NCBI GenBank assembly: GCA_016192455.1
Contig: JACPUC010000028.1
Location: 62,001-110,259, forward strand
Direction: 5' to 3'
DNA length: 48,259 bases
Origin: Candidatus Tectimicrobiota bacterium
GTDB taxonomy: Bacteria; JACPUC01
The notes under the pieces were generated by a model. The model was not told the origin of the DNA. It did not search any database and was given only the letters and a program-made list of their open reading frames with translations. The translations under genes were made by a program, and so were the position numbers. Positions 1 through 48,259 of the stretch are shown here, piece by piece; position 1 is the stretch's first letter; each line of letters opens with the position of its first letter.

Positions 1-1336
1 AGCCGAGGGCCGCGAGGGCCTTCAGATCACGCGCCAGGGTCGGCGGGCTGCAGGAGACGTAGAGCAGCTCGCGGGCGGGAAAGCGGGGCAGCAGCTCAAT
101 GACCTTCGGGTGGCAGCCGCTGCGCGGCGGATCGAGCACGACGAGCGACGCTTTCAGCCCCTCGGCCCAGAGCTTGCGCAGCATCTTCTCCGCCAGGCCG
201 CTGCGGAAGCTACAGTTCAGCAGGCCGTTGCGGCGGGCGTTCATCTGCCCGTCGAGAATGGCGGAGTAGGCGCTTTCGACCCCCAGCACCGCGGCGCAGC
301 GTTGCGCCAGCGGCAGCGACAGGCCGCCGCAGCCGGCGTAGAGGTCGAGAATCAGATCGTCCGGGCGCGGGTTCAGCCACTGCACCACCAGGTCCATGAG
401 CAGGCCGGCCTGGCGGGTATTGGTCTGGAAGAAGGTCTCGGGCAGGAGCTCGTAGCTCAGCCCGCGAACACTCTCGCGCATGGTCTGCGGGCCGTGGATG
501 TGGTGCGAGTCGCGGCCGAAGTGCTCGTCCCACGGGCGGCGCATGACGTTGAACCAAATCGAGGCGCCCTCCGGCAGCGCCGCGATGAGCGGCTGCCAGC
601 GCTGCCGCTGCTCCGCCGCGGCGAGTTCCGGCACGGCCACCCCGAGCATCGCCATGGGGTGCCCCGTGCCGACGCCGAGGCGCAGCATAAGGTGGCCGAA
701 CGACTCGTGCGGCGGCGTGTCCGGGCCGTCGCCGAGCATCCGCGTCAGCGCCGCGTTGAGGGCGGGGATCAGGGCGTTCGCGCGCGCATCAAGAATGGCG
801 CAGGCGTCGATGGCGATTTGCTGGCGGTTCGTCTGGTAGGGAGCCTTGCCGCGCCCGCCGCGAGCGACAGCGCCGCCGCCGGCGCTTCGCCCCACCAGGG
901 AGAGCGACACCGCGCCGGCCCGCCGCATGAGGTGGAAGACCATCTTATTGCGGTACCCAAGCGTTTCTTGGGCGCCGATGATCGGGCGCAGGGGAAGGTT
1001 CTCCAGCCCGCCGATCTTCTCCAGGGCCTCGGCAACCTCGGCCTGCTTGTTGGCAAGCTGGGCCGCGTAGGAGAGGTGCTGGAGCTGGCAGCCGCCGCAG
1101 CGGGCGTAGTACGGGCAGGGAGGCTCGACGCGATCAGGCGCCGCCTCCAGGACCTCCTCCAGCTCGGCGGTGGCGTACTGCCGCTTGCGCCTCAGCACGC
1201 GCGCCCTGACGCGCTCGCCCGGAACAGAGCGGGGAACGAAGACGACGAAGCCGTCGTGGCGCCCTACCCCCTCGCCTCCGTAAGAGAGGCGCTCGATCCG
1301 TAGGTCGAGGAGCTGATCTTGCTGCACCGCGGGCAT
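1..1336 (-). CDS. rlmD: 23S rRNA (uracil-5)-methyltransferase RlmD/RumA family, 3'-truncated by the window edge (absent from the ORF track)
   Basis: Manual minus-strand translation from ATG 1336: MPAVQQDQLLDLRIERLSYGGEGVGRHDGFVVFVPRSVPGERV (TRAM domain), CPYYARCGGC Fe-S motif, FFQTN, DLYAGCG SAM motif, VLDPPRSG, YVSCSP. Confidence 0.93.
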   Translation of the reverse strand, partial: MPAVQQDQLLDLRIERLSYGGEGVGRHDGFVVFVPRSVPGERVRARVLRRKRQYATAELEEVLEAAPDRVEPPCPYYARCGGCQLQHLSYAAQLANKQAEVAEALEKIGGLENLPLRPIIGAQETLGYRNKMVFHLMRRAGAVSLSLVGRSAGGGAVARGGRGKAPYQTNRQQIAIDACAILDARANALIPALNAALTRMLGDGPDTPPHESFGHLMLRLGVGTGHPMAMLGVAVPELAAAEQRQRWQPLIAALPEGASIWFNVMRRPWDEHFGRDSHHIHGPQTMRESVRGLSYELLPETFFQTNTRQAGLLMDLVVQWLNPRPDDLILDLYAGCGGLSLPLAQRCAAVLGVESAYSAILDGQMNARRNGLLNCSFRSGLAEKMLRKLWAEGLKASLVVLDPPRSGCHPKVIELLPRFPARELLYVSCSPPTLARDLKALAALG

Positions 1337-1678
1337 CCTGGTCATCGCGGCCTCTTCGAGCTTCTCTCCAGATCTTCCGCGGCGGGGAGGCGATTTCCTG
1401 CACGCCTACTGTGTCGTAAGAGGAGCAGCTCGCCTCGCAAGGGGACGGCCGACGCCCCCCTCGCGGCAGCGATGCCGGCTCGGATCAAGGGGAACGGCAG
1501 GAGGAGCCGCGACGCCCACCCCGCACGCAGCGGGGCGACCGCAACGGCGCGACGCGAGGCGATGGAGCGTCTTCCCGGCGCGCTCCCCCGCCCTTTTCTA
1601 AGCATTGCAGCGGACGAGGCGCACGGCGACAGCGGGCTGAGGCAAAAGAGGTGAAGAACGGACGACGGCGGATCGTTC

Positions 1679-2317
1679 TCAACTATAGGTTGAGATCACC
1701 TTGTACTGCTTCCTCTTCAGGGCGTCCACGATCGTGGCGAGGTTCTTTCCCTTAATGCGGAAATAGTAGATGCGCCGCTCGAGATCCTCGTCCGGAGACA
1801 TGCCGACGCTCAAGACCTCACTCCCCTCCTGAGAGATCGTCGCGGAGACATCCTCGAAGGCGCCCTTGCGGTTGCCGAGAATGAGGTCAATCCGCTCGCT
1901 GCCGCTGATGATGCGCATCATCTCGATGAAGACGTCGAGGATATCAGACTCGGTGATGATGCCGACAAGCTCGTCGTGCTCGACCACCGGCAGGCAACCG
2001 ATACTATGATTGCGCATGAGGCGGGCCGCGTCCTCGATGTACATGTCCGGCGAGGCGGTGATGACCCTCTGGGTCATGATCTCCTGCACCGAAATTTCCT
2101 TCGTCAGGAAGTAGATCTCCTTCTCGTGACTATTGGAGTTCAGCGGCATGAGCGCCATCCGCAGGTCCCGGTCGGTCAGCACGCCGAGGAGCGTCTTCCC
2201 TTCCACGACCGGGAGATGATGGATGCCATGCACCCTGATCAACTCCAAAGCTTCGCCGATCGTCCCCTGGGGGGTGATCGTCACTAACTGACGTTGCATG
2301 TTGCGCTCAACGATCAT
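1679..2317 (-). CDS. CBS-pair plus ACT domain protein, AcuB-like
   Basis: Two CBS motifs (IHHLPVV...GVLTDRDL; IGCLPVV...GIITESDI) and a C-terminal ACT-like region. Confidence 0.85.
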   Translation of the reverse strand: MIVERNMQRQLVTITPQGTIGEALELIRVHGIHHLPVVEGKTLLGVLTDRDLRMALMPLNSNSHEKEIYFLTKEISVQEIMTQRVITASPDMYIEDAARLMRNHSIGCLPVVEHDELVGIITESDILDVFIEMMRIISGSERIDLILGNRKGAFEDVSATISQEGSEVLSVGMSPDEDLERRIYYFRIKGKNLATIVDALKRKQYKVISTYS

Positions 2318-2740
2318 AACCTGCCCTCTACGCGAAGGGACGCTCTCTTGTGTGCCTGCTGACCAGCGCGCCTATTTTACTCGAAACGCTGGGAAGATTC
2401 AAACCGGCAAGGTCCCCCCTCAAGGCGCCCCGAGCGGGGCTGCGCGGCCGCAGCCGAGCGCGCCTCGGGAAGCAGTCGAAAAGGCCGCGCGCCGGAGTCC
2501 GCAGGGGCCTTGAGGGCATGCCGCGGGAACGGGCCTTGCCTCGCACTACCGCAAAGGGTGACGGCGCAATGCACGGGTCCGACGGGTCTGTCGGGCCGTT
2601 CTATTACACACGATTCTCATGGCCTCCGTCAATCCGCGCCGCGCAACCGAGTCTCTGGCGCCCCGTGGTGGAAACGGAGGTCGCGCAAGCCCACCGCCTC
2701 AGTCTCACCCTGTAGGCCAAGTCGGCAAGGGGGACGTACC

Positions 2741-3157
2741 ATGATCATGCGGACAACGCTCATCCTGGGTCTCCTGGTTGGCATCGTGATGGTGCTGGGA
2801 GCCGCGCGCGGCGCCGGACCGCGAAGCGCCGCGGCGCAGCAACCGGCGGCCATGCCCCGGATCATCGAAAGCGGGCCGACCGGCGACGGCTACCAGTGGT
2901 CCATCGGACGCGCCACGGAGGGCGGGCCGCGACGCTTCCAAGCGCTGGAGCGGACCCCGGAGGGAATGGTCTGGCGCACCGAACCGGCGCACCCGGAAGT
3001 CCTCGAGCCGACGGAAGCCGGCCGCTACCGTGAGTTCCTCCCCTACCTCTTCGGCGCTGATGGGTTGCGGGTGGTGGTGCCGGCCTCCCCGTTGTCGCGG
3101 CCTGGGACTCGGCCTGGGGCTGTGGTTGACCCGCTGCCAACCCCAGCGGGCCGGTGA
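2741..3157 (+). CDS. hypothetical exported protein
   Basis: AAGGGGGA RBS before ATG 2741; hydrophobic signal-like N-terminus (MIMRTTLILGLLVGIVMVLGAA...SAAAQ); no family recognised. Confidence 0.55.
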   Translation: MIMRTTLILGLLVGIVMVLGAARGAGPRSAAAQQPAAMPRIIESGPTGDGYQWSIGRATEGGPRRFQALERTPEGMVWRTEPAHPEVLEPTEAGRYREFLPYLFGADGLRVVVPASPLSRPGTRPGAVVDPLPTPAGR

Positions 3158-3210
3158 GGTCCTCGCTGCGGCGCCCGCCGGCAATCCCCCTGCCAACCGG
3201 TGAGGTGGGG

Positions 3211-3657
3211 ATGCGCTACTTCCTTGGCTTTGCCGTGGTCTTCATGGCGCGCCTGGCGTACAGCGGTCTCGTGCATGGGCCGCTCTTCCTGCACCGCTTT
3301 GTCTACCGCGTCCACGCCGAGCAGATGCGCATGAACCCCAGTTTCAGCGCCCTGGTTCTGGCGGAGCTCCTCATTTCCCTGTTGCTCGTGCTGGCCTACC
3401 ACCTCTGGAGAGGGCGGGGAGCCGCGGTTGGTGGGGGGGCGGGCCTCGGCAAGGGGGCGCTTTTCGGCGGCGTGGCGGGGCTCTACCTGTACCTGCCGCA
3501 GAACCTCCTCACTTACCTCCTGTTCGTGCCCTTCAATGCCTCCATGTTCTGGTCCTGGTTCCTCGCCGGGCTGGGAAGCTGCGTCCTGAGCGGCCTGCTG
3601 CTGGCGGCGCTCTGGCCTGCGGCGCAGCCACCCCCGGTTCAGCCGGGTCGGGCGTAA
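3211..3657 (+). CDS. hypothetical membrane protein, about 4 TM helices
   Basis: GAGGTGGGG before ATG 3211; four hydrophobic segments; GKGALFGGVAG glycine-rich helix. Confidence 0.7.
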   Translation: MRYFLGFAVVFMARLAYSGLVHGPLFLHRFVYRVHAEQMRMNPSFSALVLAELLISLLLVLAYHLWRGRGAAVGGGAGLGKGALFGGVAGLYLYLPQNLLTYLLFVPFNASMFWSWFLAGLGSCVLSGLLLAALWPAAQPPPVQPGRA

Positions 3658-3861
3658 GAGGAGCGCCGGCGTCGCCGCGGCTCAACGTTCCCCCGCCGCT
3701 TCAGGGTGCCTGCCGAGCACCTCCCTTGCGAGAATCTCCTGGCCAACGTAGGATGAGGCGCGATGGCGCCAGGCGCCATGTCGCGGCAGCAGAAGGCGAA
3801 CGGCCTGCCGCGCGCAGCCTGGCGCACGAGCCCAGCACCCGATGCAGAGCAGGATTACCTC

Positions 3862-4356
3862 ATGCCTCGAGACAGCCTGACGTTGAAACTTGGCGACAGT
3901 GCTCCGGATTTCACTCTGCCGGCCGAGAATGAGGAGCGCATCCAGCTCTCCTCGTATCGGCGGGACAAGCCGTTGCTCCTCTTCTTCTTCCGGGGCACCT
4001 GGTGAAAAAGCTGTCAGAAGCAGATGGTCGGTCTGCGGGAAGCATCCAGCCTCTTTCAGCAGCAGCAGGTGCGGCTCCTCGGCGTCGTCGGGGAGCGCCT
4101 GGCGCGCCTTCAAGCCCACGTGGCGAAGTCGCCCCTCCCCTTCCGGCTCCTCGCAGATGCTGATGGGAGCACGCTGAAGACCTACGGGGTGTTTCACAAA
4201 GATGGCCTCGCGGGCCGCAAAGTCGCGTACCCCGCCGTCTTCCTCCTCGATGGCGAGGGGATCATCCGCCTCATCTCCGTCGGCAGCACCCCGCGGGAGC
4301 GGCCGCCGGTGAAGCTCCTGCTGCAGGCCGTCGCCATGCTGACGCCGGCGGCGTAG
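3862..4356 (+). CDS. selenocysteine-containing AhpC/TSA (peroxiredoxin-like/redoxin) protein, UxxC, 164 aa
   Basis: ORFs 3763-4005 and 4024-4356 are in the same frame; TGA at 4003-4005 reads FFRGTW-U-KSC-QKQM; GDSAPDFTL, LLADADG and PAVFLLDGEGIIR are typical redoxin motifs. Confidence 0.9.
4020..4036 (+). promoter_or_regulatory. candidate bacterial SECIS hairpin
   Basis: GCAGAT-GGTCG-GTCTGC stem-loop 14 nt after the UGA; the G-containing GGUC loop resembles the E. coli fdhF SECIS loop. Confidence 0.65.
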
Positions 4357-4438
4357 CAACAGCCGCGGCCTCTCCGGCAAGGGCCTGGGCGGGACACGAC
4401 GGCCCGGCAGCCGCCGCGCCTTTCGACCCTGAGCAGTT

Positions 4439-5254
4439 ATGCGCCTAATCTTCCTGCTCCTCAGCCAGCTTGCCGTGGGTGGCAGCGCCGTGATGCTGGC
4501 CGTGCCACAAAAACCTCAGCTCATGAGCTTCTTCCGCTTCGCCAGCGGCCTCTTCCTCTTCCTCGCGGGCTTGGCGCTGCTGTCGGCTCCGAGGTTCTAC
4601 GCGAGGGAGACCTGGACCCTCGCCGGGCTGGCGGAGTGGCGCTCCCGTGAAGTCCTGCTCATGCTGCTCTTCGGCATCGGCCACTTGCTGTACGGCCGTC
4701 GGCTGCGGGGCCGCCAAAGGGGGAGCCTGCCCGGGATCCTGAGCGTCGTCGCCGCCGTGGGCATCTTGGCGGTCATCAGCGAGGTGTTCGGCAGCAGCCC
4801 GCCGGAATCGTCCGCCGCCGTGAATCTGGCGCTGCTTGCCAGGTACCTGCTGTCGAGCGCGACGTTGGGCGCCGTCTTCACCGGCATGCTCTTCGGTCAC
4901 TGGTACCTCAACGTCCCGGGGCTGGAAGTTGAACCGTACCGGCGCATCATCGCCGCTCTCCTGGTCTGCCTGGCGCTGCAGGCGGGTCTGGATGTCGCCG
5001 TCTTTTCCGGCTGGATGCTCGGCGGCGGCTCCGGCCCCGCGGCCTCGGGCGCCGAGGCGTTCCGCTGGTACCTGTTCTGGGGACGTTGGATCATCGGCCT
5101 CCTGGGAGGTTGGCTCATCGCCTTCATGGCCTGGTGGGTGCTGCGGAACAGGGCGACCCAGGCGGCGACCGGGCTCCTCTACGTGGGAGTGCTCCTCGTT
5201 CTCGCCGGCGAGCTGATCGGTCACTTCCTGGTGGTCATTGCCATGGCTAGGTGA
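4439..5254 (+). CDS. polytopic membrane protein (about 8 TM), possibly DmsC/NrfD-anchor-like
   Basis: Many hydrophobic helices; GMLFGHWYL and RATQAATGLLYV motifs; family assignment is tentative. Confidence 0.7.
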   Translation: MRLIFLLLSQLAVGGSAVMLAVPQKPQLMSFFRFASGLFLFLAGLALLSAPRFYARETWTLAGLAEWRSREVLLMLLFGIGHLLYGRRLRGRQRGSLPGILSVVAAVGILAVISEVFGSSPPESSAAVNLALLARYLLSSATLGAVFTGMLFGHWYLNVPGLEVEPYRRIIAALLVCLALQAGLDVAVFSGWMLGGGSGPAASGAEAFRWYLFWGRWIIGLLGGWLIAFMAWWVLRNRATQAATGLLYVGVLLVLAGELIGHFLVVIAMAR

Positions 5255-5408
5255 GTGGGGCGCCGCGGCTGCCGCGTCGATCCGAGGGTGCGCCACCGCC
5301 GCAGTCCTGGCGAGGACCAGCCCGCCGCCGCGCAGGTGGCCGCGGCACGCACTCCGCCGCCTGTCGCACGCAGCAAGCAGACCGCCGCACTGCCGGGAGG
5401 AAGGCGCC

Positions 5409-5810
5409 ATGGCCTCGCAGCTACACAGCAGCAACCACCCAGAGAAAGACGACCTTACCCTTTACCAGCACCTCTTCGGAGGCGCCTATGGACGCCACGT
5501 GTATGAGCGCGTGCAGATGGGACAGGGGGACCTCGTCCCTTACATCCACACGTTCGTGATCCGAGAGATGTGGATGCGTCCCGGCCTCGACCTGAAAACA
5601 AAGATGCTCGTCGCCATCGGCATGTTCCTGGCGCTGCATCGTGAAGAGGTGAAATTCTTCGTGGTGGGAGCTCTCGTCCACGGCGCCAGCCGCCAGGAAA
5701 TCGAAGAGGTCGTCATCCTCTCGGCGGTGGAGGCCGGCTTCCCCGCCGCGTTGCGCGGCTCGTCGTGGGTCTCGGAGGCTCTGTCCGAGTACGAGCGTCT
5801 CGAGGGCTGA
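5409..5810 (+). CDS. carboxymuconolactone decarboxylase (CMD/AhpD-like) family protein without CxxC
   Basis: GGAGGAAGG RBS; WMRPGLDLKTKMLVAIG, GALVHGASRQEIEEV and AGFPAA motifs. Confidence 0.85.
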   Translation: MASQLHSSNHPEKDDLTLYQHLFGGAYGRHVYERVQMGQGDLVPYIHTFVIREMWMRPGLDLKTKMLVAIGMFLALHREEVKFFVVGALVHGASRQEIEEVVILSAVEAGFPAALRGSSWVSEALSEYERLEG

Positions 5811-5893
5811 GGGGCGTCGCCAGGGGGCATCCTCCGCGTCACACCACCCTTTGGCAGAACCCCGCGCCAACCTTGCCCAGCGGAGTCAGCCAG

Positions 5894-6514
5894 ATGCTGG
5901 TCGTTGGACTCACCGGCGGCGTCGCCAGCGGCAAGAGCACCGTCTCCGCCATGCTCCTGCGGCCCGGCGCGCACCTCATCGATGCCGACCTGATCGCCCG
6001 TGAGATCGTAGCCCCAGGCATGCCAGCCCTTGCCGCCATCCGCGCCCGCTTCGGCCCCGAGGTGCTGCGGCCCGACGGCAGCCTGGATCGGGCTCGGCTC
6101 GGCCACCTCGTCTTCACCGATGCAGCGCAGCGCGAGGCCCTCAACCGCCTCACCCATCCCTACATCCTGGCGGCGGAGAATGAGCGTATCGCCACGATCC
6201 GGGCGACGCACCCGACCTCCATCGTCCTCCTCGATGCCGCTCTGCTCATTGAAGCGCGGGCCTACCAGCGGGTCGAGCGCCTCATCGTGGTGTGGGTGGA
6301 TCACGCCACGCAGGTGCAGCGCTTGATGGTGCGTGACGGTCTCGGCGCCGCGGCGGCGGAGCAGCGCATTGCGGCACAGATGCCGCTCAACGAAAAGCTC
6401 GCCTATGCCGATTACATTATCGACAACCGCGGCGACCGCGCCGCCACGCAGGCGCAGGTGGAGCAAATCTGGACGCTGCTGGAGCGCGAACGCGACGCCA
6501 GGAGAGAGGTCTGA
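5894..6514 (+). CDS. coaE: dephospho-CoA kinase
   Basis: MLVVGLTGGVASGKS P-loop, IDADLIAR, LDRARLG, LNRLTHP, RIAAQMP, ADYIIDN. Confidence 0.97.
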   Translation: MLVVGLTGGVASGKSTVSAMLLRPGAHLIDADLIAREIVAPGMPALAAIRARFGPEVLRPDGSLDRARLGHLVFTDAAQREALNRLTHPYILAAENERIATIRATHPTSIVLLDAALLIEARAYQRVERLIVVWVDHATQVQRLMVRDGLGAAAAEQRIAAQMPLNEKLAYADYIIDNRGDRAATQAQVEQIWTLLERERDARREV

Positions 6515-6603
6515 GCCAAGTGAAAAGATTGCGCGCCAGGGGGAAACAGGCGAGACGCCGCCGCCAGCGCGGCAAAAACCGCCAGCCCAGCGACAGATTT
6601 CTC

Positions 6604-6632
6604 TTGACAACTGTTGAGGACCTCTTTACATT
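6604..6632 (+). promoter_or_regulatory. sigma70-type promoter of rho
   Basis: TTGACA (6604-6609), 17-nt spacer, TACATT (6627-6632) in an AT-rich patch. Confidence 0.65.
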
Positions 6633-7025
6633 TCACCATAACCTGATATCAAGGCTTAGCCCCTGCTTCCGAAGCGAATCAACCCCATCAGCCCAAGCAT
6701 CTCACAGCCAACGTCGCGTTGGGGGCATGACCGGCGTAGCCCAACGCCTCCTCTTGGCGTACACTCCTGGAGCCGCACGAACGCTTGTGGCGCGAGCCCG
6801 ACGATGCAGCCGCGTGCCGCGCTCTCGCCGCACGGTACCGGAGAGAGAGCCCTCTGGCCTTTGCGGGGGACTCCTCGCTGAGTACCTCTGCGCCACTTGA
6901 TACAGTCAACCAGGTGAACACCTAACCACCCGCCAGTCGAACCCCGCGGTCAGACTGAGATGTCTATGTCGTCTGCACGACCTCGCCCCCCTGACGCAAC
7001 CGAGCCGCCCACCAAGGAGCTCATG

Positions 7026-8273
7026 ATGAATATCAATGAACTCAAGGAACTCACGATCTCCGAACTGCACGCCATCGCCAAGGAGGTGCGCCTCGAAGGC
7101 ATCTCAACGCTGCGCAAACAGGAGCTTATCTTCAAGATTCTCGAGGCGCAGGCGGAGAAGAACGGTTTCATCTTCAGCGAAGGCGTGCTCGAAATCCTCC
7201 CCGACGGCTTTGGCTTCCTGCGCGCCCCAACGTACAACTACCTTCCCGGCCCCGACGACATCTACGTTTCGCCATCCCAAATCCGCAAGTTCGATCTCCG
7301 CACCGGCGATACAATTTCCGGCCAGGTCCGGCCTCCCAAGGAGTCGGAACGCTACTTCGCGCTGTTAAAAGTTGAGGGGATCAACTACGAGCCTCCCGAC
7401 CAGATTCGGGACAAGATGTTGTTCGACAACCTCACCCCCCTCTACCCCCAGCAACGGATCAAGCTCGAAACCCCGGAGGGCAATCTCTCCACCCGCATCA
7501 TGGACCTGTTGGCGCCGATCGGAAAGGGACAGCGCGGCCTCATCGTCTCTCCCCCGCGCACCGGCAAGACGATGCTCTTGCAGGCCATCGCGCACAGCAT
7601 CGCCGTCAATCATCCCGAGATCATCCTCATCGTCCTGCTCATCGACGAGCGTCCCGAAGAGGTCACCGACATGCAGCGCTCCGTGAAGGGCGAGGTCATC
7701 AGCTCGACCTTCGACGAGCCGCCGCAGCGCCATGTGCAGGTCGCCGAGATGGTCATCGAGAAGGCCAAGCGGCTCGTCGAGCACCGCCGCGATTGCGTCA
7801 TCCTTCTTGACAGCATCACCCGCCTGGCGCGCGCCTACAACACCGTGGTGCCGCCGAGCGGCAAGGTGCTCTCCGGCGGCGTCGACTCAAACGCCCTGCA
7901 GCGGCCCAAGCGCTTCTTCGGCGCGGCCCGCAACATCGAGGAGGGGGGCAGCCTGACGATCATCGCCACCTCCCTCATCGACACCGGCAGCCGCATGGAC
8001 GACGTGATCTTCGAGGAGTTCAAGGGCACCGGCAACATGGAAATCCACCTCGACCGGCGCCTCGTCGACAAGCGCGTCTTCCCGGCCTTTGACGTGCACC
8101 GCTCCGGCACCCGCAAGGAAGAGCTGCTCCTCTCGGAGCGCGAGCTCAATCGCGTCTGGCTGCTGCGCAAGGTGCTCAGCCAGCTCAATGTGGTCGATGC
8201 GATGGAGCTGCTGCTGGAGAAGATGTCGGAGACCGAGAACAATGACGATTTCTTGAACTCCATGAACAGCTAG
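7026..8273 (+). CDS. rho: transcription termination factor Rho
   Basis: [74 protein letters not shown]; alternative start at 7023. Confidence 0.99.
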
Positions 8274-8481
8274 CCGCCCGCACCCCTCGCGCGTCCTCCT
8301 GCCGCTTCTTCCGCGCCCTCGAGCCCGCGCCCCCGCCGCGGCTGCCGCGGCCTGAACCGAGTATCCCCCAGGAGGGATAGCCGGGCGTATGGGGGCCGGC
8401 GGCGGAGCGAAACGCCCCCCGCCTCTCCTTGCGGCGTCGAGCACACTCCGCCCCCGAAGGGCTGGAAGCCGCGCGGCGCCT

Positions 8482-8510
8482 TTGCAAAATGAGCAGCTCA
8501 GATGTATACT
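8482..8510 (+). promoter_or_regulatory. sigma70-type promoter of rpmE-prfA-prmC
   Basis: TTGCAA, 17-nt spacer, TATACT. Confidence 0.6.
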
Positions 8511-8643
8511 ACATCGGCGGTGGTGTGATCCGCCCCGCCGCCGGCAGCACCTGCGAGGCGAGGGTGCGCCAGGTATGCACGAACGGTCCTGGAGTACGGT
8601 TTAGACGAGTGGACAGTGTCAACGTTGTTGATGAGGACGAGGC

Positions 8644-8913
8644 ATGAAGTCAGACATTCATCCTGCGTACGTGGAAGCGACGATCACCTGCTCGTGCGGT
8701 GAAGTCATCCAGACGCGCTCAACGGTAGCAAAGCTGCACGTCGAGATTTGCTCGAAGTGTCATCCTTTCTTCACGGGAAAGCAGAAGATCATTGACACCT
8801 CCGGCCGCGTCGAGCGGTTCCAAACGAAGTACCGGAATATCCCCCGCCGCAGCAGCAAACCCAAGAAGGGAGAAGCCGTCGGAGAAGCCACCGCCTTGCC
8901 GGCCGGCTCCTAA
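8644..8913 (+). CDS. rpmE: 50S ribosomal protein L31, Zn-binding type, with C-terminal extension
   Basis: [13 protein letters not shown]...[19 protein letters not shown]. Confidence 0.97.
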
Positions 8914-8967
8914 GGCGGCGCACCCGGTCCCGGAGCATCCCTCCACAGGCGTCCGCCGTGGTGATCT

Positions 8968-10038
8968 ATGTTGAAGAAATTGACCGCCATAGAGCGGCGG
9001 TACGATGAGGTCTGCCAGCTTCTCAGCAACTCCGCCACCCTCAGCGATCGCGCCGCCTACCAGAAACTCTCCAGGGAACACGCCCACCTCCACAAGATCG
9101 TGGAGCAGGGGCAGCGCTGCCGCTCCATCCTGAAACGGCTGCAGGATGACGACGCCTTGCTGCACGACCCCGATTTGGACGGCGAGCTCGAGGCGCTGGC
9201 GCGCGATGAAATGAAGTCACTCCGCGAGCAGCTCGAGCAAGCCGAGGCGCAACTCAAGTTCCTCCTCTTGCCCAAGGACCCGAACGAGGAGAAGAACGTC
9301 ATCCTCGAAATCCGCGCCGGCACGGGCGGCGAGGAGGCGGCGCTGTTCGCGGCCGACCTCTTCCGCATGTACTGCCGCTACGCCGAATCGCACCGCTGGC
9401 GCGTGGAGATTCTCAGCTCCAGCAGCAGCGCCACGGGTGGTTTCAAGGAGGTCATCGCCCTGGTCGAAGGGCCCGGTGCGTTCAGCGCCCTGAAGTTCGA
9501 GAGCGGCACCCACCGGGTGCAGCGGGTGCCGGAAACCGAAGCGCAGGGTCGTATCCACACCTCCGCCGCCACGGTGGCGATTCTGCCGGAAGCCGAGGAG
9601 GTGGAGGTGCAGATCAACCCGAACGACGTGCGCGTCGATGTGTTCCGCTCCTCGGGACCGGGAGGGCAAAGCGTCAACACTACCGACTCCGCGGTGCGCG
9701 TCACGCACCTGCCGACGGGCATCGTGGTGAGCTGCCAGGACGAGAAATCGCAGCATAAGAACCGGGCGCGCGCCATGCAGGTGCTGCGGGCCCGCCTCCT
9801 CGATCGGCAGCAGCAAGAGATGGAGCAGGAGCGCGCCATGGTCCGCCGCGTGCAGGTCGGCAGCGGCGACCGCAGCGAACGCATCCGCACCTACAACTAC
9901 CCGCAGAACCGCGTCACCGACCATCGCATCAACCTCACGCTCTACCAGCTCGACCGCGTCCTGGAGGGAGGGCTCGATGGGATCGTCGAGGAGCTGCAAC
10001 TGGCGGACCAGCAGGAGCGCCTGAAGGTATCGGTCTGA
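8968..10038 (+). CDS. prfA: peptide chain release factor 1
   Basis: [21 protein letters not shown] (PxT motif), [17 protein letters not shown]. Confidence 0.98.
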
Positions 10039-10131
10039 GAGCACCCCGCTCCTTCTCCCCGGCGCTCGAGCTTCCCTTCCCAGGACCGCCCCCTCGGCAA
10101 CGCTCGGGGGCACTACTCCGGCAGGCGCACC

Positions 10132-11100
10132 ATGCCGCGCGCCCACCATACCGACTCCCTGACGCTTCGTCAGGTGGTGGCGCAGGCCACGACCCGGCTT
10201 CTCCAGGCAGGGGTGAGCGACACGCCGCGGCTCGACGCCGAGATTCTCTTTGCCCATCTGCTTCGCCGTCCACGGGAGTTCCTCTACCGGGAGGCCGACT
10301 GGCGGCCGGCACAGCCCCTGCTCACTGATTACGAGGATCTCCTGCGGCGGCGCCTCGCCCATGAGCCGGTGGCCTACATCACGGGCAAACGCGAGTTCTG
10401 GTCCATGACCTTCCGGGTCACCCCGGACGTTCTCATTCCCAGGCCGGAGACCGAGCGGCTCGTCGAGAGCCTCCTCGAAGCGGCTGCGGTCCACGCCGGC
10501 CGCGGCGTGCCATTGCGACTGCTGGACGTGGGAACCGGCAGCGGGATCATCGCCATCAGCGCCGCCCGCGAGCTGCCGGCCTGGCAGGTTGTGGCCCTTG
10601 ACGCCAGCCGCGCGGCGCTGCGCCTCGCCCAGGAGAATGCGCGCCGCCTCATTCCCGAACGCGCCGTCGCGGTGCTGGCGGCGGACGTGTTTGCCTTGCC
10701 GTTCGCGGCGCAGCCCTTCGCGATGGTCGCCGCGAACCTGCCGTACGTGGCAACGGCGGAGGTGGCCCTGCTCCCCCGCGAGGTGCACGACTACGAGCCG
10801 CGGTCCGCCCTCGACGGCGGTCCGGACGGCCTGCGTTGCATCAGCGCGCTGCTCGGGCAGGCGCCGCGCCTCCTCATTGACGGTGGCAGCCTGCACCTCG
10901 AGGTGGGCCTCGGGCAGGTCCCGGCGCTGCGGCGCCTGATCGAGGGGATGCCCTGGCTCTCCCTGGCGAAGGTGCTCCCCGATCTCGCCGGCATCGAGCG
11001 CGTGGCGGTGCTGCGGTACGCACAGAGCCTCGAGGCGCGAACGAGGCAACCGGCGGAGCGCTCCCCGGCGCGCCAACACGCTGCTGCCGCGCCGTCCTGA
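10132..11100 (+). CDS. prmC: release factor glutamine methyltransferase HemK/PrmC
   Basis: EPVAYITG, VLIPRPETE, LDVGTGSG, ANLPYV, EPRSALDGGPDGL; follows prfA. Confidence 0.96.
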   Translation: MPRAHHTDSLTLRQVVAQATTRLLQAGVSDTPRLDAEILFAHLLRRPREFLYREADWRPAQPLLTDYEDLLRRRLAHEPVAYITGKREFWSMTFRVTPDVLIPRPETERLVESLLEAAAVHAGRGVPLRLLDVGTGSGIIAISAARELPAWQVVALDASRAALRLAQENARRLIPERAVAVLAADVFALPFAAQPFAMVAANLPYVATAEVALLPREVHDYEPRSALDGGPDGLRCISALLGQAPRLLIDGGSLHLEVGLGQVPALRRLIEGMPWLSLAKVLPDLAGIERVAVLRYAQSLEARTRQPAERSPARQHAAAAPS

Positions 11101-11109
11101 GAGGCAGGT

Positions 11110-11152
11110 CCCCATGGGCCTTCGGCCCACCCGCGAAGAGATGAACATGGGG
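11110..11152. repeat. 43-nt structured intergenic repeat, copy 1
   Basis: ccccatgggccttcggcccacccgcgaagagatgaacatgggg; 39/43 identical to 20336-20378. Confidence 0.85.
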
Positions 11153-11273
11153 TTTACAGAGAGCAACCGTCTCTCATGTTGAAGGGATCGGCATCCTTGG
11201 TGCAGGGGCACCGCTTGCTGCGCCCCAGCGCGGCGGCTCAGAGGGGGGCGCGACTCGGAGGGAGCGACTGAGT

Positions 11274-11297
11274 GGGCGGGGCAAGCCCCGCCCCTAC
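11274..11297 (-). repeat. GTAG-type REP palindrome
   Basis: Reverse complement GTAGGGGCGGGGCTTGCCCCGCCC; near-identical to 20620-20643. Confidence 0.8.
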
Positions 11298-11462
11298 GGC
11301 TCTGCACATCCTGTCCGCTGTAAGACGCGCGGTGGCAAACCTCCAATGTCGTGAAATGAATCAGTTGGGGGTTCTTTTCCCGAGGCTCGGGCGCTCGCCG
11401 CGACGAGACCAACGAAGTGCTCCCCGCCACGCTTTCGCAGCCGCGCAGAAGGGCGGAGCGCC

Positions 11463-12728
11463 ATGGAGTGCATCGAGATCACCGGGGGCCGGCGGCTCTG
11501 CGGCGAGGTGCAGGTGAGCGGCGCCAAGAACGCCGCCCTGCCGCTCATCGCCGCCACCCTCCTCATGCCCGGCCGGCACGCCCTGCGCAACGTGCCGCGC
11601 CTGCGGGATGTCACGACCATCGCCACCTTGCTGGAAGGCTTCGGCGTCGCCATCACCCGTCAGGATGAGACGCTCTTCCTCGATACGCGCCACCTCCGGC
11701 ACGCCGAAGCCCCCTACGATCTGGTACGCACGATGCGCGCCTCGATCCTCGTGCTCGGCCCCCTTCTGGCCCGTCTGGGACGCGCCCGCGTGTCGCTCCC
11801 CGGCGGCTGCGCCATCGGCGCCCGCCCCGTAGACCAGCACCTCAAGGGGCTGGCGGCGATGGGAGCGGAGATTGCGCTGCGCCATGGCTATATTGAAGCC
11901 TCCGCGTCGCGACTGCGGGGCGTCCATTTCACCTTTGACATCGCCACCGTCACCGGCACCGAGAACCTCCTCATGGCGGCCGCCCTGGCGGAGGGGACGA
12001 CGGTCCTCGAAAACGCCGCCCGCGAACCCGAGGTGCAAAACCTCGCCGCTGGGCTGCGGCGCATGGGCTGCGCCATCGAGGGGGATGGGACGCCGCGCCT
12101 GTGCATCGAAGGGCGCCGCGAGTTGCGCGAGCTCGACATCGACATCATCCCGGATCGCGTCGAAGCCGGCACCCTCCTCATCGCGGCGGCGATCACCGGC
12201 GGAACCGTGACGGTACGCGGCTGCCGCGCCGAGCACCTTGGCGCTCTGCTCGAGAAGCTCGAAGCCACGGGCGCGCGCCTGGCGTGCGGGCACGACGGGG
12301 TGAGCGTAACCGCGCCCGAACGGCTGCGGCCGGTGGACATCACCACGCTCCCCTACCCCGGCTTCCCCACCGACCTGCAGGCGCAGGCGATGGCCCTGCT
12401 CTCGCTGGCGGCGGGAGACAGCGTCATCACCGAGACGGTGTTCGAGAACCGCCTCCTGCACACCGCCGAGCTGCGACGCATGGGGGCGAACATTCGCGTC
12501 GACGGGCGCACCGCCTGCGTGCGCGGCGTGCCGCGCTTGGAGGGCGCGACGGTCATGGCGACCGACCTGCGCGCCAGCGCCTGCCTCGTGCTGGCCGGGC
12601 TGGCGGCGGCGAACTCCACCCGGGTGCTCAGGGTCTACCATCTCGATCGCGGCTACGAGCGCCTCGACGAGAAACTGGCCAAGCTCGGCGCCGATATCCG
12701 CCGCGTGCGCATCCCGCAGGGCTACTGA
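11463..12728 (+). CDS. murA: UDP-N-acetylglucosamine 1-carboxyvinyltransferase
   Basis: SGAKNAALP, MRASILVLGPLLAR, LPGGCAIGARP (active-site Cys), PGFPTDLQAQ, ATDLRAS, HLDRGYE. Confidence 0.98.
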   Translation: MECIEITGGRRLCGEVQVSGAKNAALPLIAATLLMPGRHALRNVPRLRDVTTIATLLEGFGVAITRQDETLFLDTRHLRHAEAPYDLVRTMRASILVLGPLLARLGRARVSLPGGCAIGARPVDQHLKGLAAMGAEIALRHGYIEASASRLRGVHFTFDIATVTGTENLLMAAALAEGTTVLENAAREPEVQNLAAGLRRMGCAIEGDGTPRLCIEGRRELRELDIDIIPDRVEAGTLLIAAAITGGTVTVRGCRAEHLGALLEKLEATGARLACGHDGVSVTAPERLRPVDITTLPYPGFPTDLQAQAMALLSLAAGDSVITETVFENRLLHTAELRRMGANIRVDGRTACVRGVPRLEGATVMATDLRASACLVLAGLAAANSTRVLRVYHLDRGYERLDEKLAKLGADIRRVRIPQGY

Positions 12729-12792
12729 GCGCGCCGGGCGTCACTGGGGTCGGCAGCGGAAACCACGCCGGGGGGAAGCCGCGAGGCGGACG

Positions 12793-14094
12793 ATGCGCTG
12801 GATCGAAACCACAACACAGGATGCGCGCAAGGCGCTGCGCCGCCTCCTCGAGCGCGGGGCGGCGTGCCCGCCCGAGGTGGAGGCGGCGGTGCACGACATC
12901 ATCGCAACGGTGCGGCGCCGCGGCGATGCGGCCCTGCTGCGCTACACGCGCCAGTTTGACGGCTGGCGCCCGCGCGCCGAGAGCCTGCGCGTCTCGCCCG
13001 ACGAGGTGGAGGCCGCCTACGCCGCGGTGGGCAAGCGCGACCTGGCCGTGCTGCGCCAGGCGGCGCGGAATATCCGCCGCTTCCACCAGCGGCAGGGCCA
13101 GCGCTCCTGGATGATGAAGGCCGCCGACGGCGTGCGCCTCGGCATGCGGGTTGCGCCCATCGAGCGCGTCGGGGTGTACGTGCCGGGAGGCCAGGCCGCC
13201 TACCCGTCGTCGGTCCTCATGAACCTCATCCCCGCGGCCGTGGCCGAGGTTCCCCGACGCAGCATGTGCGTGCCCGCGCCGCAGGGCCGCCTCAACCCCT
13301 ACGTCCTCGTCGCCGCCGACCTGGCCGGGGCGCATCAGGTGTTCAAGATCGGCGGCGCCCAGGCCATCGCCGCCCTAGCGTACGGCACCCGCACGGTGCC
13401 GCGGGTGGATAAGATCGTCGGACCGGGCAACCTCTACGTTGCCACGGCGAAGCGCCTGGTGTACGGTCAGGTTGATATCGACATGATCGCCGGGCCGAGC
13501 GAGATCGTCGTGGTGGCCGACAGTTCTGCCAGCGCCCGCTACGTCGCGGCCGACCTGCTTTCCCAGGCCGAGCACAGCGGCAACGAGATGGCGGCGCTCC
13601 TCACCCCGGCGCGCGGGCTGGCCGAAGCAGTGCGGGGGGAGCTGGCCGGGCAGCTTCGTCGCCTGCCGCGGCGGCGGGAAGCAGCGCGCTCCCTGTCGCG
13701 CTTCGGCGCCCTCGTCGTCACGAGATCGCTGCGGGAGGCCTACGAGCTGGTGAACGAGCTGGCCCCGGAGCACGTCATCCTGGCGGTGCGCGACACCGAG
13801 GAGGGCCTTGCGGCGGTGCGCCACGCCGGCGCCATCTTCCTGGGCCACTACAGCCCGGAGACCATCGGCGACTACATGGCCGGTCCGAACCACGTGCTGC
13901 CGACGAACGGCACGGCGCGCTTCTTCTCGCCGCTGCAGGTGGAGCAGTTCCAGAAGAAGACGAGCGTCATCGCATACACGCGCGAGGGCCTGCGGCGGCT
14001 CGCCGCCCCCGTGATGCGCTTCGCCGAGATCGAAGGGCTGACGGCTCACGCCGAGGCGGTGCGGGTGCGGCTGAGCGATTCCGAGAACCTGTGA
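12793..14094 (+). CDS. hisD: histidinol dehydrogenase
   Basis: GVYVPGG, GGAQAIAALAYGT, KIVGPGN, IDMIAGPSE, DLLSQAEH, GDYMAGPNHVLPT. Confidence 0.98.
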   Translation: MRWIETTTQDARKALRRLLERGAACPPEVEAAVHDIIATVRRRGDAALLRYTRQFDGWRPRAESLRVSPDEVEAAYAAVGKRDLAVLRQAARNIRRFHQRQGQRSWMMKAADGVRLGMRVAPIERVGVYVPGGQAAYPSSVLMNLIPAAVAEVPRRSMCVPAPQGRLNPYVLVAADLAGAHQVFKIGGAQAIAALAYGTRTVPRVDKIVGPGNLYVATAKRLVYGQVDIDMIAGPSEIVVVADSSASARYVAADLLSQAEHSGNEMAALLTPARGLAEAVRGELAGQLRRLPRRREAARSLSRFGALVVTRSLREAYELVNELAPEHVILAVRDTEEGLAAVRHAGAIFLGHYSPETIGDYMAGPNHVLPTNGTARFFSPLQVEQFQKKTSVIAYTREGLRRLAAPVMRFAEIEGLTAHAEAVRVRLSDSENL

Positions 14095-14115
14095 AGGGTG
14101 GAGCGTCGGGGAAGG

Positions 14116-15228
14116 ATGCACGGTTCCATGCAACGAACTCCTATCTGCCGCTACGCGCGGCCGCGCATCGCCGCCATGTCGGCCTACTCCCTGAAGCAGC
14201 GCCCCTGCCGCGTGCGCTTGAACGCCAATGAGCTCGGCTACCCCCTGCCCGAGGAGCTGCGCGAGCTGCTCATGGAGAGACTGCGCCGGGTGGAGCTGCA
14301 CCGCTACCCCGACCCCGAAGCCAGCGAGCTGCGCGAGACGTTGGCGCGGTTCCATGACCTCGAAAGCTCCAACATCCTGGTAGGGAACGGCTCGGATGAG
14401 TTCATCACGTTGGTGCTGGCCGCTTTTGCGGAGCCGCCGGCCAGGGTTTTGGCGCCGATCCCTACCTTCAGCGTCTACCACATGGCCGCAACCATCCTGG
14501 GACACGAGGCGCTGGAGGTGCCGCTGACGAAGGACTGGCATCTCGACGCGGAGCGCATGCTCGACGCGGTCCGGAGGTATCGGCCGGCCGTCACCTTCCT
14601 CAGCTCTCCGAACAACCCCACGGGCAACTTGTTCGACGAAGCAGTCATGCGCGCCATCGTCACGGAGAGCCCGGGGATCGTGGTGCTGGATGAAGCCTAC
14701 GGCGTGTACGGAGCGCGCACTTACCTGCCCTGGCTGGACGAGTATCCCAACGTCCTGGTGCTGAAAACGATGTCCAAGGTAGGTCTGGCGGGAACGCGCC
14801 TGGGTTTTCTCGTGGGCCGGCGGGAGGCCATCCACGAGGTGAACAAGGTGCGCCCCCCCTACAACGTCAACGCCATGACGCAGGCGGTGGTGGGCCTCGT
14901 GCTGGAGCGCTACGAGCTGGTGGCGCCGCTCATCGCGGCGGTCATCGAGGAGCGGCGGCGTCTATCGGCCTGGTTGGGCAAGCAGCCGGGAGTGACCGCC
15001 TTCCCGTCGGATGCGAACTTCATCCTCTTCCGCGTGCACCCTGATGCGACCTGGGGCGATGCCGTCCGGCTCCACGAGGCGCTCATGGACCGGGAGGTGC
15101 TGCTGCGCGCCTTTCCCGGCCACCCGCTCCTGCACGACTGCCTGCGGGTGACCATCGGCCAGCCGCAGGAGAACGCCGCCTTCCGGGAAGCGCTCACCGT
15201 ACTGCTGGCAAGCGGCAGGGAGGGGTGA
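14116..15228 (+). CDS. hisC: histidinol-phosphate aminotransferase
   Basis: LNANE, RYPDP, GNGSDE, SPNNPTG, VLDEAY, KTMSK (PLP Lys); start could be 14098 or 14128. Confidence 0.96.
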   Translation: MHGSMQRTPICRYARPRIAAMSAYSLKQRPCRVRLNANELGYPLPEELRELLMERLRRVELHRYPDPEASELRETLARFHDLESSNILVGNGSDEFITLVLAAFAEPPARVLAPIPTFSVYHMAATILGHEALEVPLTKDWHLDAERMLDAVRRYRPAVTFLSSPNNPTGNLFDEAVMRAIVTESPGIVVLDEAYGVYGARTYLPWLDEYPNVLVLKTMSKVGLAGTRLGFLVGRREAIHEVNKVRPPYNVNAMTQAVVGLVLERYELVAPLIAAVIEERRRLSAWLGKQPGVTAFPSDANFILFRVHPDATWGDAVRLHEALMDREVLLRAFPGHPLLHDCLRVTIGQPQENAAFREALTVLLASGREG

Positions 15229-15324
15229 CGGGGTGCGCTGGAGAGGCGCGCGCCGCGCTCCGGCGCAGGGCCAGGGAGCACAGGGCAGCGGCAACGACGC
15301 AACGATCACCATGGGGGAGTCACC

Positions 15325-15912
15325 ATGGGGCGGGTAGCGGAGATCACGAGAACGACGCAGGAGACGGACATCCAGGTGCGGCTCGACCTCGACGGCAGCG
15401 GCAAATACGATGTGCAGACGGGCATCCCGTTCCTCAACCACATGCTGGAGCAGTTCGCGCGGCACGGCTTCTTCGATCTCAGCCTGCGGGCCGCGGGCGA
15501 CCTCGAGGTGGACAGCCACCACACCGTCGAGGATGTCGGCATCTGCCTGGGCCAGGCGCTGGCGCAGGCGAGCGGCGATCGCCGCGGCATCCGGCGCTTC
15601 GGCGAGGCGCGCGTGCCCCTCTCCGAGACGCTCGTCTCCGTCGTCCTCGACCTCTGCGGGCGGCCGTACCTCGTCCTGCGGGGCGATCTGCCGGAGACCA
15701 CGATCGGCGCCTTCCGCACGGGGCTGGTGGTCGATTTCTTCAAGGCGTTCACGGACCACGCCGGGCTGACCCTGCACGTGGTGATCGACCATGGGCGGAA
15801 CGCCCACCATATCGTCGAGTGCCTCTTCAAGGCCGTGGCCCGGGCGCTCGATGCGGCGACGCGGCCCGACGAGCGCCTCGCCGGGGTGCTCTCCACGAAA
15901 GGCGTGTTGTAA
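15325..15912 (+). CDS. hisB: imidazoleglycerol-phosphate dehydratase
   Basis: TGIPFLNHML, DSHHTVEDVG, NAHHIVE, STKGVL. Confidence 0.98.
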   Translation: MGRVAEITRTTQETDIQVRLDLDGSGKYDVQTGIPFLNHMLEQFARHGFFDLSLRAAGDLEVDSHHTVEDVGICLGQALAQASGDRRGIRRFGEARVPLSETLVSVVLDLCGRPYLVLRGDLPETTIGAFRTGLVVDFFKAFTDHAGLTLHVVIDHGRNAHHIVECLFKAVARALDAATRPDERLAGVLSTKGVL

Positions 15913-16040
15913 GTCGTGAACGAGCGCCGGGGTGACGGCGCTTGCCGATCGACGCGCGGCAGAAGGCCGCGTCGCCCGGCCGCGCGGCTTCATGATTCGC
16001 CTTGCCGGTGTCGTTTCGCAATGAGCTGAGGACCTCTCCC

Positions 16041-16784
16041 ATGCTGGCGGTGGTTGACTACGAGATGGGCAACCTGCGCAGCGTCGCCAAGGCCTTCGAG
16101 CGGCTCGGCCAGGCCGTCGAGGTGACCAGCGACCCCCAGCGCCTGCTGGCGGCCGAGGGCATCGTGCTGCCCGGCGTCGGCGCCTTCGGCGACTGCATGG
16201 GGAACCTCGAGCGGCACGGCCTGGTGGACCCCCTGCGCCGCCTCATCGCCGCCGGCCGGCCCTACCTCGGCATCTGCCTGGGGCTGCAGGTCCTCTTCGA
16301 GTGGAGCGAGGAATCCTCGAACGCCGCGGGCCGCGCCGGCCTGGGCGTGCTGCCCGGCGTCGTGCGCCGCTTCCCAAGCGGGCTGAAGGTTCCCCACATG
16401 GGCTGGAACCAGGTCCGCTTCACGCGCACGCCGCCCCTCTTCGACGGCATTGCGGACGACTCGTACTTCTATTTCGTCCACTCCTACTACGCTGTGCCAG
16501 CCGACGACTCGGTGGTGGCCGCCCGCACCGACTACGGAGAGGCGTTCGTCTCGGCCGTCTGGCGGCAGCGCCTCTTCGCCGTGCAGTTCCACCCCGAGAA
16601 GAGCCAACAGCTCGGCCTGCGCGTGCTGGAGAACTTCGCCGCCTTCTGCCGGCAGGCCGCGGCGACGACGCGGCTGCACAACCGGCCGGGAAACGGCCAC
16701 AGCGGGGAGTGGCGTGCCGACGTGAGCCGGACGAGCGTCAGCAAGGACGACGGGGCCCAGGATGCAGATTTACCCCGCCATTGA
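16041..16784 (+). CDS. hisH: imidazole glycerol phosphate synthase, glutaminase subunit
   Basis: VVDYEMGNLRSV, LPGVGAF, LGICLGLQ, VPHMGWN, YFVHSY, QFHPEKS. Confidence 0.97.
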   Translation: MLAVVDYEMGNLRSVAKAFERLGQAVEVTSDPQRLLAAEGIVLPGVGAFGDCMGNLERHGLVDPLRRLIAAGRPYLGICLGLQVLFEWSEESSNAAGRAGLGVLPGVVRRFPSGLKVPHMGWNQVRFTRTPPLFDGIADDSYFYFVHSYYAVPADDSVVAARTDYGEAFVSAVWRQRLFAVQFHPEKSQQLGLRVLENFAAFCRQAAATTRLHNRPGNGHSGEWRADVSRTSVSKDDGAQDADLPRH

Positions 16785-17493
16785 TCTGCGCGGCGGCAAG
16801 TGCGTGCGGCTCGTGCAAGGGGATCCGCAACGGCAAACGGTCTTCTCCGACGACCCGGCCGCCATGGCGCTGCACTGGCGGCAGGCCGGCGCCACCTACC
16901 TGCACGTCGTGGACCTCGACGGCGCCTTCGACGGCTCCAGCGCGCAGCTCGCCACCATCGCCGCGATCGTTGAGGCCGCCGCCATCCCCGTCCAGGTCGG
17001 CGGCGGCCTGCGCAGCCTCGACGCCGTGCGCGACCTCTTCGCGGCGGGCGCCAGCCGGGCGATCATCGGCACGGCGGCGGTGCGGCAGCGCGACTTCCTG
17101 GAGCGGCTCTGCGAGGCTTTCCCCGGCCGCATCGCCGTCGGCATCGATGCGCGCAACGGCAAGGTGGCGGTGCGCGGCTGGCAGGAGATGACCGAGATCG
17201 CCGCGACGACCCTGGCGGAAGGTCTCGCCGGGCTGCCCCTGGCGGCGCTCATCTGCACGGACATCGCCACCGACGGCATGCTGCAGGGGCCGAACCTGGC
17301 GGCGCTGCGGCAGATGGCCGAAGCGGCGCCCTGCCCCATCATCGCCTCGGGAGGCGTCTCGACCATCGAGGACGTGCGCGCCCTGCGCCGGCTCGAACCA
17401 CTCGGCATCGCCGGGGCGATCATCGGCAAAGCGCTCTATACCGGCGCTCTGACTCTCGCGGCGGCCCTCGCGGCGGCGGTGCAGGATCGGTAG
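16762..17493 (+). CDS. hisA: ProFAR isomerase
   Basis: IYPAIDLRGGKCVRL, LHVVDLDGA, QVGGGLR, TDIATDGML, IASGGV. Confidence 0.97.
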   Translation: MQIYPAIDLRGGKCVRLVQGDPQRQTVFSDDPAAMALHWRQAGATYLHVVDLDGAFDGSSAQLATIAAIVEAAAIPVQVGGGLRSLDAVRDLFAAGASRAIIGTAAVRQRDFLERLCEAFPGRIAVGIDARNGKVAVRGWQEMTEIAATTLAEGLAGLPLAALICTDIATDGMLQGPNLAALRQMAEAAPCPIIASGGVSTIEDVRALRRLEPLGIAGAIIGKALYTGALTLAAALAAAVQDR

Positions 17494-17562
17494 GAAACGC
17501 CCGCCGCCTGGCCCGTTGGCCCAAATGCCCTGGCGGGCGGAGAAACAGCACGAGGTCCCGTA

Positions 17563-18408
17563 ATGCTTGCCAAGCGCATCATCCCCTGCCTGGACGTGAA
17601 GGCCGGCCGCGTGGTCAAGGGGATCAACTTCCTCGGCCTGCGGGACGCCGGGGATCCGGTCGAGGCGGCGGCGCTCTACGACGCGCAGGGCGCCGATGAG
17701 CTGACCTTCCTCGACATCACCGCCTCGCACGAGCAGCGCGACATCATGATCGACGTGGTGCGCCGGACGGCCGAGCAGGTCTTCATTCCGCTGACGGTGG
17801 GAGGCGGCATCGGCTCCCTCGAGGCGATCCGCGGCCTGCTGCTGGCGGGGGCCGACAAGGTCTCCATCAACACCGCGGCGGTGCGCGACCCCCAGTTCGT
17901 GCGGCGGGCGGCGGAGCGCTTCGGCACGCAGTGCATCGTGGTGGCGATCGACGCGAAGCGGCGCGCCGCAACCCCCAGCGGCGGGGCGAGCCAGGATGGG
18001 CCGACCGCGCCGCAGCAGCAGGGCGAGGCAGGGTGGGAGGTCTACACGCATGGGGGACGCATCCCCACCGGCCTCGATGCGCTGGCTTGGGCGCACCGCG
18101 TCGTCGAGCTGGGGGCGGGCGAGATTCTCCTCACGAGCATGGACCGCGACGGCACGAAGATCGGCTACGACCTCGAGCTCACCCGCGCCATCGCGGATGC
18201 CGTCAGCGTGCCGGTGATCGCCTCGGGCGGCGTCGGCACGGCCGAGCACCTGCTGGCGGGGATTCGCGAGGGACACGCCGATGCGGTGCTGGCGGCGTCG
18301 ATCTTCCACTACGGCGAGTATACCATCGGCGACGTGAAGCGCTTCTTGCATGCCGCCGGGGTGCCGGTTCGCCTGACCGCGGAGTCGGCCTCCCCCGCCG
18401 GCCCCTAG
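17563..18408 (+). CDS. hisF: imidazole glycerol phosphate synthase, cyclase subunit
   Basis: [46 protein letters not shown]. Confidence 0.98.
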
Positions 18409-18443
18409 GCGCCCCCGTCGCGACAGGAAGCGAGAGACCGCAG

Positions 18444-19151
18444 ATGCCTGAACGCCTTACCCTAGCCTTCGATGCCCGGGGCTTGGTCCCCGGCATCATC
18501 CAGGACGCGGAGAACGGCCAGGTGCTGATGCTCGCCTACGTCAATGGCGAGGCCCTGGCCAAGATGCTGGAGACCGGCGAGACGCACTTCTGGAGCCGCT
18601 CGCGCCAGATTCTCTGGCACAAAGGGGAGACCTCGGGGCATATCCAGAAGGTCCATGCCATCTTCCGCGACTGCGATGCGGACACGCTGCTCATCCAGGT
18701 GCACCAGACCGGCGTGGCCTGCCACCTCGGCACGCGGAGTTGCTTCACGCACCGCGTCGAGGACGGCCGCGCGGAGCCGGCGCCGCTCTTCGCCCCGCCT
18801 GCCGCGCCGCCCTCCGAGGCCGAGGGGGACATCCTGCGCCGGCTCTACGACGTGGTGCAGGACCGCAAGCAGAGCCGCCCGGAGGAGTCTTACGTGGCGA
18901 GCCTGTTCGCCAAAGGGCAGGACCGCATCCTGAAGAAGATCGCGGAAGAAGCCGGCGAGCTGATGCTGGCCTCGAAGAATGGCGCGCCCGATGCGATCAT
19001 CGCCGAGCTGGCCGATCTCTGGTTCCACAGTCTCATCGTGCTGGGGCATCACAACCTCGAGCCGCGGGCGGTGCTCGATGAGCTGCGGCGGCGCTTCGGC
19101 GTCTCCGGCCTGGTCGAGAAGGCGCAGCGCGGCGAACACGGAGCTGCCTGA
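18444..19151 (+). CDS. hisIE: bifunctional phosphoribosyl-AMP cyclohydrolase / phosphoribosyl-ATP pyrophosphatase
   Basis: [33 protein letters not shown], then [23 protein letters not shown]. Confidence 0.96.
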
Positions 19152-19196
19152 GGAGGCGCCTTTGCGCGCCGCGAGCGGCCGCGAAAGGTGATCACC

Positions 19197-20147
19197 ATGG
19201 CTGAGCCGGGCGACCGATCGCCGCAGCCGAATCCCCCGCCTCCGCCCCCTGAGCATCCCGCGCCTGCGAATCCCGGCACGCCGCAAGCTTCCTCGAATGA
19301 TCCCTCCCGGGCGCCAATCGTCTGGACGGCCGAGGCTCGGCAGCGCGTCGAGAACGCCCCGGCTTTCGTGCGCGCCGGCATCCTGAAGCTCACCGAGCTG
19401 CGGGCGCGGGAGCGCGGTCTGCGCGCCATCACCTCGGAGTTCCTCACCGAAATCCGCAACGAGTCGATGCTGCGCGTCTCGAAGAGCATCAAGAAGTTCG
19501 GCTTCGAGGAGCTGAGCCTGGAGGCCTTCGAGGTGGCGAAGGAGAAGATGCGGCGCCACCCGCGCAAGGTGGAGGTGATCGGCGAGATTCAAGAGTTCCT
19601 GGCGCAGCGCACGGAACGCAACCAGGAGATCATGGAAAAGTTCGCCCGTTACCTGGAGATCGTGCCGAAGCAGGGCATCCCCTGGACGATGGAAGCGCTG
19701 CGGCGCCTGGAGGTGATGCCGCCCTTCGCGCGGCGGATGGCGAAGGAGGCGGTGGAAGAACAGGCCCGCAAGAGCCGCGAGGTGGTGATCTCCTCGACAT
19801 TCCTTGCAAAGGTCCTGAATGAACTGCTGCCCGACGCCCGTCGGTTCATGTCAGCGCTCGGCGGGGCTCTTCCCAATGCAGGTGGCGTGGGCGATGCGAG
19901 CGGAGCGCCAGCATCGGAAGAGGCGGCGCCCGACGCGAAGCACCTGGCCCCTCTGGAATCCCTCCCCATCACCATGCCCTGGGAAGAGGAGCCTCTGCGG
20001 CGCGTGCGGCGCGTGCCGCTCGATTTCATCAGGGAGCGGCTCATCCGGCGCGTCGAGGCCTACGCCCGGCGCCAGGACACCCCCACCGTCACCCTGGCGC
20101 ACTTCACGACCGCCAGGTTCCTGCCTGACGACGAAGAGCCTTCTTGA
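19197..20147 (+). CDS. protein with three PCP_red-like (protochlorophyllide reductase 57-kDa subunit C-terminal) domains
   Basis: Repeats WTAEARQRVENAPAFVR, WTMEALRRLEVMPPFAR and WEEEPLRRVRRVPLDFIR; AAGGTGA RBS before ATG 19197. Confidence 0.8.
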   Translation: MAEPGDRSPQPNPPPPPPEHPAPANPGTPQASSNDPSRAPIVWTAEARQRVENAPAFVRAGILKLTELRARERGLRAITSEFLTEIRNESMLRVSKSIKKFGFEELSLEAFEVAKEKMRRHPRKVEVIGEIQEFLAQRTERNQEIMEKFARYLEIVPKQGIPWTMEALRRLEVMPPFARRMAKEAVEEQARKSREVVISSTFLAKVLNELLPDARRFMSALGGALPNAGGVGDASGAPASEEAAPDAKHLAPLESLPITMPWEEEPLRRVRRVPLDFIRERLIRRVEAYARRQDTPTVTLAHFTTARFLPDDEEPS

Positions 20148-20287
20148 CGCCCTTCCCCTCGGCACCGGAGAGTCCGGCAGCATCGCCGCCGTCCCAGCCT
20201 GGTTGCTTTCGTGGCGCGCCGGTTCTCCCTCACCCCTGAGGCGACGTTCCGTCTCCAGGAGCTGCCGATGACGAAAGCGCCGGCATG

Positions 20288-20317
20288 AAAAAAACTGCCG
20301 GGCCCATCACCCGGCAG
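20288..20317 (-). terminator. intrinsic terminator of the minus-strand mrp/PCP_red unit
   Basis: On the minus strand: CTGCCGGG-tgatggg-CCCGGCAG followed by T7. Confidence 0.7.
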
Positions 20318-20335
20318 CTCGTTTCCGAAGCAATT

Positions 20336-20378
20336 CCCCATGGGCCTTCGGCCCGCTGGCGACGAGATGAACATGGGG
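20336..20378. repeat. 43-nt structured intergenic repeat, copy 2
   Basis: ccccatgggccttcggcccgctggcgacgagatgaacatgggg. Confidence 0.85.
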
Positions 20379-20484
20379 GAGGCTCGGCGGCGCCGTTTCC
20401 AGAACGGCGCCGACCATTCCTTGGTACGCGCCGGGGTACGCGCCAGTCTGTCGGAGGAGAGAACCGTGGATGATCGCCGCTGGG

Positions 20485-20702
20485 AGGGGCGGTTCGCGAA
20501 CCGCCCCTACGCCTGACCTCACACGTACGCGCAGGGTCGAGCCTTGTAGGGGCAGGGCGTGCCCTGCCCGCCCGCACCTCACCTCATCACATCCGTGCGG
20601 GATCGTGCCGGCGGGGGAAGGACGGGGCAAGCCCCGCCCCTACCTCACCTCACGCGTGCGGGTCGGGCCGGATGGTGGGGGCGATTCGCGAACCGCCCCT
20701 AC
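20485..20702. repeat. REP/BIME-like array of four GTAG-type palindromes with related linkers
   Basis: Units at 20485-20510, 20546-20569, 20620-20643 and 20675-20702, each a GC hairpin ending in CCCCTAC or starting with GTAGGGG; linkers share acctca...g(t)gcgg(g)...tcg. Confidence 0.8.
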
Positions 20703-20820
20703 GAGATGCTCCGTGCGCCTTCGTCGTGCTCATTGCTGGCGCGCCCCTCGGCGGCCCAAGTTCAACGCCGAAGGGCAGCGGTCATGTTCTAAGGCACGCG
20801 CTCCGCCCGCTACCCCCGTC

Positions 20821-21288
20821 TCACATGCCGAACTGCGAGCGCGCCTCATCCATCACCTTGGCGGTGATGCGCGTCTCGCCGCGCTGGCGGGCGAACTCCT
20901 CGATACCGCTCTTCGCCATCGGCCGCACGAAGCTGGGGATGCGCTGGAGGCGCTCGGCGGCCTCATCGGTCCACACCGGCGCGCCCTGCTGGGAGGCGGT
21001 CTCGCCTGGGGCCTCCATGTCGCCCGCCAGCTCCTTCTCGCGCAGCATGCCGCTGATCGGACACTTGCCGGACGCCGCCGCGGCTCCGTCGGCGGCCGGC
21101 TGCGTGCCGGCAACCCCAAGCTGCACATCCATCGACCTCAGCAAGTGCGTCTCGCCGGGGTTCGTGAGCATGCCGAAGCGCGCCTTGCAAGTGGGACAAG
21201 CGAGGATGATCGTCAGCGAGTCGCGGCGCGGCCCCTCAAGGTCGGCCAGGCGCATCTGCTCATCGCACTGCAAACAAAGGAACTTCAT
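20821..21288 (-). CDS. zinc-ribbon (CxxC...CxxC) plus PCP_red domain protein
   Basis: MKFLCLQCDEQM...LACPTC, GKCPISG, WTDEAAERLQRIPSFVRPMAK; ATGA overlap with mrp. Confidence 0.8.
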   Translation of the reverse strand: MKFLCLQCDEQMRLADLEGPRRDSLTIILACPTCKARFGMLTNPGETHLLRSMDVQLGVAGTQPAADGAAAASGKCPISGMLREKELAGDMEAPGETASQQGAPVWTDEAAERLQRIPSFVRPMAKSGIEEFARQRGETRITAKVMDEARSQFGM

Positions 21289-22226
21289 GGAAGGTCTCCA
21301 TGTTGGGTGGCGGGTGCGGTCGTCGTCGAAGGCTGCTCCACCTCAACCAAGCCGGCCTCGATCAGCCGGGCAACGCTGGTGATCGCTCGTGACGCGGGCG
21401 CTTCAGGATGCTCGAGAAGGAAGGGGCGCCCGGCATCGCTGGCGGCTCCGAGACGGGGATCGAAGGGGATGCCGCCGAGGTACGGGACACCGTGCCGCGC
21501 CGCCAACATCACCGCACTCTCGCTGCTGCTAAAGAGCGGTCCAATCTCGCCGCACCCCTGGCAGACGTAGCCAGCCATGTTCTCCACCACACCCAGCACT
21601 CTTCGCTTTACAACCTCCGTGGCCATCGTGATGGACTTGCCGACGATGAACTGCGACATCTCCGATGGGATGGTGACGACCACCGCGGCGGCAGACTCGG
21701 GCAGCAGGCTGCTGACGTTCTGCAGGCGATCCGTGCCGGGCGGCAGGTCGATGAGCAGGAAGTCGAGCTCACCCCAGGCGGCCTCGGTGAGGAAGTGGCG
21801 CAGCGTGTTGACCTCGAGGTTGCCGCGCCACATGTAGGTCTCCCGCGGCGGTCCTTCCCAAGTCACGGGCGTGGCGTCGCCCGCCAGGAAGAGGTCCATG
21901 CTCAACACCTTGATGCCCTGGCTGCTGCGGGCGGGTTCCAACCCCTGCGCCGCGGCGGGGAAGCGCTGCTGGCGCACCCCCAGCATGGCGGCGATGGACG
22001 GGCCGTTGAGGTCGCCGTCCAGCACACCCACCCGCCGGCCGGCGGCGGCGAACGCCAGGGCGAGATTGGCCGTCAGCAGGCTCTTTCCCACGCCTCCTTT
22101 GCCGCTCATCACCGCAACCACCCAGCGGACGCGGGCGAGACGGTCGAGGAGCCGCTTCTGTTGCTCCGCCACCTGGGCGGCAATGTTCGAGCCCCCGTCA
22201 CCTTGCAGGTCAAAGTAGCTTTTCAT
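21285..22226 (-). CDS. Mrp/NBP35 (ApbC-like) P-loop Fe-S carrier ATPase
   Basis: VAVMSGKGGVGKS, LDGDLNGPS, WGELDFLLIDLPPGT, GVVENMAGYVCQGC, IPFDP; start taken at MKSYFD. Confidence 0.92.
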   Translation of the reverse strand: MKSYFDLQGDGGSNIAAQVAEQQKRLLDRLARVRWVVAVMSGKGGVGKSLLTANLALAFAAAGRRVGVLDGDLNGPSIAAMLGVRQQRFPAAAQGLEPARSSQGIKVLSMDLFLAGDATPVTWEGPPRETYMWRGNLEVNTLRHFLTEAAWGELDFLLIDLPPGTDRLQNVSSLLPESAAAVVVTIPSEMSQFIVGKSITMATEVVKRRVLGVVENMAGYVCQGCGEIGPLFSSSESAVMLAARHGVPYLGGIPFDPRLGAASDAGRPFLLEHPEAPASRAITSVARLIEAGLVEVEQPSTTTAPATQHGDLP

Positions 22227-22388
22227 TACCGAGAGCATCCCCAGCAAGAACAGTGAAGAGCATGCAGGAGTCACAGCCCTGCCCGACCAGGAGCGCCTCT
22301 GGGCCCTCGTGGCCGCGCCCCGGCCGCGGTCGCCGCGCCGCCGCGCCTGAAGCTGGGGTGGGAGCGCGGCCCTCCTCCTCGACTCGAA

Positions 22389-22417
22389 TTGACAAGCGCG
22401 GTCGGCTATATTATAAG
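22389..22417 (+). promoter_or_regulatory. sigma70 promoter of tRNA-Ala
   Basis: TTGACA, 17-nt spacer, TATAAG. Confidence 0.7.
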
Positions 22418-22459
22418 CGAACGATCGCGCCGGGGTTCAACCCCCTTCTGGATGCGTGT

Positions 22460-22535
22460 GGGGACGTAGCTCAGCTGGGAGAGCGCTGGAATCGCACTCC
22501 AGAGGTCGAGGGTTCGAATCCCTTCGTCTCCACCA
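22460..22535 (+). tRNA. tRNA-Ala(CGC)
   Basis: Cloverleaf with GGGGACG/CGTCTCC acceptor stem (G3:U70), anticodon arm CTGGA-ATCGCAC-TCCAG, TTCGAAT T-loop, encoded CCA. Confidence 0.97.
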
Positions 22536-22834
22536 GAACCTACACTGAGGTGCGGGATTCCCACCCTGCCGACCTCGAGCCGACGCGCCCGCTTCGCCAG
22601 GCCATCAGGCAGCTCCCCGCTCCTTCCCCTCCCTCGTCGAGAACTCAAGGTGGTTTTCCTGTACGGGGGCTTCCCTCTTCATCTCCCCCGGGATAATCCC
22701 ACGCCGCCTACGCGAGCCGCCACGCAGCGCGCGAGGAAGGGGCGTGGCCGGAAACACCGGTCCCCACAGGAACCCTTCCCGCTGGTTCCCCTTTTCACGC
22801 AGCAAATCAGTCCGCGACCTCGTGAGACATCCCC

Positions 22835-23044
22835 TTAGCCGGAGACGAGCTTGTAGCCGAGTTCCACCACCTTCGCCTTCAGATGTTGCAACGTCTCCGC
22901 CTTGTCGTACGTCACCTGCGCTTGTTTGCGCTCCAGGGAGACCTTGATGGTGCCGGCGCCGGTGACCGAGGCAAGCCCCTCGGTGACGCGCTTCACGCAA
23001 TGCTCGCAGGTCATGCCTTCAATGCCGAGAACCGCTGTTGCCAT
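22835..23044 (-). CDS. HMA-domain copper chaperone, CopZ-like
   Basis: 69 aa; IEGMTCEHCVKRV; AGAGGAAG RBS. Confidence 0.92.
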   Translation of the reverse strand: MATAVLGIEGMTCEHCVKRVTEGLASVTGAGTIKVSLERKQAQVTYDKAETLQHLKAKVVELGYKLVSG

Positions 23045-23153
23045 CTTCTTCCTCTCCTGCGCCCGCCAGCCGCGAACAATTGGGTGAGAGCGCCAAACCG
23101 CGGGCCGTGCGCCCTCCCCCTTGCACGCTCACGCAGACGCGCCCGCCGCGGCG

Positions 23154-24548
23154 CTATGGCTCGCTGAGCGCCTCGAGATCAAGGTTCTCCCAGAGCCGCC
23201 GCGGCACCTCGGCCCGCGCCGGAAAGGGCGCCTCCACGGTCTTCGTGGCGTCGATGAGCACCTTGGTGTTGAGGCCGTTCGGCTCGGCGCGGCTGCGGAT
23301 GGTATACCCCGACACCTCCAGGACGTTGGTGTAGACATCGTTGATGAAGCAGAAGTCCAGGCTCGGCTTGGTGCGCGTCGCCACGGCCCAGAGCACCTCG
23401 TCGGTGTTATGGATGTCGATGTCTTCATCCACGACGATGACGTAGGTGGGCCGGAAGGCCGCGCCAAGCGCGGCAAGTCCCGCCTGCTTCGCCAGCCCGT
23501 CGAACTCGGTGCGGATTTTCAGCACCGCCATGCCGACGTTCAGGAAGCGCACGTCGAGGAGCTGCGGGATCAGCTCCTTCACCTTCTGGTAAAGCGCGAT
23601 CGGGCGCAGGTCGATGGGACCGCGCGGCAGGCGGATATCCGCCATGGGGATGTTCTGGTAGCGGGCGTCGCGGCGGTGCGTGATCGCGGTGATCTCCAGC
23701 ACCGGGCTCTGCCGCTGCAGGCCGTAGTACTTGTGGTACTCGCCGAAGGGGGCCTCAGGCTCGCGGTGATGGGGTGGGACGACCCCTTCAATAACGATCT
23801 CGGCATACGCCGGCACGTAGAGGTCCACCGTCTCGCACTTCACCACCTCGAGCGGCTCCTGCAGGAGGCCGCCGATAAGTCCATACTCATTGCAAATGCC
23901 GGTCGGCGCCGAGGACGGGCCGGCAAAGACCGACCCCATGAACACCGCCGGGTGGTGACCGAGGAAGACCGCCACCTCCATCGGCTCGTCGGCTTGCTCG
24001 CGCAGGTAGTAGATGTGTTTCGTCTCGATGCTGTCACCCAGGAAGAAGAAGCCGAGCCGCCGTTTCTCCCCCTTGTACATGAGGCGATAGACGCCGCAGT
24101 TCTGTTTGCCGGTCTCCGGATTCTTCACTGTGGTGATGCCGGCGGTGATGTAGGGAGCCGCGTCGAGCTCCGCATGCTTGACGATGGGCAGCATACCGAT
24201 GTCAATGTCGTCCCCCTTTAGGATCACATCCTTGATCGGACCCGACTCCACGATGCGCGGCGGAATCGGGGCCGCCAGCCGCCGCACGATCTCATCCCGC
24301 AACTTCGCCTCCGGCGTGGCGAAGGCGATCGACTGCTTGCGCAGAGTATCGACGAGACGGCTGGAGACGATGGGGAAGCGCGAGCCTTTCACCTTCTCGC
24401 AGTAGACCACCGGCCAGCGGTTCTCCGCCTGCAGCTTACGGGCGATGGCCACCGGACCGAACTCCGGATCAACCTCCCGGCGCACGCGAAACACTTCCTC
24501 CGGCGCGCGTTCCTCCAAATCCTCCAGGAATGAGCGCAAGTCCTTCAT
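23154..24548 (-). CDS. UbiD-family (prFMN-dependent) decarboxylase
   Basis: MKDLRSFL, QNCGVYR, VPAYAEIVIEG, EAPFGEY, VIVVDEDIDI, VLWAVATR, KVLIDAT. Confidence 0.93.
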   Translation of the reverse strand: MKDLRSFLEDLEERAPEEVFRVRREVDPEFGPVAIARKLQAENRWPVVYCEKVKGSRFPIVSSRLVDTLRKQSIAFATPEAKLRDEIVRRLAAPIPPRIVESGPIKDVILKGDDIDIGMLPIVKHAELDAAPYITAGITTVKNPETGKQNCGVYRLMYKGEKRRLGFFFLGDSIETKHIYYLREQADEPMEVAVFLGHHPAVFMGSVFAGPSSAPTGICNEYGLIGGLLQEPLEVVKCETVDLYVPAYAEIVIEGVVPPHHREPEAPFGEYHKYYGLQRQSPVLEITAITHRRDARYQNIPMADIRLPRGPIDLRPIALYQKVKELIPQLLDVRFLNVGMAVLKIRTEFDGLAKQAGLAALGAAFRPTYVIVVDEDIDIHNTDEVLWAVATRTKPSLDFCFINDVYTNVLEVSGYTIRSRAEPNGLNTKVLIDATKTVEAPFPARAEVPRRLWENLDLEALSEP

Positions 24549-24836
24549 CGGTTGGGCATCCTTTCAACCGTCAGACACCTGACCTGCCGCGGATCACACC
24601 GCTGCTCCCCGGCTGCCGCGGTTCTCCTGGCCCCGCTCGCCGCGGCATCGGGCGCACGGCGCGGATAACTCGGTTCATGCAGGTTCCGCAGTGATGCTCC
24701 CCTCCAGGCGGCGACCCTGCACGCCCCTGCGCCAGATGCCGGCGCCGCTTGCCGATCCGTCGCCACCGACCGCGCGAGGCCCTCCCGCGGGCGCGCCGCG
24801 GCCGCGGCCGAGTGGCCGTGCGGCGTGCCAGGGGGC

Positions 24837-24864
24837 TTGCATCAAGCGCGGAATGGTCTATAGT
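24837..24864 (+). promoter_or_regulatory. candidate sigma70 promoter for the solute-binding protein gene
   Basis: TTGCAT, 16-nt spacer, TATAGT. Confidence 0.45.
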
Positions 24865-25002
24865 GCAGAGCTGCTGAGGAAAATGCAAATGGGGGCGGAG
24901 ACCACGCGCCGTCGCCGGGAATCCCAGGGCGGGAGGAAGAGCTGCGACGGCCTGCGCTCACGGAACCGGTTCACCCCGGAGAAGGTAAGGAGGAGGAGAG
25001 CA

Positions 25003-26016
25003 ATGTCTCGGGCAAGGGGCTATCAACGCCTCATTCTGCTTCTCGTCAGCATGGTGCTTGCGGGCAGCCTGCTCGCCCCGCCGGCGCGGGGAGCCGATAC
25101 GGTCGAGCAGGGGTACATGCCGTTCATCTCATTCGCGCCGCTCTTCGTCGGCATCGAGAAGGGCTTCTACACCGAGCTGGGCATCGAGCTGAAAATGACG
25201 CGCTTCGCCGATGGCAGCAAGATGATCGCGCCCCTGGGGCGGGGCGATCTCGATGTCGCCTCGGGTTCGCCCACGGCCGGCCTTTACAACGCCATCGCCT
25301 CCGGCCTGAAGTTCCGCATCGTCGCCGACAAGGGGCAGGTGCGCAAGGGCGAGCCGGGGTTCGTCCCCCTCGTGGTGCGCAAGGACCTCTTCGACTCGGG
25401 TCGGGTGAAGAAGCTGGCGGACATCAAGGGGCTGGTGATCGGTCAGATCACGAAGGGCGCCATCAGCGAGTATAGCCTGATGCGCATGGCCAAGGTGGCG
25501 GGGCTGAGCTTCGAGGAGCTTAACCAAAACCAAAAGTACCTCTCGCCCCCGAAGCAGTACCAGGCCTTGAAGACCAAAGCGATCGATCTGGCCTCCACGG
25601 TGGAGCCATGGGGCACCAGTTCCGTGCTCGACGGCGATGGGGTCATCCTGGCAACGAGTCTGGAATGGCTCGATCGCGACGTTTTCCAGATCGCCACCAT
25701 GATGTTCTCCGGCAAGTTCATCGCCGAGCGCCGTCCGGTGGCCCAGCGCTGGGTGAATGCCTACGTCAAGAGCATCCAGTACATGAACAAGCAAGGCATT
25801 GCTTCCGAGTCGATTGTGCCGATTATCAACAAGTGGACGAAAGCCGGCGACCAGATGATCAAGAAGTCCATCCCTCCCCGCTTCGCGGATGATGGCAGCG
25901 TCGATAAGCCATCACTCGAGCTGTCGCAGGACTTCTACTTCGAGCGCGGCCTGATGAAGCAGAAGATCTCGATGGACGAGGCGGTTGACCTGAGCTTCGT
26001 GCGCAACGTCAAGTAA
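25003..26016 (+). CDS. ABC transporter substrate-binding protein, SsuA/THI5/NMT1-like
   Basis: AAGGAGGAGG RBS; signal peptide; FAPLFVGIEKGFY, VRKDLFDSG, DLASTVEPW. Confidence 0.88.
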   Translation: MSRARGYQRLILLLVSMVLAGSLLAPPARGADTVEQGYMPFISFAPLFVGIEKGFYTELGIELKMTRFADGSKMIAPLGRGDLDVASGSPTAGLYNAIASGLKFRIVADKGQVRKGEPGFVPLVVRKDLFDSGRVKKLADIKGLVIGQITKGAISEYSLMRMAKVAGLSFEELNQNQKYLSPPKQYQALKTKAIDLASTVEPWGTSSVLDGDGVILATSLEWLDRDVFQIATMMFSGKFIAERRPVAQRWVNAYVKSIQYMNKQGIASESIVPIINKWTKAGDQMIKKSIPPRFADDGSVDKPSLELSQDFYFERGLMKQKISMDEAVDLSFVRNVK

Positions 26017-26285
26017 CGGCGACCCCAGCGGGCGCGGAGGGATCTTCCTCCCGACCTCGAAGAGAAGTCCCTGGCGCCCCTCTCTCCGCGTGGGGGGGCG
26101 CAGCTCCCTGCCGCTTCGGCCCCCATCTGGTCATGGATTCCACTTCCGCGAGATATGAAGAGGGGGGCTGCATCGTTCAGCCCCCCACGCCGCCACAGTA
26201 CGGCTGATGAAACCGCGGGCAGTCCACCACCCTGGCTCATCCATCTTCCTCTCACGCCGCAGGAGCGGACCGCTGAGATCGCTTC

Positions 26286-27467
26286 CTACGGGTTGACGAT
26301 TTCAAACTTGCCGTTCCGAACCTCGAGAATCAGCGCCTTGCGTTTGCCGTCGCCGTCTTCGTTGATGCTCATGGTGCCGCTCAGCACCGGGTGGTCCTTG
26401 AGGTTTTGCCAGCAATCGCGCACCTTCACGCGGTCGCTCTCCAGGTCTTTCGGATCGAGGGTGGCGCCGGATTTTTCGATGCAGTTCTTGTAAATCCACA
26501 TCGTTTCGTACTGGAAGATCGCCACGAAGTGCGGGCGGCGATGGAACGGATCGAGATCGACGTACCTCTTCACCCAGGCGGCGATCTTCGGATCGGGGCT
26601 GTCCAGCCACAATCCCGCCGCAATGATGGTCCCCTCGGTGGCCTTGCCGCCGAGTTCGATGAAGGTCGGCACCGCGAGCGGCTGCGGACCCCAAAACGAC
26701 TGTTGCATGCCCTGGCGCCGCACTTCCCGAGCCACGCCGGCGCCCTCGTTTTGCAACGCCGCGATCACAATACCACCGGGATTGAGCTGCTTGACCTTGG
26801 TGACGTGGGCGCTGAAATCGACGTTGCCACTTTGGAAACTCACCGTATCAAGAAGCTCTACGTTCAGTATTTTCAGCAAGGAAGGCACCACGATCGTGCC
26901 GTTGGCCTTGCTGACGATGTCCTTGTTATCAACGAAGATCGCCACGCTCTTGATCTTGTTCTTCTTCACCCAATACTCAAGGGCCGGCCAGGCGCTGTCC
27001 GCCTCGAGAGTCGTGTTCCGGAAAGCCCAGGGGCGATTCTTCGCGCCGATCCCAGGCGCCGAGGAGGCCGAGCTGACGATCGGCACCTGGGCCCGGTTGG
27101 CGATCGGAAAGGTGACGAGCGTGCAACTGCTCAGCAGCGGACCGGCAAGCGCGAAGACCTTGTCGCGCTCGATGAGCCGGCGCACCACGTTGATGCATTC
27201 GTCCGGCTTGCTGGCGTCGTCGTAATGGATGACGCGCAGCTTCTTGCCCTTGATGCCGCCCGCGGCGTTGATGTCCTCCACCGCCATGTCGGTGGCGATG
27301 CGCTGCTGCCGACCATACTCACCGGCCGGGCCGGAAACGGACAACGGCACGCCGATGACCACTTCATGGCTACTCGCCTGGGCGCTGGCCTGCGGCAGCA
27401 TGACCAGGCCGAGAGCCGCCGCCACCATGACGACGCGTGTTACGAACCGACTGTACCGCATGCTCAT
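26286..27467 (-). CDS. LivJ/LivK-type (Peripla_BP_6) substrate-binding protein
   Basis: Signal peptide; AVEDINAAGGIKGKKL, YDDASKP, GPLLSS, PWAFRN, DFSAHVTK; start 27467 or 27461. Confidence 0.9.
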   Translation of the reverse strand: MSMRYSRFVTRVVMVAAALGLVMLPQASAQASSHEVVIGVPLSVSGPAGEYGRQQRIATDMAVEDINAAGGIKGKKLRVIHYDDASKPDECINVVRRLIERDKVFALAGPLLSSCTLVTFPIANRAQVPIVSSASSAPGIGAKNRPWAFRNTTLEADSAWPALEYWVKKNKIKSVAIFVDNKDIVSKANGTIVVPSLLKILNVELLDTVSFQSGNVDFSAHVTKVKQLNPGGIVIAALQNEGAGVAREVRRQGMQQSFWGPQPLAVPTFIELGGKATEGTIIAAGLWLDSPDPKIAAWVKRYVDLDPFHRRPHFVAIFQYETMWIYKNCIEKSGATLDPKDLESDRVKVRDCWQNLKDHPVLSGTMSINEDGDGKRKALILEVRNGKFEIVNP

Positions 27468-27973
27468 CCCCCCTCTGGCGCGCATTGAAACTCCATCGTT
27501 CACGAGCTGAATATCACATATCCCGTTGGAAATTCCCCAGCAGTCCTCCCGAATGGTTACACGACGTTGTGCCTTATGTCAACCCATCGCTCGTCCATGA
27601 TTACCTCGAGCTCCACGGCTCGCCGTGGCCGGCAAGGCGTCGGACGTCCTGCTCGGACACTTCGCGTACCTCATCCTGACTCGCGTCGGTGACTCGGGGA
27701 GAGGGAACTTTTGCGCTGAAATCGTGGAACACCATGAGGGGCAATGAGTTACTTAACTATCTCGAAACCGCGCCGCAGCCATTTAGCATGGTTCGCGTGA
27801 GGTGTGCGGCCTCGCATCGGCACTGCCCAGCGCGAGGGCTACCCTCGTGCCATGCCCGCCAGCCCCCTGTCGCCGAGGATCGGCGGAGGGGCTGGTGCGC
27901 GGCTGGCAAAGATATTGGCTCGCCCGCCGTCACGCGGCGCCCTTGCTTCGCGGCTCAGTTCTTCAGCCGCGGC

Positions 27974-28714
27974 TCACTTCGCCACCCCAGCTCGCCGGCG
28001 CAACAGAAGGCCACGGCGTGCCGCAGCCAGCGCTCCCGTGGCCCACTCCATCATAGCCCTCCCCCACCAGGTCCAGGCACGTATCCCCAGGAGCAGCAGG
28101 AGGATGGCGCCGTATTTCGCCGGCGAGCTGATGTCCGACTTCACCAGCAAAAGGAAGTGCAGCACCCCCAGGAAGCCGATCACGTAGATCAGGCGATGGA
28201 GCTGCAGCCAGCGCTTGCCGAGGCGCCTGATCATCTTCTTCGTGGAGGTGACGGCAAGCGGCACCAGGAGGGTGAACGCGGTTGCGCCGATCGTGATGTA
28301 CGGCCGCTTCGTCACATCCTCGAGGATCATCCGCCAGGCGAAGAACTGGTCGAGCACGAGGTACGATGCCGCATGCAGGCAGGCATAGGTGAAGGCGAAG
28401 AGGCCCAGCATGCGCCGGTAGCGGATGAGCCAGGTCCAGCCGCTGAGGCGCCGGGCCGGTGTGATCGCCAGGGTGATGAGAAGGAAGCGGAGCGCCCAGC
28501 GGCCGTTGCGGGCGATGATCGCAGTGATGGGATTGGCCCCCAGGTTGGCGCTCCACGCATCCCAGGCAAGAAGCGCCAGGGGCGCCAGGCAGGCGAGAAA
28601 CAGGGTAGGCTTCAGGAGCCAGAGCAGGCGTTGCGGCGCCGTCACGCTGTCACCTCGGATCACCACCATGCTCGACAGAATACTGGGGAATACGGCAGGA
28701 GCTCCGGGCGGCAT
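27974..28714 (-). CDS. msrQ: methionine sulfoxide reductase heme-binding membrane subunit MsrQ
   Basis: LGANPI, RRMLGLFAFTYACLH, KRPYITIG, PLAVTS, WLQLHRLIY, LHFLL; TGATG overlap with msrP. Confidence 0.95.
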   Translation of the reverse strand: MPPGAPAVFPSILSSMVVIRGDSVTAPQRLLWLLKPTLFLACLAPLALLAWDAWSANLGANPITAIIARNGRWALRFLLITLAITPARRLSGWTWLIRYRRMLGLFAFTYACLHAASYLVLDQFFAWRMILEDVTKRPYITIGATAFTLLVPLAVTSTKKMIRRLGKRWLQLHRLIYVIGFLGVLHFLLLVKSDISSPAKYGAILLLLLGIRAWTWWGRAMMEWATGALAAARRGLLLRRRAGVAK

Positions 28715-29700
28715 CAGTAGTTCTTCGTCAGGTCCATGCCGGAGTAAAGCTTCGCCACCTCGTCTCCGTAGCCGTTGAACATCAACGTCGGGCGCTTCAG
28801 GAACTCCCCCAGGCGGCGCTCGCGCTTCTGGCTCCAGCGCGGATGATCGACGTTGGGGTTGACGTTCGAGTAGAAGCCATACTCCTGCGGCGCCTGCATG
28901 TTCCAGCTCGTCGGCGGCGGCTGCTCGATGAAGCGCATGGCCACGATAGACTTGATGCTCTTGAAACCGTACTTCCAGGGGACGACGAGACGGATGGGCG
29001 CGCCGTTCTGGTTTGGCAGCACCTTGCCGTAAAGCCCCACCGACAGGATCGTCAGGGGATGGGTGGCCTCATCCAGGCGCAGCCCTTCGCGGTAAGGCCA
29101 CTCGAGCACCGACCCGAAGAGCGACGGACGCTGCCCCGGCATCTGCGCCGCATCCAGCAGCGTCTCGAAGGCGATATACTTCGCCTTCGAGGTGGGGCCG
29201 AATCGTTTCACCACCTCCTTCAGGGGAAACCCCACCCAGGGGATGACCATCGACCAGGCCTCCACACAGCGCAGACGGTAGATGCGCTCCTCAAGCGCAT
29301 TGGGTTTGATCAGGTCGTCCAGGTCGTAGACGCCGGGCTTTTCGCACTCCCCACTCACCTTGATTGTCCAGGGCCGAGCCTTCAACGATCCCGCATGGCT
29401 CGCTGGATCACCCTTGTCGGTCCCGAACTCATAGAAATTGTTATACGTGGTGATGTCCTTGTAGGCGTTGAGCTTTTCGCTCGTGCTGTAGGGACTCTTC
29501 GCCAGCGGCTCAAGCTTCCCGCCGGTCGGCGCCGACGCATCGGCGCGCGCCGCGGCCGAACCGAGCAGCAGCGGCGTCGCCGATGCCGCTGCGGCGGCGA
29601 GGGCCGCACCGCGCAGGAATCGGCGCCGATCCCAGAACAACTTTTCGTCGGTGATCTCGCTCGACCTCACCTCCGAAGGCTTCCTTACCTTGATCAACAT
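28714..29700 (-). CDS. msrP: periplasmic molybdoenzyme methionine sulfoxide reductase MsrP
   Basis: MLIK...SEIT, Tat motif [53 protein letters not shown]. Confidence 0.97.
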
Positions 29701-30374
29701 GGTGCGTACCCTCATGCGAAAGCAAACGTGGCGGCAAGACCCCTCCAAACTCGGGAGACCCGTTCCCGCCACCTGATGGGAGTTGCAATCCTGACGCGCC
29801 GGAGCGCCAGCAGCCCTCCAGCTCCAGCGCCGCCCCGCTCCTCTCCGCCGGGACAGGACGCCGTCGCGCCGCAGGGGCCGCCTCACAGCTACCCCCAACC
29901 GAGGCACGCCGCCGCCTCTGCGCGGCTCACGGAACTGCCCCTGGCGCGCCGCGCCCCCGATCGCCTCCAGCCAACACCCTTCCTTGCCAGTATAAAACGA
30001 GAAGAGCACCAATGAAATTCCATTTTCTCTGTGACTATTGGCAAAACCGCGCCTGACATAGGGAAGCGAACACTACCAGCCAGGCGCTGCCGCCGACTTT
30101 AGTAGTCCCCTGCCCAAAGCACCAGTGGGGAGAGGCCCGGGCCGTTCGACTGCTCTTCCCGCGGCGGCCGAACCCTGCTCTCAAAGCATCGCTTTCCGCC
30201 ACCTCTTGGTGTAGAATTTGCTCCCTAGAGCCGAGCAACCGCGACGCGATTCTGGTCGCGCGGAGTGGCTCGGTGCCGCGCCACCTGCGCAGGCGGCGAA
30301 TCTCTGAAGAATGCACAGGTCTCCCCATGCGCCTGACCGGCAAGCCAGATCCCGCCAATGTCACGTCTTTCTTC

Positions 30375-30451
30375 GCGCCAGTAGCTCAGCAGGACAGAGC
30401 AGCGGACTTCTAATCCGCAGGTCGCAGGTTCGAGCCCTGCCTGGCGCGCCA
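30375..30451 (+). tRNA. tRNA-Arg(TCT)
   Basis: GCGCCAG/CTGGCGC acceptor stem, GCGGA-CTTCTAA-TCCGC anticodon arm, GGTTCGAG T-loop, encoded CCA. Confidence 0.97.
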
Positions 30452-30580
30452 ATTTAACTTATTGAAGAAAAGTAAGTTGTGGGATCGTGGGAAGGAACTG
30501 CCTGGTAGCTATTAGGCTTTTGCAGCGGTGCGCGCCGCATTTGCGCCGCGTCCGTGCATGCGGCCGGCCAAGAGGCACGG

Positions 30581-30610
30581 TGAAGTTCCCCCGAAAGCGG
30601 GGGAACTTCA
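30581..30610. terminator. perfect 13-bp hairpin just after the grdB-like stop (terminator or stabiliser)
   Basis: TGAAGTTCCCCCG-AAAG-CGGGGGAACTTCA between the convergent tRNA-Arg and grdB-like genes; no clear U-tract. Confidence 0.6.
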
Positions 30611-30611
30611 G

Positions 30612-31943
30612 TCACACGGGGGCAACCCAGTCAAAGATGCGCGGCGCCTGGACTTCGGTTGTCAGCGCTTGGGTTGCCACCTCCACGAGGGCGCGGCGGA
30701 ATTTTCGCTCCTCCTCTTCAGGCAAGTCGGGATTGCCGACCGGATGGGTGATGCCGGCGCCTCTGATGATGCGTGGCGCACCCACCATCATGGCCACGGA
30801 GGTCAGGGTGGCGATGAGTGCGGTCGGCAGGCCGTTGGCCTCCAGCTCCTTCGCCATCGCTGCCCCGCAGCGCACCCCGGTGCCTCACGTGGCGGTGAGG
30901 ATGACGCCGTGCACGCCGTGGGCGCGCAGTTCCTGCGCGATGCCACGGGCCATCGCTTGCGCCTTCTCGAGGTAGGTGGCGCAGCCGGCGGTGGTGTAGA
31001 GTCGATCATGCAGCGCGCCGATGGCCCCCGCCCGCTCCAGCTCCCGCAGTACGTCGAGCGGCACGAGGCGATTCGGGTTGTCGAGCGCATGCGTCTTGTC
31101 ATAGCCGGCGTGGATCGTTTCGTATCTTCCGGCCTCGAACTGGTCCTCCCGCCCGATCTCATAGGAGGCGTAGCGGCTCGACCGCAGGGACGGCAGGTGA
31201 TCAGGGTTGCCGCGCGGCACCAGGCCGCTCTCCGTCACCAGGGCGAGGCGCGCCCGCCGCAGATCGGCCAGCGGGGGAGCGCAGGTCACGAGAGGAGGCG
31301 GCTGGAAGGGGACCTCCGTCTTGAACGCTTCTCCCGCCAGCTTGCGCAGGAGCATGGTGACAGCGCGCTGCGAGGCGAGCTCGGTCTGGGGGACGTTGAC
31401 GCGGACGCCGCGCGGCAGGCAGCCCTCCGCCTCGCCGCCGAGGAGGGCTTCCCCCCGTCCCAGCCGCAACGCCAGGGCCGCCATGGTGGTCAGCGCCTGC
31501 CGCATGGACGAGGCGCTGGGACCGGTGCGGACGATGGCGAGGGAACGTGAGCGCCGAAAGAACTCAGCGGCGGGGTTCTCTTCATGCAGCCCGGTAAGGG
31601 CAGGAATCCCGAAGCGCTCATGCACCGCCGTGCACATGGCACCGCAGGCCAACCCGTAGCGCCCGGCGTTGAAGGCCGGCCCGGCGATGAAGAGCGCGGC
31701 ATCGCAGGCCTGCATGAGTTCGAGGGCACAACGCACCGCGCGCTCCTCCTGCTCGGCCACATAGTTGTCGCCGCAGATGATCGTGGCGACAATCCGCGCC
31801 TGCTGGCCGAGCTTCTCCTGCAAGGAGACTCCGGGGCCGACGGGACCTTCCCGCAGCCGCGGCTCGAGATGCGCCTGCGATTCGCCTCCAAGCTGCCCGA
31901 AGAACTGGTTCAGGTAGTGCACGATCCTGATGGGCGGGCTCAC
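30612..31943 (-). CDS. glycine/sarcosine/betaine reductase selenoprotein B-like subunit (GrdB/GrdF/GrdH family), 443 aa, Sec at residue 353
   Basis: ORFs 30885-31943 and 30612-30875 join in frame through TGA 30885-30887: ILTAT-U-GTGVRCGAAMAKELE; IVHYLNQFFG, GPAFNAGRYG, VPRGNPD, THPVGNP motifs. Confidence 0.93.
30858..30872 (-). promoter_or_regulatory. candidate SECIS hairpin of the grdB-like gene
   Basis: CGCTGC-GGG-GCAGCG, 12 nt 3' of the UGA on the minus strand. Confidence 0.55.
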
Positions 31944-32048
31944 CGTGCGTGCCCCCTTATTTCACGTAGACGGGTGCGAGGGAGCCGCGCCCCCTCGCGC
32001 TCCCCTATTACGCAAGCTGCCGCGCAGCTTGCGGCGAGATCGTAGCTC

Positions 32049-33308
32049 TCACAGTGGCACAGCGCGCAGCCGGGTGAAGCCGAGGGAGCTGTTGCTGTTG
32101 GGGATGTAGGAGATGGAGACAGTGGTTGCGGCATGCGGGTCGCCGTTGATGGCGGCGAAGGTGTCCCCTCCCAGGAGGCGCGAGGCCGCCGGCAGGTGGA
32201 CGCGCTCCTCGATGTTGCCGGCGCTGACGATGGCGTCGGCGGCCGCCCGCAGGTCGATGAGCGGCAGACCCTCTCCCGCTTCGTTGAGCTGTTCGCTGTC
32301 GATGAGGACGGTTTTCACGCCGGCACGCTCGCAGGCCTCGCAGTGTTCCATCAGGTCGTAGTCGCCGGCGCCGGCCGCCTCCTTGGTCATCACCACCCCG
32401 TCCGCCCGCAGCGTCTGCCGCAGCAGGCGCGCCGCCAAGCGGGCCGCGCGCTGCTTGTCCTCCAGGCGGACCGGCTGCGGGGCGAGCACCAGGCCGCGGA
32501 AGTCGAGCTGCTCGCCGTGCAGCCGCAGGAGATCCTCGACGAGTGGATGGCGTTGGTAGGAGTAGGTGTTGTTCTTTACTCCCGGAGGCATGTCGTAGTG
32601 GAACGAGACGACCGCGCCATCGAGCATCTCCGTCGGTTGCAAGAGGAACGGCAGGGCCTCCCGGATGCGCGCGCCGTAAACGAAGGTCTCGCGCAGGTCG
32701 CCGATGCCGTGGAGGAGGCAGAGGTAGGCCACCTTGGGGAGCGGAGAGGCGAGGGCGCCGTCGCCACTGCGAGGGTAGGTCTCGCGCCGCGGCGCGGGAT
32801 TGCCGAGCGCCAGGCGGGCAAGGTAGACCGCCGCCCGCAGACCCGCCGCGCGCACGGCCCGGCAGTAGGCGAGCTTGTTCATGCCGGCGGCCGGCCTGGT
32901 GCGCAGGACGACCTGGTGCAGATCGGCAAGGGGGGTGAGCTGGCGGGTTTCGGCATGCAGGTCGAGGAGGCCGCCGACAACGCCGGCCATCTCTCCCGTT
33001 TCAACCACGGCGACGCCGCGCAGCACCCTGGTCACGCCTTCCCCCACCAACCCCGGCGGCGCCACCCAGGAGGGGAAATAGGACCCATCCTCCTTAACGC
33101 AGGGCTCGCAGATGTCAAGGACGTTGAGGATGCGCGACCCATCCCCCGGCGCGGCCAGCTCGACGCGCACCTCGGCGAGACCGCTGCGCTCTTCAAGGTG
33201 GCGCTCGAGTTCGGCGCGGTCGATGACGAGCGTCGTTCCCCGCAAGCAGGAGGCGGGGCCGAAGCAAACCGCCTCGATCGGGTAGAGCTGCTTCTCTAGC
33301 GTCAGCAT
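32049..33308 (-). CDS. glycine/sarcosine/betaine reductase component B proprotein-like subunit (GrdE/GrdG/GrdI family), atypical
   Basis: VELAAPGDGSRI..VLDICEP, GEGVTRVLRGVAVV, AVRAAGLRAAVYLA, QPTEMLDGAVVS, KNNTY..QRHPLV, ADAIVSAGN; lies upstream of the grdB-like gene. Confidence 0.88.
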   Translation of the reverse strand: MLTLEKQLYPIEAVCFGPASCLRGTTLVIDRAELERHLEERSGLAEVRVELAAPGDGSRILNVLDICEPCVKEDGSYFPSWVAPPGLVGEGVTRVLRGVAVVETGEMAGVVGGLLDLHAETRQLTPLADLHQVVLRTRPAAGMNKLAYCRAVRAAGLRAAVYLARLALGNPAPRRETYPRSGDGALASPLPKVAYLCLLHGIGDLRETFVYGARIREALPFLLQPTEMLDGAVVSFHYDMPPGVKNNTYSYQRHPLVEDLLRLHGEQLDFRGLVLAPQPVRLEDKQRAARLAARLLRQTLRADGVVMTKEAAGAGDYDLMEHCEACERAGVKTVLIDSEQLNEAGEGLPLIDLRAAADAIVSAGNIEERVHLPAASRLLGGDTFAAINGDPHAATTVSISYIPNSNSSLGFTRLRAVPL

Positions 33309-33334
33309 GAGGCTCTTCCCTGGCAACCGGGGAC

Positions 33335-35083
33335 TCAGGCGCGGCGCGTCCACTTGCGCAGCGCCTCCGTGGCCGGCAGATCGACGTTCAAAGTGAGCGG
33401 GTCAATGACCACCCCGTACAGCTCGCGCGCCGCCGCCGGGGTCACGTAGCCATTCGCCACGTCGTCCGCGACCAGCTCGATGGCGCGCTCGAAGGGATCG
33501 CCGAAGCCTCCCCCGCCGCTCGAGGCGACTTCGAGCACGTCGCCGCTGCGCAGTTCGTAGAGGGCGTTGACGTCGATCTCCCGCTCCGTCCCATCCGGGC
33601 GTCGCAGGCTCAGGTGCGAGAGGACGCCGCCGCGGCCGCCGGCCAGGCCCGGCGGCGTGGTCTCGGGGCGCAGGCCCCCGCCGGCGGTGGCGCAAAGCAC
33701 CTGGTCCGTCTCCATGCGCCAAATCGCCCTCGTCCCCAGCCCGCCCCGCCACTTGCCGGCGCCGCCGCTGTCCGGACGGTATTCATAGAGAAGCTGGGTG
33801 TACGGGTAAACAAACTCGAAGAGCTCGGGGTCCGCCGCACGTGCTCCGCCGGAGGAGCTGATGGGGCCGATGTGCCCCCAGCCATCGTAGCCCTCCGTCG
33901 CGCCCGACCCCGGCTTGCACTGGTTGCTCAAGCTCGCCGTCCAGCGGCCGGTGCGGGGATTGTAGGCCGTCTTCATGGGGCCGCACCAGCGGCCCCAGGG
34001 GGCCTGCACCTGGCTGGGCACGGCTTGCGCCAGGGCCAGCCAGCCGGCCTCGACCAGGGCGGCGCAGGTGACGAGGGTGCAGCCGCTGGTGGCGGCGGGC
34101 GGACGCGGGTTGGTGACGGTCCCGTCGCGGGAGATGACGGAGACGGGCGCGGTCGAGCCGGCCGTCACCGGCACCTCATCCTGGAGCGACGAGAAGAGGG
34201 CGATGTAGGTGCAGGAGGTGGTGTTCGACAGCGGGCTGTTCACGTAGCCCTTCACTTGGGGGTCGGATTCGGAGTAGTCGAAGGTGATCGCGTCCTCGTT
34301 GACGGTGAGGGTCAGGCGGACGCCGACGAGGCGGTCCTTGACGATGCCGTCGTGATCCAAGAACCGCTCCGCCTTGTAGACGCCGTTCGGGATGCGGCGG
34401 ATTTCGCGCCGCATCTGCTCCTCGGTACCTTTCAGGTAGGTCTCGATGGCCGTCCCGACCAACGCCATGCCGAACTTCGCGGCCAGCCCCTGGAGTCGGC
34501 GCTCACCCACCACGCAGGCGCCGATCTGGCACTGCAGGTCGCCCTCGACGATGTCCGCCAGGCGGATGTTGAGGAGGAGGAACTCCCACAGATCGCTGCG
34601 CCGCACTCCCCCCTCGTACAGCTTTACGGGAGGGATGCGGATGCCTTCCTCCCAGACGTTGCTGGCCTCCGGGTTGTACCCCGACGATCCCTTCGCCCCC
34701 ACGTCGGCGTGGTGCCCGCGCGTCATCACCCAGAAGGCGACGTCGCCGGCGACCATGACCGGTTTGGCGACGGTGAAGTCGGGAAGGTGATTGTTGCCGT
34801 GGAAGGGGTCGTTGAGGAGGTAGACGTCGCCGTCGCGGATTTCCTCCCGAAAGCGCGCCGCGATGGCATCCATGGCGAACGGCGTCGATCCCATGAGAAC
34901 GGGGATGAACGCCGTTTGGGCGACGAGGCGCCCCTGGCGGTCGAAGATGGCGGTGATGAAGTCACGCACCTCGCTGAAGATCGGCGAGCGCGAGGTGCGC
35001 AGCATGCTCTCGGCCATCTCGCGGGTCACCGTCTGCAAGGTGCTGACAATCAGCGCCAACTGAATGGGGTCTGGCTTGGTCAT
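33335..35083 (-). CDS. hydantoinase B / oxoprolinase beta subunit (HyuB/OplB family)
   Basis: RTSRSPIFSEVRDF, GDVYLLNDPFHGNNHLPD, GHHADVG, EGIRIPPVKL, DSGGAGKWRGGLG, SGGGGFGDP; ATGA overlap with subunit A. Confidence 0.95.
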   Translation of the reverse strand: MTKPDPIQLALIVSTLQTVTREMAESMLRTSRSPIFSEVRDFITAIFDRQGRLVAQTAFIPVLMGSTPFAMDAIAARFREEIRDGDVYLLNDPFHGNNHLPDFTVAKPVMVAGDVAFWVMTRGHHADVGAKGSSGYNPEASNVWEEGIRIPPVKLYEGGVRRSDLWEFLLLNIRLADIVEGDLQCQIGACVVGERRLQGLAAKFGMALVGTAIETYLKGTEEQMRREIRRIPNGVYKAERFLDHDGIVKDRLVGVRLTLTVNEDAITFDYSESDPQVKGYVNSPLSNTTSCTYIALFSSLQDEVPVTAGSTAPVSVISRDGTVTNPRPPAATSGCTLVTCAALVEAGWLALAQAVPSQVQAPWGRWCGPMKTAYNPRTGRWTASLSNQCKPGSGATEGYDGWGHIGPISSSGGARAADPELFEFVYPYTQLLYEYRPDSGGAGKWRGGLGTRAIWRMETDQVLCATAGGGLRPETTPPGLAGGRGGVLSHLSLRRPDGTEREIDVNALYELRSGDVLEVASSGGGGFGDPFERAIELVADDVANGYVTPAAARELYGVVIDPLTLNVDLPATEALRKWTRRA

Positions 35084-37191
35084 CGGGAGGCCCCTCGGAG
35101 GCGGGCAAGGAGATCGTCGAGCGATGCTCCCGCCTGCAAGAGCAAGAAGTTGCCGTACTCGTCCACCTGCGCCTGGAAGGCCGGACTGATGACGATGCTG
35201 GTGGTCGGCAGCTCGATGATGGCGGGACCCTCGAGGCAATTGCCGTACTCGAGCCGCACGCCGTCGTAGACGGGCGTGAGGGTGGGGGTGGGATCGAAGA
35301 AGACCTGCCGCCGTTCGATCAACGCCGCCGTCGCCTCCCGGCCCCGCCGCGGCAGGCTCTTGAAGCGCGGCTTCTCCGTCATCCCCTCGGCGGTGAGGCG
35401 CACGGTGATGACCTCCATGGGCACCTTGGGCAGATGGTAGCCGAAGAGGGCGTCGTGGCGGTGATGGAACAGGGCGGCCACCCGCCGCAGCTCCTCCTCC
35501 GTCACCGGCGCGTCGCCGTGGGGGAGGTCGATCTCGACTTCGTTGAATTGCCCCTCGTAGCGCATCTCGAACGACACCGTCAGGCGCATCCTCGCCTCCG
35601 CCACCCCCTCGGTGCGGAGCATCGCCGTGCCCTCCGCGGTCATGGCCGCCAGGGTCTCGTTGAGGCGGGCGACGTTCACCTCCGACAGCCGGCCCGGCAT
35701 GGAGCGCACGAACTGGTGCTTCAGATCGGCCATCAGCATGCCGGCGCCGCAGAAGAGCGCCGATTCCTTCGGCACGATGATGAGGGAGATGTTAAGCTCG
35801 CGCGCCAAGGGTTCGGCGTGCAGCGGCCCCGCCCCTCCCGCGACCACCAAGGCGAACTCCCGCGGGTCGTGGCCGCGGCGCACCGACAGGAGGCGCATGG
35901 CCATCGCCATGGTGGTGTTGACGACCTTGTAGATGCCCCAGGCGGCCTCCTCGACGGTGAGTCCCAGGGGGCGCGCCGTGTGCTCCGCGATGGCGGCGCG
36001 GGCGCGGGCGGCATCGAGCAGCAGCTCGCCGCCGAAGAAGCGCTCCGGGTTGAGGTAGCCGAGCACCAGGTCGGCATCGGTGACGGTTGGCTTCTCGCCC
36101 CCGAAGGCGTAGCAGGCGGGACCGGGCATGGCGCCGGCGCTGGCCGGGCCGACGCGCAGCACGCCCGCGCCGTCCACCCAGGCGATGCTCCCGCCGCCGG
36201 CGCCGACCGTGTGGATGTCGAGGCTCTGCGCGGCGATCCGGTGCCCCCCCACCTCGGCCGCCGTGGTCAGCGACATCCTGCCGTGGTGGACCAGGGAGAC
36301 ATCGAAGCTCGTCCCCCCCATGTCGATGGTCATGAGCTCTTGCAGTCCGTGCTGTCGGCCATAGAACAGCCCGGCGACGGGACCCGCCGCGGGACCCGAC
36401 AGGAGCGTCTGCACCGCCAGGCGCTGCGACACCCGCGGCGCCACCACGCCGCCGTTCGATTGCATCAGCCGCAGCTCGCCGCGGAACCCCGCCGCCGCCA
36501 GGCGCTCCACGAGGTCGTCCAGGTAGGCGCTCAACACCGGCCCCACGGCCGCGTTCAGCACCACCGTGCTGGTGCGCTCATAGGCCCGCACCTGGGGCAG
36601 AATGGCGCTCGAGACCGAGAGGTAGCACGTCGGCAGGACTTCGCGACACAGCTCGTGGAGTCGCTCCTCGTGGGTGGAATTGAGGAACGAGAAGAGGAGG
36701 CTGATGGCGACCGCCTCGACGCCGCGCCGGCGGAACTGCTCGAGCGCCTCCCTGGCGCAGGTCTCATCCAGCGGCAGCACGACGGCGCCGTCGCGGTCGA
36801 CGCGCTCGCGCATGCCGGCGATGAGCGAGCGCGGCACCACCGGAGGCGGCGGGTTCACCTTGGCATAGTAGTAGGTCTCGCGCAGGCCGCGCCGCATCGC
36901 CAGGAGGTCCCGAAAGCCATCGGTAGTCAGCAGGGCGGTGCGGGCCAAGCGGCCCGTCAACACGGCATTGGTGGTGATGGTGGTGCCGTGGACGATGAGG
37001 CTGACGCTGCCGAGAAAGGTGGGGAGATCGCTGCCGAAGGTTGCGGCGGCCTTCCCCAGGCCGTCGATCACCGCCTTGGCGGGGGATTCCGGAGTGCTGA
37101 GCACCTTGAAGAGCCGGCTCTGGCCCTGCTCGTCCATGACCACGAAATCGGTGAACGTCCCCCCGACATCGATTCCAACCTTGACTCGCAT
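35080..37191 (-). CDS. hydantoinase A / oxoprolinase alpha subunit (ATP-dependent, HyuA family)
   Basis: GIDVGGTFTD, HGTTITTNA, YERTSTVVLNA, LSGPAAG, DMGGTSFD, GAGGGSIA, GPACY, PTVTDADL, GGAGPLH. Confidence 0.96.
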   Translation of the reverse strand: MRVKVGIDVGGTFTDFVVMDEQGQSRLFKVLSTPESPAKAVIDGLGKAAATFGSDLPTFLGSVSLIVHGTTITTNAVLTGRLARTALLTTDGFRDLLAMRRGLRETYYYAKVNPPPPVVPRSLIAGMRERVDRDGAVVLPLDETCAREALEQFRRRGVEAVAISLLFSFLNSTHEERLHELCREVLPTCYLSVSSAILPQVRAYERTSTVVLNAAVGPVLSAYLDDLVERLAAAGFRGELRLMQSNGGVVAPRVSQRLAVQTLLSGPAAGPVAGLFYGRQHGLQELMTIDMGGTSFDVSLVHHGRMSLTTAAEVGGHRIAAQSLDIHTVGAGGGSIAWVDGAGVLRVGPASAGAMPGPACYAFGGEKPTVTDADLVLGYLNPERFFGGELLLDAARARAAIAEHTARPLGLTVEEAAWGIYKVVNTTMAMAMRLLSVRRGHDPREFALVVAGGAGPLHAEPLARELNISLIIVPKESALFCGAGMLMADLKHQFVRSMPGRLSEVNVARLNETLAAMTAEGTAMLRTEGVAEARMRLTVSFEMRYEGQFNEVEIDLPHGDAPVTEEELRRVAALFHHRHDALFGYHLPKVPMEVITVRLTAEGMTEKPRFKSLPRRGREATAALIERRQVFFDPTPTLTPVYDGVRLEYGNCLEGPAIIELPTTSIVISPAFQAQVDEYGNFLLLQAGASLDDLLARLRGASR

Positions 37192-37296
37192 GGTCACCCT
37201 CGACTTCGCTCCCCACCCCTTGCCGCCGAGCGCCCGAGATGGCGACGCCTGATCGCCGCGTCCGACACCCCGAACTTTTTCCCTCAACCTTTCTGC

Positions 37297-37357
37297 TTGA
37301 CACAGAGACGCGCTTTAGGTAGAAGGGATTTTAGACCGACCAGTCGGTCAATGTAAA
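37297..37357. promoter_or_regulatory. overlapping divergent promoters with a palindromic TetR operator candidate
   Basis: Plus strand TTGACA (37297), 17 nt, TAGAAG; minus strand TTTACA (37357-37352), 18 nt, TAAAAT (37333-37328); palindrome GACCGAC-CA-GTCGGTC at 37334-37349. Confidence 0.75.
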
Positions 37358-37525
37358 GCCGAAAAGGCACCCTGAGCTGCTGCGCCCCTGACCCGTGAGG
37401 CGCTGCTGGAGACGCTTCCCAGGCGCGGCGCCCCCCCTCGGGAGCGACACGCGTAGGAGAACGCCAGCGCGCAGTAATTGCCGCCACCTCGCAGCTCCTC
37501 GGCCGTATGAACGAGAGGCGCAGCC

Positions 37526-38182
37526 ATGCCGCGGGTACAATCAAAAACGGACATCCTTGAGCGGCGACGACAGATCGCCCAGGCGGCATCGCGTGTCTTC
37601 AGCGAGAAGGGGTATGACGCCTGCACCCTGGATGACATTGCAGGGCTCCTGGACCTAAAGAAACCGTCCCTCTACTACTATATCAAGAGCAAAAAAGAGA
37701 TCCTCTCCATCGTCCTCGATTTCGCCATTTCCGAGGTCTCCAGCAATCTCGAAGCCATTTGCCAATCGCAGGTGGATCCGGCTGAGAAACTTCAACGCGC
37801 GGTGGCGAATCATTTGAATACCCTGATCCGCCACTTCCACCCCGTCCGCGTGTACCATAATGAACGCAAGGCCGTCTCCGCCAGCTACCTTTCAACCTAC
37901 ATTGCCAAACGTAAAAACTACGAGGTGATGTTTAAAGGTATCCTGCGCGAGGGAGTGCAAAAGAAACTCTTTTCGGTAAAGGATACCCGACTGACGACTT
38001 TTATGATTCTCGGCATGTGCAATTGGATCACGCAATGGTATCGACCCGGCGGGCCGCACACTCTTCCCGAAATTATTGGAGAGTTTACTGCCTTCATCCT
38101 CAGGGGCTTGGGATTAACGGGCAGAGCTGAAGACACCAATCGAAGAAGGCGAGGACGCAACGATGGACTACGATCTTCCTGA
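37526..38182 (+). CDS. TetR/AcrR family regulator with KstR2-like C-terminal domain
   Basis: FSEKGYDACTLDDIAGLLDLKKPSLYYYIKSKKEIL HTH; ILGMCNWITQWYRPGG. Confidence 0.93.
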   Translation: MPRVQSKTDILERRRQIAQAASRVFSEKGYDACTLDDIAGLLDLKKPSLYYYIKSKKEILSIVLDFAISEVSSNLEAICQSQVDPAEKLQRAVANHLNTLIRHFHPVRVYHNERKAVSASYLSTYIAKRKNYEVMFKGILREGVQKKLFSVKDTRLTTFMILGMCNWITQWYRPGGPHTLPEIIGEFTAFILRGLGLTGRAEDTNRRRRGRNDGLRSS

Positions 38183-39320
38183 CGAGTTGAAGCTCCTCCA
38201 ACAAACGATCCGCCGCGTCGTCTCCGAGCATATGATCCCCCTCGAGCCGATTACCCCCGAGGATGAGGACATTCCCGCCGATTTGCGGGCCAAGCTGGAG
38301 CAGATGGCGAAGGATCAAGGGTTGTGGTTGCTCTTCATTCCTGCAGAGTATGGTGGCGCTGGCCTCAGCATCTTTGGGCAGGTTATCGTCTGGGAAGAGG
38401 TCTCGAAAACGGTCCTCATTCCATTCCGCAAAGATAGTATTTTCGGTCCGGAAGGGTGCTCCATTCTCTTCCTCTGCAACGACCAGCAGAAAGAACGCTA
38501 CCTGTATCCCGTCATTCGGGGCGAGCGGGTGCCCTGTTTTGCCACCAGTGAACCCAACGCAGGTTCCGATCCTTCAGCCATGACCACCACGGCGGTGAAG
38601 GACGGCTCGAGCTACCTCCTCAACGGCAAGAAGACCTGGGTTACAAGTGGCGATAAGGCCGATTTCGTTCAGGTTGTCGCCGTCACCGACCCCGCCAAAC
38701 GTCAGCGCGGCGGCATCACTGCCTTTCTGGTAGACATGGATACTCCAGGGTTGACGATTACCGGCAAGTTCGAGCTGATGATGGAAGATCGTCCGAACGA
38801 GTTCACCTTCGAGAACTGCCGCGTGCCGGAAGCCAACATCCTCGGCGAGATAGGCCAGGGGTTTGTGATCAGCCAGACCTGGATCACCATGGGTCGGCTC
38901 CGTCAAGGGGCAAAGGCGCTCGGCGTGGCGCAGCGCTGCCTTGATATGGCCATCGAGTATGCGAAGCACCGCGTCACCTTCGGGAAACCGATCGCCACCC
39001 GCCAGGCGGTTCAGTTCATGATCGCCGATTCTGAAGTTGAGCTTCATGCGGCGCGCCTCATGGTGTACCACGCCGCCCAGAAGCTCGACAAGGGAGAGGA
39101 TGCCCGCCACGAGGTGTACATCGCCAAGCTCTACGCCAACGAGATGGTCGGCCGGGTTGTCGATCGCGCCTTGCAGATTCACGGCGCGATGGGGTTAAGC
39201 AAGGAGCTGCCGCTGGAACGCTGGTATCGAGACGTGCGCAGCCGCCGCATCACGGAAGGTCCGTCGGAGATCATGCGGTGGGTGATCGCGCGCAAGCTTC
39301 TGGGCAGGGTTTCCGACTAG
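38163..39320 (+). CDS. acyl-CoA dehydrogenase
   Basis: IPAEYGGAG, TSEPNAGSD, LNGKKTWVT, RVTFGKPI...QAVQFMIAD, ALQIHGAMG, RRITEGPSEIMR. Confidence 0.95.
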   Translation: MDYDLPDELKLLQQTIRRVVSEHMIPLEPITPEDEDIPADLRAKLEQMAKDQGLWLLFIPAEYGGAGLSIFGQVIVWEEVSKTVLIPFRKDSIFGPEGCSILFLCNDQQKERYLYPVIRGERVPCFATSEPNAGSDPSAMTTTAVKDGSSYLLNGKKTWVTSGDKADFVQVVAVTDPAKRQRGGITAFLVDMDTPGLTITGKFELMMEDRPNEFTFENCRVPEANILGEIGQGFVISQTWITMGRLRQGAKALGVAQRCLDMAIEYAKHRVTFGKPIATRQAVQFMIADSEVELHAARLMVYHAAQKLDKGEDARHEVYIAKLYANEMVGRVVDRALQIHGAMGLSKELPLERWYRDVRSRRITEGPSEIMRWVIARKLLGRVSD

Positions 39321-39423
39321 CGGCCTCGCCCCCGACACCCAGCCGCGCTACGTACGGCCGGGCGGGCAACCGTGAACTGCAAATCCAGGCGGCGGGTCCT
39401 CATTCCTGAAGAGGAAGGCAACC

Positions 39424-40239
39424 GTGGCATACGAGAACATCAGGATCGAAACACAAGACAAAATCACCACCATCACCCTGAACCGACCCGAGCAACGCAA
39501 TGCCCTGAGCCCCGATTTGCACCGCGAGATGGATCGCGCGCTTGATGATCTCGCCGTTGACGAGGCAACGCGGGTCGTTGTCTTGACCGGCGAGGGAAAA
39601 GCCTTCTGTGCCGGGCAGGACCTGAAAAAGTTCTTCGCGGAGACGTATGATGATCCGCTGAAATCGAAGCACCTCACGGCCATCGCCATGCGCTGGGGTC
39701 GCAAGCTGCGCCTCTTCCCCCGCCCGACGATCGCCCGGGTGAACGGCTTTTGTTTCGGCGCCGGGCTGCGCATCATGGGCTTGTGCGACTTTGCCATCGC
39801 GGACGAGGCGGCGATCTTCGGTCTCTCCGAAATCAACTTCGGCATCATTCCGGCCGGCGGCGCGTCGAAAGTGCCGATTGACCTCCTCTCCCACCGTGAT
39901 GCCCTCTACCTCATTTTGACGGGAGACCGCATCGACGGGAAAGAGGCCGAGCGCATGCGGCTGATCAACCGCGCCGTTCCGGCCGACCAGCTTAACGGGG
40001 CGGTACGGCAGTTGGCCGACAAGCTCCTGCAAAAGAACCCCGTGGCGCTCACCGTGGCCAAGGAAGTCTTCTGGCGCGACAAGTATATGGAGTACGACGA
40101 GGCGGTTGATTGGGAGCTGGCCAAGTTTCAGGAGATGTCGAAGCTCGAGAAAGGAGAATGGGTGCAACAGGGCGTCGCGCAGTTTGTGAAAGGAGAGTAC
40201 AAGCCCGGCTTTGAAGCCTACAAGCGCAAGGAGGAATAG
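39424..40239 (+). CDS. crotonase superfamily enzyme, hydroxycinnamoyl-CoA hydratase/lyase (HCHL)-like
   Basis: LNRPEQRNALS, AFCAGQDLK, FGLSEINFG, KNPVAL, C-terminal YKPGFEAYKR resembling HCHL. Confidence 0.85.
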   Translation: MAYENIRIETQDKITTITLNRPEQRNALSPDLHREMDRALDDLAVDEATRVVVLTGEGKAFCAGQDLKKFFAETYDDPLKSKHLTAIAMRWGRKLRLFPRPTIARVNGFCFGAGLRIMGLCDFAIADEAAIFGLSEINFGIIPAGGASKVPIDLLSHRDALYLILTGDRIDGKEAERMRLINRAVPADQLNGAVRQLADKLLQKNPVALTVAKEVFWRDKYMEYDEAVDWELAKFQEMSKLEKGEWVQQGVAQFVKGEYKPGFEAYKRKEE

Positions 40240-40365
40240 CGGAGCAAGGATCCCAGTGCGGCAGCGCAGAAAGAAACGTGGTCGTCGATTAACCCGCGGT
40301 GCAAGTTTGCATGTGGGGTACCCTGCCTGGCAAGTGGTCCCGCATTGCAGGAGGGGGGTTCAGTG

Positions 40366-41568
40366 ATGAAGGGAAAAGAGTTACGGCTCATCGTCGTTGT
40401 GGTGTTGGCGGTGCTCGTGCTCACTGGTTGGAGCGTGCCGAATCTTCAGGCCCAAAACACCATCCAGATTGGCCTCCTCACCGAGTTCACCCTGCCCTTC
40501 CTGGCGGAATTCAGCAAGAACCAGCAGAAGGCGTTCGACATGGCGCTCGAGGAGGTCAATGCTGCTGGTGGCGTCATGGGAAAAAAGCTTGAGCTGGTGA
40601 CGGAAGAGGTCGGCGGCGGGCTGGACCAGGTTACTGCCGGGGCGGAGAAGCTCATCAGTCGCAAGCAAGTGCCGCTGATGATCAGCACTCAGTTCAGCAC
40701 CTTCACCCTGGCGTTGCAGAAGATTACCGAAGCCTACAAGGTCCCCCTCCTTGTCCCGATCTCCGGCTCCGATAAGATCACCGAGCAGAACTTGAAGTAT
40801 ACCTTCCGCATTTCGGCGCGCACCGGCATCGCATACGCCGGCATGATGGTGGAGTTCCTGAAGCGCTACGCCAAGCCGAAGAAAGTGGCGATCTTTTACG
40901 AGCAAGGGGGCTATGGGTCTGATTTTGGCCGCAAGGCCAAACTCCTGGTCGAGCAAGCGGGGTGGGAGATCGTCATGTTCGAGGGCTACAACCCGCGCGC
41001 CATCGACTTCAAGCCGCTGCTCACCAAAGCCAAGTCCATTCAGCCTGACGCCATCATGGTGGCAAACTTTTTCCTCGACGCCGTACTCATGATCCGCCAG
41101 GCAAAAGAGATCAACCTCAACACCCTGTGGATCGGCTCGCCGGGGTTCGGTTTTCCCCAGTTCCTTTCCAAGGACGGCGCCGGCAAAGATGCCGAGTACA
41201 TCTTCTCCATTCAGCAGTGGAACCCTAACGTGCCCTGGCCGGGTGCGAAAGAGTTTGCCGAGAAGTTCCGCAAGCGGTACAACATTGATCCCGATTGGAA
41301 TATCTCCCAACCCTACTACGCCATCCACTTCGTTGCCGACGTGCTGAAACGGGCAGGGTCGCTCGATCGCGAGAAGATCCGCGCCGCTCTCGTTGCCACG
41401 GACATCAAGGAGAGCATGTACGGGCCGATCAAGTTTGACGAACAGGGACAAAACCTGCATCCGGTGCTGGTCGCCCAGGTGCAGAACACGCAGTACGTCA
41501 TTGTCTACCCGACCGACCTCGCCCGTGGCAAGCCGAACCTGACGATTCCACCATGGGATAAGCGCTGA
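40366..41568 (+). CDS. Liv-type ABC substrate-binding protein
   Basis: Signal peptide; ALEEVNAAGGVMGKKL, KYTFRI, DFKPLLTK, GPIKFDEQGQN. Confidence 0.92.
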   Translation: MKGKELRLIVVVVLAVLVLTGWSVPNLQAQNTIQIGLLTEFTLPFLAEFSKNQQKAFDMALEEVNAAGGVMGKKLELVTEEVGGGLDQVTAGAEKLISRKQVPLMISTQFSTFTLALQKITEAYKVPLLVPISGSDKITEQNLKYTFRISARTGIAYAGMMVEFLKRYAKPKKVAIFYEQGGYGSDFGRKAKLLVEQAGWEIVMFEGYNPRAIDFKPLLTKAKSIQPDAIMVANFFLDAVLMIRQAKEINLNTLWIGSPGFGFPQFLSKDGAGKDAEYIFSIQQWNPNVPWPGAKEFAEKFRKRYNIDPDWNISQPYYAIHFVADVLKRAGSLDREKIRAALVATDIKESMYGPIKFDEQGQNLHPVLVAQVQNTQYVIVYPTDLARGKPNLTIPPWDKR

Positions 41569-41783
41569 GCAAGCGCGCCTCACTCCGCACCCTCATCGCC
41601 GTTGGCCGTTCGGGCGCTGCGAGGCAAGGGGGGCGCAGGTTCGCCGGCAAGAACGGCGTCCGCGCTCCCCTCCCTCCGGCGTTCCCGTCCCGGCCCTGTG
41701 GCTGATCGCGGTATCGCGACGAGTGCCGGCCGCGGCGTGGCGGCGGGAGTGCGGGGGGGGCGCGGAGAGAAACTAGGCTCGCC

Positions 41784-42647
41784 GTGATTGTCCTGCAAGT
41801 CCTCATCAATGGGTTGCTTACCGGCGGCATCTATTCGCTCATCAGCGTCGGCTTGGCGCTGATCCTGGGCACGATGCGCATCATCAACATCTTCCACGGC
41901 GAGTTGTTGATGATGGCGATGTACTTGACGTACTGGCTCTATCTCTACATTCATCTCGATCCATACGTCAGTGTGCTGATTACGGCTCCGGTGCTCTTCG
42001 GCTTCGGCTATGTCATGCAGCGCGTGCTGATAAACCGCGTTCTGGCGCAGCCCGAAGTCAATCAAGTGCTGTTAACGCTGGGTATCTCCATGGCCTTGAT
42101 CAATCTATTCCAGCTCTTCTTTTCACCAACATACCGGCAGGTGCGGACAGGGTATTCGACGGCGGTTTTGGCTTTTGCTGATGTGAGGATCAGTATTCCC
42201 TATACTATCTCTTTTATGCTTGCTTTCGCCTTCACGTTCCTTCTCTATAGCTTTCTCATCCGCACGTTCCCAGGGAAGGCTATTCGGGCAACGGCGCAGG
42301 ATCGTCAGGCTGCGGTCATGATGGGCGTCAACATTGCGACGGTGAACGCGATCTCCTTCGGCATCGGGGCCGCGCTGGCGGCCGCCGCCGGCTCGCTCCT
42401 GGTCCCCATCTACTACATTTTTCCCGGCGTCGGCTTTCCTTTTGCGATCAAGGCTTTTGTGGTAGTCGTGTTAGGGGGCATGGGGAGTGTTGTGGGAGCG
42501 GCGTTGGGCGGAATCATTTTCGGCGTGGTCGAAGCCTTGGGTTCCTTCTTTATCTCGACACGCTACACCGATGCCATCGGCCTGCTGATTTTCATCGTCA
42601 TCCTTCTGGTGCGCCCCGCCGGCCTCTTTGGGAGGTCGCGCGTATGA
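41784..42647 (+). CDS. Liv-type ABC permease (LivH-like)
   Basis: INGLLTGGIYSLISVGLALI, GKAIRATAQD, KAFVVVVLGGMGS, RPAGLFG. Confidence 0.93.
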   Translation: MIVLQVLINGLLTGGIYSLISVGLALILGTMRIINIFHGELLMMAMYLTYWLYLYIHLDPYVSVLITAPVLFGFGYVMQRVLINRVLAQPEVNQVLLTLGISMALINLFQLFFSPTYRQVRTGYSTAVLAFADVRISIPYTISFMLAFAFTFLLYSFLIRTFPGKAIRATAQDRQAAVMMGVNIATVNAISFGIGAALAAAAGSLLVPIYYIFPGVGFPFAIKAFVVVVLGGMGSVVGAALGGIIFGVVEALGSFFISTRYTDAIGLLIFIVILLVRPAGLFGRSRV

Positions 42648-43657
42648 AGGCAGCCTCCCTGTCGCGGCGCAGCGCTGGACGGATGCAAGGGCGTCGGTTC
42701 ACTCCCATGAATCTGCTGATAACCATGCCGCTTATCCTACTTCTCCTGCTCGGCGTTCCCTGGCTCGTGAGCAGCCCCTATTTCCTGGACATCGTCATCC
42801 TGATGCTGATGTACATGTTGCTGGGGATGAGCTGGAATCTTTTGGGAGGATTCGCCGGCCAGATCTCACTCGGTCATGCAATCTTCTTTGGCCTGGGTGC
42901 GTATTGCTACGGCTTTCTCATTAACCAGCACCTGACGTCGGTCTGGATCGCTCTTGCCAGCGGAGCGCTGGCGGCAACCGTGGCCTCGATCCCCATCGGC
43001 ATCCTCTGTTTTCGCCTGCGGGGTCCCTATTTCGTCCTCGTTACCCTGGCCGCCGCCGAGGTGGTCAGAATCCTCGCCGTCAACCTCGTCGACCTAACGC
43101 AAGGAGCCGAAGGGATGGTGATCACCCCCGCCTTCGGCATCAGCAAGACGCCGTACTACTACCTGGCCCTGGCCTTCGTCCTCCTTGAGTTGATCACCAT
43201 GGTCGTGCTCTGCAGTTCCCGCTTCGGTTACTACTACATGGCGGTGCGCGAGGATGAGGACACGGCGCTGGCGATCGGGGTGAATCCGCTGATCCATAAA
43301 CTCTGGGCCTTTGGCATCAGCGCCTTCTTCGCCGGTCTGACCGGCGCCTTCTATGCGAGTTACCGCCACGTCATTGATCCGTCAGTAGTCCTCTCTCTCG
43401 AACGTTCCGTCGACATCCTTCTCGGGCCGCTCGTCGGCGGCATTGGAACCTTGGCCGGCCCCTTGGTCGGCGCGGTTATCATGGTCAGCGTCAATGAAGG
43501 GTTGCGCTCTCTCTTGGGCGGCGCGTACCTGGTGGCCTACGGCCTCATTCTGGTCGTCATCGTGCTCTTCTTCCCCAGCGGCGTCCTGGGGGTGACCCAA
43601 CGGTTTTTCACCCGCGAAGCGGGCGGTGAGGCAGGCAAGGCCGATGAAGCTGCTTGA
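42644..43657 (+). CDS. Liv-type ABC permease (LivM-like)
   Basis: SWNLLGGFAGQISLGHA, RLRGPYFVLVTL, AVREDEDTA, GGIGTLAGP. Confidence 0.93.
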   Translation: MKAASLSRRSAGRMQGRRFTPMNLLITMPLILLLLLGVPWLVSSPYFLDIVILMLMYMLLGMSWNLLGGFAGQISLGHAIFFGLGAYCYGFLINQHLTSVWIALASGALAATVASIPIGILCFRLRGPYFVLVTLAAAEVVRILAVNLVDLTQGAEGMVITPAFGISKTPYYYLALAFVLLELITMVVLCSSRFGYYYMAVREDEDTALAIGVNPLIHKLWAFGISAFFAGLTGAFYASYRHVIDPSVVLSLERSVDILLGPLVGGIGTLAGPLVGAVIMVSVNEGLRSLLGGAYLVAYGLILVVIVLFFPSGVLGVTQRFFTREAGGEAGKADEAA

Positions 43658-44369
43658 AGTGCGGGACGTCCAGAAGCATTTCGGCGGGCTTGCGGCCATT
43701 CACGGCGTGTCGCTGTCGGTCGATGCCGGGGAGATCGTCAGCATCATCGGTCCCAACGGCGCCGGCAAGACAACCCTCTTCAACCTCATCAGTGGGTTCG
43801 AGCGTCCTGACGCGGGCACCATCTTCTTCAACGGTAACGAGATCAGCGGTCTGTCTCCGCACCAGATTTGCCGCAGGGGCATCGCCCGAACGTTTCAACT
43901 CGTCAAGCCTTTCCATAACCTGACGGTATGGGAGAACGTCATGGTGGCCGGCTTGATGAGGTTGAGCAAGCGCGACGCCGCACGCCAGGCCGATCGCATC
44001 CTGGCCCGGCTGCACCTGAGCGACCGCGCCGACCAGCGGGCGCGCAACCTGACCATCGGCGCCAAGAAGCGTCTGGAGGTGGCGCGCGCCCTCGCCACCC
44101 AGCCGCACTTCATCCTCCTCGACGAGGTCGTTGCCGGTCTCAACCAGCGCGAGACCGCCGACATGAGTGCCATCATCCGCGACCTGCGCCAGGAAGGCAT
44201 CTCCACGGTGGCGGCGGTCGAGCACGTCATGCAGATGGTGATGAGCGTCTCCGACCGCATCTACGTGCTGAACTACGGCGAATGCATCGCCGAAGGACGG
44301 CCGGACGAAATTCGCCGCAATCCCCATGTTCTCGAGGCCTACCTTGGAAGCGACGGTGCTCTCCGTTGA
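43644..44369 (+). CDS. Liv-type ABC ATPase (LivG-like)
   Basis: FGGLAA, GPNGAGKTT, GIARTFQ, LLDE, VEH, VLEAYLG. Confidence 0.94.
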   Translation: MKLLEVRDVQKHFGGLAAIHGVSLSVDAGEIVSIIGPNGAGKTTLFNLISGFERPDAGTIFFNGNEISGLSPHQICRRGIARTFQLVKPFHNLTVWENVMVAGLMRLSKRDAARQADRILARLHLSDRADQRARNLTIGAKKRLEVARALATQPHFILLDEVVAGLNQRETADMSAIIRDLRQEGISTVAAVEHVMQMVMSVSDRIYVLNYGECIAEGRPDEIRRNPHVLEAYLGSDGALR

Positions 44370-45102
44370 TGGGATAGACGTAGCGTACGGCGTCGGATTC
44401 CCGACCCTGCGCAACGTCTCGCTGCGCTTGCCCGAGGGGGAGATCATCGCCCTGGTGGGGAGCAACGGCGCCGGCAAGACCACGCTCCTCAATACCATCT
44501 CCGGATTGCTGCGGCCCTCGCGCGGCGGCATCAGGCTGCGCGATACCCCCCTCCACCTCCTCCCTCCCCATGAAGTGGCCGAGCTCGGCATCGCCCACGT
44601 GCCGGAAGGCCGCAAGCTCTTTCCCATGATGACGGTGGAAGAGAACCTGCACATGGGCGCCTATACGCGGCGTTCCCGGCCGCACCTGGCCGCCATGATC
44701 GAATCCGTCTACGATCTCTTCCCGGTGCTGCGGGACCGGCGGCGTCAGTACGCCCGCACCCTCAGCGGCGGCGAGCAGCAGATGGTGGCGATCGGCCGCG
44801 GCTTGATGTCGATGCCCGAGATCATCATGTTCGATGAACCCTCCCTCGGCCTGGCGCCGCTGATCGTGCGCGAGATGTTCGAGGTCATCAAGCGCGTCAA
44901 CGCCGAGGGGAAGACTGTCTTCCTGGTGGAACAGAACGTGCGCTTTGCCCTTGGCATCTGCCACTATGCCTACATTCTCGAACAAGGGCAGATCATCGGC
45001 AGCGGCAAGGGGCAAGACCTCCTGAACGACGAGTTCATTCAAACCTCGATCTTGGGGACGGGGTTGTCGAACTCCGGGATGGACAGTCAGGCCGACGCCT
45101 GA
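44356..45102 (+). CDS. Liv-type ABC ATPase (LivF-like)
   Basis: GSNGAGKTT, HVPEGRKLF, LSGGEQQM, DEPSLGLAP, LVEQN; GTG start inferred. Confidence 0.94.
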   Translation: MLSVDGIDVAYGVGFPTLRNVSLRLPEGEIIALVGSNGAGKTTLLNTISGLLRPSRGGIRLRDTPLHLLPPHEVAELGIAHVPEGRKLFPMMTVEENLHMGAYTRRSRPHLAAMIESVYDLFPVLRDRRRQYARTLSGGEQQMVAIGRGLMSMPEIIMFDEPSLGLAPLIVREMFEVIKRVNAEGKTVFLVEQNVRFALGICHYAYILEQGQIIGSGKGQDLLNDEFIQTSILGTGLSNSGMDSQADA

Positions 45103-45215
45103 GGCTCACATCGAGGCGGCTGCTTCCGGCGCGGCGTTCTTCCGGTCGCGCCGGCCGTCGCGAAGAGGCCACGGTTGCCCCGGGGTCGGGCAGCCTCCCC
45201 CCATGGGATCACAAT

Positions 45216-46628
45216 ATGGATGAGCGTCTGCGCGCCTTGATGTTCCCCCGCTCGATCGCCGTGATTGGGGCCTCGGCCAATCTCGCCACCATCGGCGGGC
45301 GCCCCCTGCGCCTGCTGCGCAAGCACGGCTTCAAGGGAAACCTCTACCCGGTGAACCCGAAGTACGCGGAGATCGACGGCCTGCGCTGCTACCCCTCCAT
45401 CGGCGCGGTGGGCGAGGCGATCGATTGCGCCCTCATCGCCTTGGGACGCGACCAGGTCATCCCGGCGCTGGAAGCGTGCGCCGCGGCGGGAGTGCGCGCG
45501 GCCACGGTCTTCTCGAGCGGCTTCGCGGAGGTGGGCGGCGAGGGTACCCGCCTGCAACAGGAGATGACCAACCTCGCCCGCCGCACCGGCCTGCGCATCA
45601 ACGGCCCGAACGGCATGGGCGTGATGAACTTCAAGGAGGGCGTGGTGGCGACGTTCTCCAATTCCGCCGAGCTGGAGCGGGTGCGGCCCGGCAACCTCGC
45701 CCTGGTGGCGCAGAGCGGCGGCCTGGCCGGAGCCTTGCTCGACCGCTCCCACGAGCTCGGCCTGGGCGTGAGCCACGTCGTCTCCACCGGCAACGAGGCC
45801 GACGTGGAGGCGAGCGAGTACCTCGAGTACCTCGTCGAGGACCCAGCCACCGAGGTGGTCGGGGCCTACATCGAGGGATTTCGCAACGTGGAACGGTTAG
45901 GCCGGGTCTGCGAGCGCGCGGCGCAGAAGCGCAAACCGATCATCGTGCTGAAGGCCGGCAGCTCCACGATCGGGAGGGAGATGGCGGCCTCGCATACCGC
46001 CGCCGCCACGGGCTCCGACGACATCTACAACACCTTCTTCCGCCGCCACGGCATTATCCGCGTCGCTGACCTCGACGAGCTCATGGGCACGGCCTCCCTG
46101 CTGACACGCTACCGGCACGCCGCCGGCACGCGCCTGGGGGTCTTTTCCGCCTCGGGCGGAGCCGCGGTGCTCATCGCCGACGAGTGCGCGCGGCACGGCA
46201 TCGAGCTGCCACCGCTCGCCCGGGAGACACAGCAGGCGCTCGCCCCGCTCGTGGGCGCCTTCTCCACCCTGATGAATCCCTTTGACCCCACGGGACAGAG
46301 CTACAACGATCCCAGTCTGGTCAAGACGACCTTTGAAATCTTTCTCCGAGACCCGAATTTCGATTGGATTCTCTTCCTCATACCCACGGTGGCCCTGCGC
46401 ATGGCCGACCTCTTCGTCGACTACCTCCTCGACACCGCGCCGCAAACGAGCAAGCCGGTGCTGGTCTACTGCATCGGAGGGTCCCTGTCGAGCCCGGTCT
46501 TCACGGCCTTGCGCGACAGTCCCCTGCCCTACTACCGGTCGCTCCGCACCTGCTTCCAGGCCTTGGCGGCCGCCCTGCGCTACCAAGACTTCCTCGGCAA
46601 GCGGCAGCACGCGAAGGGGTTGCGATGA
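45216..46628 (+). CDS. NDP-forming acyl-CoA synthetase alpha-type subunit (CoA-binding and ligase domains, no ATP-grasp)
   Basis: PRSIAVIGAS, YPVNPK, SSGFAE, GPNGMG, VAQSGG, STGNEAD, AASHTAA (phospho-His), SGGAAVL, NPFD. Confidence 0.9.
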   Translation: MDERLRALMFPRSIAVIGASANLATIGGRPLRLLRKHGFKGNLYPVNPKYAEIDGLRCYPSIGAVGEAIDCALIALGRDQVIPALEACAAAGVRAATVFSSGFAEVGGEGTRLQQEMTNLARRTGLRINGPNGMGVMNFKEGVVATFSNSAELERVRPGNLALVAQSGGLAGALLDRSHELGLGVSHVVSTGNEADVEASEYLEYLVEDPATEVVGAYIEGFRNVERLGRVCERAAQKRKPIIVLKAGSSTIGREMAASHTAAATGSDDIYNTFFRRHGIIRVADLDELMGTASLLTRYRHAAGTRLGVFSASGGAAVLIADECARHGIELPPLARETQQALAPLVGAFSTLMNPFDPTGQSYNDPSLVKTTFEIFLRDPNFDWILFLIPTVALRMADLFVDYLLDTAPQTSKPVLVYCIGGSLSSPVFTALRDSPLPYYRSLRTCFQALAAALRYQDFLGKRQHAKGLR

Positions 46629-47644
46629 TGGATGTGAAATTTGGAGCTAGCTTCGTTCCCTGTCAGCCCGATGAGCTGGCGCGGCTCTGCGTCACCGCCG
46701 AGGACGCAGGCTACGACCGCCTCGGCCTCGTCGATTCGCAGAGCATCTACCGCGAGCTGTGGGTGAGTTGCACCGTGGCGGCCAGCCACACCACGCGCAT
46801 CAAGGTGGGGCCGCGCGTCACCAATCCGATCACCCGCCACCTCTCCGTCACCGCCAGCGCCGCCGCCACCTTGGAGGAGCTGGCGCCGGGGCGCATCTTC
46901 CTCGGCCTCGGCAGCGGCGACAGCGCCCTGGGCAACATCGGCCTGCGGGCGGCTTCCCTGAGCGAGATGGAGGAAGCGATTCACGCCGCGCGCGCCTTGA
47001 TGACCGGCTCGGCGGCCGCCTACCACGGCCGGAGCTGCGCCATGCCCTGGTCGCGCCGCGCCGTGCCGATCTACATGTCCGCTCACGGGCCGAAGTCCCT
47101 GCGCCTGGCCGGGCGGGTTGCCGATGGGGTGGTGATCGGCACCGGGCTAAATAGGGAGGCGGTCGCCTACAGCCTGGAGATGATCCAGCAGGGCGCCGAG
47201 GAGGGCGGCCGCCGCCTGGCCGACCTCGACCTCTGGTGGCTCTCCACTTGCAACCTGGCGGCCAGCCGGGTGGCCGCCATCGCCGAGGTGCGCATGCTGC
47301 TGGCGGCAAACGCGCACGTGCTGCCGAATCAAGTGCGCAACCCCGCCCTCGTGCCGCCGCGCTACAGTGAGGCAATCGCCACCCTGGCGCGCGAGTATGT
47401 CATCTCCGAGCACCTCATGCCCGGCGCCGCGCGCACGAACGTGCAACTCGTGCAGCGGCTCGGCCTCGAGGACTACCTCGCCGAGCGCTTCGGCATCGTC
47501 GGCACGCCCGACGACTGCCTGCGCCAGATCGAGCGCGCCCTGAACGCCGGGGCCAATCAGTTGTGGATGAGCATCTACTTTCCGCACCGGCAGAGCTTCA
47601 TGGAGCGCTGGGGGAGGGAGATCATCGCGCGGTTCCAGGGATGA
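46625..47644 (+). CDS. LLM-class flavin/F420-dependent oxidoreductase (Mer-like)
   Basis: AEDAGYD...DSQ, VTNPITRH, GRIFLGLGSGD, GPKSLRLAGRVADGV, VGTPDDC; ATGA overlap with the ligase stop. Confidence 0.9.
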   Translation: MMDVKFGASFVPCQPDELARLCVTAEDAGYDRLGLVDSQSIYRELWVSCTVAASHTTRIKVGPRVTNPITRHLSVTASAAATLEELAPGRIFLGLGSGDSALGNIGLRAASLSEMEEAIHAARALMTGSAAAYHGRSCAMPWSRRAVPIYMSAHGPKSLRLAGRVADGVVIGTGLNREAVAYSLEMIQQGAEEGGRRLADLDLWWLSTCNLAASRVAAIAEVRMLLAANAHVLPNQVRNPALVPPRYSEAIATLAREYVISEHLMPGAARTNVQLVQRLGLEDYLAERFGIVGTPDDCLRQIERALNAGANQLWMSIYFPHRQSFMERWGREIIARFQG

Positions 47645-47884
47645 CGGAGCGGCGGGTGGCGATGTCGCCGCGGGAGGAGTCGCGGAGGGAGCGCTTCCAC
47701 GGGCCGCTGAGCGCCGCACCATGCTTGCCGCCAACGCCAGCAACGCCAGTGTCTCCTGAGCTGAAACCCTGCTCTCCACCTTCAACACATGAATCCTGAT
47801 CGCAGGCTCAGAGCTTGCGGTTTCAGCCTGCAAGGAAGGTGGCGTAGTTGACGGCGGAGGATTGCGCCGGCGCTCAGATTGGTC

Positions 47885-48259
47885 TCACACGACGAACCCG
47901 GCCTTGATGATCTCCTCTCGGATCGCCTCCTTGTCCAGCCATTCCTTCTCATACGTCACGGTTACGTACTTTTCCGCGGCATCGCCGGTCACCGTGTCCG
48001 CGCCGCGCTTCATGAGCGCCTCGCGGATGGTCTGGATGCAGCCCTCGCAGTGGATGCTCGGCACCGGGATGGTGGTTTTCTCCAGGGCACGCGAGCTTTT
48101 CCGCGCCGCCGGCAGCAACCGGCCGCCGAAGGAGTTGAGGAGCACGGTCGTGACGCTCGCCGCCATCGCCAGCATGGCCATGGCGGGATGCACGATGCCC
48201 GTCACCGCCGCCGGCACGCCGAGGCCGTTGAAGAGGAAGGCGAGGACGACGTTCTGCAC
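47885..48259 (-). CDS. C-terminal part of a heavy-metal P1B-type ATPase with a C-terminal HMA domain (5'-truncated)
   Basis: QNVVLAFLFNGLGVPAA...HPAMAMLAMAASVTTVLLNS (last two TMs), then SIHCEGC HMA domain. Confidence 0.85.
   Translation of the reverse strand: MQNVVLAFLFNGLGVPAAVTGIVHPAMAMLAMAASVTTVLLNSFGGRLLPAARKSSRALEKTTIPVPSIHCEGCIQTIREALMKRGADTVTGDAAEKYVTVTYEKEWLDKEAIREEIIKAGFVV

Follow-up and report, generated by a model that had tools for sequence, protein, structure and literature searches.

Gene content and composition of the two arms

The window analysed here is a stretch of 48,259 nucleotides from the genome of a groundwater bacterium (4.46 Mb, 88% complete). It contains two divergent arms of genes, and Pfam searches recovered, each in its place, all of the gene families that an earlier note on this DNA had named. 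The features are as follows.

30581..30610, minus: stem-loop with a 13-bp stem, 2 nt past the grdB-like stop codon (folding against shuffles)
30612..31943, minus: grdB-like selenoprotein, 443 aa, selenocysteine (Sec) at U353 (Pfam GRDB, 433 bits)
32049..33353, minus: grdE-like subunit; likely start ATG 33308, giving 419 aa (Pfam Gly_reductase, 313 bits)
33335..35083, minus: hyuB, hydantoinase B / caprolactamase beta-like subunit, 582 aa (PF02538, 495 bits)
35080..37191, minus: hyuA, hydantoinase A / caprolactamase alpha-like subunit, 703 aa (Pfam, NCBIfam and PDB matches)
37328..37357, minus: sigma-70-like promoter site facing hyuA, TTTACA, 18-nt spacer, TAAAAT (10 of 12 consensus positions)
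37334..37349, no strand: perfect 16-bp palindrome GACCGACCAGTCGGTC, inside the spacer of the hyuA-facing promoter-like site
37526..38182, plus: TetR-family regulator with a FadR/KstR2-like C-terminal domain, GC 0.525 (Pfam TetR_N and TetR_C_24)
38163..39320, plus: acyl-CoA dehydrogenase (ACAD), its first 20 nt lying within tetR
39424..40239, plus: hydroxycinnamoyl-CoA hydratase/lyase (HCHL)-type crotonase (PRK09120, 317.5 bits, above the 276 cut-off)
40345..45102, plus: Liv-type (HAAT) ABC importer, GC 0.556–0.637 (Pfam)
40345-41568, plus: importer binding protein
41784-42647 and 42644-43657, plus: importer permeases
43626-44369 and 44326-45102, plus: importer ATPases
45216..46628, plus: alpha-type subunit of an ADP-forming acyl-CoA synthetase (ACS), GC 0.681, genome-typical (TIGR02717, 372 bits, below the 567 cut-off)
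46625..47644, plus: F420-type luciferase-like oxidoreductase (LLM), 339 aa, with an ATGA overlap with the CoA-synthetase stop (Pfam Bac_luciferase)

The minus arm consists of four tightly packed genes in the order hyuA, hyuB, grdE-like, grdB-like. The coupling of hyuA and hyuB by an ATGA, which the earlier note had reported, is present as a 4-nt overlap (35080-35083); 26 nt separate the hyuB stop from the grdE ATG, a start that matches the 419-aa database copy of GrdE, and 105 nt lie between the grdE-like and grdB-like genes. The stem-loop beyond the last gene (centroid energy −23.7 kcal/mol, z-score −4.53, equalled by 0 of 200 shuffles) probably closes the transcription unit; for want of a T-run it went unreported by the terminator scan, and no U-tract lies 3' of the hairpin. 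As a check on contiguity, independent Logan contigs of run X1, possibly the source sample itself, span 31975-36081 and 36192-38861. The arrangement supports an operon-like arm made up of a HyuAB-type amidase and an atypical Sec-containing Grd ‘protein B’ pair.

Between the arms, the palindrome fills the spacer of the minus-strand promoter-like site at 37357-37328, of which shuffles give a mean of 0.1 sites. The 4.46-Mb genome holds one perfect copy of GACCGACCAGTCGGTC and one copy with a single mismatch, on contig C3. One palindrome had been proposed to overlap both promoters; it is indeed unique in the divergent promoter region and lies within the minus-strand site, but the plus-strand promoter (TTGACA at 37297-37302, 17 nt, TAGAAG) was recognized by eye only and went unreported by the promoter tool. 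The adjoining TetR scores 60 bits against the FadR model (cut-off of 200), and its best PDB relatives are 3dcf, 3vpr, KstR2 and FadR; KstR2 and FadR, among its nearest solved relatives, are acyl-CoA-responsive. Because a unique palindrome occupies the hyuA promoter spacer and a FadR-like TetR adjoins it, TetR control of the minus arm appears plausible, with the palindrome as the probable operator.

Pfam domains on the plus strand comprise TetR, ACAD, ECH, one Peripla_BP_6, two BPD_transp_2, two ABC ATPases, Succ_CoA_lig/CoA_binding and Bac_luciferase. Among the models, acryloyl-CoA reductase fits the ACAD best (299 bits against a cut-off of 640), the crotonase matches PDB 2vss and 2j5i at around 210 bits, and the window contains no ATP-grasp partner for the acyl-CoA synthetase alpha subunit. 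The block from tetR through ACAD and ECH to livKHM has a GC content of 0.589, in the lowest 1.3% of 6-kb genome windows, compared with 0.693 for the minus arm and 0.68–0.70 for the ACS and LLM genes. The tetR-to-liv block is therefore compositionally foreign and the right arm itself composite. The two arms probably have different histories, and the tetR–ACAD–HCHL–Liv block is probably a later foreign neighbour outside one shared pathway, which weakens a reading of the 17 kb as a single pathway.

The amidase and the selenocysteine-containing pair

HyuA carries the Hydant_A_N, Hydantoinase_A and Hydant_A_C domains. The best NCBIfam rows are CapA for HyuA (693 bits) and CapB for HyuB (395 bits), each below its cut-off of 1000, and the PDB matches of HyuA include 6yra_A (484 bits) and the N-methylhydantoinase 7hk5_A (458 bits). 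On these scores HyuAB is classed with the ATP-dependent cyclic-amide hydrolases (caprolactamase, N-methylhydantoinase, 5-oxoprolinase), as an equivalog of no characterized member. Four relatives of HyuB are 78–85% identical to it, and the next ones only 54%.

The GrdE/GrdB pair belongs to the glycine/sarcosine/betaine reductase family, as a selenocysteine ‘protein B’ module. A single in-frame TGA (30885-30887, U353) interrupts the grdB-like gene, and the 90 residues beyond it align with the family C-terminus; the product covers positions 4-434 of the GrdF model, which has 435, and scores 462 bits against TIGR01918 (cut-off of 65). In our census, the TGA falls at the same position in 202 of 202 GrdB genes. 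No SECIS-like fold was statistically outstanding (z = 0.86); a short hairpin common to the window and its paralogue on contig C5, with a similar form in the paralogue on contig C31, was seen by eye only.

The pair departs from the canonical family in several respects. The Sec motif of GrdB reads U-G-T-G-V-R-C (that is, U-x-x-G-x-x-C) rather than U-x-x-C-x-x-C, having lost the first Cys and kept the second, whereas 163 of the 202 GrdB genes have UGTCTRC. GrdE reads F-H-Y at the canonical G-N-C and has no Asn-Cys self-cleavage (pyruvoyl) site; Cys occupies both conserved positions in 141 of 178 GrdE genes of the loci, compared with Y and G here. Across the census of Grd loci, loss of the first Cys in GrdB coincides with absence of the pyruvoyl Cys from GrdE. 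The grdB-like product is below the NCBIfam cut-offs for GrdF (472 against 800), GrdH (439 against 775) and GrdB (413 against 602). In trees of both subunits, the window proteins fall inside groups that are entirely non-canonical, as sisters of their own C5 paralogues and outside the clade that holds all sequences with the pyruvoyl Cys. The pair is thus placed, by sequence, in a large non-canonical branch, and the assignment to canonical GrdF/G, GrdB/E or GrdH/I is contradicted. This bears out the suggestion of an atypical Grd selenoenzyme.

Three GRDB matches occur in the genome, each adjoining a Gly_reductase gene, and the window pair is one of them. The genome has a single canonical GrdA (motif ECFVUTAAGAMD, C-F-V-U) and one GrdC (646 bits against a cut-off of 450), together on another contig and unlinked from all three B pairs; a DUF255 thioredoxin-like gene lies near them. 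The Sec machinery is complete (SelA, SelB, tRNA-Sec and SelD). The whole-genome search suggested earlier thus recovered every component sought except GrdD, which could sit in a gap of the 88% complete assembly. Several B complexes can feed one reductase, as described in an excerpt of PMC10838667, and three GrdE/GrdB pairs served by one GrdA and GrdC follow that known design. The C5 pair neighbours an XDH-type enzyme and an AMP-ligase, and the C31 pair is downstream of an isochorismatase-family hydrolase gene. The genome also carries heme-copper oxidase genes.

Other Grd loci and the possible routes

Conservation of the HyuAB–Grd combination, which the earlier note had anticipated, was not borne out. 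HyuAB lies within the examined flanks of 1 of 193 other Grd loci (0/80, 0/79, 1/14 and 0/20 in four sets), so the pairing is rare and lacks broad conservation. In the exception (L229), grdE-grdB-grdC-trx-grdA is followed by hyuA-hyuB, with merely 30–37% identity to the window HyuAB. The 29 annotated non-canonical pairs have varied neighbours, including DASS symporters, TRAP and TctABC transporters, SGL lactonases with aminotransferases, and XDH-type enzymes, and 4 of the 29 have an amide hydrolase nearby. In the nearest outside relative (L108), the gene directly upstream of grdE encodes an Amidohydro_1 protein; adjacency of a hydrolase and Grd genes is thus also seen at L108, L229 and the C31 paralogue. 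A Logan contig of 9043 bp carries the closest relatives of the pair (79% identity for GrdE, 73% for GrdB). Among the HyuB clusters listed, none reports a contig of such length, and HyuAB may be missing from the 9043-bp contig or cut off.

We slightly favour, as the best explanation, a compact hyuAB–grdEB unit in which HyuAB supplies the substrate of a GrdHI/FarBE-like module, with the plus arm separate. HyuAB, the simplest source of such a substrate, would open a hydantoin-like or lactam ring to give an N-carbamoyl- or N-acyl-amino acid. The GrdE/GrdB module would work in the manner of GrdHI (betaine reductase) or FarBE (fluoroacetate reductase): no Schiff base would form, and Sec would directly attack the alpha-carbon of an X-CH(R)-COO− substrate; the amide-type nitrogen of the HyuAB product cannot form an imine, which would explain the missing pyruvoyl group. 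The carboxyalkyl group would pass to GrdA and then GrdC, both supplied in trans, and without GrdD the product would leave as a free acid or CoA ester, not as acetyl phosphate. The divergent FadR-like TetR would probably repress the operon through the promoter-spacer palindrome.

HyuAB and GrdEB could instead be co-transcribed while acting on unrelated substrates, GrdEB reducing, for example, a betaine-like or other alpha-substituted acid, and their adjacency would then be a lineage-specific accident. The rarity of the pairing and the different neighbours of the sister C5 paralogue agree with this, as does the abundance of HyuB relatives of around 50% identity (3213 with E ≤ 1e-60), which are not beside Grd genes in three actinobacterial loci fetched. 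We consider it unlikely given the tight spacing, the one promoter-like site, the one terminal hairpin and the amide-bond hydrolases beside non-canonical pairs in three other unrelated contexts. The earlier note had joined both arms in one co-regulated 17-kb route of Liv import of a lactam or N-heterocycle, ring opening by HyuAB, CoA activation and beta-oxidation (ACS, ACAD, HCHL, LLM), and Sec-dependent C–N cleavage by GrdEB. Beta-oxidation comes after the caprolactamase step in the caprolactam catabolism of Pseudomonas jessenii. The arms do diverge around one unique palindrome, the tetR/ACAD overlap could place the plus-arm genes under a shared regulator that resembles acyl-CoA sensors, Liv-type transporters are directly upstream of grdE in 2 of 20 Desulfobacterota Grd loci, and caprolactam catabolism in P. 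jessenii starts with caprolactamase (excerpts of PMC8453981 and PMC6061476). However, Grd-type chemistry requires a leaving group on the carbon adjoining a free carboxylate, not a CoA ester, no chemical tie between the CoA/beta-oxidation genes and a Grd-type reaction is apparent, the composition of tetR–livM differs from that of the minus arm and of ACS/LLM, the synthetase subunit is without its partner in the window, and relatives of ACAD, ECH, ACS and LLM are nearly missing from the flanks of the 193 loci (one ECH and one weak ACAD match). We regard the full route as quite improbable; of the earlier interpretation, the minus-arm unit, the non-canonical Grd pair and the palindrome stand, broad conservation is not supported and the single pathway is weakened.

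The known creatinine/N-methylhydantoin route, with HyuAB as N-methylhydantoinase and GrdEB as sarcosine reductase (GrdFG), is very improbable. Its arguments are that GrdF (472 bits) and GrdG (217 bits) are the top NCBIfam rows, that HyuA matches a solved N-methylhydantoinase, and that an isochorismatase-family hydrolase, from the family that includes N-carbamoylsarcosine amidase, adjoins the C31 paralogue. Both Grd scores are far under their cut-offs (800 and 780), the trees exclude the pair from the pyruvoyl-Cys clade, and the window contains no carbamoylsarcosine amidase or creatinine deaminase. In the mechanism described in an excerpt of PMC10838667, glycine and sarcosine require a pyruvoyl group, and the Cys from which it forms is absent from GrdE here. 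The low scores, missing pyruvoyl site and altered Sec motif place the locus off the route to GrdF/G, a mapping that would have spoken against the earlier note.

Comparison with known systems

The closest parallels are betaine reductase GrdH/GrdI and, in Cloacibacillus porcorum, FarB/FarE (excerpt of PMC10838667). There too Sec resides in the GrdB-type subunit, the GrdE-type subunit is without both self-cleavage Cys, FarE as in grdI, and hence without a pyruvoyl group, and substrate-specific B modules rely on one shared GrdA and protein C. The CxxC is likewise absent from FarB, although the second Cys persists in the GrdB of the window. The window pair differs in scoring below the FarE (146 bits against 675) and GrdH models, and in lying outside both the pyruvoyl clade and the F/S-type clade of the GrdE tree, which we take to be GrdI-like. 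Its host has heme-copper oxidase genes and no GrdD detected in the genome search, and its neighbour is an amidase rather than a transporter or radical-SAM gene.

GrdB/GrdE and GrdF/GrdG of Peptoclostridium and Acetoanaerobium share with the window full-length matches to the same two Pfam families, the Sec position in GrdB and, in the genome, the C-x-x-U motif of GrdA and a conserved GrdC. They differ from it in the Asn-Cys site and the U-x-x-C-x-x-C motif; the window locus has no grdX, trxB, trxA or grdD, and the genes for GrdA and GrdC lie on a different contig. CapAB of P. jessenii (PDB 6yra) and N-methylhydantoinase (PDB 7hk5) resemble the window HyuAB in their two-subunit A/B architecture and comparable subunit sizes, with full-length A-subunit matches. 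Relative to CapAB, the window HyuAB is below the equivalog cut-offs, and in place of an aminotransferase or carbamoylase partner the Grd pair comes next.

The hyuA operon and its divergent promoter region

An initial question concerns the gene content of the two arms. Pfam recovered each gene family named in the earlier note in its place, and the ATGA overlap from which coupling of hyuA and hyuB had been read is present in the sequence.

Genes of the two arms (window coordinates; families by Pfam)
35080-37191, minus strand: hyuA
33335-35083, minus strand: hyuB, ATGA overlap with hyuA
32049-33353, minus strand: grdE-like, likely start at the ATG at 33308; database copy of the protein, 419 aa
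30612-31943, minus strand: grdB-like, internal TGA at 30885-30887
Plus strand: tetR, acyl-CoA dehydrogenase (ACAD), crotonase, five-gene Liv-type ABC importer
Plus strand, continued: ADP-forming acyl-CoA synthetase alpha-type subunit, F420-type luciferase-like oxidoreductase (LLM)

The likely grdE start lies 26 nt past the hyuB stop, and a site scan found no promoter-like or terminator-like site from hyuB to the end of grdB. Two nucleotides past the grdB stop is a 13-bp stem-loop (centroid −23.7 kcal/mol, z = −4.53; 0 of 200 shuffles fold equally well). HyuA and HyuB have complete A- and B-subunit domains on adjacent, coupled genes; their scores against CapA (693 bits) and CapB (395 bits) are both below the equivalog cut-off of 1000, and HyuA matches PDB entries 6yra and 7hk5 almost equally well. 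HyuAB would, we infer, open a cyclic amide with ATP.

Just past the end of the operon, on the opposite strand, lies a tRNA-Arg(TCT) gene (30375-30451). Genes for tRNAs are common insertion points; no integrase was seen near this one. Upstream of it are an MsrPQ-like pair (Oxidored_molyb, 28714-30012; Ferric_reduct, 27974-28714) and a second Liv-type binding protein (26286-27503), and the segment 19188-24548 encodes two PCP_red-domain proteins, a NUBPL/ParA-type iron-transfer ATPase and a UbiD-family decarboxylase.

The divergent intergenic region of 333 bp contains one minus-strand sigma-70-like site (37357-37328, TTTACA-18 nt-TAAAAT, matching at 10 of 12 positions; shuffle mean, 0.1 sites), and the 18-nt spacer of this site encloses a perfect palindrome, GACCGACCAGTCGGTC (37334-37349). 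The 16-mer has one exact copy in the 4.46-Mb genome, compared with about 0.003 expected by arithmetic from the genome GC, and one copy with a single mismatch (contig C3, position 114212). The latter was not taken as an operator, as its surroundings are GC-rich and a 172-codon reading frame overlaps it with its 3′ end. The palindrome had been described as overlapping both promoters; the scan places it in the minus-strand promoter, whereas the plus-strand promoter (TTGACA-17 nt-TAGAAG), with which the palindrome would lie near +1, was recognised by eye only. The TetR protein has TetR_N and TetR_C_24 domains (Pfam) and scores 60 bits against the FadR model (cut-off, 200), and its closest solved relatives in a PDB comparison include KstR2 and FadR, both sensors of acyl-CoAs. 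Given a palindrome in the promoter spacer and acyl-CoA-type relatives of the regulator, it is reasonable to suppose from this architecture that the hyuA unit may be controlled by this TetR.

Pyruvoyl-free Grd pairs and their partners in the genome

Both Grd subunit families are matched over their full length (PF07355 and PF09338) by the window pair, with 433 bits for GRDB (cut-off, 22) and 313 bits for Gly_reductase (cut-off, 22.2). When the grdB-like TGA is read as Sec, the alignment spans positions 4-434 of the 435-position GrdF model, and U353 aligns with a TGA that is present in 202 of 202 censused GrdB genes; the fold of the region past the UGA was no better than that of shuffles. The only NCBIfam-type model passed by the selenoprotein is the broad subfamily model TIGR01918 (462 bits, cut-off 65). 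It falls under the cut-offs for GrdF (472 < 800), GrdH (439 < 775) and GrdB (413 < 602), and its GrdE-like partner under those for GrdG (217 < 780) and FarE (146 < 675).

The Sec motif of the window is U-G-T-G-V-R-C rather than U-x-x-C-x-x-C; among the 202 censused GrdB genes, 163 have UGTCTRC and 23 have UGTGTRC. The GrdE-like protein has no Asn-Cys self-cleavage site (VSFHY.MPPG, compared with the canonical VSGN/CVSAC), and the Cys residues found at both conserved positions in 141 of 178 aligned GrdE-type genes are absent from it and from both paralogs in the genome. Loss of the first Cys in GrdB coincides with a GrdE that has no pyruvoyl Cys: partners of UGTCTRC genes carry Cys at both positions (C/C) in 129 cases and Phe and Ser (F/S) in 14, and only three other genes, one UGTGTRC and two UGTDTRC, have a C/C partner. 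Among the best 150 cluster representatives (50% identity) of the GrdE-like protein, 103 have Y, F, H or W at the pyruvoyl site and 9 have Cys, so diversity may be greater in the unstudied pyruvoyl-free branch than in the studied one.

Phylogenetic trees (FastTree) place the window GrdE and GrdB each as sister to the paralog on contig C5, with starred support of 100 and 98, respectively. In the GrdB tree, thinned to every third canonical row, the window GrdB falls within a starred set of 29 rows that are non-canonical throughout; in the GrdE tree, thinned to every fourth, all 36 pyruvoyl-Cys rows form one clade, which the F/S clade adjoins. The trees are labelled by motif, and placement relative to the named GrdF and GrdH clades comes solely from HMM scores. 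These trees set the pair in non-canonical groups outside the pyruvoyl-Cys clade, and the description of an atypical Grd-type selenoenzyme in the earlier note holds, with the pyruvoyl site missing, the Sec motif altered and the GrdB, GrdF, GrdG and GrdH cut-offs unreached.

The source genome (G000; 31 contigs, 88% complete) is the sole member of its phylum in the collection searched, and was detected in groundwater metagenome runs. Three of its genes match GRDB above the cut-off, and every one of them adjoins a Gly_reductase gene and has one in-frame TGA.

Grd genes on other contigs of the source genome
G000:C5:54600-59200 (locus L024, 7622-12132): second GrdE/GrdB(Sec) pair, divergent from an XDH-type molybdopterin subunit, with an AMP-binding ligase next
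G000:C31:27300-31000 (locus L023, 7344-11008): third GrdE/GrdB(Sec) pair, motif UGTSTRC, directly after an isochorismatase-family hydrolase
G000:C1:113000-121300 (locus L022): GrdA and GrdC together, beside an Acg-type FMN oxidoreductase and a DUF255 thioredoxin-like protein

The isochorismatase-family hydrolase shows a weak resemblance to biuret hydrolase (90 bits) and to RutB (80 bits), neither score reaching its cut-off. The single GrdA has one TGA and the canonical motif ECFVUTAAGAMD, and the single GrdC scores 646 bits (cut-off, 450). Neither trxB nor trxA was found among the genes scanned at their locus, where the Acg-type oxidoreductase and the DUF255 protein could form the electron-donor system. 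A genome-wide search for these partners and the Sec machinery, as the earlier note had advised, also returned SelA, SelB, tRNA-Sec and SelD; GrdD had no match in the 88% of the genome that is available. The SelD gene (G000:C3:190907-191827) has one in-frame TGA and probably encodes a Sec-containing selenophosphate synthetase. Textbooks treat Grd-type selenoenzymes as markers of Stickland-fermenting anaerobes. The genome has two genes for heme-copper oxidase subunit I, which argues that the host is not a classical Stickland fermenter. Separately, about 13 kb at one contig end (G000:C1:1-13000) has a GC content of 0.48-0.53 compared with 0.67 for the genome; no other part of the assembly is so poor in GC, and this is probably a foreign island.

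Conservation of the combination and composition of the plus arm

We compared all window proteins with the flanks of other Grd loci using tblastn. Neither HyuA nor HyuB was present in the flanks of any of 80 genome loci, 79 metagenome loci or 20 Desulfobacterota loci; the last set comprised the first 20 of the 28 matching places in 21 of 401 genomes. A HyuA or HyuB hit came from one of 14 Actinomycetota loci, for which GrdE had matched in 15 of 401 genomes and two unpublished genomes were set aside. At this one locus (L199/L229), grdE-grdB-grdC-trx-grdA is followed after about 1.5 kb by hyuA-hyuB, and the HyuAB proteins are only 30–37% identical to those of the window. This neighbourhood search, of the kind advised in the earlier note, speaks against broad conservation of the combination.

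Close relatives were present only on short metagenome contigs, with 73% identity for GrdB and 79% for GrdE, the longest contig for both being 9043 bp; HyuB relatives at 78–85% identity are on contigs of 2.4-4.0 kb. None of the HyuB clusters listed reports the 9043-bp contig, which is a weak argument against HyuAB–Grd adjacency in a close relative, as a truncated HyuB would escape this search. A metagenome scan with the single GrdE protein gave 40 pattern matches and no relatives, scans of genomes and metagenomes with a GrdB alignment gave, among the matches listed, mostly canonical clostridial loci, and none of 40 genomes that share only the domain with the source genome had a match. In sequencing runs X5, from soil, and X6, from groundwater of another study, only pieces of 200-400 nt were present, 96–99% alike and scattered across both arms; they are from the same or a very close strain and provide no independent conservation. 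No RNA run was among those listed as containing the sequence.

The neighbours of 29 annotated non-canonical pairs are diverse. An amide-bond hydrolase is nearby in four (the window, C31, L108 and L229) and XDH-family genes in three (C5, L220 and L205), with the Desulfobacterota locus L220 resembling C5 in having a non-canonical pair together with an XDH-type gene. One metagenome contig has a different ring-opening/amide hydrolase where the window has HyuAB:

L108, 3086-11278: TRAP transporter, opine dehydrogenase, Amidohydro_1 and non-canonical GrdE/GrdB

Here Amidohydro_1 is directly upstream of grdE, and a GrdC gene and a partial second GrdB lie upstream. One subgroup of non-canonical Grd operons (L201-L204, Actinomycetota) is regularly flanked by SMP-30/gluconolactonase-like (SGL) genes; three of these four loci also have a class-III aminotransferase, and two have a short-chain dehydrogenase.

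The arms had been read as a single 17-kb catabolic system. The GC content of the minus arm is 0.69-0.70 (85th percentile of 4286 six-kb genome windows), and that of the tetR–livM block is 0.589, in the lowest 1.3% of the same windows. By gene, values are 0.525 for tetR, 0.593 for ACAD, 0.599 for the crotonase, 0.556-0.606 for livK, livH and livM, 0.636-0.637 for livG and livF, 0.681 for the CoA synthetase and 0.700 for LLM. The plus arm, with GC low in tetR–livM and higher towards the CoA synthetase and LLM, is thus itself composite, and the greater part of it looks acquired. Its crotonase passes the NCBIfam model for hydroxycinnamoyl-CoA hydratase/lyase (PRK09120; 317.5 bits, cut-off 276) and matches PDB HCHL chains at about 210 bits; 309 plasmid records matched this HCHL-like protein, all at less than 60% identity and of no use for synteny. 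The ATG of the luciferase-like oxidoreductase overlaps the stop of the CoA-synthetase gene. Apart from Liv-type transporters, plus-arm genes did not recur beside other Grd loci in the tblastn comparison of flanks. Relatives of the two Liv ATPases were in the flanks of 12 of 80 genome loci and 3 of 79 metagenome loci, and a complete Liv-type transporter was directly upstream of grdE in 2 of 20 Desulfobacterota loci. The shared divergent region and the recurring Liv transporters would suit a single pathway across the whole 17 kb; set against the base composition and the flanks of other loci, we regard such a pathway as unlikely.

Proposed chemistry and relation to known Grd systems

The earlier interpretation is supported in part. 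A HyuAB amidase does share an operon-like unit with a protein-B module of non-canonical type, and this is the new element here. In the mechanism we propose, HyuAB would open a cyclic amide with ATP being spent, and Sec353 would attack the alpha-carbon of the HyuAB product, or of another alpha-substituted carboxylate, without imine activation, for which the proposals for betaine and fluoroacetate are precedents. The resulting carboxyalkyl selenoether would pass to GrdA and then to GrdC, both encoded in trans, and the acyl group, without GrdD, would leave as a free acid or CoA ester; TetR would repress the hyuA unit at the palindrome. We lean, if only slightly, towards this core mechanism. That the HyuAB product is itself the substrate of the reductase is a tentative suggestion, which we consider somewhat doubtful. 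The known route from N-methylhydantoin to sarcosine would also bring cyclic-amide opening together with a Grd-type reductase; with the pair far under the GrdF and GrdG cut-offs and the Asn-Cys site missing, we consider this reading highly improbable.

In its fullest form, our proposal is of an undescribed route in an oxidase-bearing groundwater bacterium, in which HyuAB would yield an N-carbamoyl- or N-acyl-amino acid, the pyruvoyl-free Sec reductase would cut its C-alpha–N bond directly, releasing urea or an amide, and the carboxyalkyl group would go to the shared GrdA and GrdC without GrdD. Taken whole, this is speculative and quite unlikely to be right in every part. If true, Grd chemistry would no longer be confined to amines, betaines and fluoroacetate, nor to Stickland fermenters. 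The pyruvoyl-free branch occurs three times in one groundwater bacterium with heme-copper oxidase genes, and the ring-opening ATPase in the same operon offers a biochemical handle, as it limits the search for substrates to what cyclic-amide hydrolysis yields.

We found no paper linking glycine reductase to hydantoinase genes, and the titles and opening lines of abstracts of the papers listed for GrdB/GrdE and the selenoproteome mention neither a pyruvoyl-free Grd branch nor a HyuAB link. A pyruvoyl-free GrdE-type subunit is described in the FarBE paper (PMC10838667), but not in the passages compared from a 2026 review, which keep to the classical enzyme (PMC13188914), or from a 2022 bioRxiv preprint on selenoprotein families. 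For the Grd family, the FarBE paper already describes a design in which one reductase is fed by several substrate-specific B complexes, and losses of both CxxC and the pyruvoyl Cys are described for FarB/FarE and likewise for GrdI, enzymes whose substrates bring their own leaving group so that no Schiff base is needed (PMC10838667). The window pair differs from the classical glycine and sarcosine reductase B proteins (GrdB/E and GrdF/G) in that U-x-x-C-x-x-C and Asn-Cys are both missing, and it shares these same two hallmark losses with FarB/FarE and GrdI.
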